Assembly (NCBI GenBank): GCA_004431415.1
Contig: QPMI01000531.1
Coordinates: 1 to 64,000, forward strand
Origin: Cyanophora paradoxa CCMP329
Taxonomy: Eukaryota; Plantae; Glaucophyta
Direction: 5' to 3'
DNA: 64,000 nt
In this document: in pieces, positions 1-64,000 of the stretch
How the letters are laid out: the number at the start of each line of letters is the position of its first letter
Numbering within the stretch: position 1 is the first letter of the stretch
Notes under the pieces: generated by a model
What the model saw: the letters and a program-made list of their open reading frames with translations, nothing else
The model's database searches: none
Told to the model about the DNA's origin: nothing
Position numbers and translations under genes: made by a program

Positions 1-531
1 GCTGTGATGTTGAAGTGAGTGTTGGTGTGAACAGCGAACCGAATTCTCGCAGGAACTCTCTGGAGCCTGTGAGGCGGAGGTCGATTGAAGGAGATCTGGA
101 GCAGGTCCGGTCTCAGTTTGAAGGGGATCCGCTTGGTCAATCCTTTGAACAACAAACCGAACCTGGTCTTTCACGATGATTGATTTTACTAAATTCACAA
201 CTGCGGAACTTGTAGATTACCAGCAATCAGCAAAGCAAATACGTGAACCACCCTAAGCCCCTCCTCCCTAATTCCCCAATCCTCTTTAGGTAGTTTCCAG
301 GTAGTGAAAGTGTTATTTCCTCGCTGAATGCCTTTTTCATTGAGTAGAGTTTAAAGATATGCCTTTTGCGGTGCATTTAGCTGGTAGTACTGAAATAAAT
401 CTAGATCCTCTATAGGACCTTGTAGTAGCGCTCTAAAGCATCTTGATTGCCGGTCGATCCATCACAAAAAATGACTTAAGATAATCCGCTACTTAAATTA
501 GAGAAATAATTTTCTAAGCCTTAAGTAGAGA

Positions 532-920
532 ATGTCGATTCAGAGAAAGCCCCAGCGACCGCTGAAGTTAAGCCCAAGAAGCGCTACCAATTGACCCAGA
601 GCAGAAAGAAGCGAGAACCAGAAATACCGCGAGCGTACACAGTGATCCGAGTTCAGAGCCAAAGAGCTGGCGATCGCAGAGCAAGATACGAGAGATCAAA
701 GATAAATACCTCGAGAAAATGGCGGTCAGAAACAGCAAAAATACGAAATCGATGCGGAGTTCAGAGAGAAAAAGAAGGCCCAATCGCTGGCATACTACCA
801 CAGAAAGCATGCAGAGAAGTTGGCCGCTATTGCAGCGGAGTAGCTCCTGAGAAAGCAGAGCCAGCAATCCTTCGAAACCGGAAGACCCCGCAAGTACAAC
901 AAGGAATCGCAATGATCGTG
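532..920 (+). pseudogene. Small basic viral protein, frameshifted
   Basis: ATG at 532 follows the same upstream motif as other viral genes. K/R-rich reading (e.g. KAQSLAYYHRKHAEKL) is broken across frames. End approximate. Confidence 0.35.
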
Positions 921-1098
921 AGAGACAGACGATATGTATATTTTTATGTACAGGACGATTATCGGTTTTGTATCGTGGGAGAAAATTTGATTTGTCCGTG
1001 GGACCAAAAAATGACTTAAGGAAAAGCCACATAGGTTAATTAACGAAAGGGGAATTTACCCTATCTGGCAAAAATATTTTCTTGGCATAAAGTAAACA

Positions 1099-4000
1099 AT
1101 GCCTCGCGCAAGTTACAAGAGAAAAAACCTTGAAAGCGAAAGCGGTCGAATTGATTAACTCGGTATCCAGCGGAGCCTGCTCACAAGAAACCGCTGATGC
1201 ATTATTGCGCAAATTCTCAGGAACTTCCAAGGTTCCGAAACCATGCTCGAGCTGTACCTCAAGAACATTCAGTCAATTTTCGATACAGAGCGACCTGCAA
1301 AGGATATACCCTGCAATCGCTGCTGGGGTTCGCCAGCTGCATTTGATCGAGAGTCGGTCGCATTGGGCCATTGAGGCTGAACCTCCGAGACCCGAAGAAC
1401 AGGCAGCTGAATCAATTTTCCGGCAGATTGCCCAGTTTCCCGACGATGCTGTTGTCCGGTCACTTTCAAGCTCTGGCCGAAATTAATGCTGAACCACTGG
1501 TCGTGCGAGGGATCAGCCACTCCGCTTTGAAGTCGCATGTACGACCCTAAAAGGGCTTCGATCACAATTCCGGTAAGGATGCTGCGACAAATTGCCCGTG
1601 ATGTTTCGTTACAAGTTCGTGCTGAACCAGAGACACTATATGTCGCTGATTCCTGTATGTTGTTGAGACCGTATTTAGGGCTGATCGACTTGCAAGCGAA
1701 ATTCAGCATTGGTACGATTATTTTGCGAAATTCACGAAATCGTTCTGTGGAGGCTCAGGCTGAGGAGGAAGCCAGGAAGCCGTTCAAGAAGAATTTCTCG
1801 ATGAGGAACTCGAAGAATCGATGCGATGTACCGCAGCTGTGAGCCAGTACATTAATTACGATCTCAATCCCGAGGCGAAATCGATCGAGGAATTAATCAT
1901 CAGCCTGCTTCCGAAAATCGAATGCCTGTGTCTACGATATGCTGATCTCATTGTACTCTCGTTCAATGGAAGCTTGTCACAGAAACAGGAAGTACAAGGA
2001 CATTGAGATGACCTACGAGGTCTGTATCGATTTTTCCACGGAAAGGAATATACTGAGGAGCCTCTATGTCCTCACTCTGAGCAGCTCCGAAAATTCGCGG
2101 ATCGTTGCAGCTGGATTCCGTGTTTATTCGGAGGATAACAAGCTCAAGTACAGATACCCACAGGAGAGATGCCCGTTAATAAGGATCTGCATCCGCAATG
2201 CATGAATTTCATGTACACAATAACCACGTTTACTGCTACAACGATAACATCAAAGCCTCGAGAAGAATTTCAAGAAATGGACCTGGAAACCGAAAACCCA
2301 ACCGAAGCTTCGCTGAACTCATCCTATCAAATCACAGAGACCAAACAATACGATATGTTCGCCCACACACCTGCTGATCTGCTCAGATTGCGACCATGGA
2401 TTGAAAGCTGATAAGGAGAAAGCTACAGTCCGAATCGTTTACACTGGGTCCATGGATGAGCTTCTGTTCACTTTCTTGGATCGCCTTCAATACGAACCAA
2501 AGCTCGGAATGAAAGGGGACAGATCAAAACCCTGATCTTCAAAGCGAGTGAATATTCTTTTCCGTATTTAATCCCTCGGTTTCTGATCACATGGTACAGT
2601 GTGAGTTCGAGACTGAGGCTTACTACAAAAAGGTCCAATCCATTCGTCAAGAATTCAAGGAAGCCCTGATTAACACCGACACAATTTCACAGTACGAGGA
2701 GGGCTTCCGAACAGCCCTTATTAATTACAATCGCTCTGCTCTGAATGGCTATTTCATTAAGCCGAAGCCAGGAACTAAATACACTGCAGTGGATATGTGC
2801 AAATGCTACCCAGCTGTTATTAGCAAGATCGAGAAGCTTCCAGTATTCAATATTTTCGATGGTATCCGCCCTATGATGGTCACCCAATCGAGGAGGATAC
2901 CTTCTATGTGATTGATGTGCAGCAGTTCGATACTGGAACCTACATGCAAGGAGTGGATACATACGAAGAGGATATTGATGATGACCAGTAGGATACAAAT
3001 CCCGCATCTGCGATCCAGGAATTCAGATCCTGCTCGATCGTTATAAGGCTGCATCCTACTCGAACTTGATCACAGGGTACACTCTGAAGCGTCACTGGAG
3101 GACATCAAGGATCTCGTGACTATTACAGGCTACAACCGCCCATCATTTTTCGTAAGCAACCCTCAAAAGGCTGATCCAGAAATAATGTCAAGCGACCTGA
3201 ATCCTCGCGAGAAAAAGGCTACTCTCGTAGAAGTGATTGGTCTGCTAGGAAAGCGACTCGATAAGCGATCCAAGACCAGTTGTTCTGCAAAAAGTCCGAG
3301 GCTGATATCTATGCCCAGCAGGTGGGCGGAATGGTGGAAGTATTCACCTTTGGTGCGAAAACTGATACTCTGGTCAAGAACCTTTCGGATTTCGATGGCC
3401 ACATCTATTATGTGAGAACTGATTCTCAAAAGGATCTCATTAACGGGTTCCTTCCGATCCAGTTCGCAATGTACGATCGAGTTCGCAGCGAAATGTATGA
3501 CAAGTACAAGGAACTCAAAAGCAAAGTTACGAGGTCGTGGAATCCACACTGATTGCCTGTATATCAAAGGAAGGTATAGCTCAAAGCCCTTTGATCGTAA
3601 TAGCTTTGCCAACATTGTCGCTTCTCCTATATTCCGAACAAGAAGCCCCAATGAACCCCATTCGCATTCGGACCCTCCCGAAGCCTATTAAAATTGAGGA
3701 TCCCTTTCGAATATCAATTCCTTCTGCCTTCGAAACGAATTTGATTCGGACGCTTATACCAAGGTTTACAATGAGTTCAATCATGTCAATACCCTTGGAA
3801 TGCTTCCAGGAGCCGGAAAGTCGACCGGATTGATGGTCTACCTGCTAAAAAATGACATCAACGGACTCATAGTTTGCCCCTACAACAAACAAGCGGCCGA
3901 GTTCCGATGCTCTCTGAAAGAAATGGGCATCAGATTGGGAAGCCCGAAGCTGCAAGCCGCATTGAGGTGGCCACCCTGTACAGTGTTCTGGGTCTGCGAG

Positions 4001-5186
4001 TCTCAAATGAGCAAACCTGTGAAGAGGCCTATCGGCTTCACAGGTCAATGAGTTTATGGAAGGCTTTTCCCATGTAGTATTCGATGAGGTCTATGCCTAT
4101 AAAGTAAAGGACCTTGCAAAGATCAAAAAATTCATAAACAAGTATTCGGATAAGAAATTCTACTGCAATGGAGACCCCACCAAAACGCTCCCATAAATGA
4201 TGCTCTTGCTGTGGCTGACCCAAACAATATTACAGCGATGCTATCTCAAGCATCTTCCCCAACACACTGCAGCTGATGATCAACAAGAGCATCGCAAGCC
4301 TGAGGATCGAGAGAAGCTGAAAGCAATCAAGGTCGATCTCTTGAGAACGGACTTGCTCCTACAGAAATAGTAAATAAATACGGATTCAGAACTGCAACTG
4401 ATCTAAACGAAATTCCTGATTCCTACAGGGCTATATGCTATAGAAACGAGATGGCTTACCTGTACAACCGAACCATGCATAAACGTATATACCCCGAAAC
4501 CGAGGGATCCTTGTGAACGGAATCAATTTTTTCAAAGGAATCGAAATCGTTTGTCGTGAATATATCTGTGTGACCCGAGGTAAAAAAGATGAGAAAGTAG
4601 CGGCTTTCACTAATTACAGTTATACCATAGTCGATATCAATCGGAACCAGGTCACTTTGGAGGATGTGTTTGATGGGACCCAGTTCTCTCTCCCCACTGC
4701 TCTGTTGGAAAAGTTCAACCTACCCTATGCTGGAACATGCCACAGTGTTCAAGGACTCACCTACGATTCGGGCATTGTCGTTTGTGAGGCCTCGTTCTGC
4801 CATGTTACTCCTGAGTGGTTCTGGACTGCTCTGACTCGCAACCGAGATTTGAGCGAGATTCTCATTTACACCAAGCTCCACAAGTTCGAGGCTAAATCCG
4901 AGATCTTCGAGCATCTGAAGGCCAAGGTTCGGGCTTACAAGTGCCAGGATCAGAAAGCGGGTCGAGATTATAATGATGATGATTATATTACACCCGAGTG
5001 GATCATTGAGCAGCTCAAGGAGCAGAAGCGAATCTGCTCTCTGTGTACCGAACCCCTTTCCCTTCAGGCAAAGGATCTAAGGTACAGGCTTACTGTTGAT
5101 AGGATTAATAATAAGAGGCTCACATCAAGTCGAACTGCAAGCTGGCTCATCAAGGATGCAACAGCAGCAAAAATAGAATTGTATAG
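1099..5186 (+). CDS. Protein-primed family B DNA polymerase fused to SF1 (Pif1/RecD-like) helicase and C-terminal HNH-like nuclease; many 1-nt frameshifts
   Basis: Motif A YTAVDMCKCYP (~2780-2815), motif B KKATLVEVIGLLGK (~3210-3255), motif C GIHTDCLY (~3540-3565). Walker A PGAGKST (~3805), Walker B VFDEVY (~4080), NGDP, helicase motif V YAGTCHSVQGLTYD and motif VI WTALTRNRD. Then CSLC...LTVDRINN..H..SNC....CN. Confidence 0.85.
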
Positions 5187-5324
5187 TTATAGGATGGCAT
5201 CGAAAATAGTGAGGCGAGGGCTGGGATGAGACCGAAACGACCCTGCTCCCCATTCCGATCCCAGATACAGAGAGAGTAGAAGGCAGAATTAGTAAAAGAG
5301 AAGCAAAGGTAAATGTAGTAGGGG

Positions 5325-6496
5325 ATGTCCCTTTTAAAACCGTGAGTCCGGCTTCGAATAAAATAGTTAGGCGAATGTACGATCCTAAAACAGGTTACAA
5401 GCATCCCATACGATCTATCAGGAGCTGAAGAAAGAGGATCCGAGTGTTACTTATAACGAGGTCAAAGAGGTTGCAGAAAAGCAAGAGTTTATGCAGATTA
5501 ACAAGAAGCCACCCCAGCATCGCAGTCCACATTCATTCCAATCACAGCTCCACCCTGGACCTACCAGGCCGATCTGATATTCTATTTATCTTACGGAAAG
5601 TACAATGCGGGGTACATTGCGGTACTCACTCTTATTGAGATCACGAGCAGGAGGGCTTACGCTAAGAAATTAAAGAATAAAGAGGGAGTCAGTGTTGCGA
5701 CTGCATTTAGAGAGGTATTGGGTGAGCTTCCCGCTCCAATGAGGGTGTTAGAGACTGATTTGGGTTCCGAGTTTAAAGCGAAAGAGTTCCAGGCAGTGAT
5801 CCAGGAGTTTGGAATCGAGCATAGGTTTAAACAGGCTGGGATCACACGAGTTTAGGCATCATGAATCGATTCCATTTGACCCTCAAAACGATGATCAATA
5901 ACTACTGCATCGCTTTCAACACAGTCAAGTTTATGGATAAGCTAGAGGACTTTGTTCTGAATTATAATTCCAGTGTTAATAGGACTATAGGTATGCGACC
6001 AATAGATGTTAGGTTAGAGGATATGGCTCGCATTCGCAGTTTCATTTTATCGAAAAGAAAGCAATTGTTGATGATATATTCGAGAAATTCAAGCCCGGCC
6101 TGTTCGTTCGAGTCTTGCTGCCTAGATCTAAGTTTGACAAGGGGCCACTCAGAGATACAGTCGAGAGGTCTACAAGATCGCAGGAAGGGCCGGGAATGGA
6201 ATCCAGGTCGTAGATGCCAGGGTGTTCCTTTGAATCGAATCTTCAAGCCTCATGAGCTGCAGATCATATCGGAAGTTGAAGCAATCGTTGAGCCTTCCGC
6301 AAGTACAGTGGATACAGTGAGGCAGGAGGCCGCAGCAATTAGACAGATCCACAGAGAGGGCATAGATCCGGCGGAATCAGTGCCAAAAGGCAGCTTGATC
6401 GAGGATAGGGTCCAGAGAACGAAGAGGGTTTCAAGGGAGCTAGCGAATCTAAGAGTAGCCGGAACCGAGAAATTAGCCGGTGGGCAGAGGCTGTAG
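5325..6496 (+). CDS. Retroviral-like (rve) Polinton-type integrase, frameshifted
   Basis: N-terminal YDPKTGY; YQADLIF (first Asp); LTLIEITSRRAYAKKLKNK; LETDLGSEF (second Asp); LGIMNRFHLTLK; YNSSVNRTIGMRPIDV. Confidence 0.88.
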
Positions 6497-6578
6497 CATC
6501 CTATGATAAGGCTCCAGCTATAAGGGCTAGTACTAGGATCCGAACCAGGTAAAATTTTATATATTCGTATAGTAGGAA

Positions 6579-6923
6579 ATGGAGAAAATCTATATTGAGG
6601 TCCCTTTTGAACAAAAGATGAAGCTAAAGCCCTTGGGGCTAAATGGGATATGAAGCATAAATGCTGGTATGTAACTGAGCCGGAACATAAGCTTCTATCT
6701 ACCTATAGTACCGTGGCCGTTTCGGAATTAATGCGCAAAAATAAAAAATTTATTTGAAAATCCGTTCGAGGATCGCGAGGAGGCTAAGAAGGTGGAGCCA
6801 AGTGGGATCCTGATCATAAGCTATGGTTCGTATCGGTATTGATAACCCATTAACACTGACCTACGATAAAGTACAAGTGGGGGCGTGGCTCGTCAAGTCG
6901 GAACGAAGCAAGTCGCAATTTAG
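6579..6923 (+). CDS. Tandem DUF5710-like domain protein, frameshifted
   Basis: Two copies of the motif: IYIEVPFEQKDEAKALGAKWDMKHKCWYV and YLKxPFEDREEAKKxGAKWDPDHKLWFV (homopolymer indels corrected by eye). End approximate. Confidence 0.7.
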
Positions 6924-7489
6924 TAGTAGCTCACGTTACTAGCTGCCAAAACGCAAAGACTGCGAATCGAACTACGTGCAGTATACCGCTGTAATCCTGA
7001 TGCAATGCGGAGTACGGAGCAGTTTACAGCTTCTTTAGTTCGTTTGTCTATCATTAGATATCGCCCCGATTAGGGAGGGGGTGCTTCGGACTTGTGACAA
7101 GGCTAGCTAGTGAGCTAGCGCAAGCGCCCAGCGCTAGCGCTTTCGAATCAGGTCGACATGTAATATATCAATGTGATCGGCGCATCTTGCAGAACACGAA
7201 TGTATACCTCGCTCAACTTGAGGCGCCGATTGTAATTTCGGGGACAATCAAATCATTTTTTGGTCAGGAGGTCCAGTCCAAAAAACTCAGCCTCGACTTG
7301 CTGTCCCAAAAACTATCGTCAAGCCGGACGTGAAGCGGCTCTGAAGCGCCGTCTTTAAAACTTGGTACCCGCATAGTTACCGGTGGACACCCCGTCAACG
7401 TTGATATTAAAAATGTGAGTTGGCTAGAATTCTTAAAACTGAGTTTTGATCTCAGAATGCAGGCAGAATTTCTTATTATTTGTCTTTTT

Positions 7490-8215
7490 TATGAAATAGG
7501 TGATTATAATGGGGTTCATAAATGAATTTTCGCCTACAAAATGGCTTAATTTAAATAACATTTGAATTTAAAAACTTTGGAAGCTTCTCAGAAGCCCGAC
7601 AAAATTACGAAAACCTTCAAAAACCGGCTGCGCTTCCTGTGAACTGGTGGGTCGACGTCATCTGTCAGCTCAGGCCGCCAAGTGGCTTTCGAATTCGATC
7701 TTAATTATAATTAACACGACTGATAAACTGATAGGATATTAGGTATAATTATCCAAACTTAATATTATTATGTCCCTAATTTATGCAAACATGGGGTACA
7801 TAAATGTGCTTTTGGCTGCAACACTGGTTTTTTTAGAATTACAAATAAATTTAAAAGCTTTGGAAGCTTCTCAGAAGCCCAACAGAATTATTAGAATTAT
7901 AAAACCGGCTGCGCTTCCTATGAACTGGGGGGGTGGACTTCAACTGCCAGCTCAGGCCGGCCAGTGGCTTTCGAACTTCGGAATTCGATCTTAATTATAA
8001 TTACCACGACTGATGAAGTGAGAGGATATAAAGTATAATTATACAAACTTTCTATTATTATGTCGATCACGTTGCCTTTTATGTAAAGATGGGGTACTTT
8101 AATGCAATTTTGCCCTACATCGGCCGCAAGATATCAACTTCTTTTAATAAAATATAGTTTTCAGACATTCGAAGCTTCTTAGAAGCCCAGCAAAATTCTG
8201 GAACTTCAAAAAAAC
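7490..8215. repeat. ~285-300-bp diverged tandem repeat, about 2.5 copies
   Basis: ATGGGGT recurs at 7509, 7792 and 8089. GAAGCTTCT(C/T)AGAAGCCC recurs at ~7580, 7863 and 8171. ACCGGCTGCGCTTCCT...GAATTCGATCTTAATTATAATTA occurs in the first two units. Confidence 0.85.
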
Positions 8216-8353
8216 CAACTGGCAAGGTTGGCGAAAAGCAACCCCTACTAGGCTAGCATGCGCAGGCAGCGCAGTACGTACAGTCGGTCACTACTACAGT
8301 GTCGACATCAGTCACTCTGAGTCCTGAGTCCTGACTCCTGAGGTCCGACGGTC

Positions 8354-9808
8354 ATGCTTTCAGAGGCAAGTACTAGTGCATCTGCTACCAGCCGCAAACC
8401 GGGACGCCCGCGCAAGTACGCTTCGGAAGACGAGAGGCTGCAAGCGAAGAGAATGCAGAAGGCTGCAAGGCGCGGGAACGGTATCCTGAACGGGGCGGAG
8501 CTATCAGTATTCGCCTTCGGTTCGTCCGCATGCGCAGGCGAGCGCTCGCTTGCCAGCTCCCGTTCTGACTCCTGCCGCTAGATCATCACGACGGCGATGG
8601 GGGCTTGAATGCTGACCTTGGTCAGCTAGCGATCGACGATGCAGCGGATCCGGAGCTTGAGCAAGTTGCAGCTGGCGACGGTACGTACGCGGCTCGTACT
8701 ACTACCGTAGTACGGTACGCTTGCCAAATGCAGTGCTGACTCCGCCGCGGCGCGCATGCAGCTGGGAGCAGTTCTGCGCCAGTTGTCAACGTTGGTGGCT
8801 CGCAGGCAGGCGGTTCAAGCTCCTCGCAATCGCAACAGGGCAATGGTGCGAGAGCGTGATTGTACATGTGCAGCATGCATGTGCTAATTTGCATGTGCAT
8901 ACGCAGTTCATGTACAACGAGGCGCCGCGCCTTTCTGGATCCAGAAGATCTCGATAAAGATGACGACGATGAACCTTTCAATGCCGCGCCCGCGGTTGTG
9001 AATGCCGCTAACTTGCCAAACGACGTCGAGTACGTATACTAGCCTCTCGGTTCCGATTGCTGTATATTTATGCTCACTGATCCATGGCACCGGGCATGCG
9101 CAGAGTCCTCAAGCAACGGGTCATGCAGGCTGAGGCAGCAGCGCGAAGAGCGCATGAAGGCAAGCGGAAAGCCGAGGCGGATGCAGCTGCATACCTAGAG
9201 ACTTTCAGGGCATCCGAGCTTCTACCTATCATTGAAAAACAGGCGCGTACGCTTTTCTCCTGCACTGTTTATGCATTGCTTATTAATAATGCTGCAAACG
9301 GCAGTGTCATGATGCCAACTGCGCACTCGCTGGCAGCATTGATATGGGTGGCCGATCGACTTCACTTATCCCATTCATCAAGAATGCGGTTCTGCTGCAT
9401 GATCGGGTCTGTTCGTATATATATATACATATACATGTTGCTTCGCTCTCTCAATCTTGCTACTGCATGCGCAGAAGAACAAGGCTCTCGTCGACCACGG
9501 CGAAAAACCAAAGCCCCTACCCTCGCTCTACGCAAGTTTGTGAAGTGGATCAGCAACGACGGACATATCGAGGTTCGCAGATTGATAATTAATTCTCATG
9601 CAACTGCATCATGATCTCGCTCCATTATTAGTGGTGGTACTGGATCAGCGGCTCGCCTTCGGAGCCAATCGCATTCACTGACGTAGATGTCACTCCGGTG
9701 GGAAGCGAAGCTGGTGATCTCCCTCCACAAATGCCAGCTCCTCGTCGCTCAGTCCGTTCTAAGAAGGCTGCTGCGACCTCGTCGTACAGGATTCTTAATG
9801 TTGTTTAG
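8354..9808 (+). CDS. Multi-exon AT-hook protein of unknown function within the viral block
   Basis: KPGRPRKY AT-hook in exon 1. About seven GT/GC...(GC)AG introns of ~60-90 nt, several with CTGAC/CTAAT-like branch points, separate coding-like exons (DPEDLDKDDDDEPF; VLKQRVMQAEAAARRAHEGKRKAEADAAAY). Exon model approximate. Confidence 0.55.
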
Positions 9809-10181
9809 ATGAAACTGAATGCTTTAGATATAGATATCGCATTTATATACATATATATAGCCTGCATTACATAGCCGGCGCTTAGTTGCTAGCTAATCGT
9901 TTTCGCTTAGATCTACTGTACTGCATATAGCTATTCGCCTACTATACTAAATACGCTTTCTGTTGCGTAATTATATAACAGAGTATTCTTTTATTCGAGT
10001 CATATGTGATTCGATGATACCGTAATACAATCTCTCCTTTTTACATTATTTTTACAGTAAAACCACAGGGAGGGGGTCATGGGTAAAGAGAGAAAATGTG
10101 ATTTATCAATAAAGTCGATAGATATATATGAGAGGCATAGGTAGGGGGTCATGGTTTTTGATCGAGGGTTGATGAAAAGTG

Positions 10182-10233
10182 AGCAATTTACGATTCCTAT
10201 CGGGCATTGGTAAGGAATCGATCGTAAATTGCT
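10182..10233. other. Imperfect inverted repeat near the junction with truncated MCP copy 1
   Basis: AGCAATTTACGAT(TCCT)...(AGGAATCG)ATCGTAAATTGCT. Confidence 0.7.
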
Positions 10234-10300
10234 TTGATTATCGATGAGGTCTATTAATGCGATGCGGGGTTTTAACTGCGAGGTTCACTGCAAACCGACC

Positions 10301-11243
10301 TAGCAGCTCGAAACAAACCCTGATATTGGCTTATTGCTGATGTCTAGAGTACGATTATTGTGCATGATCTCAAACGAATCGATTTTCAGCGCATTCCCGT
10401 TGCCAGCAAATGAATTGTGGTTGCGAGTGCCCAGGTGATTTGCATTTCGCACGGTCATCAGGATCGCGTGCACAAGGCCGCTGACGTTGGCAAGGGAGAT
10501 TTCGACTGCATTCCCCGCGTCGTCAGTCTTTAACTGCCTTGAGCGCTTTGAAATAATCTCAGTGAAAGGAATTCGAATACCACCGCTCTCGTTTGCAGAT
10601 TTAAGCATAGACTCAGCCTCTTCGCTAGGGATATTCACGAACTGGCAAACCAGGGCACAATCCGTTAGAGTTGCAACAGCACTAGCGACAGTTCCAACCA
10701 CGCCAGCCGAACGGAAGTCAATTTCGACGGTGGGCATGTCAGCCAGTGCGAGCAGCGGGAAGTACGAATTGTCCCAGAGCTGGGAGGGATCTTTAGTACG
10801 TACTCGCGACTCGCATCGAGAATCTCAAGAGCCGCGTCCTTTCCAAAGCCGTAGCTGCTAGCAAAAGCCTGGGCGGATGCAACGCTATTATCGATGAGCG
10901 CGTTCACAGTAAGCCAGTCTCCGGGGATCACCATCTTGAAGGATCCATGAACAAAGCGCACGTTTTCAATAAATGCACCTGCGCCATTCGGCAGCACCGA
11001 GGCGGCCGCTCCGCCAGCGACGCTGACCTTAAAGTATAGCGAGACACCGTTTAAAAGCTGCTTGCGCGGAAGGTCGAAAGCGGCAGTCTGCGCGAAGCCG
11101 TACGAGTTGCCTCGCGGACGGATCGTTTCAAGGAAAGGCTTGAACTTGGGGCTGACACCGACAGTGAGACCTGGGGATAGATAAAGCTCGCTTGAACCTT
11201 TGGTAGTGAGGAGCTCCTTTAGAGTTGTTCCTGCTTGCGCCAT
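10301..11243 (-). pseudogene. Major capsid protein copy 1 (3'-truncated after GFVSSC; frameshift ~10785)
   Basis: Near-identical to 20635-21863 but homology stops at 10301. N-terminal GFAQTAAFDLPRKQLLNGVSLYFKV resembles a DJR MCP first strand, and the intact copy sits between penton and ATPase. Confidence 0.75.
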
Positions 11244-11259
11244 TTGCTATTATAGACCA

Positions 11260-11269
11260 GAAAATTTTC
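11260..11269. promoter_or_regulatory. Palindrome GAAAATTTTC in the 44-bp divergent MCP/penton intergenic (also at 21880-21889)
   Basis: Lies 16 and 18 nt from the two ATGs and supplies the TTTTC motif seen upstream of other viral ATGs on both strands. Confidence 0.55.
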
Positions 11270-11287
11270 ATGCATATTGTTGTAAAG

Positions 11288-12166
11288 ATGAAGCTCCGCG
11301 TAAATGTCGATTCTAGGGACCGTTTCGAAGGCACGTCCTCAAATTTCAAGATCAATCTCCCAAGGCCCCTCGTTAATGTGAAGTCGGTGCGAGTCGATTC
11401 GCTAGAGCTCTTCCATAACATGTTCAACCTGTCAACACAAGCCGCAATTATCACCGGCACCCTTGATCCCTCTGGCGTTGAGAAAACGCGTGCTAATGCT
11501 TTCAAGCCCGGAGTCTATACGCCAACCTCCCTTGCAAACTATCTAAGTACGCTGCTTAAAACTCAGCAGTATAGTTACGGTGGAACTACTTATCAGCGCA
11601 AGTTCGTCGTTCAATTTGAAGAGATCTCAATGCGGCTTAGGTTCCTGTCCGAAGCGGATTTTATTTTGAGTTTCACATCGGCCGAACTAGCGAACCTGCT
11701 CGGGTTTGCGAAGACTCTCAGTGACCTTTCCAGTGAGCTTGACACACCTGAGACAATCGATGGCGTGCAATATTCGTACGAGCTGTTCAGCGATATGCCA
11801 GTTGATCTACTTTATCACACGTATTTGTTCCTGTACATTCAGCAGATCAAAGGCTCGATCTTGACACTTAACCCCTATACAACGGGCTCGATCGCAAAGA
11901 TTCACATCGACTCAAAATTCGGGGAGCTCATCAAGTTCACATCTGAGGATCGTGTTCCCGTCACAGGCTTCGATCGAAACGCTGAGCTGTCTGAACTTGA
12001 CATATCGCTGCGCTATCATAATGGAACAGACGCTGTCACAAACACGGAGTTCTCGTTCGTGCTAGAGTTCGATATCGAGGATGTCTCTTACACGTCTGCT
12101 GCTGCTAAATCCGCAATCAAGAATGCAGCCAGCGAGTACGTCCCCTTCGACAGATCGTTCGCATAA
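11288..12166 (+). CDS. Minor capsid (penton) protein, copy 1, intact
   Basis: MKLRVNVDSRDRFEGTSSNFKINLPRPLVNVKSVRVDSLEL and C-terminal LSELDISLRYHNG...EFSFVLEFD, the typical penton pattern of Polinton-like and large DNA viruses. Confidence 0.85.
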   Translation: MKLRVNVDSRDRFEGTSSNFKINLPRPLVNVKSVRVDSLELFHNMFNLSTQAAIITGTLDPSGVEKTRANAFKPGVYTPTSLANYLSTLLKTQQYSYGGTTYQRKFVVQFEEISMRLRFLSEADFILSFTSAELANLLGFAKTLSDLSSELDTPETIDGVQYSYELFSDMPVDLLYHTYLFLYIQQIKGSILTLNPYTTGSIAKIHIDSKFGELIKFTSEDRVPVTGFDRNAELSELDISLRYHNGTDAVTNTEFSFVLEFDIEDVSYTSAAAKSAIKNAASEYVPFDRSFA

Positions 12167-12191
12167 GTTTTTTCCCACTACTAGTTAAAAG

Positions 12192-12866
12192 ATGTCGACA
12201 GACAAGCAGTCTCGGCTGCGCACTCCGCGAAAGAAGTCGACAGACATGCAGTCTCGGCTGCGCACTCCGCAGCTTGAAGTCGCTTCCAGCCCTACTAAGA
12301 AGAATCACATCGAGTTCTTGAGTGGTGATACTAGTGCTTACCCGCTAGTCCGTCGCGCTGGTGGCGGTGAGGGTGCATCCAACGACTATGCTCTTACCGC
12401 CGACGAGAACGCTATTCTTGATAAGATCCCGAATTCGCGGACTAAGAAGACCAAGACTAGCAAACTGAAGGATACTGACGATGGGCCGCTGTACATCTCA
12501 GAGACGGCTAATCGTAGCAGGTATTTCATTAAAACTGTGACCGGTCTTAAAACAGTTTCAAAGAAGCGAGCTAGTGATCTTATAGCTGGCATCGCGGCTG
12601 AGACTATGATGGAGAACAAGGTTTTAAATGAACCTATTACTAAGACCAAGATTGATAAGAAGGTCTCTCCTCCTGCAGCTGCTGTTCCTGCTAAGACGAT
12701 CGTTGCGATCCCCGAGGTCGATGAGAATGCTAGCGAATTACCCGTAGCTAACGCATCAATCCTGCGCATCGCCTCTAGCAGTGCTGATCCTGTCGGGCCG
12801 GCGATCGAGTACAAGCCAATGCTGAGCGGCTTCACTAAGCTAGGGCTCCGGCATCGCTGGGAGTGA
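12192..12866 (+). CDS. Hypothetical basic viral protein (224 aa), copy 1
   Basis: Open ORF with upstream viral motif and duplicated STDxQSRLRTP. Conserved in copy 2 (22810-23464). Confidence 0.7.
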   Translation: MSTDKQSRLRTPRKKSTDMQSRLRTPQLEVASSPTKKNHIEFLSGDTSAYPLVRRAGGGEGASNDYALTADENAILDKIPNSRTKKTKTSKLKDTDDGPLYISETANRSRYFIKTVTGLKTVSKKRASDLIAGIAAETMMENKVLNEPITKTKIDKKVSPPAAAVPAKTIVAIPEVDENASELPVANASILRIASSSADPVGPAIEYKPMLSGFTKLGLRHRWE

Positions 12867-13457
12867 CCGCTCCATAGCTGACTACATGTAAACGCATACG
12901 CAAATACATTTATATTCGATTTATAGTACTGCTAATAACACTACAGTAGGCGATCTGACAAGGCACAACGTTTTGACCCCGTAAACCGTGGTTTCTCGCG
13001 ACAGAGATCGGATTGGACTGAGCCGCTGTGTATGCTATAGTTTCATGATCTATAATTACGAAATCCGCAGCAAGCGCGTTCAGACGCCGCAGCGTTGATG
13101 AGATCTTTAATCGTCGGGTTTGACGATTAAGATGTATGGCGGCTTGACCTCAGCACAGAAGCGCGCCAGGCGCCGGCCAAAGCGTACGCATGCTAAGTAT
13201 GATGCGGAAGAACGATAAAGCAAGTCTCCAGCGCTGGGCACCGCAGCAGTTCCGAGCTTGTGAACGTTTCGCCCTGAGACGTTCACCCTAGCCGGCTCGA
13301 GCTTGACGGCTAAATCTCCGGCTTGGTGTTCGGCTTGAAGCTTGAGGTTAGACTGCGGTTAGACCGTGGTTCGGCTGCGGTTAGAGCGGTGTCGTCGGCG
13401 GTTATACGCGTGTGGTTAGACGCCTTTCGTACGTGTGAGCGCGGTTAGCACGGTTAG

Positions 13458-14136
13458 ATGAACGAAAGGACAAGTTTCTCAGAAGCTTCCTCGACTTCGG
13501 CCGACTTGGCAGGAGCCCCAGAAGCTGCAGCTAGCACGTCCACGGTGGAACGCCAGTACAAGACATCACCCGCGCAGCGCGCAGCTGTAGCCAGGTATCG
13601 CGCGACAGAGGCAGGCAAAGTGACGAGAGAGCGCGAGAAGGAGAGCCGCCGCACTCGAGCGCGGAAAGATAAAGCTATGCCATCCAGCGACAAGCAGCTT
13701 GCAACATCGCGCGCAGCCGTACCTGCAGGCCCGCGCATTCAGAACCAACTCCAGGCGCATCACGTCCAGGCACAGATCATAGCCTTCGAGCAGCTCTTCT
13801 CGGAGTGGTTCCCTGCAGCAGCATCGTACTTCAACGATGTCTTAGCACTCAAGCAATGTCTTTGGAACAAGGGCTGCAAGGTTCGCCCGGCGGCCTCCGC
13901 TCGCTTGACGCATGCACATGGACAGTGGCTGATTGCTTGCAACTTTGCAGAGCATGGATGAATACAACATCATGATGGAGCGCCTGGAAAGCACCATGGG
14001 CTCGTTCAAGCAAGCGCGCGCGTCTCTTCTTACCTACCTTCAACAGGCCCAGCTGCAGCAGCAGGCGCAGGTGCAGGCGCAGGTGCAGGCGCAGGTGCAG
14101 GCGCAGGTGCAGGCGGAGGCGCATGCGCAGGCCTAG
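13458..14136 (+). CDS. Two-exon basic/Gln-rich protein (~202 aa), possible transcription regulator
   Basis: Phase-0 intron 13881-13950 (GTTCGC...GCTGAT...TTTGCAG) joins ORF 13458 in frame to ORF 13933-14136. Basic helix (AVARYRATEAGKVTREREKESRRTRARK) and (QAQV)n tail. Confidence 0.65.
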
Positions 14137-14352
14137 GCGCAGGCGCAGGCTTAGCTATAGCCGCAGTTAACACCTAGATAGACCTCAAGCTAGCTGGTCG
14201 GCGCGCCCGCGCACGCGCTGAGGCTTCGCTGAGGTTTTTGGCTGCGCAGGGAAGACGAACATGCGAGCCCGAGCTGGATTGCGTTTCGGCAGTTAGCTTC
14301 TCTGTACACATCAATCACGTCTAGCTTATTCCGATAGAGAGCTCTAGGAGGT

Positions 14353-14617
14353 CTCTGCAGACCGGCGCGTTTGGGGGCCCGCCTCAATTCACTGCTATAT
14401 CTTTTGCAAGATCGCTTGGTCTAGACGTTAGATATTACCTAGCGGTTGCTGGATGGAGGGGAGGTAGACCAGAGGGAGAGGAGGGCAGTAGACATAGCGG
14501 AGGGGTGGAAGAGAATGAGGGCTGGGAAGGCGCTGGAGTGGGTGAGTGAGGGGTGGGTTTGGGGGTTGAGGGTGGCAAAGAGGGCGGGCCCACCCCGATG
14601 GGGGTACTCTCATTTTT
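14353..14617. repeat. Terminal sequence of capsid-module element, copy A
   Basis: Direct, diverged repeat of 24111-24379 (CTCTGCAGACC...ACTGCTATATCTTTTGCAAGATCG...GGTAGACCAGAGGGAGAG...CTCTCATTTTT). Immediately followed by a 5'-truncated fibre gene. Confidence 0.85.
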
Positions 14618-15298
14618 AGCGAATCAATTAAATGTGAATGGGACAAGTTCATTTACAGGATTGATGACCTTCAATGGTGGACTCTTGGGAAATGTTAGCG
14701 TTGAAACTCGAAAAGCTACAACAAGAGTTAATGCACCTGAGATGGATAATGGGACAGATGCAAATGTGAATTATAAACGAAACGGAAATACCATTTTCAC
14801 TCTCGAAAAGACAATAACAGATCTGAAAGCAATCACAATCCCGGAAAATAGTGGTCTGAAACGATCCTATTGTCCAAGAATGAATATATCAAGACAAGCT
14901 CCTGGTTTGACAGGGTCCATAATACTTACAGCTGGAACACCCTTTAACTTTATAAATGGAGCTTATCTTGTAAACAATGAAGGAAACTTTCATCCACAAA
15001 ATTTACAGCTCCTGTTTCCGGAGTATATAGGGTGTTCTTTGCATGTATGAGAGCTGGCACAACCTCTTATACTCATATTGCTACCAGCATTTATTTAAAT
15101 GGAAATCCTACAACCATCCAAACAAGGGTTTCAATGCCGTCCGCAGGGATTTCTAATACATTTGTAACTCCAATTTCATATGAAATTTTACTTTCTGTTA
15201 TTGAAGGTGACTCCTTTGATATACGCAATTCTTCTGGAGCCAGTCTTCAATTTGATATCAGATACTATTTTTCTTGTTATCTTGTTACTGCTACATAA
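14616..15298 (+). pseudogene. Fibre protein 1 with C1q-like head, 5'-truncated
   Basis: ANQLNVNGTSSFTG shaft segment matches fibre 2; FTAPVSGVY C1q signature after a frameshift at ~14995; ends YFSCYLV. Confidence 0.7.
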
Positions 15299-15320
15299 TA
15301 TTATCTGTATAATATAAAGA

Positions 15321-16336
15321 ATGTCCACACAAATAGCAGTTCCTGTTTTCTGTTATGCCGCCCCAAAAATACATCAACTGAACCATACAGTAACAGATGC
15401 AACACCTGGGTTTATTTGCACAGAAACAACAGGGCTGATTCGTTTTCACAAAATTCTGTGATTAGATGCAAAGAAATTCGATGTGATCGCAATGGGGAAA
15501 AATAAGAACCACAGGACTCATTGTATCTAACAAGAACCAAGTCCAATCAGGTCAAATTGTTTCAGATACAGCAATTTATGACAATGTGGGAGGGTTCACC
15601 ACACCAAAATAGTTACTTTTGATAATACAATTAATAATGCTGCTCTTTCAGTTAGAAGTGGAGGGGCATATATTGGAGATGGGCAAGGATTGATGGAACT
15701 CTAACAGCCAATCAAGTAAACATTACAGGAACAAGCACATTTACAGGTTCAGTAACAGCCAATGGAGGCATAAGTATTCCAGAAACAACACAATCGATAA
15801 TAACAGCAACTTCCAAGGTGGTCACACCTGAAATCGATACAGGAGCAAATGTGAATCTTGTTTTGAAACGCAACAGTGATATTATGGCTACTCTGGAAGC
15901 CAATCGCTTGACAATCAACACAAATTGTTATTTAAAATATGACTATCAGCCTCGATTTTCTGTTCAACTTAATTATCCTCATGTTGCTACCAGTGAAACT
16001 GCTCTTATCAATTGGGAGTAGTGTTTGTGAATAATAGGGGGCATTCAATGTCAGTAATGGAAGGTTCACTGCTCCTGTTGCAGGTCATTACAGATTTACA
16101 GCATATACCCATTCAACTTCAAGTAGTCCAATAAGTCTCTCTTTAAAAGTAAATGACCAAGACCCAGGGGTCAAAGTATCATAACACAAAATGACTCAAC
16201 TCTTACGAATAAACCGCTTTACATTAGTGTAATTCTTAACATTGCTATGGGTGAGTATATAACACTTGTAACAAATAATGGGGGTAGCTACACAAATCGA
16301 ACAACATTCACAGGTGAACTTTTGAGTGTCACATAA
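15321..16336 (+). CDS. Fibre protein 2 with C1q-like head (frameshifted)
   Basis: Shared N-domain NSVIRCKEIRCD and ALSVRSGGAYIGDG; EIDTGANVNL; QPRFSV...FNVSNGRFTAPVAGHYRF...TTFTGELL. Confidence 0.72.
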
Positions 16337-16358
16337 ATTTTCTCTTTATAAAGTAGGA

Positions 16359-16625
16359 ATGTCGAATATCTACCAAGTAGTTCTCTCAGATACTGAGAAG
16401 CTGGGAATGGAATTCTGTGCAGCTTCTGTTCAGGATTGGATTGATAATGTGGTTCATAACAGGGCAAGAATTGCAATTGATGATATTGTTCAGAAAGAGA
16501 TCCAGTCTTGCATTGCATCAGGAATTCAAATACCAACCTCAAAGGAAGCCATCGTTTTACAGGCATTCCAAAGGGGAACTGTAAAGAAAGGTATCGAATA
16601 TAATTATGTCACAGAAGAACAATGA
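16359..16625 (+). CDS. Small phage-type fibre-associated (putative assembly/chaperone) protein, 88 aa
   Basis: LSDTEKLGMEFCAASVQDWIDNVVHNRARIAIDDIV...GIQIPTSKEAIVLQAFQRGTVK matches, from recall, small proteins encoded next to C1q-headed tail fibres in aquatic phages. Confidence 0.6.
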   Translation: MSNIYQVVLSDTEKLGMEFCAASVQDWIDNVVHNRARIAIDDIVQKEIQSCIASGIQIPTSKEAIVLQAFQRGTVKKGIEYNYVTEEQ

Positions 16626-16660
16626 ACATTATTTTTCTTTCCTTCTTAGTAAAAGAAGCA

Positions 16661-17526
16661 ATGGGTGAATATAATCGAGTTCAACTGCCTATATATTCCC
16701 TTGGATCCCTGCAATGCATTTTCGCCAGCATGAAGTAAATGATGAGGTTCGTGGTTTAGAATCCACAGAGAGACCCAATTCCAATGGCAACTCCTTTGAT
16801 AAAAATTCGATTATTCGAGTTAAAGAGCTGAGAGCTGATAAGAATTCTGGTGTGGTTAAAACAACTCGACTTCTTGTCACAAATGCTAACTTTTTCCAGC
16901 CTACCAATGGAGGTCCTGATGCTTACAGTGTTGATCTGAAAGCCCTTGATTTCGATAAGAATTCTGCTGCTGTTACTGTGAGATCAGGAGGAGCATTTAT
17001 TGGGGGTGGCTGTCGAATTTCAGGTCAGCTTTCATCCTCAATTTCGTATAATGATGTCCCAGATACTCTAGAGCAAAATGTAGAAGACCCCCAACGAATT
17101 CGATTATATACTCCTGTTGCACAGCAGCCATTAATTCAATTTTACATTGGATATACTGTTACTCTTGAAAACTCGGAATTAATTGAAGGAACCAAAAGAG
17201 TACTGAGAGGTCTTGCGATTCCATCTGCAATGCTTTCCCTTTGTAGAGCCAACAACAATCAAGTAGGTCATAGATACTATTTCAATGTTCAGGGATATAA
17301 TCATTTCGGTTATGGCTACTGTGTTTATAATAATAATTTCACCTTTGACTTGTTTGTTACTGATATTGGGTTATATACTATAACTCTTATCGGTTTGAGA
17401 ACAGATATAGCCGCTGTATCAGCTCTTAGAGGTGTAACTCCTGATACTCTTTCAGTTACAGGGTTTTACATGGAGCCAGATGTAATTGATGACCCAACCC
17501 ATAAAAGATATATCCCTTTAATGTAA
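16661..17526 (+). CDS. Fibre paralogue 3 (one early frameshift)
   Basis: NSIIRVKELRADKNSGVVKTTRLLVTNANF and AVTVRSGGAFIGGG; non-C1q C-terminal beta domain ending LIGLRTD. Confidence 0.7.
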
Positions 17527-17527
17527 A

Positions 17528-18378
17528 ATGGCTGAGCAACCCCACTTGAACGAATTATTACACCTCAACTATCATTAGCTGCCCCAGCAAACCATGTTTT
17601 ACAGCATGCTACCTTTGATGATGTAGAGGGTCTCCAATCCACAGAGGTCCAACCTACAATGAACACCTTTGGTTCCACCCACAAACTGAGATTACAGGAA
17701 CTCAGATGTGATAAAAATAATGGAATAGTTAAGACAACTAAGCTACTTGTCACAAATGCAAACTTTTCTGCTCATTATGGAGACCCAGATAGCTATGGAG
17801 ATCCTCTGTCTACTTATTCTTTTGAATCTAGGTCGGGAGCTATTAACTGCAAATCGGGGGGAGCATATATTGGGGATGGTCTTAGGGTTGGTGGGGCTGT
17901 TGGAGCGCCTTTATTTGTGAATGATCAACCCAATCCCATTGATCCCAACACAAGAATTCGAACCTATGTCCCCAGCATGAATGCCCCCTATATAATAAAA
18001 ATATTCCCCATTGTTGTAAATGAACAAACAGCAGTAGTAGACTCTCTTGTTGAAATTGGTGACCACTACAAGGTAGTTGTGGATATCCCACCAGATGTTT
18101 ATGCTCTTTGTCAAGTAGAGGGTGGAACTCCTAATTTTGCTGTTGTGATCACCCCATATGATAATTTCGGAATTGCTTATCATGGAGTCAATTTTGGTTT
18201 GGAAGATTATCAGTTTCTGGTTAGAGCCACCAAGTTTGGTATCTACAAGTGTGTATTATATGCTGAGAGAACCGATTTTATTGCAAAGCAGAATACCTAT
18301 GCTGAATACTATGGACAAATCGATATTTCCCCATTTTTGGGCAGGATACTGCTCCATAAGAATATTGGTTATATATAG
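17528..18378 (+). CDS. Fibre paralogue 4 (one early frameshift)
   Basis: LRLQELRCDKNNGIVKTTKLLVTNANF and AINCKSGGAYIGDGLRVGG; C-domain VDIPPDVYALC...VITPYDNFG...LYAERTD, similar to paralogue 3. Confidence 0.7.
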
Positions 18379-18381
18379 AGT

Positions 18382-18654
18382 ATGGATAGTAAAACAAAAA
18401 AGTTTATTGATGCTGCTATGACAGTTCATGGTAAAGATAAATTCGATTACAGTGAGACACATTACATCAAAGCTCAAGAGAAAGTATCTGTGAGATGTTT
18501 GCAGTGTAACAAGGTGATCCTTACATATCCCTTTAATCATGTGAAGGGATCAGGTTGTAGGGAATGCAACAAAAAGCATTCTCAGGCTTACAGGAAAAGG
18601 GCTACTTCATCAATCAAAGTAGAGTACAGGGATATTTGCATTAGGTTCGATTAG
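18382..18654 (+). CDS. DUF723/CapR-like zinc-ribbon protein
   Basis: FIDAAMTVHGKDKFDYSETHY...KVSVRCLQC...PFNHVKGSGCREC, the DNA-binding repeat of viral homing/Vsr-like nucleases, here without a nuclease domain. Confidence 0.75.
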   Translation: MDSKTKKFIDAAMTVHGKDKFDYSETHYIKAQEKVSVRCLQCNKVILTYPFNHVKGSGCRECNKKHSQAYRKRATSSIKVEYRDICIRFD

Positions 18655-18683
18655 GATTAATTAATTTTTCTAAGGTATTCTTA

Positions 18684-19082
18684 ATGGAGACTAAATACAG
18701 AGGCTTTCATGTAATGCTTGATTACAAGGCTAAAACAGCTATAGCAACAGGTTATGAGCATGTTAGCTTTCTTGGTAATTGGATTATGAGAACCCTTGAA
18801 CAAGCAGTATTGAGACAAGGTATTAGGATTGTTCATAAGCATTGTGAGATATTTGATGGCAAACTATCACCTCCTGGTTTTGCATTGGTTCTGCTATTAG
18901 ATGAAAGCCATTGCACAGCTCATTGTTATTCCAATGAAGGCATGTTAGCAATTGATATATTCAGTTGTGGTAAAGAAGCTCAGCATAAAACACAAGCAGT
19001 TGCAGATGAGATCGATAAAACAATGAATTTCTTAACATTTGAGAAGACTGAGAGACATAAACATGATAGATTCCCGTTTTGA
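18684..19082 (+). CDS. speD: S-adenosylmethionine decarboxylase proenzyme, short prokaryotic type
   Basis: Intact 132-aa ORF with G.H..LD at the N-terminus, GFALVLLLDESHCTAHCY (ES self-cleavage site) and AIDIFSCG. Confidence 0.9.
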   Translation: METKYRGFHVMLDYKAKTAIATGYEHVSFLGNWIMRTLEQAVLRQGIRIVHKHCEIFDGKLSPPGFALVLLLDESHCTAHCYSNEGMLAIDIFSCGKEAQHKTQAVADEIDKTMNFLTFEKTERHKHDRFPF

Positions 19083-19359
19083 TGGGTTTCTATAATGATA
19101 AACAGGGTAATTTACCTTTTTTATTACAATGGCAATCGTTAAAAAAGGATATAATATATCCTTTCCTACAATAGCTTTCTACAATGATTTTCTTTCTACA
19201 GTAGCTTTTGTTACAATAGAATTCTACTGTATGATGTAGCCGAAATATGAATGCACCCTACATTAAGCAATGTCAAGTATTTCGAATACTATTCGATTTC
19301 CTTACAATAACACTCAGCATCTCCCTTGATTCCCCTATTATATTATATTTATATTTAAG

Positions 19360-20067
19360 TGGACTCAAGGTTGACTCATATTAATCGTAAAGTAGTAAAA
19401 GTATATGGATTTTGTTACGAATTCAATGCAAGGGTTGACTAAGTGGGTTGAGTTGACTCAAATTTCACAGGAAATATTTGGGACCTAAAGTTTTCTAAAA
19501 AGGATTTCAAAAAATGTGTCAACTCCCCCCACTTAGTCAACCCTGACCATAAACAGTAAGGATTTGGGCTAACATGTATCACAAAGTGAACATATTGAGT
19601 CCACTTAGAAGATCCACTTTTGAAATCCAAGTTGATTTTGCTTGAAATTTCAAAGTTGATCTAAAAGTGAGTCCACCCTGATTGATTATGGTAACAAAGT
19701 TGACTAAGTTGACTAAGTTGAGTCATCTTAAGAAATTCAAGGAGACTAAGAGTTCAAATTGTTTATGAAAAGTGAGTCAACTTAGACCACTTATGGTAAC
19801 AAACTTAAATATTTAATTGATTTAATCGGAAAAGAACATGATTTAATCGAATTTATTGATATAATTCCGATTAGATTCATTTAGGATTCAATTAAGATCA
19901 ATCGAAGTTATTGATATAATTCCGATTAACTACAATTAAGATACAATATCGATTAATCGAGTTTATCGATATAACATCGATTAAATTAATTGAAAATGCA
20001 TTTAAAAATATGAAAATTCATGTGAAAATTCAAATAAATTAATCGATTTTATTGATATAACATCGAA
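19360..20067. repeat. Iteron-like subterminal repeats of the AT-rich fibre/speD element
   Basis: Many GTTGACT(A/C)A / TGAGTC(A/C)A motifs in both orientations (19360-19790). Four ~30-bp units ATTTAATCGA.TTTAT(T/C)GATATAA(TTC/CAT)CGA (~19840-20067). Confidence 0.75.
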
Positions 20068-20069
20068 TC

Positions 20070-20142
20070 ACACATATGAATATTCATATTTTAATCCTGA
20101 GGCGGAACGCCGAGGGATTAAAATATGAATATTCATATGTGT
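20070..20142. other. Perfect 28-bp inverted repeat with internal GGCG-GAA-CGCC mini-hairpin; probable element terminus
   Basis: ACACATATGAATATTCATATTTTAATCC (20070-20097) is the exact reverse complement of 20115-20142. The ATPase frame runs into it and loses homology. Confidence 0.9.
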
Positions 20143-20634
20143 AGTGTTGAACTCTTTAACATTGCTCAAAATCGACGAAAAGCAAACGTACTCACAGTTC
20201 CGCCGAATCGTCGGACTGATGCCACAAAGACGTTGAGTCGTTATGAAAAGGGTGGTGTTGTAATGACGGCCAGAAGTAAATAGCTTTTGCATGAGTCTGT
20301 CACTGTGGACATTTACTAGGTCATTGTCAAGTAAATCGTCTAAAACAATTGCAATCTTGCGATCATCATTTTTGCGTCTTCTTTCTTTTTGTCGTTCTAG
20401 CAGCGCTTCAACCAAAACTGGATCCCATTCTTCCTGGATATTACTTGGTCGTGTTGTATCATTCCATTGCCCAGTAAATGCGGTCGTACTGAAGACGTAA
20501 ATATCGTCTAACTGTGGCGCTACAGCATTTAGCACGTGTTTTACGTAGGTGCTCTTGCCCGAGTTTGTTGGACCGACAAACAAGAACCGTTTAGGCAGTT
20601 TTATTTCTGTAGGATCAAACAGTTTGATATCCAT
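20143..20634 (-). CDS. A32/FtsK-HerA-like genome packaging ATPase, 3'-truncated
   Basis: Walker A GPTNSGKST, Walker B IAIVLDDLL, FTSGRHYNTTLFITTQ and ISPTIRRNCEY. Confidence 0.92.
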
Positions 20635-21863
20635 CTAGAAGTTACTTACCTTTAGAGTTGACATTTGATACGAGTTAATTACGAGAACATTGTGGCGCAG
20701 GACGTGGAAGTCAACAACTGCTGGCGCTGCGTTTGTGCAGCCGGTCACAGTTAGCGAGCAGTAGCTGCTGCTGGAATTAAAGAAGTCTGTGTAGCCGAGG
20801 ACAGCGTTATGCAGTGAGTCTTTGCCAGATTTCGAAAGCACAATCCCATAGACATTTCCGTCCTCGAAGCCAAGAGCTGAATTGCCAGTGGTTGCACCGC
20901 GGTATTGAGTTGGAATGTGATAGCACGATGATACAAACCCAGAGATTGGCTTATTGCTGATGTCGAGAGTTCGGTTGTTGTGCATGATCTCAAACGAATC
21001 GATTTTCAGCGCATTTCCGTTGCCAGCAAATGAATTGTGATTGCGAGTGCCCAGGTGATTCGCATTACGCACTGTCATCAGGATCGCGTGCACAAGGCCG
21101 CTGACGTTGGCAAGGGAGATTTCGACTGCATTCCCCGCGTCGTCAGTCTTTAACTGCCTCGAGCGCTTTGAAATAATCTCGGTGAAAGGAATTCGAATAC
21201 CACCGCTCTCGTTTGCAGATTTAAGCATAGACTCAGCCTCTTCGCTAGGGATATTCACGAACTGGCAAACCAGGGCACAATCCGTTAGAGTTGCAACAGC
21301 ACTAGCGACAGTTCCAACCACCGAAGCCGAACGGAAGTCAATCTCGACGGTGGGCATGTCAGCCAGTGCGAGGAGCGGGAAGTATGAATTGTCCCAGAGC
21401 TGGAGGGGATCTTTAGCACATACTCGCGACTGGCATCGAGAATCTCAAGAGCAGCGTCCTTTCCAAAGCCGTAGCTGCTAGCAAAAGCCTGGGCGGATGC
21501 AACGCTATTATCGATGAGCGCGTTCACAGTAAGCCAGTCTCCTGGGATCACCATCTTGAAGGATCCATGAACAAAGCGCACGTTTTCAATAAATGCACCT
21601 GCGCCATTCGGCAGCACTGAGGCGGCCGCTCCGCCAGCGACGCTGACCTTAAAGTATAGCGAGACACCGTTTAGAAGTTGCTTGCGCGGAAGGTCGAAAG
21701 CGGCAGTCTGCGCGAAGCCGTACGAGTTGCCTCGCGGACGGATCGTTTCAAGGAAAGGCTTGAACTTGGGGCTGACACCGACAGTGAGACCCGGGGATAG
21801 ATAAAGCTCGCTTGAACCTTTGGTAGTGAGGAGCTCCTTTAGAGTTGTTCCTGCTTGCGCCAT
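20635..21863 (-). CDS. Major capsid protein copy 2, full length (~410 aa; one frameshift ~21405)
   Basis: Two ORFs join as ...EYVLKIP[L]QLWDNSYFPLLALADMPTVEIDF. Beta-rich, ends HNVLVI, and lies between penton and ATPase. Confidence 0.8.
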
Positions 21864-21907
21864 TTGCTATTATAGACCAGAAAATTTTCATGCATATTGT
21901 TGTAAAG

Positions 21908-22784
21908 ATGAAGCTCCGCGTAAATGTCGATTCTAGGGACCGGTTCGAAGGCACGTCCTCGAATTTCAAGATCAATCTCCCAAGGCCCTCGTTAATGTAA
22001 AGTCGGTGCGAGTTGATTCGCTAGAACTGTTTCATAACATGTTCAACCTGTCCACACAAGCCGCAATTATCACCGGCACCCTTGATCCCTCTGGCGTTGA
22101 GAAAACACGTGCCAACACTTTCAAGCCCGGAGTCTATACGCCAACCTCCCTTGCAAACTATCTAAGCACGCTTCTTAAAACCCAGCAGTATAGTTACGGT
22201 GGAACTACTTATCAGCGCAAGTTCGTCGTTCAGTTCGAAGAGATCTCAATGCGGCTTAGGTTCCTGTGTGAAGCGGACTTTATTTTGAGCTTCACATCGG
22301 CCGAACTAGCGAACCTGCTCGGGTTTGCGAAGACTCTCAGTGACCTTTCCAGTGAGCTTGACACACCTGAGACAATCGATGGCGTACAATATTCGTACGA
22401 GCTGTTCAGCGATATGCCAGTTGATCTACTTTATCACACGTATTTGTTCCTGTACATTCAGCAGATCAAAGGCTCGATCTTGACACTTAACCCTATACAA
22501 CGGGCTCGATCGCAAAGATTCACATCGACTCAAAATTCGGGGAGCTCATCAAGTTCACATCTGAGGATCGTGTTCCCGTCACAGGCTTCGATCGAAACGC
22601 TGAGCTGTCTGAACTTGACATATCGCTGCGCTATCATAATGGAACAGACGCTGTCACAAACACGGAGTTCTCGTTCGTGCTAGAGTTCGATATCGAGGAT
22701 GTCTCTTACACGTCTGCTGCTGCTAAATCCGCAATCAAGAATGCAGCCAGCGAGTACGTCCCCTTCGACAGATCGTTCGCATAA
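21908..22784 (+). CDS. Minor capsid (penton) protein, copy 2 (two homopolymer frameshifts)
   Basis: Near-identical to 11288-12166; lacks one C in two C-runs. Confidence 0.85.
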
Positions 22785-22809
22785 GTTTTTTCCCACTACT
22801 AGTTAAAAG

Positions 22810-23464
22810 ATGTCGACAGACAAGCAGTCTCGGCTGCGCACTCCGCGAAAGAAGTCGACAGACATGCAGTCTTGGCTGCGCACTTCCAGCCCTACTAAGA
22901 AGAATCACATCGAGTTCTTGAGTGGTGATACTGATGCTTACCCGCTAGCCCGTCGCGCTGGTGGCGGTGAGGGTGCATCCAACGACTATGCTCTTACCGC
23001 CGATGAGAACGCTATTCTTGATAAGATCCCGAATTCTCGGACTAAGAAGACCAAGACTAGCAAGCTAAGGATACCGACGATGGGCCGCTGTACATCTCAG
23101 AGACGGCTAATCGTAGCAGGTATTTCATTAAAACTGTGACCGGTCTTAAAACAGTTTCAAAGAAGCGAGCTAGTGATCTTATAGCTGGCATCGCGGCTGA
23201 GACTAAGATGGAGAACAAGATTTTAAATGAACCGATCACGAAGACAAAGGTCGATAAGAAGGTTGCCCCTCCTGCATCTGCTGTTCCTGCTAAGACGATT
23301 GTTGCGATCCCGAGGTCGATGAGAATGCTAGCGAGCTGCCTGTAGCTAACGCATCGATCCTGCGCATCGCCTCTAGCAGTGCTGATCCTGTCGGGCCGGC
23401 GATCGAGTACAAGCCAATGCTGAGCGGCTTCACTAAGCTAGGGCTCCGGCATCGCTGGGAGTGA
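22810..23464 (+). CDS. Hypothetical basic viral protein, copy 2 (frameshifted)
   Basis: Homologous to 12192-12866, with an 18-nt in-frame deletion and 1-nt losses. Confidence 0.7.
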
Positions 23465-23580
23465 ATGCCTGTAACGATGCCTGTAACGATTGGCTTGACG
23501 GCTTGGCTCGGGCTTGGTCTCCGGGATCCGGCTTGGCACAGGGCTTGTCTCGGGCTTGTCTCCGGCTTGTCTCCGGCTAG

Positions 23581-23870
23581 CTATCAGCGCACTATCAGCG
23601 CACTATCAGCGCACTATCAGCGCACTATCACTTTTATGCCAGCGCATAGAAGCTCGTCTACATTACTATACTTTTATGCCAGCGCATAGAAGCTCGTCTA
23701 CATTACTATACTTTTATGCCAGCGCATAGAAGCTCGTCTACATTACTATACTTTTATGCCAGCGCATAGAAGCTCGTCTACATTACTATACTTTTATGCC
23801 AGCGCATAGAAGCTCGTCTACATTACTATACTTTTATGCCAGCGCATAGAAGCTCGTCTACATTACTATA
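23581..23870. repeat. 11-bp x~4.5 and 40-bp x6 perfect tandem repeats
   Basis: CTATCAGCGCA at 23581-23630; CTTTTATGCCAGCGCATAGAAGCTCGTCTACATTACTATA at 23631-23870. Confidence 0.97.
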
Positions 23871-24110
23871 CTTTCTGTCCAAATCTTCAACATCTCTCGA
23901 TCTTTTCGTTTTTTAGGACTTCCTGTCCAAATCTTCAACATTGCTACTGGCGCTATCATCCACACAGTATTATTGACTAACTAGAACCTAAACTCGCATA
24001 TGCAATCAGCTTCGATTATATAGTTTTATCGTCTAGCTAGAACCTGGAAACCTCTCCGCTATTTAGATAGGAAGAACACAGTATTAACGCCTAGCTGCTG
24101 ATTAAGCTAT

Positions 24111-24379
24111 CTCTGCAGACCGTCGCGTTGGGGGCCCGTCTCAAATCACTGCTATATCTTTTGCAAGATCGATTGGAGTAGACGTTAGATACTACCTAGT
24201 GGTTGCTGGATGGAAGGGGAGGTAGACCAGAGGGAGAGTAGGACGGTAGACGTAGCGGAAGGGTTGGCGAGAGTGATGGCTGGGAAGACGCTGGATTGGG
24301 TGGGTTGGGGTGGGTTCGGAGAGGTGAGGGTGGTGAAGAGGGGTGGGCCACAGAATCAGGTCCTCTCTCATTTTTTTTT
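24111..24379. repeat. Terminal sequence of capsid-module element, copy C
   Basis: Direct, diverged repeat of 14353-14617. Confidence 0.85.
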
Positions 24380-24564
24380 GAAGCCTGATTCAAGCCTCAT
24401 TCAGCCTGATCCAAGCCTGATTCAAGCCTGTTTCAGCCTGTTTCAAATCAGGCTGAATCCTCCGAAATAAGGCTGAGCCTGTTTCGCCCAGCCTGTCTCA
24501 GCCTTATTTAAGCCTGCTTTAAATCAGGCTGAAACAGGCTCCGGCGACCCCCTTTTTACTAGTG
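24380..24564. mobile_element. End of a CACTA (EnSpm) DNA transposon
   Basis: Ends ...CCCCCTTTTTACTAGTG (reverse complement CACTAGTAAAAAGGGGG), preceded by dense AGCCT(G)/(C)AGGCT subterminal repeats in both orientations. GC-rich DNA starts right after. Confidence 0.75.
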
Positions 24565-25248
24565 ACCGCGGCCGTTACGGTTCTGCCCGACGGCCTCTTC
24601 GCGGCGGGCGGGGAGCAGCTCCTCGAGGCCGACGCCGACGAGCTCCTTCAGGCCGAGGTGCGCTTCGAATTCAGGGGTTCCGGTGGCCGCCGATCGTTTT
24701 ATATATATTGTACACATTTGCGTACGTGACGCACGTGACGCTGGTTCGTGCCGCAGGTCGTCTACTCGTCCGACAAGGAGTTGTAGGCGCCTTCAACGTT
24801 CTCGGAAAGTTCGGCAGCCGGACCCGCGACGTCGTGCCCGGTCGGGTTGCCTCCCGACCTCCGGCGCGCACGGCGTTCAGGCGTTACCCTCGCCGACGTG
24901 TTGTTGTATGTCACATTGTAAAGTCACTTTTCTCCCGTCGACGTCCCGGTCCGGCGGTGCTCAATGCAAGGGCCTAGTTTTCCTCGGCCGGGGTCGGGAC
25001 TCGCACTTCGGCAATCGCAGGCCGCCGGCCGGGCGCCGCGGGTCGTGCAAGGGTCTGTAGCTTCAATGCGGCTTCCAAAGTTCGTTCATGATTGTCATTC
25101 GATTTGTGGGAGCACTTCAAGGCTCGAGCTCGCGTGAATCCTTCCCCGTCCCTCCGGCACCCGGGAGTCTCGTGGGCTTCTAGGCCTGTGCTTCTTTGGA
25201 AAGACGCTGTGCTTCTTTGGAAAGGAGTCAGAAAGGCGCTGGGGGGAG

Positions 25249-27297
25249 CTACACGGCGGGGGCCGGGGCAGCTGAGCGAGGGGACCCAGCTAATCGTGGA
25301 GGGAGGCGCCGACGTTGAGGGGCGGGCCGGAGCCCTGGGCGTCGGGGGAGCCGGCGGGGGCGTTGAGGGGCTGCGGGCGCGGGGCGGGGACGCGGAAGAC
25401 CTCGCTGGGGCGCGAGCCCGGGGCGCCGGGCGCCTGCGCGTTCGTGGGCGAGTCGGCGCTCGGCACGCCGGCGCCCGAGCCGCGGCGGCTGCCGTCGACG
25501 GGCGGCGACGACTCGCCGGCCCGCCGCGACGCGAGCCGCTCCTCGATGCGCCGCAGGCTGTCCGCCGTGGGGGACTCCCCGCCGCCGCCGGCCCGGGGCG
25601 AAGCCGGCTGGCGGGCGCGGGCCTGGGCGACGGCGGCGAGGGCCGGGGGAGGGCGGCGGTGCCGCCGTGGAGGGCGGGGCATGGGGGCGTGGCGGGGCTC
25701 GCCGAGGAGGGCCCCGAGCCGACGCAGTCGAGGGGCCCGGGGCGAGGTTCATGGAGGAGTGCGCCGGCGTCGGCGGCGGCAGCGCCGCGAGCCCCGCCGC
25801 CGCCACCGCGCGCGAGCTGCCCGGCGGCGAGAGGCTCTCGATGCGGGCGCGGGGCGAGGGCGGCCCCTCGGCGCGGGGCGCGGCGGGCTGGGCGGAGAAG
25901 CCGGCGCGGAGGCCCTCGGCGACGGCGAGGCGGAGGGCGTCGTTGTGGGCGCGCCGCCGCATCGACCCGCCCTCGTCCGCGCTCTGGTGCCCCGCCGGCG
26001 ACTCCGCCGAGTCGACGGCGACCACCAGCTCGGTCGTCCGCCGCCCCGACGGGCTCTTCGGCACCAGCACCGTCCGCGAGCCCGTCGACCCGCGCCGCGC
26101 CGCCCCCGCGGCGCCGGCGCCCCTCCTGCCGGTCGTACAGCTTCGCCGAGAGCAGCGCCGCCGCCAGCTCCCGCCGCTTCGAGCCGCGCTGGCCCGACGC
26201 CCCGCCCGCTTCCTCCTCGTCCTCCTCGCTTTGCTGCGCGCCCCGCCCGAGCGTCGGCCGCCGCTGGCGCTGCAACCCGCGCGCCGGGGCGCTCACCGTG
26301 CGGGCCGACAGGCGCTGGTTGACCTCCGGGTCGAGCTCCGGCGGCGGCGGCTCGAGCCGCACGGCGCCTGCCCGACGCGTCGGCGCAGGCGCCGCTGGGG
26401 GCGGGGCGGGCGGACCGGAGCTGAGCCTGCGGAGGACGGGCTTGGGCTTGGCGGCGTGCGCCTCGTCGCCGCCCTCGCACTCGGACGAGGAGCGCTCGTG
26501 CCTGCGCCCGCCCCCGCGCTCGGTTCCCTAGCGACGGGGCAGGGCGGCGGGGCGGCGGGCGGGGCGCGGCGGGGCACCTGATGTCGTGCTCGTGGTCGCT
26601 GGTGCCGGCGGGGGAGAGGGGCGGCGCCTCGCCGTCCCCGTGCAGCGGCGAGAGTCCGTCCTGCCGCCCGAGATCACCAGCCGCGGCTTCTGGCCCGCGT
26701 TGTTCATCGACGACGACCGCGACGGCGCCCGCTCCGCCCTGCCCCGGCCCCGCGTGAGCCGGCGCGGCAGGGCGGGGGGCGGGGGGCGGGGGGTGGGGCC
26801 GGACCGGGGGGCGGCAGGGTGGGCGCCTGCGCTGATGACGATGGGGATGTGGCGGTTGAAGGAGGCGCTGGGGGAGATGGAGCCGTTGCCGCTCGGGGAC
26901 TGCGAGCCGGGGAGGCCGGACCCCGCGTAGCCGATGGACGCGAGGCCCACGCCCTCCGTCGGCTCGCTGTTCAGCACCGCCAGCACCTCCAGCTTCCGCG
27001 CCAGCTCGTCGTTCAGCGCCCGGTCCGCCCGGTTCTGCGTGCGCGCCGCCCGGTCGGAGGAAGAAGGGACGTGGCGGGCCGTCGGCCGGCCGGGAAAGGT
27101 GGAAAAAGGAAATTCAAATCAGTGCTGACCAGTTCGCGGAGACGTGCGTTCTCCGTTCGCAGGGCGGCCTCGCTGCGCAGGGAGAGCCGGAGCTGCTCTC
27201 GCAGCTCGGCGATCACCTCGCCCTTATCGCGGCCGTCGTGCCCGTGCGCCGAGGCGTGCGCCTGCGTGCGATATAAGTTAGTCGGCGTCCCCGTCAT
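25249..27297 (-). CDS. Hypothetical host protein, multi-exon, coiled-coil and Ser/Pro-rich
   Basis: Coiled-coil exon EVIAELREQLRLSLRSEAALRTENARLREL; codon-biased exons separated by CCCCG-rich introns. Boundaries approximate. Confidence 0.5.
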
Positions 27298-28211
27298 GCA
27301 TCAGCGGCAACAGGTGCGTACGTGGTGGCGGCCGATGCTCTCGCCCCTTTCGCAGCCCACCGACGGAAGAACCATGGGCACGTCGAACTGCTTGTACAGT
27401 CAGAGCGCATATAATCGCCAGCACTGTGGGGGGGAGGCGTACGTCGCTGACGTGGAGCTCGGAAGCAAGGCGGCGCAAGCCCGCGGCGCCGAGCGCGAAA
27501 AGCTCATCGGAGCTCGCCGCCCGGGTGCTCAGGAACGGTCTCAGCGCCTCTCGGACTACAGTGCCCAAGCTAGCACTGATCTCCGGGGCGCGGGAGGCGC
27601 CGATCTCAGGAGACAACAGCTCCTCGAACTGCAGCACGGCGTTTGGTTTCGGAGGGGCGGCGGGCTTGCAATTTCTCTCGCACCTTTGATGCCACGCTGT
27701 CAACGAACTCCAGCTGGGTCCGCTCGCTGGGCCGCGGCAGGAGCGCCAGGGACACTAGCGAGTCCTGGGGCGAATCAATTGCAATGTGGAGAACGTGATG
27801 GCCAGTCCCCCGAGCGCACCAGGAGGTCGTTCAGCTCGGCCTTCATCGCCAAGAAACGTTAACAGGCCAGCGGGTGCGGTGCAAGTCGAGCAGGCCCGAG
27901 GGCCCTCCGCATGTGCGACGCCGTCCAAGCGCAAGGGTGCACCACTGTTCTTGAGAACAGATGCACAGAAGATAGGGCGCGACGGTGGCGCGGGGAAGTG
28001 GCCGGGGAGGCTGTCCCCTGCACTGACGGCTGCAGTGACGCTATCTGGGTCGCTGAAAAACGGTTGCTGATGCGAGGGGTTGCAGTTGCTCGGAGTTGCG
28101 TAACCTTGCGCGGCGTCGCGGCGGCGACGATCGATGGGTACCGTCGCTCGTCAAATTTTTTGTTTTGTTCGCTTCCCTCCCGCCCCGGGTACCCTGCCAT
28201 AGATTGCCAAG

Positions 28212-28981
28212 ATGTCGGCACCGGCTAAGCGGTGAGTCGGGTCCGCGGCACGCGGCGGGTGGGGTTCTCGGTAGCTCTGGCGCACTGGGCATCCCTAGTC
28301 AGCGCTGGGCAGGCCGGTCGGCGCGATCGACTGGAGGGTTCGCCGCCACTGGGCGGTCCTGGCACAGCTATCAGCTGTTCAGCAGATCTATCAGCGCAAA
28401 TGTTGGGGCTTAGCATAGCTTCCATCGCACGCCTCCCATCCGATCGTGATGCCGCCGCGTCCTCGATGCTCACTCCATCTCGCCGCAGGGGTGTTACCGT
28501 TCGGGACGTTGCGCCCGCTGATTTCATTGCGGCCTATGCTGCGCACCTGAAGCGCACGGGCAAGCTCGAGGTCCCGAAGTGGGTCGACCTCGTCAAGACT
28601 GGTGTGCACAAGGAGCTCGCTCCTTATGATGCGGACTGGTACTACATCCGCGCTGCCTCGATGGCGCGCAAGATCTACCTCCGCGGCGGCCAGGGCGTCG
28701 GCAAGTTCAAGCGCACCTACGGTGGCGTGAAGCGCGGCCGCTCGGTGCTCCCGGCGCACTTCCAGTACGCCTCGGGCTCGATCCTGCGCAACATCCTCAA
28801 GGGCCTCGAGAAGATCAAGGTCCTCTCCAAGGACCCGAAGGGGTGAGGCTCCCGCCGCGTTCCGGCCATTCTTCCTGCTCACAGCCATCGCGCTCGTCCA
28901 CGCAGCGGGCGCAAGATCACCGCCGACGGCCAGCGTGACCTCGACCGCATTGCCGGCCAGGTCTCCACCGGCAAGCAGTAA
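28212..28981 (+). CDS. RPS19: 40S ribosomal protein eS19
   Basis: Exons 28212-28231, 28489-28842 and 28906-28981; [38 protein letters not shown]...[16 protein letters not shown]. Confidence 0.98.
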
Positions 28982-29644
28982 GATCGGCTCCGGCATCCAT
29001 GCCAGCGAGCAGCACCGAGCCTAGCAGGCTCAACCAGGCGGTAACCACGGCATCTATCTTCGTTCATCACGCAGACATCACGACTGTATGCGGTCGACCT
29101 AGGGCCCATCAAGTTGTGTGATCGAACAACTGGCAATCTTTCTCGTTCAGCGTTCCTTTCGCGATCGCGAGCCCATGGGAAGCAGCTGGACAGAAGCAGC
29201 TGGACAGAAGCACAATCGCCTGCGCTGCGCTCTTTTCGGACCGCCTGCCTAACCGGAGAAGTATCTTTCTTTTTAGGTCTTTAAGGCCTTAGGGGGGGCT
29301 CCTGGCGGCGCGGTGGGGCACACCTTTTCCGAAGTTCCACCCCATGCACAATGCATACAATCAGAGAGTGCATACGCATGCACATTCTGCGTCACTAGTA
29401 CTTCGCATTTGGACACGTACTCAAAACGCAGGTCCGGGCTACAAGTGTGGGAATGTACACTGCGGCCGCCGCGGCCGCGGGCCCAGCCCACCAGCGAACT
29501 GGCCAGCCGGGCCCTGCGTGGCCCCCTAAGGAGAGTAATGCGCCTCCCCGCGGACACTCTGGCTAGCTAAATAGCTACAGGTGCCCGCATGCGCGGCGTG
29601 GTGCTGCATCGCGTCTTGTGGCGGCGGGGGGTCGCCTCGGGGCG

Positions 29645-30050
29645 GTGGCGGGAGCCCCTACAGGCCCACGGAGGGGCCCGACATGGAGTCAGCCTGCGCC
29701 AGGGGCGAAGTGGGTCAGATCGAAATCGAAAGGTCTTGAGATCCAAATGAAATCAAACGGGGGCGCACTCGATCGACGAGCCTCCCACCCAGAGGAGCGC
29801 CTGCGCGGGCGGAGGACGATCAGCCGCCGAGCAGGCCGACGCTCCAGGGCACCTGCGCGCGCGGTGCGCACCTGGGGCGCGTCTTGGGCGGGAGCCCCTA
29901 CAGGCCCTGTGGGGGGCCCGACATGGAGTCAGCCTGCGCCGGAGGGCGAAAAAGGGGGTCAGATCGATATATCGAAAAAGCCTTGGTTTTCAAAGGGAAC
30001 GGGGGCGCACTCGATCGACGTGCCTCCCGCCAAAGGCGAGCGCCTGCGCG
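29645..30050. repeat. ~240-bp diverged direct repeat, two copies
   Basis: GGGAGCCCCTACAGGCCC...GGGCCCGACATGGAGTCAGCCTGCGCC and GGGGGCGCACTCGATCGACG each occur twice. Confidence 0.8.
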
Positions 30051-30443
30051 CCGAAGGGCGCAACGATGCATCAGAGGACCATCGCGGAGTGGGCGCCCGG
30101 GCGCGGCGCGCCGCGAACCCGGTGTGCCCTCTGCCTCGTTGGAAAGACGAGCCTGCCGCGACGCGAAGGTGAGGAAGGGGGCGCTCGGCGCGCAGATCAA
30201 GGTAGTACTTCAGCTAGTATCGATTTCGACATAGAGCGCTAGCTATCATTCAAGCGGGGAGGCCTAGGGGCGCGCATCGACGTCAGCTGCACGTCTGAAG
30301 TGCGCTTCGCGCTCAACGCGACGGGCCCGAATACGCGTACGTACCCCAGCACAGCGCTGCTCAGCGGCTGCTGCTGCGCCGCTGCTGCGGCTGCTGCGTT
30401 GCTGCAGCTCAACTGGAGGAGTAGATAGCAACGTTGGTCAGCA

Positions 30444-32483
30444 ATGGCGCCACCGTCGCCGGCGGCGCCACGACTGCCGCGGGACAAGTTTGTCGACCAG
30501 AAGCACGCCCAGCGGCTGTTCGAGTGCGGCATCTGCATGCAGATCTTCCGGGATCCGGTGCGTCACTCTTGAATCGCCCTAGGTCGATCATCGGCCTGGG
30601 GCCTTGAAGCTTTCGTCGCGCCAAGGCGACAGTTATAGGGCGACATGCGGCTTACATACACAGAGCTCGTTGCCGTCCGCGCGCCTCCTCGACTCGGCCA
30701 CCCGCCACTGACGCGCGCTCCGCGGCCGGGATCCCTGCATGCGCAGACTGAGGTGAACTGCCCGGAGGGTCATGTCTTCTGCAAAGAATGTATAGACCGA
30801 TGGATTGACGAAGCCAGGCGGAGGGACTGCACCTGCCCAAGGTGCGCAGCAACCGTCGTCACCCCGCGTGTGCGCTGAAGCTGCAGATACGCAGCTGCCG
30901 GAAGGGCCCGATCACCAAGGAAACATGCCGCATTAATCAGCATATTCGCCGGAGCATCCTCGACATGGATGCTTAGTGCGACCGCCTGCAGCTCAGTTCC
31001 AGCCAATGGCGACCGTCGGGCGCTTACGCCGGCGCGCAGCTGCGAGAACAAGGACGATGGGTGCTGCTGGCAGGGCGCGCTCTCCGGTTGGCCGGCGCAC
31101 GTTGCCGGATGCGCGCTCACGAAGCGGTCGTGCTCGGGGGCCCCGGCGTGCGAGGAGCGCCTACTGACGGCCGACCTGCCGGCGCACGAGGCGATCTGCC
31201 TCCACGTCCGCATCCCCTGCCCCAACGCCGACATCGGGTGCCCGGAGGAGCTCCCGCGCGGCAGCGTCGCCGACCACCTGGGTGCGCCCCCGCCCCCCGG
31301 CATCCGCCCGCCGCGCTGCAGCCCCGGCCCGACGTCGTCTCGGCGTCCGCATCCCAATGCGCAGTCTGTGGCTGTCGCCGCCGCTGTGTGGAGAGGGTTC
31401 GCCCGGCCGGCCGGTGGCGCCTGCAGCCGCCGCGCCCGCTGACACGCCGGCGCCCGGCAGATGGAGCAACTAAAGCGGAGGACAGAGCAGTGCGAGGCGC
31501 AGCTGAAGCAGAGTACGGAGCAGCACAACGCTCAGCTGAAGCGGAAGGCGGAGCAGTGCGACGGGCTTATAATGCAGTGCCAGGGCCAGCAGCAGCGGTG
31601 CGAGCGCCTGCTGCAGCGGACCCGGACGCACGCCGTGCGCCACGACGCGGACGGCGGTTTCGTTTCTTTCCGCGTCCGGTTCGGCCGCCGCTCGGATCCG
31701 CCCCGGACTGGTCCCGGCTCCGGCTAACCGTCCGGCAGGGTGGCGAACTGGGCCGGGCGGCGTGCCAAGGCTGAGGGGAAGGGCCTGCTGACCGCTGTGA
31801 AAGAGAATTCCGTGGAAAGGCTGCCATGGTGCGCGGTCCGCCCCGTCCCGTCTGCCCCCGCCCCGAGCGCCCCGCCCGCAGGAAGCTGCGCCTGAAGACT
31901 ACGAACTCCACCGGCGAGCCGCACCTCGCCGTTTTCCTGCGGTGCACGTACAAAGACAACCGCCGCGTCAAGGCGCGCCCCAAGAACCCTTGACCCGTCG
32001 CCTTCTCCCGCCCCGGCCTCACTTCGCCGCTTGATCGCTGCAGGGCCGGTTCGCGATCACGCTGGTCAACAGGCAAGAGGATGCGAGCATCACGAAAAAA
32101 ATCCGCGACAATGATGAGCTCCTCCCATTGTGCGCCCGCTTACTTGTCACAGTTTGTCGCGCTGCCATTCCCGAATTTTCTGATGCTCCGCAGGGGCCAG
32201 GGAAACGCCTGGGGCTTTAGCTCCTTCGCTGCGATGGCCGATGTGAGCGACCCGGCCAAGGGCTTCCTGCACGGCGGCGCCCTCGTCTTCCAGGTGCTTC
32301 TCCCGGCTCAGCGTGGGCGGCGGGCATCGGCTCGGCGTTTCTAACGCCGGCCGCCGCCCCGGGGGCCAGGTGACCATCTCCGACCTCGAGACAGAGCAGC
32401 TGCCACGGGGGTCGGCGGCGCAGCGCGCTGCTGGTTCTGGCAGTTCGGAGGACACTTCTGACAGCTCGGAGGACGATGAGTAG
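30444..32483 (+). CDS. TRAF-like E3 ligase (RING, TRAF Zn fingers, coiled coil, MATH)
   Basis: CGICMQIFRDP/TEVNCPEGHVFCKECI...CP; CENKDDGCCWQG; CPNADIGC; HLAVFLRC...FAITLVN...WGFSSF...DPAKGFL. Confidence 0.88.
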
Positions 32484-32592
32484 GCGCCCGGGGCCGGCGC
32501 TGGCCGGTCGAACGCCGGAGGGGGGCCGGGCGGCCTTCTACTCAGTGACTGGGCCTTCTCACGCTCCTTCACTGAGTCACCCACTTCTTATC

Positions 32593-34620
32593 ACTAATCA
32601 TTATGGCACAAGCAGGGGGGCTCCGCCCCCCCGCACCCCCCCAGTGTTATTTAGGAATCTTTGATTTCTTGTGGTCTATTCTTCTTCTTCTACGTACTAC
32701 TACTACTACTTATTAATTGAACAAAGAATGAGACTGAAGTACTAAAGTTGTGAAGACAGAACAGAAGAAGCTGAAGCACTGAACATGAAGAACAGAACAG
32801 ATCTGAGTGCATGAAAGATGTAGAAAGTAAACACTGATCATGTAATCAGGAAACAATGCACAAGATGCTATGTAGTCCAAAGCTAGGCTTCATCATTTAT
32901 GGCTTGTCATGAAACATAGTGCTTTGCAATTTGTGTTTAATTCATGATTCTTGGCTGGCAAAGAAATTAAAGGGCGATTTGATATTCTTAGCTATAGCTA
33001 TATATATAGCTTTAGCCAGGAAGATGAGAAGAAGAGCTAAAGCACTGAACAATTGCAAGAAGTTTGAAACTGCATGCATGAATCTCTTGTGGTTCAATCG
33101 TATTACAAAGAAGGAAAATGAAGCTGAAGCACTGAAGAAGAGAGCATTTCAGAACAGATCCAGAAACAATGAAGTGATCACAAAACAATACAAAAGAAGC
33201 ACATGCAATGTATTTCAAAGGTTTGATCATTTATGTTCTAGATCTGTCATCAAATATCGAGTTTTGGTGTTAAATACTGGCCATGGCTGGCAAAGCAAGG
33301 GCAATTCTTAGCAGGAAAGTGGGCAAGAAGCTTGAACGTTAACATTTATTGCAGCAGTGATATATATATATACTGTCCAAGTCCCTGTAGCTTTGTACCC
33401 CTGTACCTCAGTCTGCCTGTACCCCCAATACACCACCTTGCCAGCTATCTAGCCTGGCAATACATTGCAGCACTGATCATGAACAATTGCAAGAAGCTTA
33501 AGAATTGAACACTTCAATTGACAACTTGGCAAAAACAACCTGGCAAGGTTGTAGAAGAATTGATCATGAACAAGTCAATCATTGATCATTTCATTTCATG
33601 CATGTAACATGCAACAATATTTTATGCATGCAATGATGCCATGATGAATAATGCATGCATCATGATCAATATAAAGATCTAGATGCCACTGGGCCATTGT
33701 TGTTGTTGTTGAAACTCCTAGTAGTTGTTGTTGTGTGCTAATGCAAATCGTTTGCCATCTAGAAAAGAATGTTGTTTGTTTTGTGAAACAAAAAATGCCA
33801 AGTACAATCTCTTCAATTTCAATACTAGCTGTACTGTCTCGGTGTGTGCGAATTCAGTGATAACTCAATTTCAATTTGGCAAGTTTCTGTTTTGTTTGTT
33901 GTGAATGTGTGAACGTTGTGCTAGTGTTGTGTTTTTTTTTGTCTTGTTTTGTTGTTTGTACATTGTGGAACATATGCTTTTCTTTTTGTTGTACATGCCA
34001 AGCTGTTTAGTGTATTATATATTGTTTGCCAAGAATCGAACCGGTTCTGAATCGGCACTGAGCAGTCAAGTGCACCACAGCACTTCAGGAAGAAAAAAGG
34101 AAAAAAAGGGACTTTCCATTGACAGAACTGCCGGATACCCAATTTGAGCCACAAAACTCCACTCTGTGGCAGATCTTCCCACTTCATACTTCCAAGCTCA
34201 CTGGCAAGGGCAGCGGCTGCCGCTACTTTTTTTAAGAAGTCACAGAGTCATACATCACTCAGTGACTTTTCCTTCTCATGTGGAGCCTGTCTCAGTGACC
34301 ACAGTGAGTCAAGGCAGCACTGGCAGCCTTCAAGTGCATATCGAATTGAGTATACCAATGAGAGCGACAACTCAACCACTGGCCTGCGATTCACAAGTTC
34401 CCCACTTACCAAACATGCTGGCACGACTGTTGGCAGCCCAGGCTGGACCACCCATGGAGCACAGTCCAGTCAGTGACTTTGACTGTTCGCACCGCTCTCA
34501 ATGCTGGCAGTTTGAGTCTGCCGTAGTACTAAACGGAATTTTCTTCCAAGGGGAACATGGGTTAATCTACTATGTAGCATGAGTACGTCACATGGCGTGC
34601 ACATGTGCATGTACTAGCTA
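32593..34620 (-). mobile_element. Decayed AT-rich, CpG-poor transposon relic, possibly Helitron-like
   Basis: Abrupt AT-rich island with TG/CA excess. GGGGGG-CTCCG-CCCCCC hairpin at ~32615-32632, about 20 nt from a degenerate TTAG|T end on the minus strand. No intact ORF. Confidence 0.5.
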
Positions 34621-35324
34621 TAGTGTACAGTCTTTTTTCGACTCTTCGAATGGCCCAGTGGGAGGCCCTGAGGAGGGACCTGACTCGGTGACGGCCGAGG
34701 GCCGCCGGGCCCCCCGGCTTGGAATCGGCCTGAGCTCGAGCTCGAGGACGGTCTGGTGACTCTGGTCCAACGGTCTGCAGCTGCGGGCCGGCGGGCCGCG
34801 GGCACGCCGCGGATAGCTAGATCTAGCTCACGCCCATTCAAGGCTTCGAAAATCGATACGTATTCAGACTTTCTTTAAGGTAGTTTTCGACAACTCTGCT
34901 ACGTAGATCCGATGATCTGCACATAAAATCTGGGAGCTTGTAGCCGTACGAGAAACAGCGACCCAAGCTCACCTCTACATTCTCAGCCTGCGAAAGGGCC
35001 TAACGTTTAACGACGAGCAATGGCGTACTGTAGTCTAGCCGAAAGGAGAGGGAATCTACGGAGGGATATCACACACGACTGTACAGGGCAAAAACCCAGC
35101 GCGGCAGCCGATCCGCGCTGGCGAGTACAGGTCGCAGGGAGTACGAGGTCGTGGCGGCGAGGGGGTGGAGGCAGTGGGGACTAGAATCGTGCGGGGGGGT
35201 AGGGTCCGAGGCAGGGGCGGGGAGAAGACGGGAAGGAGCTGGAAGGGGGTCCGGGGCGAAAGTGGGAGGGGCCGCCGGAGGGCGCGGAGGCGGGGGGGGG
35301 GGCGGTCGGGCGGGCGGGGGCCGC

Positions 35325-38300
35325 CTAGTACTGGTTCCGGACCTTGAGGTCCCAGCAGTACTCGGTGTACTTCACGTTCACCGTCCCCGCGTTCTGCCCC
35401 CGCCCTCGGCGTTAGCCGCGGGGCGGGGCGGGGCGGGGCGGGGCGGGGCGGGGCGCGCCTGCATGAGGGTGAGGAGCTGCTCGCCCTTGGGCCCCCCGAC
35501 GTACTCCGCCACCTGGACGCCGAGGGTGAGCGCCGGGGCCGGCGCCGGGCGGGGCGGGGTGGGGCCGGCGGGGCGAGCCTTGACGAGGAGCTCGTTGCGG
35601 TTGTTGCCGAAGTCTTGCTGGTACCACTGGAAGACCTTGGGGAGGACGACCTCGCGGCGGGGCGCGCTGACGTGCACGAACTCGGCGCAGAAGGCCCGCG
35701 CCGCCGTCGCCAGCTGCTCCTGCAGCCGCTCCGCCGAGTAGACCACCATCGCCGGGCTCGACACCGTCAGGTACGAGATCGCGAAGAAGATGCGCGGGTC
35801 CGGGTTCGCCACGGTGAGGGCCAGGCGCGGGTCCGCCTTGCCGAACTGGCGCTTGAGGGACCACGGCCGCTGGCGGTTGCCGCGGAGGATGCCGTGCTCG
35901 ATGTCGTCCAGCGAGAGCTGGAAGGGCCCGACCTGGTACGAGGTCCCCGTGAAGAAGGCCCGCCGCTGGTTCCGCCCGAGCTCCCCAACGTGCACGCCGA
36001 GGGCGACGTGGCCGTGGATCATGAGCATGTTGAAGAGGTTGATGAAGAAGGCGACGAGCTGGTCCTTGTTGAGCCCGCTCAGGTCCGTCTGCTGCAGGTG
36101 CGCCACCTCCTGGCAGTGCACGCGGTAGATCGCGTCCCCCGCCAGGTTCTTCCACGCCACCACGTCTGCGCGGCCCCGGGGGAGGCCCCGCGGTCAGCGC
36201 GGCGGCGGGGGCGGGGCGGGGGCGGGGGGCGGGGGGCGGCGGGGGTGCTCGCCCTTGGCCAGCTTGCGCTTGTTCTTCTCGAAGCGCTCGAAGCGGAAGA
36301 AGTGGACGTTCTGCCAGAGATCCTTGAGCTTCATCTTGCGGAGGGGCTTCATGAGGAAGTCGTCGGCGCCCCCCGCGATGGCCTCCGTCACGCTTTCCTT
36401 CGACATGTCCGACGACATCACTGCGCGCCGGCGCGCCGGCCGCCCGTCAGGCGCGGGGCGGGCCGGCGGGGCGCGGGGGCGCGGGGGCGCACTGATGACG
36501 GGGATCTCGGCGAGGGCGTCGTTGCCGGAGCGGCGGATGGACTGCAGCAGCTCGTACCCGTCCATGTCCGGCATCTGGCAGTCTGCGAGCACCAGGTGGA
36601 AGCCCGTCGGGTTGCTCTGCAGGATGTCCAACGCCTGCTTGCCGTTCTCCGCGATCGTGACCTTGTACTGGCAGTTGCGGAGGAGCTTGGCGACGATCTC
36701 GCGGTCGACGCGCTGGTCGTCCACCACCAGCACGTTCATGTTGTCGATCGTCATCTCCGGCGGCAGCAGCACCTTGCCTGCGCGCCGCCCCCGCCCCGCC
36801 CGCTCGGACCCGCGGCGGGGCGGGGGGCGGGGAGGGGCGGGGGGCGGGGGCGGGGCGGGCGGACGGTTCCAGACGTGCTGCCACACGTTCTTGAGCTGCT
36901 GGAGGCGGACGGGCTTGAGGAAGAAGTCGGCGGCGCCGGCCTTGATGCACCGCTCCACGATCCCGCCCTGGCCCGTCGACGAGACCACTGCGCCCCCGCG
37001 GGCGTCGGCGGGCGGCAAGCGCGGGGGGCGGGGCGGGCGGCCCCGGCGGGGCGCACTGATGACGGGGATGTCCCGGAGGGCGTCGTTCTGCTTGAGGATG
37101 GAGAGGAACTCGTACCCGTCCATGTCGGGGTTCACGACATCGGAGAGCACCTGCGCGCAGGCGGCGCCGGCGCCGGCTCGGCGGGAGCGGGCGGGGCGGG
37201 GAGGGGGAGGGCGGGGCGCGGGGCCGCACGAGGTGGATGGGGTCGCCCTGCGCGGCGTGCTCCTTGAGCAGCTGCAGCGCCTTCCGCCCGTTCTCCGCCA
37301 CCGACGCTGCCGCCCCGGGCGCTCAGCCGAGGGGGGGGCGGGGGGCCCGCGGCGCGGGCGGCGCACTCCGGTAGTTGTACTTCTTGAGACCGCGCTGGAC
37401 GAGCAGCCGGTCGAGCGGCTGGTCGTCGATGACCAGCACGTGCAGGTCCGAGAGGGCGAGCGGCGGCTGCGAGTCCAGCTCCGGCTGCGACGGCTCCGTA
37501 ATCCGGTGCTTGACGAGGCAGTCGATGAGCGCCTGCGACGCCCGTCAGCAGCCGCGCGGGGCGGGGCGGGGCGGGGCGGGGCGGGGCGGGGCGGCTCGCC
37601 TGGAGGCGCTCGGCGGACATGGCGACGGGGTTCTTGACGGCGGCGGGCAGCGAGGTCTTCTCGTTGAGCGTCGAGCCGTCCGTCGGCCGCGCGATGAACT
37701 CGTCGAACGCCTGCGCGCCCCCGCGCGTCACGCCCGCAAGGCGCGGCGGGCGGCGGGGCCGCGCACCTCGACGGCGTGCGGGACGTAGCGCGGCACTCCG
37801 CTCTGGAGGAGGTGCAGGTCCCTGGCGCGCGTGCCTCAGGGCCGGAGGGAAGCGGGCGGCGGGCGGCGGGGCCCCGGGCACACTTGCGGAACCAGGGGTC
37901 CTTTTTCATGTCGTCCATCTTGATGCGCTTGGCGGGATCCGGCACCAGCACCTTGCGCAGGAAGGCTGCAGACGAGCCGTAAGGAAGGGAAGGAGGGGAG
38001 GGGGGCTGGGGCGCCCGGACCCTCGGCGCCGGGGCTGATCCAGTCGGGAATCTCGTAGATGCCGAGGCGCTGCCGCCGCATCTCGACGTCCTCCTCGAAT
38101 GGAAGGTAGCCGGCGAGCAGTCCGTACAGGATGCAGCCGCAGGACCAGATGTCCGCCGAGATACCGTCATACTGGGGCGCCACGACGACCTGCCGGCCCC
38201 CGGCACGTCGGCGCCGGCCCTGCACTTCCGCAGCGGGAGCCCGGCACCTCGGGGGCGGAGCAGGCCAGCGAGCCGCACTTCGTCTGCAAGAAGTGGTCCT

Positions 38301-39089
38301 TGTTCGGCTCGAAGATGGCCGAGAGACCGAAGTCCGAGATCTTAAGCGAGCCATTCCCGTCCAGCAGCAGGTTGTCGGGCTTCAGGTCACGATGGCACAC
38401 GTTCATCTGGTGGCAGTAGTGCACGCCTGCGCAGGGCGGCGCTCGGCACAACCGCGGGGGAGAACCGCGAGAAGTTCGCACCCTCGATCAGCTGCTGGAA
38501 GTAGTTACGCGCGACGTCCTCGTCGAACTTGCCCATAGACACTGCAGCGGGTTCATCGCTACGCCGAGCGCGCTGCGCAAGGGCGGGCACCGATCTGGTC
38601 GAAGAGGTCGCCGCCCTTGGCAAGCTCCAGGATGACATAGATCTTCTGCTCGGTACGCAGCACGCCCTTTAGCTCCAGAACGTTACGGTGGTGAATCATC
38701 TTCATGATGGCGATGTGCAGGGAATCAAGGAAGCGTTCAGCGGTCAGTGTGAAGGGGGCCGGTCGGGCGGCGGCAGCGGCAGCAAGGATATCTCTTTCTC
38801 GACCATCTTCTCATCTTTCTTTTGCAGCCTAGACCGATCGAAGATCTTCACGGCGACCTCCTCGCCCGTCTGCGTGTGCACTGCAAGCTTGACCCTAGCC
38901 GGGCGTGAGCTAGAAAGAGGAAGCCGGCGAGGACGGCGCATACTTGGCGAACGAGCCAGCACCGATGGTGCCCTTAATCTTGTAAGGGCCCACGATCTGC
39001 AGGGCCAACGTGATTTACGTAAAACGCCGCACTAGCCGCCTTGCGGTCGGACGCACCTCTGTGACAACATCTCGACTGGCTTTACTCAT
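35325..39089 (-). CDS. SNF1/CIPK-like Ser/Thr kinase fused to two response-regulator receiver domains and DUF547
   Basis: [32 protein letters not shown] and ADIWSCG. REC1 VLVIDD...VLSD...PDMDGYE...FLKP; REC2 VLVVDD...[13 protein letters not shown]...LMKP. DUF547 [13 protein letters not shown]...[13 protein letters not shown]...DPRIFF. Confidence 0.88.
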
Positions 39090-39517
39090 TTTCAGGTCTC
39101 AGGGCCTCGCTGGACCTCCTGAACCGCGCCCGGAACGTCTCAACCGCGGCACGGGGACCTGCCCGGCCGAAGCCTGCCGCAGCCTCGCTGGCGCTTTCTG
39201 CGACGTGCCGCGGCCACCGCCACCGCCACAGCTAAGGGCCGAGCTGCAGGCTGGAAACGCGCGACTTCAAGAGCAGCGTACCCCGCCCAACTATGTGACT
39301 CCGTCTGATCTCGCACTATCCTTCGCAAGCTCTTTCGAGGGTTCGCGGCGGCGCGGATCACGTAACGATTCACGTGCGCGTTACAAATCTCATGCGGTAG
39401 CCTAGTAGCGCTCGCTCGAATTGGAGAATTCCATGGCAATGTTCAAGCACGCGTACGCATGCGCAGTTGACGGGCGGCGCCCGGTCCCAGTTGACTCGCA
39501 ATCGGCAGCCTGGAAGC

Positions 39518-42361
39518 CTACCAGCGCAAGCGGCGAAGAGCGTCGGGGAGGGTGCGCCGGGCGTCGCCGTTCCCCGCGGGCTTGGGGCCGTCCCAGAGGC
39601 CGTGGTGCTTCAAGAACTGCTCCACAGAGGGGTTGCCCCGCTCCAGCTGCCGCCCCGCCGCTGTCAGCGCCCGGGCAGACGCTCGGCCCCGGGCTCGGGG
39701 GACGGACGGTAGGCATGTAGTCCGGGAGGTCGGTGCGGGCCCACCAGGCGCCGGCGCGGGCGGCCTCGGAGCCCGGGGCCGCGTACGTGTAGCGGTAGGC
39801 GCGCGCGCGCAGGAAGGCCGGCGGTGCCCCCGCGAAGGGGTCGCTCTCCAGCAGCGCCAGCACGGGGGGCGAGCCCTGCGGGCCGCGTCGGGTGGGGAGG
39901 AAAGGGGGCGGGGCGGGGCGGGGCGGGCGGGCGGGCCTCGAAGATGCGGCGGACGAGGGAGATGAGCCAGGGGTTCTGGGGGTACTCCGAGAGCGCCGCG
40001 AACCACATCTGGAGGCGGGGTGCGCGGGCGAGGCGTGGCGTGGGCGGGGGGTACATGAGCGGAGGGGCGGTGGGGGGCGGACCTGCCAGTCGAGGCGGGG
40101 CTGGAGGGGGGCGACGAAGGGGGGGCGGCGGGTGAGGTTGCCCGGCTTGAAGCGGAACTCGTAGGGGCGCCATGCGACGCCGTCCGCCGAGCCCTCGAGC
40201 ACCACCTCGCGCCGGTCCGTCGTCATCCGCGCGAAGAGCCCGTACCTGCCCGCCCCCTCGGCGCCCGTTCGTTCGGGGGAGGGAGGGGCACGGGCGCACC
40301 TGCCCACGAGGCGGAAGCTCTCGGTCTTGTGGTACGCCCACTGCGGCCGGGGGGCGGTTAGTGCTTTCGGTGGACGGGGCGAGGGCCGGCGGGCACGGAC
40401 GGCGCAGGCGGGGGGCAGGGCCTGGGTAGGGAAAAAGGTGGCGGCGAAGGGCACGAGGCTGGCGGCGAGGACGAGGGCGGCGGCGGGGCCGACGACGGCG
40501 AGGCGGAGGAGGCGGGCGGCCCGGCGGCGCGGCTTGGAGGGCGGGCGGGGAGGGAGGACGGGGGCGCAGGCCCGGGGGAAGAGCGGGGCGAGGGCCGCGT
40601 CGTCGAGGCAGAAGAGGCAGAGGGCCTGCGGGGGCGTCGAGGCGGGCGGGGGCGGGGGCGCTGCGCGGGGCGCACGGCGGTGAGGTGGTTGAAGAAGGTG
40701 AAGTTGCCCGTCGCCGCGATCGACACCTGCCGGGGGCCCCTCGAGTCAGGGGCGCCCGGGCCGGGCCGGGCCTGCGTGGCGGGGCGGCGGACTTGGAATG
40801 CGATCTGGAGGAGGCCGCACGCGACGCGCGTCTTCCTGCGCCCCCGCGTCGGCGGATGCGGTGCGGCGCGGCGCGGCGCGACACGGAACCGGCCGGCGAA
40901 GACGGCGATGGGGAGGGCGAGCTCCACGGCGAACGTGATCCACACCTGCAGCGGCCCGCGGCGTCGGGGCGGGCGCCCGGGGCGGGGGCCGGGGGGCGGG
41001 GCGGGCCTCGACGCGGTGCCACCACTCGGGGAGGTGGTGCACGTAGTACGCCACCGGGTTCGGGATCGGCTGCGTCCAGTCTGCCCCCGCCCCGCTCGGA
41101 GGGCGCCGATACGGGCGGGCGGCGGGCGGCGGGGCGCACAGTGGTAGTTCATCGCGGTCAGGTTCGTCCTACGGGCGGCGCAGGGTGTCAGGGCGGGCGC
41201 GCGGTCCGGGGCGGTACCCCAATGCACCAGGTCTCGTTGAGCTGCACGGGGCGGGAGGGGTACGTGAGCGAGGCAGGCGGGCCGGGCCGCAGGGGAACGG
41301 CGCGCCTTCACGATTCCCGAGGCCATCATGAGCCGGAAGAGCAGCCAGCGGAAGAGGAAGACCTGGGGGCACGCGTCTCGAGGGGGTACAGGCGGTGGGG
41401 CAAACGGGGCGGCGGACCGCGATGCGGGAGGGCTCGGCGCGGCCGGCGGCGCGGTCGCGGGCCGGGTTCAGGGGCTTCCACAGCGGCGCAATCAGCAGCG
41501 CCAGGAACCCCGCTGCGCACCGAATGCGGGTTCGAATCCGGGCGGGTCCGCATCCGTGGGAGGGGTAGGGGTTCGCACTCTCGCAGAGGAGGATGTCCCA
41601 CTGGAAGCCGAGGAAGTCCTGCCCCGCGTGGAGGAAGCTGAGGTAGAGGGCCCAGAGCGCCGCGAAGACCGGCCAGACGGCGAAGTAGCCCGTGGCGGCG
41701 AGCGCGGCGAGGGCGACGCCGGCGGCGCAGGCGAGCTCCAGCGCGTTGTCGGAGACGCCGGTGAACCAGAACACCGAGGGGAGGACGCGCGCGTAGCCCG
41801 TCGGGTGCCCCGCCCGGATGCGCTCCATGAAGAGGCGGGCCGGCAGCAGGCCCCGCTCGCCGATGAGACCCTGCCCCGGCGGCGTCAGGGCCGGGCGGCG
41901 GCGCCGCCGCCTGCGAAACACAGCGATGACCGCACCTCCCACTGCAGCCCCAGCGACACGAACGCGACGAGGTAGACGGCCGCCAAGGCGCGCAGAAAGA
42001 GCCACGTCACGCACAGCACTGCATGCGCGGGGCGTGAGGTCCGCGGCGCGGAGCGGGCTGGGCGATGCGCACTGCTCTTCTCCAGCTTGCGCCGCGCCCG
42101 CATGGATGTCAGCTCCGTCTTCGCTGCTTCGAGCTCCTTCTGAAGCGCCTCCCGCTCCTGCTTCTTCCTTGCGCGCTTCGCCGCTTCGGCAGAAGTCTCC
42201 TTGCCATCGTCGCTCTCGGCTGCTGCGGCGCTAGCTTCGACATTCGCAGGCGCGTCTTCGTCTTCGTACTTGATCTTGCGCCCCAGCACCGCGAACGAGC
42301 CGCCTGAGCCGACGGGGGCGCCCTTGCGCCGACGCGCGTCGCCTCCTGCGACGGCCGGCAT
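39518..42361 (-). CDS. LMF2: Lipase maturation factor family membrane protein
   Basis: WLFLRALAAVYLVAFVSL, GLIGERGLLPA, GQDFLGFQWDILL, WLLFRLMMASGIVK, TGNFTFFNHLT, YGLFARMTTDRREVVLEGS, EFRFKPG and QPRLDWQMWFAAL. LMF1 vs LMF2 not certain. Confidence 0.93.
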
Positions 42362-42497
42362 GTTCAACCTGTGACAACCTGTGTCAACGAGCAGCGTAGC
42401 AGCGATACAGTGTATCAGACTCAACCTGAGAACCTCCGAACCTCGTGGGCGGGGTACGCGACGAAGGCCGCGCCGAAAGCTGAGTCGCTCCGGTCCG

Positions 42498-45400
42498 ATG
42501 GGCAAGAAGGTGCGCTCGGAAGCTGCTGTGAGTGTGGCGCGTGCGCGTGCCGACGCGACCGCGCAGGATAAGAAGGACAAGGCCAAGAAGCAGGAAAAGA
42601 AGGCCAAGAAGCAGGAGAAGGTCCGTCAGAGCGGAATCGCAGCGCAGATAGAGGCATTGCGATCGCCTCGGCTCGCCGCCGGCTCGCAGCTAGCGCCAGT
42701 CACATGTCGCGGCGCGATCAATCGCCGCCGATCGGCCGGGCGAGCGCGCGGCGCGGGGCGTGCGCAAACAGTGGGACCGAGATCGCTTAGATGGCGGTCG
42801 CGAAGCCTGCGATGGCAGCGGCGGCTGACGCTGTGTGGCGGGCGGCGCCCTAGTGCAAGTGAGCGTCGCCGCTTAGCGAGCGCTGCGCAGGTGCAAGCGA
42901 AGAAGGCAAAGTCCGATGACAAGAAGAAGAAGAAGGTACGAGCCGCGGCGCTTGAGCGCCTGAGCGGGCGCGCCGCCGCCGACCGCTGCGCCCGCAGGAG
43001 CTGAAGGAGACGGGCGAGGAGGACATCGAGAGCATTCTGGCCCAGGCGCGTCCGATCCGGAGCGGCCGTGCCGCGCCCGCCGCCCCCCGCTGACGGACGC
43101 CCCGTGCGCCGGCAGATCATAGCGAAGGAGAACGAGAAGAAGGTCGTCACGGAGGAGGTCGTGGGGCCCCCCAGCAGGCGCGCGCGTACCCCTCCGGCCT
43201 CCCCCGCACCTCCTAATCCCCGCCGGCAGCCGCTGCAACTTCTCGTTCACCGTGCACCCGACCGTCGAGAACACCGTCTACGTCTACGGCGGGGAGTACT
43301 TCGACGGCCAGAAGGCGAGCCGCCCACCCGCGGCCCGTACCCCCCGCCCTGCCGAGCGTCCCGCGCGTACCCCCCGCAGACGCTCTTCTACAACGAGCTC
43401 TTCAAGTACAACGCCGAGGCGCGCCAGGCCGCGGCGCTGCTCGAGCCGCGTACCCCCAAGCGGGCTCTTAGACCCGTACCCCCGCAGAAGAACGAGTGGA
43501 AGCTGATTTCGTCGCCCAACTCGCCTCCGCCGCGCTCCTCCCACGCCGCCGCCGCCTACCGCGATTGGATCTACGCGCGCCCTGCGCGGCCCCGCCCTGT
43601 ACCCCTGCCTCTCTGACCGGCGTACCCCCAGATCTTTGGCGGCGAGTTCGCGTCGATGACGCAGACGCAGTTCTACCACTACAAGGACCTGTGCGCCCTT
43701 CCTCCTCTCCCCGCCCCGGCCTCTTCGGGCGACAGGCGGCGGCAGGTGGCGGCTGCACCTGCCGACGCACTCGTGGGAGGCGCTGCCGGCGCGGCACGGC
43801 CCGACCGCCCGCTCGGGGCACCGCATAGCCGTCTGGAAGAACAAGGCGCGCGCGAAGGCCCCCCCTCCCCCTCCCCTCCGCCTCGCCCGTCCGACGGCCC
43901 CCCCAGCTGGTGCTCTTCGGGGGCTTCTACGACACGACGCGGGACATCAAGTACTACAACGATCTCTTCCTCTTCGACCTCGAGGAGGCCCGCCCCCGCC
44001 CCGCCCCCGCCCGCCCCGCCCCGCCCCGCCCCGCCCCGCCTCGCCCTGCGGGCGCCCCCGCCGAGGCCCTTCCCGCGGTGCGCGCAGCTGCGGTGGCAGA
44101 AGGTGGAGGAGAAGGGCGGCATGCCGTGGCCCACCCCGCGCTCCGGCTTCCAGATGGTCTCGTGCGCCGCTCCGACCCCCGCCCGCCGCCCTCCGCCCCC
44201 GGCTCCGCCGGGCGAGCGGGGGGCGGGGTAGGAACGAGAACGGGGTGTACGTCTTCGGGGGCTACTGCAAACAGGTCACGGACGCCAAGGGCGAGCAGGC
44301 CAAGGGCATCGTCAAGTGCCCCCCCGCCCCGCCCCGCCCGTCCTTGCGCACGTGCCTTTCCCCGGGCTGACTCGCCTGCAGCACGGACATCTGGTTCTTC
44401 AATCCCGCGAACCTCCGCTGGGAGCGCCTCAAGCGCTCCGGCTTCGGCCCCAGGTCCTACCCCCTCCCCGCGCCGATCGCGTACCCCCGACCCCGCCCGC
44501 CAGCCCGCGCTCTGGCTTCTCGATGGGCTTTCACGCCCTCAAGAAGCGTGCCGTCCTCTTCGGGGGTACGCTGTGTGAGGCCTCAGGAAGGGGCACCGGG
44601 ACGCCCGCCCGACGCGCCGGCGCAGGGGTGCACGACGAGGAGACGGACGAGGACATCAACAGCGTCTTCTACAGTGACATGTACCGCCTCGCCCTCCCCC
44701 GCGCCTCTGCCCGCTGCGCGCCGAGGGCCGGGGGCGCGCAGGTACGCGTACGACCTGGACCGGAAGAGGTGGTACCCCCTCACGCTGAGGAAGGCGAAGG
44801 CGGCCGGGGGCCAGCGGCACCGGCGGCCGCGGCGGCCCAAGGCGCAGGCGGCCGCCGGGGCCGACGGGGAGGCGCGCGGGGAGGGCTCGGGGGGCAGCGG
44901 CGGGGAGGGCGCCGACGGGGAGGCCGGGGGGGGCCACGGGCCCGAGAAGAAGCCCTGGGAGGAGTACAACGACGACTGCGCGTGTACCCCTCCCTGCGAG
45001 GGGCGGCCCCCGGCTGACCCCCCGCAGGGGTCTTCGAGAGCGGGTCGGAGGACGGCGGGGCCGGCCCCGAGGAGGCGTCCGCTCCCCCTCCGCCGCAGCC
45101 CGCCGCCGAGGCGCCCTCGTCGGCCAGCGCTCCCGAGCCCGCTTCCCGCCCCCTGCCCCCTTCCACCTCCCCTTCCACGGCCCCCGCCCCCACCCAGCCG
45201 GCCGCCCCCGCCCCTGGCGCCTCCGGCAAGCCCTCCAGCAAGCCCTCCACCCCCTCCGCCTCCGCCTCCGCCTCCCCCGCGCCCAAGGCCCACGCCGCCC
45301 GTGACGAGGTCCCATCTCGCCCTCCAATCGGGCCCGCCGCGCCCCGCCGACCCTGTACCCCCCTGCAGGACGACCCCGAGCTGGAGGAGCACCACGAGCC

Positions 45401-45921
45401 GCCCCCCGGATCCGTCGTGCGCCGCACCCGTACCCCCGCCCTCGCCTGTACCCCTCCGACCCTCGCCATCTGCAGGGCGTGGCGAACCCGGCGGCGGTAG
45501 CTGTGATTGAGCAGAACGGGCCCTGCGCGCGCTACAACGCCCAGGCGCCCCCTGCCGCGGCCGGCGTGCCTCCTCCTCCGCCGTGTTGTCTCACCCGGGG
45601 CGTGCAGGTGGCGATCAAGGGGAACTCGCTGTGGCTGTACGGGGGCATGTTCGAGCTGGGGGACAAGGAGATCACCCTCTCCGACCTCTGGCGCCTCGAC
45701 CTCGCCAAGGCGCCTCCGCTCCGCCCCGCCCCGTCGCTCCGCCCGCTTCTCACGTCCAGCGCAGCTCGACGCGTGGCACCCCGTCGTCAAGGACGACATC
45801 GCCGCCAAGGCCCGCCCCGCCCTGCCCCGCCCCGCCCGGGCGTGCCGCCCTCGCCGACCCGCGCCGACCCCGCCTGCAGGTGCTGGCGTGGAAGGGGGAG
45901 GAGAGCGGGGCGGAGGACGGG

Positions 45922-45959
<38 letters not shown>

Positions 45960-46750
45960 GGAGGAGGACGACGACGACTCCGGCGCGCTCCCCTTTTTTT
46001 TGGTTGAGGCGCCGGTCCGCGTCTCTTCTCGCTGACGGCGCGCGGCAGGCTCGTCGGAGGAGGACGAGGAGGAGGCGGCCAAGGCCGCGGCCGCCGCCAA
46101 GAAGAAGGAGGAGGAGAAGGAGCGCAAGCGGGTGAGGCGGCGCCGGCGCGGGGCGCGCCTCTGCGGCTCCGCCTGGCTCACGGGGCGGCAGGAGGAGGCG
46201 GCGGCGGCGAAGGCGGCGAAGGCGGCGGAGGCGGCGGCGGCGCTGGCGGGCGGGGGCACGTCGAAGAAGAAGGGGGCGGACCGGGGGCGCGGGGCCGGCA
46301 GGAGGCCCTCCGGGAGCGCCTCCGCACGGAGGAGGACGAGCGCACGCCCCGCCCCGGCGAGACCCTCCGCGGTGCCCCGCCCCGCCCCCGCTTGCCTCCG
46401 CCCCGCGCGCGCCCCGAGCCGCGCCCCCGCGCAGACTTCTTCGCGCGGACTGCGGAGTTCTGGGCCCGCAACGCGTACGAGCAGGTGCGCCGGCCGCGGC
46501 GCGGGCGCGGGCGGCGGGGCGTGACGGGCGGGGGCCGGGGCAGACGCAGCAGACGGGGAAGAGCCTGCGGCGGGACGGGTTCCAGCAGGCGGAGGCGCGG
46601 TGGAAGGAGGTGCAGCCGGTGCTCGAGGAGCTGCTCGCCGCCGAGCGCGAGGCCAAGGAGGAGGAGGAGGAGGCCGCCGCCGCCCGCCGCGGCCCCGGCG
46701 GGCCCTCCCGCAAGCCCGGCGCCCCCCACGCCCCCGGCGGCCGCCGCTAG
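42498..46750 (+). CDS. KLHDC4: Kelch domain-containing protein 4 / Kel3 with DUF4110-like C-terminus
   Basis: MGKK..., EEDIESIL, YGGEYFDGQK, SPNSPPPRSSH, FGGEFAS..QFYHYKDLW, RSGHR, FGGFYDT, PRSGF; C-terminal PRPGETLR/DFFARTAEFW. Confidence 0.93.
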
Positions 46751-47625
46751 CCATATGCATCGGCAGCCTGTTCTCGACACTGTGACAATCTGCCACATTA
46801 CAGCTACCGCGGTGCGGGGGCGGCGGGAGGGCGCCCGACCGGCGGGGCGGGTGGGGTCATGTCGCGGGGTGGGCGGGGCGGGGCTTTCGCCGGAGGCTGG
46901 GCAGCACTAGCCGCCCCGGCCTGGCGGCGGTCGAGTCAGGGTGGCGGCGAGCATTGTGCGCGCCGCGGGCGCCGCGTCCGACGGGCGCCGGCGAATCAAC
47001 AGTTCGAGGACCGCCGTGCGTCACGAGGTCTTCGAATTCGCGTTCAGTCGTGAGCGGTCCAGCTTGACGACCCGACGCGGCTGCTGCGCACGAGGCGCTC
47101 AGGCGCATCCCGACGCATCAACTGTGCTCGAGGGCGGCGCATCGCACCGGCGCGGGTGCGGGGGTCTCCGCCGGTCGTTTACCGGTACCTGCCGCGACGC
47201 CGCTGGCGGCCGCTGGGCCCGAGGGCGCTCCGGCAGAAGCCACAGGGGCCGTAGCTTCGGACGGTTGTGGCCTGGAGAGCCGCGCCTTCTTCGCGAGCTG
47301 GCCGCAGAGGACCTCGTCCTCGGACGACGGCAGCGGCCGCGTCCGCGCCCGCTGCGCCGCGCTCGCCGGGCCTACCTCGGCTCGCCTTCGCACCACCCGG
47401 CTGCGCTGAGGCAACGCGTGCTCCCGGCTAAGTTGTACAACCGCGTCTGCGATGTGATCAGCCGGGCGAGGAGTGCGCGGAGGTTCCGGCGCACTCAGAT
47501 CGGGCTCCTGTGCGCTAGAACTCATGCGACTGCCCGGCGCCTCCGGTCGTTCGCAAGGTTCGCTGAGAACTTCGCTCGTCTGGCGGGGTACAGTGCGGGT
47601 TTCGAAAGCGGACCTTCCTGCAACG

Positions 47626-49269
47626 ATGGGCGGTGCCGAGTCGAAGGATAACCTGTCGACATGGATGGGGTGGGTCCGGTCGAGCCTTTTGGTCCGCGCC
47701 GGCAAGCTCAGGCTGTGCCCTTCAGGTTCGGGCAGGCGCGCAATAAGGTGACGGTCCAGCAGCTCATCGAGGTGCGCGTCCGCTTTGCTCGGAGCTAGGC
47801 CCTGGCTCCCGCCGGCTAGCTAGCGCCGGTGTGACGTACGCGTGTCGATTCGGGCACCGGCCTCAACGGAAGCGCTAAGGCCGCGCGGTCTCTCAGGTCG
47901 CAAAGACACTGGAGAGTGTGTTCGATTTGTTGTCTCCGTTGCCGGCCCCGCCCTCCGCCCGCTAACCTTCGTCCGTTTGGTACCGGTTTAATTTGGCCCT
48001 TCGGCATGAGCAGCCGGCGAGTGCGTCCCGCGGCGCGTGCGCGTGTTTCAGCCGCGTTGCTCTGACCTGCTCCTTCTCCTCGCGCCGCAGCCTCGTCCTC
48101 TTCTGCTTCCCAGGATCCGTGCACACGATTGGGGCCACTGCTTCCCGCTGGACGTGCGCTGCCCGCGCTCCGCCGGCCCCCGCCCGCAGCTGAGGAGGGA
48201 CTTCCTCAGGCACGTCGGAGTCGTCTACAAGTGCCGTCCTTGGGCGCTCGCGCCGCCCTGCGCGGCTGAGGCGGCGCGCGCAGGCGGGACGGGCGCTACT
48301 GCCGCTCGCGGGACGCGCACCATGAGCGGCTGAACGACCCGGAAACGGTCTACGTGATGGAGGCCTACCAGGGCGGGCCCGGCCACCAGGGCCCCCCCTT
48401 CGACGGCGCGCGCCCCGCCCGCCCGACACCGCGCGGGGCGCGAGCGACGCGGGCGGGGCGGGCGCCCGGCGCAGGGATGAACCTCTCGCCGCTGCCGAAG
48501 CGGATCGCGGAGTATCTGAAGCAGGGCGCCGGGCCCTCCTTCGCAATCGGAATCCGCCGCTTGACCGTGCGCGCGGGGCACCGTCCCGCGACCCCTCTCT
48601 CGATTCTCAACCCCCTGGCCCCGGCAGGGCGTGCGGCGTACCCCCGAGTTCCTCATGCGCATGGAGGAGCTCTGGCACCAGGCGCGCCTCTCTCGTGCTC
48701 TGGAAGAGCCCTGTTCCCCCTGAAGCGCCTTTTCCGCAGATCAAGGACAGGAAGTACGAGACGGACTTCTGGGAGAAGGCCAACAGCGCCCTCGACTGCC
48801 TCGAGTGCGTATCTCCCTCAGAAACTCGTTGTACCCCCGCTGACCGACCGGGCGCAGCTTCGACTGGTGCCTGTGGAACGTGCGCCGCGCCGCTCCGCGC
48901 CGCGCCCGGCGGCCGCGCGCCCTCTCATGCGCCGGCAGCCGACGCGGAACAAGGCGAACGAGACGTCTCTCTTCTGCTCCGAGGTGGGGGCCGCCCCAGG
49001 ACGGCACCGGCCGCTGCCTCAGCTCCAGCTGACGCCCGCGGGCAGCTGGTGGCGATGGCGTACCACCGCCTCGGGGTGGTGCAGTCGGGGCCGGACGCGC
49101 CGCCCAGCAACGAGTACGCCCCCGGGGACTTCGGTGCGCCCCGGGGCCCCCGCGCCGCGCGCGCCGGCCGCCGGCACCGATGGGGGGGGCAGGGGAGGAC
49201 CGGCTGCACGCGCGGGTGCCCCTGATCAACGGCGCCGGCTTCACGGACGTCGTCTGGGCCTCCACCTGA
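47626..49269 (+). CDS. Permuted papain-like (NlpC/P60, YiiX/YebB-like) amidase, possibly N-myristoylated
   Basis: HVGVV precedes SLFCSE/LVAMAYHRLG...PSNEYAPGDF (His before Cys, the permuted order). Putative start MGGAESK; 5' exons uncertain. Confidence 0.75.
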
Positions 49270-49419
49270 CGGGCCGGCCCCCGCCGCCCTCGCCCGGTCT
49301 CAAGCTGTGCGATCTCTAGGCGCTCGCTCTCCGATCCGACGATCCTCCCGGCCAGTGGTCTATTGCTGAAAGTATTCGAACCATATGTGGTCTATGCTGA
49401 AATCGATATCGATGCACAT

Positions 49420-51400
49420 CTATGCCGCACACTTTCCACGCAGACTCGTGCTCAGAAATCGCGACTCGGCGAGGGTCCCACTGGGCCGGCCACGTGGACA
49501 GGGGTGGCGGGCGAGCGCGGCCGCCTGGACGCCTGGACGCGGCGCTGCACCGTGGACGCGCGGGTCACGCCGCGCCGCCGCGCGAGTTCGGCGCTCCCTG
49601 CGGCGCGGGCGGCCGTGAGGCGGGGGGTCGGGCGCGAGGTGCGGAGGGGAAGGGGGGCGCGCCAGCGCGGAGCTCCTCGCGGCGCTGTAGCGGTCGAAGG
49701 CGTCGCGGACCTCGGGCAAGGGCGGCCCCACCGGCGCCTGCCCCGGCCCCGGCGGCCTGCTCGCCTCGAGTGACGCCCGCACCGACCTGCGGCGCGTGAG
49801 GGGCCGCCCGGTGGAGGCCGGAGGCGGCGGGGGCGGGGCGGGGGCACCGGAGGAGGCGGGGGGAGGCGGCGAGGCCCTCCAGAAGGGCCACGGCGGCGGC
49901 CGGCTGCATGCGCGGGACGAAGTCGAGCCGGACCTGCGCGGCCGGCAGCGTCGGCGGCGGGGCCGGGCCGGGGCGGGGGCGGCGGGGCCGGGGGCACCTT
50001 CACGGCCTGCGGGAGGGCCTCGAGGGCGGAGAGGAGGTTGCCTGCGCGAGGCGCTCGGACCCCGGCGAGGCGCGGGAAACCGTCGCCGGCGCACCCACGG
50101 GGCACAGCAGGCGGCAGAGCTCGCCGAGGTGCACGGCCTCCAAAGTCGCCGCGCACTCCGCGGCTGCCGCCGGGCTCGGAGGCGCGCGGGGCCGGGGGCG
50201 CAGGGAGGGGCCGGCCGGCGCTCACCCGTGGCGACGAGCCAGCGGAGTGAGCCGGCGACCAAGGGGCAGGACACGATGACGAGCAGCTGCACGCCGGCGA
50301 AGGCGCCGGGCGGGCAGCGACCGGGCTCCGCGGGGGCGGAGATGAAGCAGGGCCCGAAGAAGAGGGAGGCGGGGCCGCGGGGGCAGAGGGCCTGGAGCTC
50401 GAGGGGGCGGAAGACGGCGGCGACGCGGGCGGCGGTGGCCGGCTCGGCCACGTCGAACCCGAGGGTGCCGTTGGCGGCGAGCGAGCGGCAGCGGACGCCG
50501 GCCGCCGCGAGGGCGTCCAGGGCCGGCGCCGCGCCGCCGAAGAGGTGGAGGCCGTAGCACGCGCGCAGCGAGGGGAGCCGCTCGAGTAGCGCCGCCGGCC
50601 GCGCCGCCGCCACCGCCGCGGAGGCGCCCAGCTCCTCCAGCCGCGCCAGCCGCGGAACCTGCCGGCCCGTGAGCGCGGCGACGCCGGACGCTCGCGAGAG
50701 AGCCCGCGCCTGTGTGAGCTCCTGGATGCGCCCGGGGAGGCCGTCGGCAGTACTCAGCCACAGGGACCGCAGCGCGGGGGCCACGTGCTCCAAGCCGCCG
50801 CTCCGCGAGACCAGCGTTGAAGCATCCGTTGCAGCGCGCCCTGTGAGACGCGTGAGCGCGCAGGCCGGTGGGGATGCATGCGCAACGGCGGCCCCGGCGC
50901 ACCGGCGGCGACTTCGAGCGCCTCCAGCCGCGCCCCGCACGCCCCCAGCACTTCGGGGAGCCCGCAGTCGCCCGCGGGGAGGTCGTCCGGCGACTCGAGT
51001 GCCACGGAGCAGACGCGGATCCGCAGCCGCGAGACGCCTGCGCAGATGGGGTGCCGCACGACCTTGGCAGCAGCAGCGACCGAGAGTGCCTGCAGCTCCG
51101 CGTGCTCCGAATCGCTCCGCGGCCGCTTCGCAGCAAGCTCCCGCCGCTTCCTTCGCAGCAACTCGCCCGCATCTCCTTCTGCCAAGTCGCCGGCGATCCT
51201 GCGCTGTTGTCAGTGCACACAGAACAACTGCGATGCGACCGAACGCACGCAAGATCGAGACAGGTGTTGTGCGGCGGTTCCCTGGCCGCCTGCGCCCACT
51301 TCCTGCACACCGCGGCGGCCCTGAAGCGCTCCTGAATGTCGAGCCGCACGAAGATGCTCGCCAGCAGCTCCGGGGGCAGCAGGTCCGCGTAACAAAGCGC
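49420..51400 (-). CDS. F-box protein with probable degenerate LRRs
   Basis: DLLPPELLASIFVRLDIQERFRAAAVCRKW; repeated LRSL/LEEL/LEAL segments. Ends approximate. Confidence 0.75.
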
Positions 51401-51729
51401 TGCTAGATGCCCGCGTGAGCAAAAGCGCGCGCGGTCTGCACCGCTAGAGTGCGTTAGCAGCTTGCAGCAAGCTAAACCGCACCAGTGTCCGTCATCGGTG
51501 GCAGCGGTTTGGCGCCAGCCGGGCAGCCCGTACCCCTCCCTCCCTAGTGAAAGGTCGTGAGCTCGGCCCCCAGCGAGCCCCAGCCAGCTGCAAACGATAA
51601 TTAGTCGCCTGCTACTATAAAAACGTCCGGCCAGTGCCCCGCCAACGTTCCGGCCCCTGCGTGCGACGATCCTACTGCCGAATTGCAAGCGGCGGCGCTT
51701 AGGTGGCGGCTCGCCGGCGCTCATTCGGG

Positions 51730-53530
51730 ATGGAGACGGCCCAGGTGATGGCCGAGTTCATCGGCCGGCCCTTCGCCTTCGGCAAGGTGACGGCCGACCT
51801 CGTCGTCCTGCACTTCAGGCCCGACGGTGCGCCGCCGGCGCCCGCCGCCGGGCCGCGCAGAGACAGCGCACCCGCTGCCGTGCAGCCTGCCCCCGCGCCG
51901 CGGCCGCGCACGCAACCAGCAGCTCCGTACGCGTGCGATGCACGCTGACCGGGCGACCCGGGCGCGGCCTCAGGGTTCCCCGAGGAGCGCATCGAGAGCG
52001 ACATCGTGCAGGGCGCGCCTCATCCGCCAGGCGACGTCCAGAGCCTCCCCGGCCACGAGGTGCGCTCGAACCCGGGGGCGCGGCGCGCGCCACCGGCGCC
52101 GGGGCGCCGGGCCTCACCGCGCGCGGGGGCGGCGGCGACAGGAGCACCACAGCTACTGGAACAACAAGCTCTCCAGCGGCGAGATCTTCAACGACGTACG
52201 GTGCGCGGCCGCGCGCCCTCCCAGGCCCCGGCCGGCCCCGCGGACGCCCCGGGGCAGGATGCTAGCGCTGAAGCACTGGGAGGTGGCGGAGGGGCCGCGG
52301 GGGCCCGCGCTGCGCCTCGAGCTCGCGTTCAACGACTACGTCTCCCACCGCACCCTCTCCTCCGTCTTCGCCGCCCTCCCCGACCACCGCCGCGAGGTGC
52401 ACACCAACCCGTCTCGCCCCCTCCGGCCGGCGCTGAGCACCCCCGGGGTACAGGAGCATCTCTCGAGCGAGCGGATTGCGCACTACGTCGACGGCGACGG
52501 CCTACCCCAGTCCCGCCTCCAGGCGCGGCCGTACCCCCCTCCGGCCCCGCCCCGCCCGTCTGAGCCGGCGGGACAGCCCTGTCCCCTCTTCTCCTCCTCC
52601 TTCGGCGTCAACGTCGTCGTCATCACCGCAGACGGAAAGGTGGGGTACAGCCCTTCACGCCCTTCCCAGGGGCGTACGGGGTCTGCGGGCCGCCGACGCC
52701 CCCCCCCCCCCCCCCCCCCCCCCCCGGGAGGCGGTGCTGGGGCGGCGGTCGGAGCGGGTGGCGGTGTACCCCGGGGGCATGGTGGCCGGGGTGGCGGAGG
52801 GCCTGGACGAGAGCGACGTGGGGGCGGGCGGGGGCGCCGCGGACGTCTACGGCGCCGTCACCCGCGGCCTCCACGAGGAGCTCGGCGTCCGCTGCAGGCG
52901 CCTTCCTCCTCCCCCTCCTCCTCCTCCTAGCCCCCCCTTCCTGACGGCGGCGCCGGCCCGCGCAGCGACGAGGAGCTGCGGGCGGCCTGCGACGTCTCCC
53001 TCACCGCCCTCTGCGTCACAACCGACCTCTACGACTTCTCGCGCGCCCCGCCCCGCCCCCGGGCCCTGTCGCCGCCCGCCCGGTGCTGATGCCGTGCGCC
53101 GCGCAGGTTGCTGGGGTACGCGCGGTTCAGGGAGGGGAGCGGGTGGACGGCGGCGAAGCTGCGGGGCTTCCGGACGCAGTCGGACAACGGGGCGGGGCCG
53201 GTGGTCGACGCCTGGGAGTTCGACCGCGTGCGCGGCCCCGGTCCCCGCCCCGCCCCGCTCCGGGCCCCGCCCCGGCCGAGCGGGCCGCACCCCCGCAGAT
53301 GGGATTCGTGGAGTTCACGCCGGAGGCCGTCGCCCGCCTCTGGCGCCAGCGCGGGTCCCCCCTCGCCTCCCCCGCGCGCGTCACGGCGCGCCCGGCCCCT
53401 GACTCTTGGGCGCGCGCGCAGGGAGACGCTGGTGCCGACGTCGCGGGCGGGCCTCGTCCTCGCCCTCCTCTCCTGCTACGAGCCCGCCCGCGTCTTCCAC
53501 GCTTTCTCCGCGCCTGGACCCGAACCATGA
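51730..53530 (+). CDS. Nudix-fold hypothetical protein (NUDT22-like)
   Basis: SSSFGVNVVVITADGK/AVLGRRSERVAVYPG...AEGLDESD...AVTRGLHEELGV, a degenerate Nudix box. Confidence 0.65.
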
Positions 53531-53658
53531 CCGCTGCTTGTACTTGTTTTCTTTCCTTGTATTTGTACGTATATGTGCAATTTCTATCGTACGCGGCAAC
53601 GTATATGACAGAGCTCCGAAAATTGCCATCGACGGCGTACCCCACCACAGAATTCAAA

Positions 53659-54055
53659 TAGGGATGTCCCTTGCAAGGAACCACCTTGCGTTTAAGGTGC
53701 GTTTTCGGGCGTTTGAGGTTACCTTGCCAAGGCAACAAGGTGGCTCAAGGCAAGGGCAAGGTCCGGCCATACAAAACTTTTGTATGGGAGACCCCCTACA
53801 CCGCGTACCCGTGCGGGTGCAACTATGACCGGATTGGTGGAAAACAGCTCTATTTGAACAAATCGACGTTACCGACTTGCTTAGCTCGAGTGTAAGATGC
53901 AGTTTTGCAGCTTAGGTCAAGTAGATTTTGATTTCATAACACGATTTGTATGGCGGAAAGTTTGTATGGCAGGACCTTAAGGGAACCTTGCCAAGGACAG
54001 AAGGCGGTCAAGGTCACCTTGCCAAGGACCGGAGGGGTACCAAGGCACATCCCTA
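53659..54055. mobile_element. Non-autonomous hAT element (MITE), 397 bp
   Basis: 15-bp TIRs TAGGGATGT(C/G)CCTTG; 8-bp TSD AATTCAAA (53651-58 and 54056-63); subterminal CCTTGCCAAGG repeats. Confidence 0.93.
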
Positions 54056-54147
54056 AATTCAAATCCGAGGCCTAGGGCAGCGGCAGTTAGCTCAAAGCCT
54101 TGAAGGCTGTAATACTGGCTTCCTAGTGCATCGCTTTGCAGCCGCAG

Positions 54148-56091
54148 ATGAAAAGGAAGGTTGAATGCGATGCGCAGCAGCCGCAGCAGCCGCAGTTGCT
54201 CGACCTGCCGGACGCGCTGCTGCTGCGCGTCTTCGAGCTCTCGGCCACGACTCGAGGCGGCGGCGAGGAGAGATCCGGACACATGCTGGGCGACATGATC
54301 GACGCGAAGTTCCGCGCCGTGTGCAGTGACAGCGCGCATTTGAACTCGGGCGGGAGCTGGGGCGGGAGCCCGGCGCGGGAGCTGCGGGTCGACCTGCGGG
54401 AGCTGTGCCGCCTGCGGGGCGTGTGCAGGAGGTTCGCGGAGGTCGTGGAGGCGGGCGGCAAGGCGCCGCCGGCGCGCCTCGTGGTCTCCTCCGACGAGGT
54501 CGAGGATCTGGACACCGTGTGCAAGGGCGCCGCCCGCGCGGGCGGGATCGAGGACCTCTACCTGAACATTGCCGAGGTCCGTGCCGCCGGGCCGCGGCCC
54601 GACGGTCCTCGGCTTCGCGTTCCGTTGACGACGGCCGTCCGGATCCGCATGCGCAGGGCGAGGTCGAGCCGGACACCATCCCGCTGGGGCCCCTCATCCG
54701 CTTCCACTCCCTTCGGGCCCTCCGCATAGGTCAATCGGATGGCATGCTGGAGCCTCTGAGGCCCGAGCACGTTCTGTCGCTGGCCGGCCTCCCCAACCTC
54801 ACCTCCCTCGACCTCACCGGCGGCTTCGCGGGCCTGCCGATCAGCGCTGCGGCCCTCTCCGCCATCGCGCGCTCGGGGCTCCCCCTCGCGGCCCTCCGGG
54901 CGCGCGTCAGCTGCGGCAAGGCCGCCGACGTCGCCAAGGTCTTCAAGGCCATCTCCGCAGGCTTCCCCGCCCTCCGGGAGCTCCTGCTCAGACTCCACGC
55001 CCGCTCCACACCAGCGCCGGCGACCATGTTGCCTCCCGACACCCTCGCCCCCCTCGCCTCTCTCTCTTCTCTTCGAGGTCCGCGCCTCCACGTGCTGCCG
55101 CGGCCTCTCCAGGCGGTGACGCCCGTGCAGCGCTCAGTCTGAACTATCTCGTGGGCCTCAAGTTCTCCTCCCTCGAGCCGCTCGCCCCCCTCTCCGAGCT
55201 CGAGCACCTCGCCGTGGAGATCAGCGACGGCCTCGACCTGCGCCCCATCTCCTCCCTCACCGGCCTCCGCTGTCCGCCCCGCCCCCGCCCCACCGCTCTT
55301 CCACCTCGAACCCCGCCGCAGCGCTGCGCTTGGACCGTGGCAATTGCAAGGACTTCTCGTTCCTCAAACCCCTCTCGCGGCTGGTGGCGCTCGCGCTCGA
55401 CACGCTCGAGCACCCGTCCCGGCTCCTCTTCCTCGCGCCCCGCCTGCGCTGCCTCAACCTGGACTACGAGGGCGAGGCCGCCGGCGCCCTCGCCGACACC
55501 CTCCTGCGCTTCACCGCACTGGAGGTGAGGCCGCCCAGCCATCGCAAGGCTCTCATCCCCCTCCGCCTGACCGCCCTCTCCGATCCGCAGGACCTCCAAC
55601 TCACAGCTGGCCTCGACTGCATGAGCGCCCTCTTCCAGCGGCCTCTGGCAGCCTGGAGGGGCCTCCGCGCCCTCGACATCTTCATTTGTGATTACGAATC
55701 CGACACGATTCAAATTCCGGCCGCAATTCTCTCGGTGCTGCCTTCCATGCGACTTCCTCCCGCGGCCGCGCCTCTTCTGACTTGCCCGCAGCGCATCGCC
55801 TCTGAGCTGACCGGCCTGCGGGAGCTGGCGGTGGGGGCCGAGCTACCGCTCCCCCTGCCGGCCGACGTTGCCGCCGCGTTCCGCGGCCGCCTGCGCCGCC
55901 TGCGGGCTGACGTGATCGATCCCGACTCCGACGACGCGAAGACCCTCGCCAGGCAGATCATCGAGTGGCAGGTGCGCCGGCTCGCCGCCGTGCTGCACGC
56001 CGGCCTCGCCCCGGCCCGGGCCCTGCGCTGACGCCGGCCGCAGAAGCTGCAGGAGACCCTCGGCGTTGAAGTGGTCCCGGTGTACAACTGA
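54148..56091 (+). CDS. F-box/LRR protein
   Basis: LLDLPDALLLRVFE...LRGVCRRF; LAGLPNLTSLDL, LAPLSELEHLAV and LRCLNLDY. Confidence 0.8.
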
Positions 56092-56357
56092 GGCGGACTC
56101 GGTCGTGCAGGCCAGGCTGTGCATCGAGTTGGCATCGCGCTTGGCATTGAGTTGTCTCAACATCGAGGCTGTGCATTGCATTGAGCCCCAGTTGAGGCCA
56201 GGCTGTGCATCGAGTTGGCTTAAGCGCTTCTCTGCAGCTAGGGGGAAGCTAAGTGTGCGGGCCCCCCGACTCCCACGTGCACGCTGATCATGCTTAACTC
56301 GGTCATGATCATGAGATTTGTTGATCAAGCTAAAGCTATAGCACTATGCCCTCGTTG

Positions 56358-58524
56358 TTACTCCTGTGCAAACTTGGGTGGGGCGAGGAGGGGCACGCGC
56401 TGGGCCTGGGAGAGGAAGCTGCGCGAGACAAGCGACAGGACGTCGACGGAAGAGGGGGACGGGCGGGGCGACGGGCGGCGCCGGGTCAGGTCTAGGGGCG
56501 GGGGCCCGGGGCGGCCGCGGGGCGGGGGAGGAAGCCCTCGGGGAGCTTGACGGAGGGCCGGCGGCGCCCGGCCGCCGACTTGCCGGCCCCTGGGGGCCGC
56601 CCCGGGGCGGCCACGGGGGCGGCGGCGGGGTCGTAGAGGGCGGCGGCGGGGTCGGCGAGGGCGCGGAGCTCGGCGAGGGAGGCGGCGCGCAGGGCCGCCT
56701 CGCGCAGGGCCGCCCCCGCCGGGCCGTACCGCGCCAGGTACCATCCCGCGTGCTTCCGGAACGCCGGCACCGCCCCCGCTCCCCGCGCCCGCGGGGGGTT
56801 AGGCTCGGGCGGGGGGAGAGGGGGGTGTACGGGGCGGACCAGGCGGCCTCGCGGGCGGCGTGGTCGAGGGCGACGGCGAGGGCCTCCCCGAGGCGCGGCT
56901 CCGGCCCCGGGGGCGCCCCTCGAAGGCCGCCGCCAGGTCCCGGAACTGCGCGGGTAGGGCTCAGGCGCACGGGGGGGAGGCGCAGGGGGCCGGGGCGGGG
57001 CGGGGCGGGGCGGGACCAGCCAGGGGCGGCCGAGGCAGCCGCGGCCGACGACGACGCCATCGCAGCGCGTGGCGGCCGCCATGCGGAGCGCGTCCCCCGC
57101 CCCCCACACGTCCCCGTTCCCCAGCACGGGCACAGAGAGCGCCTCCTTCAGCTCCGCGATCGCCTGCGGGGGTACCCGCTCGAGGCATTGGGGGGGGGGG
57201 GGGGGGGGGAAGCGGGGGGTACGCGCCTCCCAGCGAGCGTCGCCGTCGTACATCTGAGCGGCCGTTCGCGCGTGCAGCGCAACCGCCGCGACGCCTGCGG
57301 CAGGGGCGTGAGGGGCGCCTGTACCCTCCCTCCCCGAAAAGGCGTACCCTCCTCCTGGGCGATGCGGCCGGCCTCGAGGAAGGTGAGGCGGTCCTCGTCG
57401 AGCCCCATCCGCATCTGCACCCCGGGCGTGAGGGGTACGGGAGAACAGAAGGGGCGGGGTCGGGGCGAGGCCGGGCCTTGATGGTGACGGGGACGGAGCC
57501 GCCGGCGCCGGCCTGCGGCGGGGCGGGGCGGGGAAGCGTCGGAAGCAAAGCGGAGGGCAGGGGAGGGGGGGAGCGGACGACGACGGCACGGAGGACGGAG
57601 CGGAAGAGGTCGGGGCGGGCGGGGATCGCCGACCCCGCCCCCTTCGACGTGATCTGCGCCGCCGGCGGGGGCGCGCGTGGGCGAGCCTCGGGGGGGCCGG
57701 CGCCCCGGGGCGGCCTCTCGGGCGGACCTTGGGCATTGGGCAGCCGAAGTTGATGTCGACGTGGTCCACCTGCGCGCGCGCGCAGGCCGCTGAGCCGCGC
57801 CGCGGGGCGCAGGGCCGAAAGGGGCGGGGCGGGGCGCACGCGGCCCTCGCCGACGAGGATGCGGGCGGCCTCGCCCATGGCGGCCGGGTCCGAGCCGGCG
57901 ATCTGCACGCTCCGCGGCGCCTCCGACGGGCCGAAGCGCGCCAGCTCCCACGTGCCCCGGTCGTTCCCCACCAGGCACGCCGCTGCCGCCCGGCCCGGCG
58001 CGGGACCGGTCGGAGGGCGGCCTCGCGAGGGGCGAGCGCCTCGGGCCGGGCCACGGGGCACCCTGGATCATCTCGCTGACGAACAAGCCTGGCACGGTGC
58101 CCTCCTCCTCCGCGGCGACGCCCTGAAGCATGAACTCGCGGCAGAGCGAGCGGAAGGGCGCGCCCGTGATCCCTGCGCGGCCGCGCTCGGCGCCGGGTGT
58201 ACACGATGCAGTGCCTGCGGTGCTGAGCTCACCCGCCATCGGTGCGAGAATGACTGGAGGCCACACGCGCAGCGCGCCGATCTTGAGCGGCTCTCGTCGT
58301 TCGACGGACCTCGCCGCGGCTTCGGGGACGGGTGGGGCGCTCGAAGGTGCATCCTGAGCGCTTCTACTCGCGCTTAAAGCGCACGGGCCGCGCCTCCGCT
58401 CCACCCGCCGTACGACGCGCTTGGCCGCGGGCGTTGCGAGCCTGGGTGGCGGCCGCGGCCACGCAGGTGGTGCGCGGCGGTCGACCAGGTCCTTCACGAG
58501 CGGGCCGGCGTGCACGAAGCCCAT
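56358..58524 (-). CDS. dusB: tRNA-dihydrouridine synthase DusB-type with N-terminal targeting peptide
   Basis: VILAPMAG, VSEMI, DINFGCP, PVTIKMRMG, ALHART, PVLGNGD and GVVVGRGCLGRPWL; preceded by an MGFV... Ala/Pro/Arg-rich extension. Confidence 0.93.
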
Positions 58525-58947
58525 CGGAGCGGGCGGGGACGGCGCTGCCCGAACTGCGGAGCTGCAAGCTAAGCACCGAGCGCTAACGACTAAGCTAGGG
58601 GCGGGGGCTTCTGCTGCTGAGCCTGCGAATCGCACGGTCCAATTGCAAGCCCGCCTCTGAGCCCGGGTCGAATCCGCCCGTGGGAGTTTCTCTTGAGAGG
58701 GGTCATCCAACGCGCGCGCTACCGCGCGCTCGCGCGATCGCGCCCTTCCTGTCAGCGCAGGCTCGAGCTCGGTTACGATTCGATTGACTCGATTCGAGCG
58801 CAAGCGCGCAGGACCGCATTCGGTCGAGTTTCCGGTCGAAAATTTTTCGCCAGCAGCGGGTTCGCACTGACTCCGTAGCCTGCAGCTGTCGGACCGACTC
58901 GGACGTCGCTAATCGTCGTCTAACTTTCGCCGCAGCTGCAACGCACG

Positions 58948-61107
58948 ATGTTCCAGAGAGCTACGCTGACGATCTCGCTGCCGGCCGAGAAAGTGGGAGT
59001 GATCATCGGCAAAGGCGGCGCGACGATCAACGGCATCAAGGATAAGTCCGGCGCACGGGTCGCGATCGTAGGCACCGACGCCATCATTTCGGGCTCTTCT
59101 AAGGCAGTTGAGATTGCTGCTCGCCTGATCAATGTACGCCTTTCTGCTCGACGGGATCAGAAGTATGCAGCTAAATTTGAATTCCGGCGCGCGCTCGGTG
59201 CAGGATCATCTCGTCGTTCGCAAGGATGAGGGGCACGGTCGCCCCGAAAAGGCGAGCGTGCACAGCTTTGATTGGTGCCTCGATCTCTCTTGCATCTGAT
59301 CGATATCGATCACGGGCCGCGCAGGCGGTCGTCGTGCTCGACGTCAGCGCCAGCGATCTCTTCTCGGGTCCGCCGAAGCGCGTCGCGTTCGTTCGTTGCC
59401 CGCGGGCGTTCGAGGTCAACACGCACTCGCTGGGGCGCTCTCTGTTCGAGGCGCGCCTCGTGGAGCGGCGGGGCGCCGGCTCCTCCGTCGATTGGGAGCT
59501 GGAGCAGGCCACCGAGCGTGCCGCCTGCATGCAGCTCGCGGCTGCAGCGCCGGGCGGCGAGTCGGGAAGCTTTGCGCTGCAGTCCTCCCTCGAGGACGTG
59601 CTCGCGGGAGTCCGGGAGACGCTGCGCCGCCGCATGGTCGACCAACCCTTCGACGGCCGCATCAAGGCGCGCACGCGCAGTGCTCTAGCTCTGGGCTTTT
59701 GCTTTACGCTGACCGCGGTCGCGCAGGTCGTGATTCGCTTCGGGGCCCAGCTGTTCTACGCGCCGCCGGCCGCGAGGGCGGGCCTAGAGGGCTCCGAGCT
59801 CACGCCGTCCGAGTGGTGCAGGAAGACGGGCTTCTCGGCCAGCGGGGTGCGCGCCTGCGGGCTCCGCCTGCAATCGTCGGGACTGGCGGCGCGACCTGAG
59901 AGCCCCCCGCCTCCGCAGCTCCGCACCTCCTTCGCGAACCAGGCGTCGAGGGTAGGCGGCGCGCTGCGGCTCGAGCTCTCCTTGCGGGACGGCCCGAGCG
60001 CGCGGGGCAGGACCAGGTGCGGGACCTGGAGGAGCACCTGAGGGCCAGCGGCTTCTCCGTGCTCGAGGAGGACGTCCAGCGTGCGCCCCCGGCCCCGGCC
60101 CCGCCCCGCCCGGCGCGAGCATGGGACCCGCAGGGAGCAAGAAGACGCTCTCGCTGCACTACAAGCTGGACGGGACGAAGCGGAAGGCGACACTGCGGTG
60201 GGAGGCGGAGCGGGGCCGGTGGGAGGTCGTGCGCGGCGGCACCGAGGCCCGCAAGGAGTGGGTCATCGCCCTCGCCTCCGGTGCTCTGCGCCTCGGCCTC
60301 TGTCCATCTCCGTGGCTTGACACGGGGCGGGGCGGGGCGGCAGGGGCGGGGCGGCTGGACGCGCGGCTCATCTTGACGACGTCGAAAGAGGAGGCGGCGG
60401 AGCCCGAGGTCGTCGCCTTCGTGCGGGAGATCCAGGCCCGCCCGCCCCGTCTTAAGCTTCAGCGCCGTCGGCGTCTGTGGGGCCGGCGCCGCTGAGGGCG
60501 GGGGGGCATGCGCAGGGGCCGGGGGCGGGGCGGAGCGGGATCCCGACGGGCCCGGACGAGCTCTTCGTGCCGCGGGAGGGCGCCGGGGGCCGCCTCCAGG
60601 TCGACACCGCCCGCTTCAAGCGCCGCCGCCGCTACTCGTCCGCCACCCCCGCCCCCCCTCGAGCCTGGGGCCCGCCGCCGACCCGGGCGGGGCGGGGCGG
60701 GCAGGGACGGGGAGCGCAAGGTCTCGTTCACGGAGGCGCGCCCCGCCGCCTCAGGGGCCGGCACCGCCGGCCACGCGTACGGCGAGCCCACCACCGAGAT
60801 CGCCCTCTCCCGGCCCGCCCCGCCCCGCCCGCTAGCCCATAGCAGCTCCCGTCTCACTCGGATGCAGGATGGACTGGCGGGAGACGTTCAAGGGGCGCGG
60901 GTGGGAGGCCGGGGACGGGCAGCGCTGCTTCGACTGCGTCGCCGGCGAGGGGCGGGTGAGCTCGAGCGGCGGGCGGCGGCCCACTTCGAGCTTGCCCTCT
61001 GCCTAGGCCCCTGACGAGGGCGGCGCCGCGGGGGCCAGATCGAGGGGCTGCTGGAGGAGGCGCGCCGCCTCTCCCGCGCCGCTGGGCTCCACCGCCTCGC
61101 GCCCTGA
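58948..61107 (+). CDS. KH-domain RNA-binding protein
   Basis: LPAEKVGVIIGKGGATINGIKDKSGA (GxxG loop), followed by several exons of unknown domain. Confidence 0.8.
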
Positions 61108-61699
61108 CTCGGCGGTGCGACCCGGGCGCGTGCGGGTTTGAGCTAGTTAAGATCCCCGCACTGCGGCACCACCCTCACAGTCGTACAATCATGATCATGA
61201 TCAGTAAAAAGTAATCAGATTTCATGATGTTTCATGACGTGTATATCATTAGAGACTAGTACTCCTCTTCATTCAATTCTATAGCTACCGTACTAGCTAG
61301 TCGTGATCGTGATCATTCCAAACTCAGTGACTGGCGGGGTCGAGCTCCCAATGCCATGATGGAGAGCTCGCGCTTGAATTTCGGTAATTTGAATTCGGCG
61401 CACTGGCACCTATTTCCGGAATTAGGCAGATGCCGCAGTGCCGCACGGTGCTGCAAACTTGAAGCTTTCGCACACGCGTCGGTCCGTCTCGCGAAGCTCT
61501 CGTCCGTATACGTATACGTACGCCTCTCAATTTCTAATTCTGGAACGTTCAATAATGTGTACATCGCTCCCGCTAGGTCCTGCATCGATATAGCGAAGCG
61601 AGCGAATCGAGAATTTGCCGATAGGGTTTCCGCTCTTAGCGATCGAAATTCGCACGCGCTCGAATGAAGTCTACCGGAGCCACAGTAACTTGACTAAGC

Positions 61700-64000
61700 A
61701 GACGGGGCGCCTCCAGCGCTTACGCTAAAAGTAGAGGACGAGGCGCCGCTGGCCGTCGCGCGTCACCTGGCTCTGCACCTTCGTCACCCGCATCCTGCCC
61801 CCCCGCCCCCGTCAGCCTCGGGCCCGGGAGGGGCGCACGTGGGGCGGGGGGCGGGGCGGGCACCCGTGGCGGTGGGCCTGCTGGGTGAGGGCCCGGATGT
61901 TGGCCATCTCCTGGTCGGGCACGGGCGGCACAACGGGGCTCGCAGGCACGAGCCCCTCGAGCTCCTGCGGGATCGCCTCCAGCTCCAGCGGCGGGGGCCG
62001 GTGCCGCACGCGCCCGCCCGCCGACGCCGGCCGCGGCCGGGCCGGGCCGGGGCGCCCGCCGCGGCTGGAGGCGACGCTGGCGCGGCTGGAGGCGACGCTG
62101 GCGCGCTCGTCGCCGGAGCCGGCGTCGAAGGAGCGGTCGGCCCCGCGCCGCGAGGCGCTGCTATCCCGCAGGCCCCCACCGGGCTCGGGCTCCGCCGCGA
62201 CGCCGAGCGCGGCCGCCGCTGCGGCGCGTACGCCGCCGTCGCCGCCACCATCGCCGCCGCCGCCAGCGGCCCGTTCGCGAGCCGCGGCGGACCCGTCGCT
62301 ACGACGGGCGCGGTGCCGGTCTTGGCGGCGGGGGAGGCGTGGGCGCGGCGCATGGCGGCGGAGAGGTTGTGCGGGGAGTGCCGCCCGCTCGCGTCGGGCC
62401 CGGCGTGCAGGCCGCGCCCGTAGTACCCCCGCGACTGCGAGTGGCTCGAGTGGGCGGGTGAGGGCGGCACGTCCCCGGCCTCGCTCCCGCCCCCCTCCAG
62501 CAGCCTGCGCCCCGCTCAGCGGCGACGCCTCTCCCCGCCGGGGAGGGGGTCCCACCCGAAGAGCTCGCGGACGCGGCGCTCGGCGCGGGCGAGCTGGCGG
62601 CGGACGGCCCGCAGGCTCTCCGCGTCCCGCGCCGCCCGCCGCTCCCCGCCGGCCCCTCCGCGTCCGCCGCCCGCATCTCGGCCACGAGCTGCGCCTGGAT
62701 GCCGATGATGCGCCGCAGCTCCCCGATCTCCCGCTGCGCCTCCGCCAGCTGGCCCCGCAGCGCCTCCCCCCGCTGCTCCCGCCCCGCCCCGCCCGTCGAC
62801 GTCATGATGTCCCCCTGCCGCCGCCGGTCAGGAGCCGGCCGCCGGGCGGGGCGGGGCGGGGCGGACGGTGTAGGCGCGGGCGCGGTGCTCGAGGCGCTCC
62901 TCGAGGGCCATCAGCAGCCGCCGCACCCGCCCCTCGTAGTGCTCCAGGTCCGGCCCCGACGGCCCCCGGCCCGCCCCAGCCCCGCCCCCTCTCCTCGTCC
63001 TCCCGGAAGGCCCGGCCCAGCCGTCGGGGGCGGCGGGCCGAGGGCGAGGCGGCGCGGAAGCCCCGCGCGGCGCTGGCGGAGGGGCTGCTGACGCGGCGCA
63101 GGGAGGCGGCGAGGTGCCGCTCGAGCCGCGCCGCGTCGGCGTCCGGCGAGGGCGACGCCTCCCGCGAGCCCTGCGCGCAGCGTGAGAGGGGCGGGCGGGC
63201 GGGGCCGGCGGGGCACCGGAGGAGGGCCTCGAGGACGGCGCGGGAGCCCATGGCGGAGTCGTTGGCGCGCCCCGCGAGCTCCTTCCCCTCCGCCAGCTCC
63301 GCCGCCTGCTGCGAGCGCCGCGCCTCCGCCACCGCCGCCCGCTGCTCCTCGTACCGCCGCCGCCGCTCCTCCCGCGCCATCTCGTCGCCCCCGCCCTCCC
63401 CCTCCTCCTCCCACGCCGACGTCTCCGAGCCCGAGGCCCCGGCCCGGCGCGGGGGCGCGGGCCGGGGCGGCCGAGGTGCGAGGCGAGCACGCGCTCGAAC
63501 TCGTCCATGGGGGCCCCTCCGCCGCCGCCGAGGCCCCGCGCGTCGCTGACGTCGGCCGCCGCCGCGCCGGCGCGCTCTGAGCCCGCCGCGGCTTCTCCCG
63601 CCCCTCTGCTGCTGCTGCTTCAGGACATCGCCCAGCGGCAGCCGCGGGGCGCCCCCGGCTGGCCCGGGAGCGGCCGCCCGCCGCCGCCGGCCCCGCCGCC
63701 GGCCCCGCCGCCGGCGCCTTCGACGAAGCCGTCCCCGACACTGCGCGGCGCCGGCTCGGGCCCCGCGGGGCGCACAAGACGCGGGGCGGGCGGGGGCGCA
63801 CTGTAGCGGGCCTTGGCGGACTCGGGCCGCTTGCCCTTGGACCGCAGCCGCTCCCGCGCCTCCCCCGCCGTCACTGCCGCCCCGCCCTCAGCCCGCCGGC
63901 CCCGCGGGGGGCACTGGCGGGAAGGGAGCGCACTGCCGGCGCCGCGGGCGGGGCGGTGGCCATGGGCGGGGAGGGGCTCGCCGGGGGCCCCCGGGCCCCG
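61700..64000 (-). CDS. Hypothetical coiled-coil/low-complexity host protein, 5' end beyond window
   Basis: Codon-biased exons (DLEHYEGRVRRLLMALEERLEH; EQRGEALRGQLAEAQREIGELRR) separated by CCCCG introns. Boundaries approximate. Confidence 0.5.

What the first reader, a model, noticed from the sequence alone, without database searches (positions are those of the whole stretch)
1..24564. Russian-doll nest of at least four endogenous DNA-virus elements inside a CACTA transposon
Seen: four junctions where terminus-like non-coding DNA directly abuts a broken gene or element. 10301: AT-rich hairpin region | truncated MCP. ~14617: terminal repeat A | truncated fibre. 20142: 28-bp hairpin | truncated ATPase. 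24379: terminal repeat C | CACTA subterminal region. Inference: these are the right-hand halves of serial insertions (Z into A, A into B, B into C, C into CACTA), involving at least two virus families with different base composition and ends. This implies targeting of pre-existing viral/TE DNA (a safe-harbour or virus-kills-virus strategy; each hit destroys a virion gene) or a host trap locus analogous to a piRNA cluster. This is the best candidate for an undescribed system here.
Basis: partly seen in the sequence, partly recalled or inferred. Interest (0 to 1): 0.88.

Follow-up and report, generated by a model that had tools for sequence, protein, structure and literature searches.

The report
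Viruses nested four deep in alga
In the alga Cyanophora paradoxa, pieces of four virus-like elements from three families lie in a row, each ending flush against broken DNA of the next and the last against a transposon end; they are likely viruses that inserted into one another, a pattern already reported in another protist and likely due to tolerance of, and bias toward, AT-rich foreign DNA, not a new targeting system.

Summary
The four junctions are in the sequence, and two are pinned to the base by short-read contigs. Z ends at 10300 and other copies run on into different flanks. Intact copies of the capsid gene continue past 10301, and intact ATPase copies past 20143. A and C are two variants of one family (96% identical, pN/pS 0.07). 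So there are four elements of three families, all multi-copy, in the glaucophyte Cyanophora paradoxa. Best reading (0.6): the right halves of serial integrase-made insertions of polinton-like viruses, piled up where AT-rich, dispensable DNA tolerates and probably attracts them. The left halves and target-site duplications lie outside the window and were not seen, so adjacent deletion stays open. Dedicated targeting is not needed: other Z-type ends lead into low-copy DNA, and three virion-gene hits out of three has a chance of about 0.06-0.24. Nesting of these viruses in each other and in DNA transposons is already reported, three deep, in Halocafeteria (preprint). This scan also noted a two-level nest on another piece of this genome. 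New here: one more layer, a glaucophyte host and a very divergent capsid.

The parts
1..10300 (.). Element Z, right part: Tlr1-like polinton-like element (replicase, rve integrase, small ORFs, repeats, terminus); GC 0.46
   Evidence: 6855-10081 is one contig at about 2.5-3.9 times host depth in 4 runs (in X20 in two pieces)
1099..5186 (+). Z replicase, about 1,360 codons in several frames: likely inactivated family B polymerase + SF1 helicase + C-terminal HNH/EndoVII-like nuclease
   Evidence: UvrD_C_2 E 0.0011 and Viral_helicase1 E 0.0014, below cut-off; PHROG Dda-like helicase E 3.6e-4, endonuclease VII E 8e-4; Walker A and PolB-like motifs by eye
5375..6496 (+). Z retroviral-type (rve) integrase, frameshifted in the window
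   Evidence: PF00665 E 4.5e-11 on 5502-5852
6579..6757 (+). Z small DUF5710 gene
   Evidence: PF18974 E 1.1e-9
7509..8240 (.). Z non-coding direct repeats, about 290 bp, 2.5 copies, 74% alike
   Evidence: no Rfam match
10181..10233 (.). Z internal subterminal hairpin
   Evidence: z -5.8, 0 of 200 shuffles
10258..10300 (+). Z terminus (last 43 bp, shared with a subfamily that has another interior); junction J1 at 10300|10301
10301..14616 (.). Element A, right part; same family as C; GC 0.53
10301..11243 (-). A major capsid protein gene, cut at J1 (3' part missing)
   Evidence: C's copy continues 286 bp further; intact copies run on in 2 of 2 runs; homologue resembles double jelly-roll capsids
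11270..12166 (+). A likely minor capsid protein (298 aa), assigned by position and size only
   Evidence: no family hit; fold failed, pLDDT 39
12192..12866 (+). A basic ORF of unknown function (224 aa), shared with C
12867..14350 (+). A-specific accessory module with ORF 13458-13961
   Evidence: no match in C; contig 13135-14090 at about 3 times host depth
14352..14616 (+). A terminal region ending CTCTCA + T run; junction J2
   Evidence: 86% to C's end; alignment
14617..20142 (.). Element B, right part; GC 0.36, CpG o/e 0.41; no capsid, ATPase or integrase visible
   Evidence: single contigs at about 20-45 times host depth
14617..15298 (+). B fibre-like gene 1, front part missing at J2, weak C1q-like end
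   Evidence: (C1q E 0.038, weak)
15321..18378 (+). B further fibre-like paralogues (15321-16336, 16714-17526, 17659-18378) sharing an SGGA(Y/F)IG motif, and a small ORF 16359-16625
18382..18654 (+). B zinc-finger ORF like a domain of phage endonucleases
   Evidence: PHROG E 3e-9 to 2e-8
18684..19082 (+). B S-adenosylmethionine decarboxylase
   Evidence: PF02675 E 1.3e-11
20070..20142 (+). B terminal 73-nt palindrome: 29-bp arms, predicted tandem G.A pairs and GAA loop; junction J3
20143..24379 (.). Element C, right part; GC 0.49
   Evidence: contigs at about 13-28 times host depth
20143..20634 (-). C A32-type packaging ATPase, cut at J3 after 164 codons
   Evidence: PF04665 E 2.3e-9, profile 13-171 of 242; intact copies run on in 4 of 4 runs
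20635..21863 (-). C major capsid protein gene, full length, one frameshift in the window
   Evidence: both halves match P0105; P0106 resembles Capsid_NCLDV/Capsid_N clusters
21890..23464 (+). C likely minor capsid gene and basic ORF
   Evidence: 96% to A
23465..23874 (.). C tandem arrays (11-bp and 40-bp units)
24110..24379 (+). C terminal region ending CTCTCA + T run; junction J4
24380..24564 (-). CACTA-type transposon end with subterminal repeats in both orientations
   Evidence: a contig in 1 of 4 runs carries further repeat units at this place (table 5c)

Best explanation
This is likely the right half of a real nest of integrated polinton-like viruses: a C-family virus likely inserted into a CACTA-type transposon, then B into C's packaging ATPase gene, A into B's first fibre-like gene, and Z into A's capsid gene. 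Shown: three families, true termini for Z, A/C and B, flush joins at J1 and J3, intact copies of the hit genes elsewhere in the same organism, several to dozens of copies per family, and purifying selection between A and C. Inferred: each join was made by integrase strand transfer (an rve integrase is seen only in Z). Also inferred: the pile-up arises because, in a gene-dense host of about 70% GC, earlier insertions are dispensable, silenced and AT-rich, so later insertions there survive and are probably favoured. No dedicated targeting machinery or trap is required.
For: Flush terminus-to-gene joins with no microhomology at 10300|10301 and 20142|20143, as an integrase makes and homologous recombination does not. 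A and C end at the same motif before unrelated DNA. All four joins have the polarity that the right half of a nest must have. A versus C: 64 synonymous of 590 sites and 14 non-synonymous of 1,873, pN/pS 0.069, so they are separate working variants, not a local duplicate. Rough copy numbers from single-contig depth over one host contig: Z 2.5-10, A-only module about 3, C 13-28, B 22-47. The 30 bp right of J1-J4 have GC 0.47, 0.27, 0.30 and 0.33, against 0.73 at the host flank. A/T 6-mers number 10-59 per kb in the elements and 0.8-3.1 per kb in host genes. Toy model: uniform insertion gives at most 0.08 four-deep chains, while 3-fold tolerance with 500 elements or 10-fold bias with 300 gives 1.3-3.0 (element number and length assumed). 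Other Z-type ends lead into contigs of 382-3,931 nt at 0.4-1.6 times single-copy depth (6 listed), so targeting is not exclusive to multi-copy viral DNA. The same pattern and explanation are reported in Halocafeteria, and a PLV hotspot in Tetraselmis. Repeats and viral genes are methylated and silent in this species.
Against: No left half and no TSD was seen (outside the window), so insertion is not separated from adjacent deletion. Integrases of A/C and B are not visible. B has no hallmark virus gene in view. The bias is inferred from one locus and a toy model with assumed numbers. With the outermost layer also required to lie in a repeat, the model gives 0.4-0.9 chains for the same settings, so a real bias is needed and its size is unknown. 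The J1 target (GC 0.47) is only moderately AT-rich. In Cafeteria, EMALEs showed no sequence preference and mostly hit host genes (15 of 22 classified sites), so a bias toward foreign DNA is not general.
Confidence: 0.6

Rival explanations
1. A tandem cluster of neighbouring elements trimmed by adjacent deletions: each element's end attacked the next element in cis (intramolecular transposition) or was joined to it by repair, so some left halves no longer exist.
For: It gives the same flush terminus-to-interior joins and the same polarity. Tandem integration followed by deletion is proposed for these viruses in bioRxiv 10.64898/2026.10.13.758929 (passages). All remnants are short (4.2-5.5 kb).
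Against: It needs four deletions all in one direction. The remnant length is also what hits in a virion module near one end would give. Nests with TIRs and TSDs are documented in Halocafeteria.
Confidence: 0.15
2. Active targeting: the integrases, or a tether, seek resident viral DNA or virion genes, so that newcomers disable competitors or use them as landing pads.
For: Three of three virus-into-virus hits break a virion gene. Uniform insertion cannot give this depth. A two-level nest is noted elsewhere in this genome (e1-10595630, unchecked). Element-specific targeting of viruses exists for Ngaro retrotransposons (91% of type 1 in EMALEs).
Against: Three of three has probability 0.06-0.24 by chance. 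Three unrelated families with unrelated ends would need the same habit. The other nest noted in this genome hit a polymerase gene. At least 4-5 other Z-type ends lead into low-copy DNA. Each hit family keeps many intact copies, so one hit removes little.
Confidence: 0.12
3. Assembly artefact or an event private to one culture: one or more joins come from collapsed or chimeric repeats, or from a sub-clonal insertion.
For: The region is built of multi-copy families and is poorly polished (homopolymer errors).
Against: Misassembly joins sequences within shared homology, whereas these joins fall exactly at element termini with no homology. The segments between joins are only 4-5.5 kb. The CACTA end leads into a single-copy host contig in 4 of 4 runs (24635 onwards).
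Confidence: 0.08
4. A host trap locus like a piRNA cluster that collects viral DNA and makes small RNAs against it.
For: The host methylates and silences repeats and viral genes. The locus samples three families at once.
Against: No small-RNA evidence was obtainable. The nest sits 4 kb from rps19 in ordinary gene-dense DNA, and the CACTA end abuts what reads as a host exon. The sampled families remain in many intact copies. Nothing host-made (promoter, long transcript) is evident.
Confidence: 0.05

Closest known systems
Nested endogenous PLVs and virophages of Halocafeteria seosinensis (bioRxiv 10.64898/2026.07.28.741278; sections 7, 8, 10 and passages read)
   Same: Low-GC viral elements inside one another (5 PLVs, 9 virophages, one three deep) and inside DNA-transposon regions; terminal palindromes in some subtypes; 'viral sequences are themselves hotspots', 'land where they are tolerated'.
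   Different: Here four viral layers plus a CACTA-type end (MULE and LINE there), a glaucophyte host, a far larger GC contrast, a site next to housekeeping genes; TIR pairs and TSDs not seen here.
Tlr1-like PLVs with inactivated pDNAP-SF1 helicase fusion (PMC5499653; section 8 and passages)
   Same: Z has a gene of about 1,360 codons with PolB-like motifs, a C-terminal SF1 helicase and an HNH/EndoVII-like tail, next to an rve integrase.
   Different: The polymerase domain is assigned by motif only; Z's capsid module is outside the window; no close relative was found.
PLV integration hotspot of Tetraselmis suecica (PMC9356565; passages)
   Same: PLVs cluster, and new ones are proposed to integrate into established ones.
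   Different: That is a 0.8-Mb chromosomal region without base-level nests; this is one locus with four defined junctions.
EMALEs and Ngaro retrotransposons of Cafeteria burkhardae (PMC8547959; section 9 and passages)
   Same: Multi-copy integrated DNA viruses with rve integrase; layered nests of virus and transposon.
   Different: EMALEs are virophages and show no sequence preference; the elements that target viruses there are retrotransposons.
PLVs of Cyanophora paradoxa mentioned in PMC12220804 (passages)
   Same: PLVs with phage-like fibres are already known from this species.
   Different: The passages describe retrotransposons nested in PLVs, not virus-in-virus nests; supplementary tables were not read.

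Membership tests
Polinton-like virus (A/C) | Double jelly-roll major capsid protein | tested here: met
   Indirect: both halves match P0105 (E 5e-8 in 1.84 billion proteins; 30% identity for the N half). The second hit P0106 matches Capsid_NCLDV/Capsid_N clusters by features (0.98) and structure (TM 0.68). No direct Pfam hit; own fold failed (pLDDT 39.6).
Polinton-like virus (A/C) | A32-type packaging ATPase | tested here: met
   PF04665 E 2.3e-9
Polinton-like virus (A/C) | Minor capsid protein | tested here: inconclusive
   298-aa ORF next to the capsid gene; no family hit; pLDDT 39
Polinton-like virus (A/C) | Integrase and replicase; no maturation protease | not testable with these tools
   Would lie in the left part, outside the window
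Polinton-like virus (all four elements) | Terminal inverted repeat pair and 4-6-bp TSD | not testable with these tools
   Only right ends are in the window; Z's end motif occurs once
Tlr1-like PLV (Z) | rve integrase | tested here: met
   PF00665 E 4.5e-11
Tlr1-like PLV (Z) | 1,000-1,400-aa protein with C-terminal SF1 helicase and nuclease tail | tested here: met
   About 1,360 codons; helicase and EndoVII hits of E 4e-4 to 1e-3, Walker A motif; hits are below curated cut-offs
Tlr1-like PLV (Z) | Inactivated family B polymerase domain before the helicase | tested here: inconclusive
   VDMCKCYP and HTDCLY resemble motifs 1 and 3 by eye (motif consensus recalled); no profile hit
Tlr1-like PLV (Z) | Capsid and ATPase genes | not testable with these tools
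   Not in 1-10300
Polinton-like virus or virophage (B) | Capsid, ATPase, integrase | not testable with these tools
   Only fibre-like genes, AdoMetDC and a zinc-finger ORF are visible; B's family is inferred
PLV/virophage subtypes with palindromic ends (B) | Palindrome at the very end of the element, next to the target | tested here: met
   73-nt palindrome ending at 20142, flush with the target
CACTA DNA transposon (features recalled) | Terminus 5'-CACTA with a short TIR | tested here: met
   24549-24564 on the minus strand; the pattern was taken from the window, so the match itself is not a significance test
CACTA DNA transposon (features recalled) | Subterminal short repeats in both orientations | tested here: met
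   8 + 3 copies of one 6-mer in 185 bp, against 7 + 9 in the preceding 24.3 kb
CACTA DNA transposon (features recalled) | 3-bp TSD and transposase | not testable with these tools
   Other end outside the window
piRNA-cluster-like trap locus | Long precursor and small RNAs that silence copies in trans | not tested

The most novel reading that the evidence does not exclude
Unrelated polinton-like virus families of a glaucophyte actively direct their integration into resident proviruses, preferentially into virion genes. This would be provirus-on-provirus competition by insertional knock-out, building deep nests that also feed gene shuffling between families.
Probability: 0.12. Interest if true: 0.8.

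Novelty: new member of a known kind. Interest (0 to 1): 0.38.

Why it matters
As it stands, the locus is an unusually deep, base-resolved example of a known process. It shows that a glaucophyte carries at least three young, multi-copy DNA-virus families with different ends and a capsid protein that has only 2 detectable relatives among 1.84 billion proteins. Its order of layers dates the activity of the families relative to each other. Because host and viruses differ so much in base composition, and the species is culturable and has published methylation data, a flank census here could settle whether PLV hotspots arise from tolerance, sequence bias or true targeting, which the literature leaves open. 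If targeting were shown, it would be a new form of conflict among endogenous viruses.

Tried and rejected
Bridging J1 with short-read contigs: in 2 of 2 runs no laid contig spans 10300|10301; depth at 10302-10309 comes from the intact-capsid contig alone. This is inconclusive. Contigs drop rare variants, a single-copy link between two high-copy repeats is what graph cleaning removes, and the window's A copy differs from the laid contig at 6 of 50 bases. J2-J4 were not examined at this resolution; one search listed 32 of 5,932 pieces. Left-hand junctions: none of the 9 joints is a strand-changing join of Z's end to the capsid 3' part, and the merged flank consensus does not show the expected duplication; neither is evidence of absence. 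Relatives with context: 7 scans of viral contigs and 2 of metagenome contigs gave one weak hit, L001, which is bacterial DNA and rejected as chance. The 5.8-billion searches for the capsid half and the helicase found nothing. Both folds had pLDDT about 39, so no fold search was run. No PDB sequence hit for P0105. The Atlas does not hold the window's proteins or P0105. No Rfam match in the window. The Z-B end similarity (score 36 against shuffle maximum 30) is a 28-bp AT-rich match and was rejected. A as a decayed local duplicate of C was rejected by pN/pS 0.069 and different accessory modules. A T-run target preference for A/C was considered and left open, because comparison with the paralogous fibre gene suggests that the T run may belong to the element. 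Scan notes by sequence and near place gave nothing.
Full report
Setting. Bases 1-24564 have 31-59% GC in 1-kb windows, against mostly 61-84% in the rest of the window, apart from one AT-rich island. No whole genome is held. A host ribosomal protein S19 exon 4 kb downstream is 100% identical to one EukProt record, whose accession names Cyanophora paradoxa. A genome paper on the species gives 99.94 Mb, likely haploid, 29.4% repeats (PMC6704402, passages). Repeats and genes of viral origin are CpG-methylated and silent in this species (PMC12344493, abstract, passages and section 9).

Anatomy. Four segments differ in composition (GC 0.46, 0.53, 0.36, 0.49). Z (1-10300) holds a gene of about 1,360 codons with PolB-like motifs seen by eye, an SF1 helicase and an EndoVII-like tail, an rve integrase (E 4.5e-11) and a DUF5710 gene. 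That is the layout of Tlr1-like PLVs (PMC5499653, section 8). A (10301-14616) and C (20143-24379) share 2,557 aligned bases at 96% and their ends at 86%. They carry a capsid gene, a likely minor capsid gene and a basic ORF, and C also an A32 ATPase (E 2.3e-9). The capsid half found only 2 relatives among 1.84 billion proteins; one of them matches double jelly-roll capsid clusters by features and predicted structure. B (14617-20142) has four fibre-like paralogues, a zinc-finger ORF, an AdoMet decarboxylase and a 73-nt terminal palindrome; no hallmark virus gene is in view, so its family is inferred. 24380-24564 is a CACTA-type end with repeats in both orientations (family features recalled). 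The 200-bp ends of Z, A/C and B are unrelated; of 6 pairs only A-C scores far above shuffles.

Junctions. A search found 23 of 24 listed runs holding 19600-29500, all of one organism; I laid 4 of them and then 2 of those 4. J1: contigs stop or diverge exactly at 10300 in 2 of 2 runs, with 2 and 5 loose ends of low agreement, and six listed flank contigs of 382-3,931 nt at 0.4-1.6 times single-copy depth. An intact capsid gene continues before 10301 in both runs. So 10300 is a true terminus and the join is flush. J3: in 4 of 4 runs an ATPase contig matches from exactly 20143 and has other letters before it, so intact ATPases exist and the palindrome ends flush on the break. J2 and J4 vouch for each other: A and C stop at the same motif before unrelated DNA. 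The gene after J2 lacks the front part that its paralogue has. No contig was seen to bridge J1, which is inconclusive (see Tried and rejected). J2-J4 were not tested for bridging, and no TSD could be seen.

Age and activity. The frameshifts look like sequencing errors: 4 of 5 A-versus-C indels are single bases in homopolymers, and all 12 indel rows shown from short-read contigs are insertions (42 rows not shown). PMC10120064 describes the same artefact (passages). A and C differ at 64 of 590 synonymous and 14 of 1,873 non-synonymous sites (pN/pS 0.069), so they diverged as working viruses and have decayed little. Depth of single contigs over one adjoining host contig suggests about 2.5-10 copies for Z, about 3 for A's accessory module, 13-28 for C and 22-47 for B; these are rough figures.

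Mechanism. Flush terminus-to-gene joins point to integrase strand transfer (inferred; only Z's integrase is seen). The polarity fits the right half of a nest: C into the transposon, B into C, A into B, Z into A. Intramolecular attack on a neighbour gives the same joins, so only the upstream sequence can decide. Is the depth more than chance? In a toy model (100 Mb, 20-kb elements, 100-500 elements assumed) uniform insertion gives at most 0.08 four-deep chains. Three-fold tolerance with 500 elements gives 1.3, and ten-fold bias with 300 gives 3.0; these fall to 0.4 and 0.9 if the outer layer must also sit in a repeat. So a bias is needed, but a modest one suffices. The window offers one: A/T 6-mers are 10-59 per kb in the elements and 0.8-3.1 per kb in host genes, and the four targets have GC 0.27-0.47. 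Three virion-gene hits of three has probability 0.06-0.24 for virion shares of 0.4-0.62. Other Z-type ends lead into low-copy DNA of unknown kind. I therefore rank tolerance plus AT bias (0.6) above adjacent deletion (0.15), active targeting (0.12), artefact (0.08) and host trap (0.05).

What is known. bioRxiv 10.64898/2026.07.28.741278 (sections 7, 8, 10 and passages) reports 5 PLVs and 9 virophages inside other viral elements, one three deep, insertions into MULE and LINE regions, terminal palindromes, and a safe-harbour reading. PMC9356565 (passages) reports a PLV hotspot. bioRxiv 10.64898/2026.10.13.758929 (passages) reports tandem integration and proposes deletion between neighbours. PMC8547959 (section 9 and passages) found no sequence preference for EMALEs but virus-targeting retrotransposons. 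PMC12220804 (passages) mentions a PLV of this species. My searches found no description of this locus or of a virus nest in a CACTA element. Supplements of these papers were not read (those of the preprints are closed) and may list the locus. Unchecked notes of this scan describe a two-level PLV nest and a G.A-paired terminal hairpin on other pieces of this genome.

Verdict. The observation largely holds and the nest is probably real, one layer deeper than the published case that I found. It is a new member of a known kind, not an undescribed system. Interest 0.38.

Noticed in passing
window 24565-24790: The CACTA-type end abuts what reads as the middle of a host exon, followed by an 86-bp intron-like stretch. 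A single-copy-depth contig in 4 of 4 DNA runs joins 24663 to 24750 (letters between not known), which suggests a paralogue with another intron or none.
   Followed up: partly
window 32550-34700: A 2.1-kb AT-rich island (GC 0.41, CpG o/e 0.34) with many CACTGA/TCAGTG and CATG motifs and no Pfam hit in two ORFs; probably another non-autonomous transposon.
   Followed up: partly
window 7509-8240: Three diverged non-coding repeats of about 290 bp in Z keep a conserved GAAGCTTCT-AGAAGCCC core; candidates for origin, promoter or RNA; no Rfam match.
   Followed up: partly
window 8250-9800 and 12900-14150: Z and A each carry GC-richer accessory ORFs near their right end. Those in Z look spliced and one has an AT-hook-like RKPGRPRK stretch (motif name recalled). 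They are part of the multi-copy elements by contig continuity.
   Followed up: no
window 10258-10300: The last 43 bp of Z are shared with a subfamily that has a different interior (loose ends at 10258 in both runs): possibly a non-autonomous or sister element using the same integrase.
   Followed up: no
window 14617-16340: Other B copies skip 186-613 bp within the fibre-like genes (5 joints), so the fibre module varies in length between copies.
   Followed up: no
window 14617-20142: B is CpG-depleted (o/e 0.41) while Z, A and C are not (0.97-1.09), which hints at a longer or different exposure to host methylation.
   Followed up: no
window 29647-30050: Two 160-bp direct repeats (80% alike) in host DNA between rps19 and a RING/TRAF-like spliced gene (domain names by eye).
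   Followed up: no

Follow-up and report, generated by a model that had tools for sequence, protein, structure and literature searches.

Arginine decarboxylases of the SpeD family (SpeDA) have been described from Poseidonales, Gimesia, Solirubrobacter, Nannochloropsis and Tribonema (PMC10407285), and the protein studied here has in common with them the fold, the Ser/His/Cys residues, the sequence motif and the side of the tree on which it falls. The known SpeDA enzymes covered by that paper are cellular and mostly encoded together with speB and speY, whereas our reading frame belongs to a virus-like element, lacks a partner gene and groups with the genes of giant viruses. A speB-speDA-speY cluster is present in Poseidonales and marine group II/III. 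The enzymes of these archaea are active on arginine and not on ornithine or lysine, close homologs from Nannochloropsis and Tribonema are likewise arginine-only, and the archaeal SpeDA proteins give no speD rescue (PMC10407285). SpeY enzymes take agmatine directly (PMC13625781).

Class 1b SpeD enzymes from bacteria, from phages and from Algavirales, such as those of T. maritima, S-PM2 and HaV01 (PMC9992855), resemble our protein in fold and in predicted self-cleavage. They are set apart from it by an identity of only 22% to the solved structures and by a long branch, and our protein has neither a proline three positions after the catalytic histidine (His+3) nor a spermidine synthase encoded nearby. 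Polyamine enzymes are known from both phages and giant viruses, and those class 1b genes of eukaryotic viruses that have been tested encode true AdoMet decarboxylases, i.e. AdoMetDCs (PMC9992855). Viral conversion of arginine to agmatine, which resembles the likely role of our enzyme, is described in the same paper for two proteins. One is the SpeDA of pelagiphage HTVC201P, a phage enzyme of separate origin, and the other is the ADC of chlorovirus PBCV-1, which is PLP-dependent, unrelated to our enzyme and accompanied by its own agmatine pathway.

For the carrier, which we call element B (14618-20142), the closest described systems are endogenous virophages as well as Polinton-like viruses (PLVs). 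Like B, these are low in GC, multi-copy and nested, with common upstream motifs and in some cases palindromic ends. Such ends are found in the endogenous virophages and one PLV subtype of Halocafeteria (bioRxiv 10.64898/2026.07.28.741278), for which nested insertions are likewise described, and upstream motifs common to several genes are described for Cafeteria virophages. Unlike B, which is known from its 5.5-kb right part, the endogenous virophages and PLVs are presented in the main texts examined without mention of a decarboxylase; supplementary tables may list such a gene. The main text of a PLV survey gives sugar, lipid, redox and nucleotide genes and no polyamine genes. Within the literature covered, with subscription journals mostly outside its scope, no SpeD-family gene was reported in virophages or Polinton-like viruses, and no SpeDA in eukaryotic viruses. 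What is new at this locus is the setting; the enzyme family itself is known.

Our preferred reading, to which we assign a probability of about 60%, is that the locus encodes an arginine-to-agmatine SpeD homolog, self-cleaving at Glu74-Ser75, on a multi-copy virophage- or Polinton-like element, and that the gene came from, or is shared with, a giant virus.

The decarboxylase gene and its substrate

The window is the whole stretch of DNA that was analysed, with a length of 64,000 nucleotides. On its forward strand, positions 18684-19082 form an uninterrupted frame of 132 codons running from ATG to TGA, and in shuffles of segment B any frame of at least 132 codons was found in 3 of 300 cases. The encoded protein matches PF02675 (E 1.3e-11, 45.2 bits against a cut-off of 25) and carries ESH at residues 74-76 and DIFSCG at residues 91-96. 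By alignment, S63, H68 and C83 of the T. maritima enzyme correspond to its S75, H80 and C95. The roles of the three T. maritima residues in self-processing have been described (PMC10407285), and cleavage of our protein is predicted between E74 and S75. An AlphaFold model based on an 11-row alignment reached a pLDDT of 88 and a pTM of 0.84, and the five best PDB matches of this model in a Foldseek search were all class 1b AdoMetDCs (22% identity, E 1e-7, TM 0.66-0.67). The region is a real and intact gene for a pyruvoyl-type decarboxylase of the class 1b SpeD superfamily. A host cellular gene was considered and ruled out, as GC3 in the frame is far below that of host eS19 (0.27 versus 0.87) and the frame is positioned inside B.

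The first-pass annotation had described the gene as intact, without indels and complete in its signature residues, in agreement with these data, and had named it a prokaryote-type AdoMet decarboxylase. The prokaryotic label is right for the fold only, the nearest relatives being giant-virus and eukaryote-like proteins. The name AdoMet decarboxylase is not confirmed, because the score against the AdoMetDC model TIGR03330 (45.5 bits) lies under the cut-off of 75.65; in the tree the protein is also placed on the side opposite to 10 of 10 SpeD references.

A GTDB scan gave 392 relatives. The best 80 of these 392 were all from genomes of marine archaea, under the titles Poseidoniales, Thalassarchaeaceae, Euryarchaeota, Methanobacteriota or Thermoplasmatota, and have the same common motif as our protein, SPPGF...DESH..AHCYS. 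Local identity to marine archaeal proteins was 40-58%. Using tblastn on the best 80 loci, a deoxyhypusine-synthase-like gene was found adjacent or fused in 78, the remaining two loci stopping at contig edges, and an agmatinase-like gene was found nearby in 34. In a Pfam check of 11 archaeal loci, DS was adjacent or fused in all 11 and the Arginase family was upstream in nine. Five archaeal genomes, all incomplete, contained one PF02675 gene apiece, and a search for spermidine synthase in these five found none; neither was a spermidine synthase found beside any scanned clade member. The gene order of the relatives is the speB-speDA-speY arrangement and indicates the arginine decarboxylase (SpeDA) clade of Li et al. 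2023 (PMC10407285).

Trees were calculated with FastTree on 173 rows and with IQ-TREE on 72 rows hand-chosen from those 173, and the two are concordant on the split between SpeD and SpeDA. In the IQ-TREE tree a long branch (100/98) parts our protein and the archaeal proteins from all ten SpeD references, a small set of three validated enzymes (S-PM2, phiYS40 and P2559S; PMC9992855) and seven annotated ones; two of the ten sit on very long branches. The validated algal-virus AdoMetDCs are not part of this tree, nor are the assayed SpeDA proteins DAC51064, AIF02979, XP_005856029 and KAG5182568, and the link to the latter is by taxon and gene order. Our protein belongs to a group of 31 rows (94/89), which are for the most part eukaryote-like proteins, and N-terminal membrane or targeting extensions occur in several of them. 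Phylogeny, proposed earlier as a check of the AdoMetDC assignment, places the class 1b homolog on the SpeDA side of the 100/98 branch and not with SpeD.

One proline is named as diagnostic by Li et al. (PMC10407285), which we infer to be the one at His+3. This proline is present in 9 of 10 SpeD references versus none of 214 clade members, our protein included (the 214 being those rows among 228 with a readable motif). Where nine of the ten references have Pro and nine of the ten have Glu, our protein has HCYSN. The rule is not absolute, because the phiYS40 enzyme, a validated AdoMetDC, has no proline at His+3. A second candidate proline, located before GF, is present in our protein and in 195 of the 214 clade members. 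The proline evidence is ambiguous, and the substrate call was therefore based on clade and gene neighbours, from which arginine is the probable substrate. Ornithine decarboxylase activity was judged unlikely, as the SpeDC signature (Gln, Thr, Phe and Tyr, at positions inferred from Fig. S5) is absent from our protein, which has LLDESH, HCY and LAID. Of the two new functions that the first-pass annotation had offered as an option, arginine is thus favoured by clade and gene order, and ornithine is not, its signature being absent.

Other architectures were observed among the relatives. Fusions of the decarboxylase with a deoxyhypusine-synthase-like part occur at L013:1244-2551, in L038, L046 and L090 and in the proteins P0041, P0051 and P0057, and were confirmed by Pfam in four archaeal loci. 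By inspection, P0051 seems to be fused to an agmatinase, and P0041 seems to be a fusion of three parts. Two tandem SpeD-like domains are found in P0026 and P0029, and in P0026 KSH replaces ESH in both. Additionally, the eukaryote-like homologs P0033, P0035 and P0039 have an N-terminal membrane region, which is a PQ-loop according to the source for P0033. Cationic amino acid transporters are among the PQ-loop proteins.

Element B and its copies

Element B begins mid-gene. Positions 14618-16330 (+) hold broken fibre-like genes with internal repeats, a label given by resemblance as no profile matched, and in other copies of B the sequence continues leftward (eight X6 contigs with unaligned letters before 14618). 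An 88-aa protein at 16359-16625 (+) has 46-51% identity to small proteins beside fibre-like genes in the viral contigs L178 and L179. The gene at 17528-18378 (+) encodes an unnamed virus-like protein with 62-64% identity to P0200 and P0201, and a paralog of it (35%) is located at 16661-17526 (+). In this copy both frames are broken, the former near 17539 and 18312, and the paralog near 16706. The 16714 ORF had no protein match among 960 candidates, and viral-contig searches with the 17659 ORF (one confirmed match) and with its alignment gave no locus. A 90-aa zinc-finger protein at 18382-18654 (+), directly ahead of the decarboxylase, is like those of HNH/endonuclease genes (phrog_681, E 3e-9).

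Downstream of the decarboxylase, an AT-rich subterminal region (19083-20069, 30% GC) contains 9-nt repeats, 55-nt repeats and inverted repeats. The right end of B is a 73-nt palindrome at 20070-20142 with a perfect stem of 29 bp and a folding energy of -31.3 kcal/mol (z -11, 0 of 200 shuffles). At 20142 this end cuts the neighbouring A32 ATPase gene. Virophages of Halocafeteria have palindromic ends that this one resembles.

Within 14618-20142, where B is cut off on the left, no gene for a capsid, penton, packaging ATPase, polymerase or integrase was found; the class of B is inferred because its own hallmark genes are absent from this interval, a virophage- or Polinton-like virus being the likely one. 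In the same 5.5 kb no Nucleocytoviricota core gene was found, although so short an interval makes this a weak test, and no polyamine partner gene either. Relatives of B's seven other ORFs were found among 188 loci for two ORFs only, and for none of the seven in L092-L094, the contigs carrying the closest decarboxylase genes with genomic context.

The composition of B is distinct from that of its surroundings. It has 38% GC, and the CpG ratio is 0.35 (14618-19082) compared to 0.9-1.2 in the neighbouring viral remnants and the host. In the decarboxylase gene the ratio is 0.16, and many of the leftover CpGs of B are in TCGA. GC3 is 0.26-0.38 in B versus 0.42-0.58 in the Polinton-like neighbours, whose CpG ratio is 1.1.

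Fourteen of 24 listed sequencing runs (DNA or unlabelled), all from one organism, contain 0.67-0.72 of the words of B; runs X17-X20, with small shares, are outside the analysis. In two of the fourteen, 1253 and 2522 contigs aligned to 14000-21000, with every identity class represented. The depth of single contigs ranged from about 75 to over 3000, figures from which no copy number was derived. These data point to many divergent, polymorphic copies of B. Contamination, which the first-pass annotation had listed among the findings that would overturn it, was ruled out by this multi-copy family of divergent copies in 14 runs of one organism. The X15 and X16 contigs span 19585 to 20142 and then stop or enter unlike sequence, and the X1 and X6 contigs cover 20143-20602 before entering other sequence. 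The contigs thereby break at 20142/20143 from both sides, and 20142 is therefore a fixed end with differing flanks. Among the contigs shown none bridges 14617/14618 or 20142/20143, so that the exact nesting of B is unconfirmed by reads.

The variant listing comprises 40 of 524 entries. Among these 40, synonymous changes make up four of six in the decarboxylase ORF and all 17 of those in the 17536 frame, and the two that are not silent in the decarboxylase are mild (L61V and A105S). A gene pool under selection would be expected to show such an excess of silent variants. As the listing comprises only 40 of 524 variants and 12 of 49 indels, decayed copies of the decarboxylase may exist. The X15 and X16 contigs, which are RNA by guess only, cover the decarboxylase ORF (e.g. 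18628-19130), and this coverage is a hint of transcription.

A motif scan with shuffles placed AATTTTTCT ahead of the ATG, at 18663-18683 (+), where it is likely the promoter of the decarboxylase. The same motif is found 5' of 16359 and 16661, both in B, and of the capsid-like genes at 11243 and 21863 in element A. Four forward matches were counted in B versus a shuffle mean of 1.0, with 8 of 300 shuffles reaching four, and two in the 39-kb host part. The viral upstream motif noted earlier for the decarboxylase is present and is common to other B genes and to capsid-like genes, with an enrichment in B that is modest. A giant virus could have such a common upstream motif as well.

Origin of the gene and competing explanations

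In a metagenome scan with the decarboxylase protein, the best 80 of 319 relatives were kept. The top three of these 80 are not archaeal; they are SpeDA-clade genes at L092:9998-10384, L093:3656-4045 and L094:1223-1612, with 49-52% identity. Contig L092 contains a gene for the NCLDV major capsid protein (E 9e-64) and others for a D5-like primase-helicase, RNase III, Erv1, mRNA triphosphatase and ABC1 kinase, and the gene order decarboxylase-Erv1-RNase III-D5 is likewise found in L093 and L094. From the gene set, we take the three contigs to be of phycodnavirus type. P0001 (55%) and P0002 (52%), proteins without genomic context, are closer to our protein than L092-L094, and these two, P0027, P0028, L092 and L093 make up its starred clade (98/87). 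Eleven more distant relatives (L001-L011) are located in viral contigs, two of them named as giant-virus genomes. Nine of these eleven contigs were scanned; several have giant-virus-type neighbours, L004 has a phage portal, and no polyamine partner gene was found beside the decarboxylase in any of the nine. In the giant-virus contig L002 (2512-4147) a decarboxylase of the same clade adjoins a zinc-finger repeat gene akin to the one at 18382-18654 (E 6e-9). A direct viral-contig search with the decarboxylase ORF alone gave no locus. Because the nearest relatives with known context are in giant-virus contigs, gene exchange with giant viruses is the simplest reading, and B is likely to have taken the gene from a giant virus or to share it with one. 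The SpeDA-clade genes in giant-virus contigs would be annotated as AdoMetDC and are likely arginine decarboxylases instead.

According to the preferred reading of an arginine decarboxylase on a virophage- or Polinton-like element, the protein would cleave itself at E74-S75, with Ser75 converted to the pyruvoyl cofactor as known for the family, and the enzyme would decarboxylate L-arginine to agmatine rather than act on SAM. The agmatine level would then be raised while the element replicates, host or helper-virus enzymes may convert agmatine to putrescine and further to spermidine or homospermidine, and the resulting polyamines could serve translation and DNA packaging. A bolder version has a hairpin-ended virophage or PLV capture the arginine decarboxylase of its helper, with many intact copies that are transcribed without infection, and with agmatine going to the host or arginine being drained from the giant virus. 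We regard this version as doubtful; if true, the clade would be an unrecognised family of arginine decarboxylases across algal giant viruses. The addition pointed to is a SpeDA-clade arginine decarboxylase in eukaryotic viruses (giant-virus contigs and B), where misannotation as AdoMetDC is to be expected. A likely virophage- or Polinton-like element with an enzyme closest to giant-virus genes would be a marker of helper-satellite gene flow, and if B is of this class, the smallest protist DNA viruses would be added to those with a polyamine metabolism.

The carrier may be of another kind with the same enzyme on it, B being part of a Nucleocytoviricota genome, whether giant or small, or a non-autonomous mobile derivative of one, amplified in the host. 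The phycodnavirus-type context of the nearest relatives with known context, the other clade members in giant-virus contigs and the recurring zinc-finger neighbour in L002 are all compatible with this, as is the difference of B from its Polinton-like neighbours in GC3 and CpG ratio. Hairpin ends are a feature of giant viruses as well. We nevertheless consider it unlikely, as the 5.5 kb holds no giant-virus core gene, as B ends sharply, is joined to different flanks and occurs in many divergent copies, and as relatives of its other seven ORFs (two with relatives among 188 loci) are missing from L092-L094. The first-pass annotation had spoken of a small endogenous virus and had named a giant-virus fragment as the finding that would speak against it. 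An endogenous, multi-copy, virus-like element is what we find, whereas its being a small virus is not established, with no hallmark gene in B; the gene does group with giant-virus genes, and the carrier behaves as a small mobile element.

The enzyme could instead be a true AdoMet decarboxylase, making dcSAM for spermidine or draining SAM against host methylation. Its PF02675 match and class 1b fold suit this role, validated class 1b AdoMetDCs are known from algal giant viruses (PMC9992855), the sequence difference between SpeDA and SpeD is described as little (PMC10407285), and the CpG-poor composition of B may reflect methylation pressure. Against this stand the TIGR03330 score below cut-off, the position of the protein within the speY/speB-tied clade and apart from all ten references, the lack of a spermidine synthase beside the scanned clade members or in the five archaeal genomes, and HCYSN in place of the Pro and Glu of nine in ten references, so that a true AdoMet decarboxylase seems improbable. 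The SAM drain, an idea of the first-pass annotation, is unlikely. A still smaller chance is left for a further shift of substrate in the viral branch, whether to ornithine, to lysine or to some other amino acid, or for a passenger protein that no longer matures. More than one change of substrate is described among phage SpeD homologs (PMC9992855), no downstream agmatine enzyme was found beside the scanned viral copies, and neighbouring genes are broken in this copy of B. The ornithine decarboxylase signature is absent from our protein, however, its frame shows no break, and the variants listed for it are either silent or mild.

Surrounding sequence of the window

Positions 1-24559 are low in GC and form a cluster of decayed Polinton-like sequence, with pieces of an A32 ATPase and of capsid-like, integrase-like and helicase genes. 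Its left part (1-14617) contains integrase-like and SF1 helicase pieces and, at 10310-12866, a copy of 20930-23464 with 96% identity. To the right of B, the Polinton-like remnant A2 (20143-24559) contains the A32 packaging ATPase (PF04665, E 2e-9) that B cuts at 20142, a broken major capsid-like gene, a probable minor capsid gene and terminal repeats. A viral-contig search with the capsid-like ORF of these remnants gave no close relative. Positions 14352-14593 and 24110-24351 are 86% identical, and this pair and the 96% pair belong to two remnants of one Polinton-like element. Repeat arrays with units of 283, 40 and 11 nt are located at 7509-8212, 23590-23909 and 24379-24540, respectively, either within the Polinton-like remnants or at their end.

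The remainder of the window (24560-64000) is host DNA with 67-73% GC and carries eukaryotic genes for eS19, F-box, LMF1, Dus and response regulator proteins. It includes an AT-rich island at 33000-34000 with 37% GC and a CpG ratio of 0.21, which is probably a methylated, decayed repeat.
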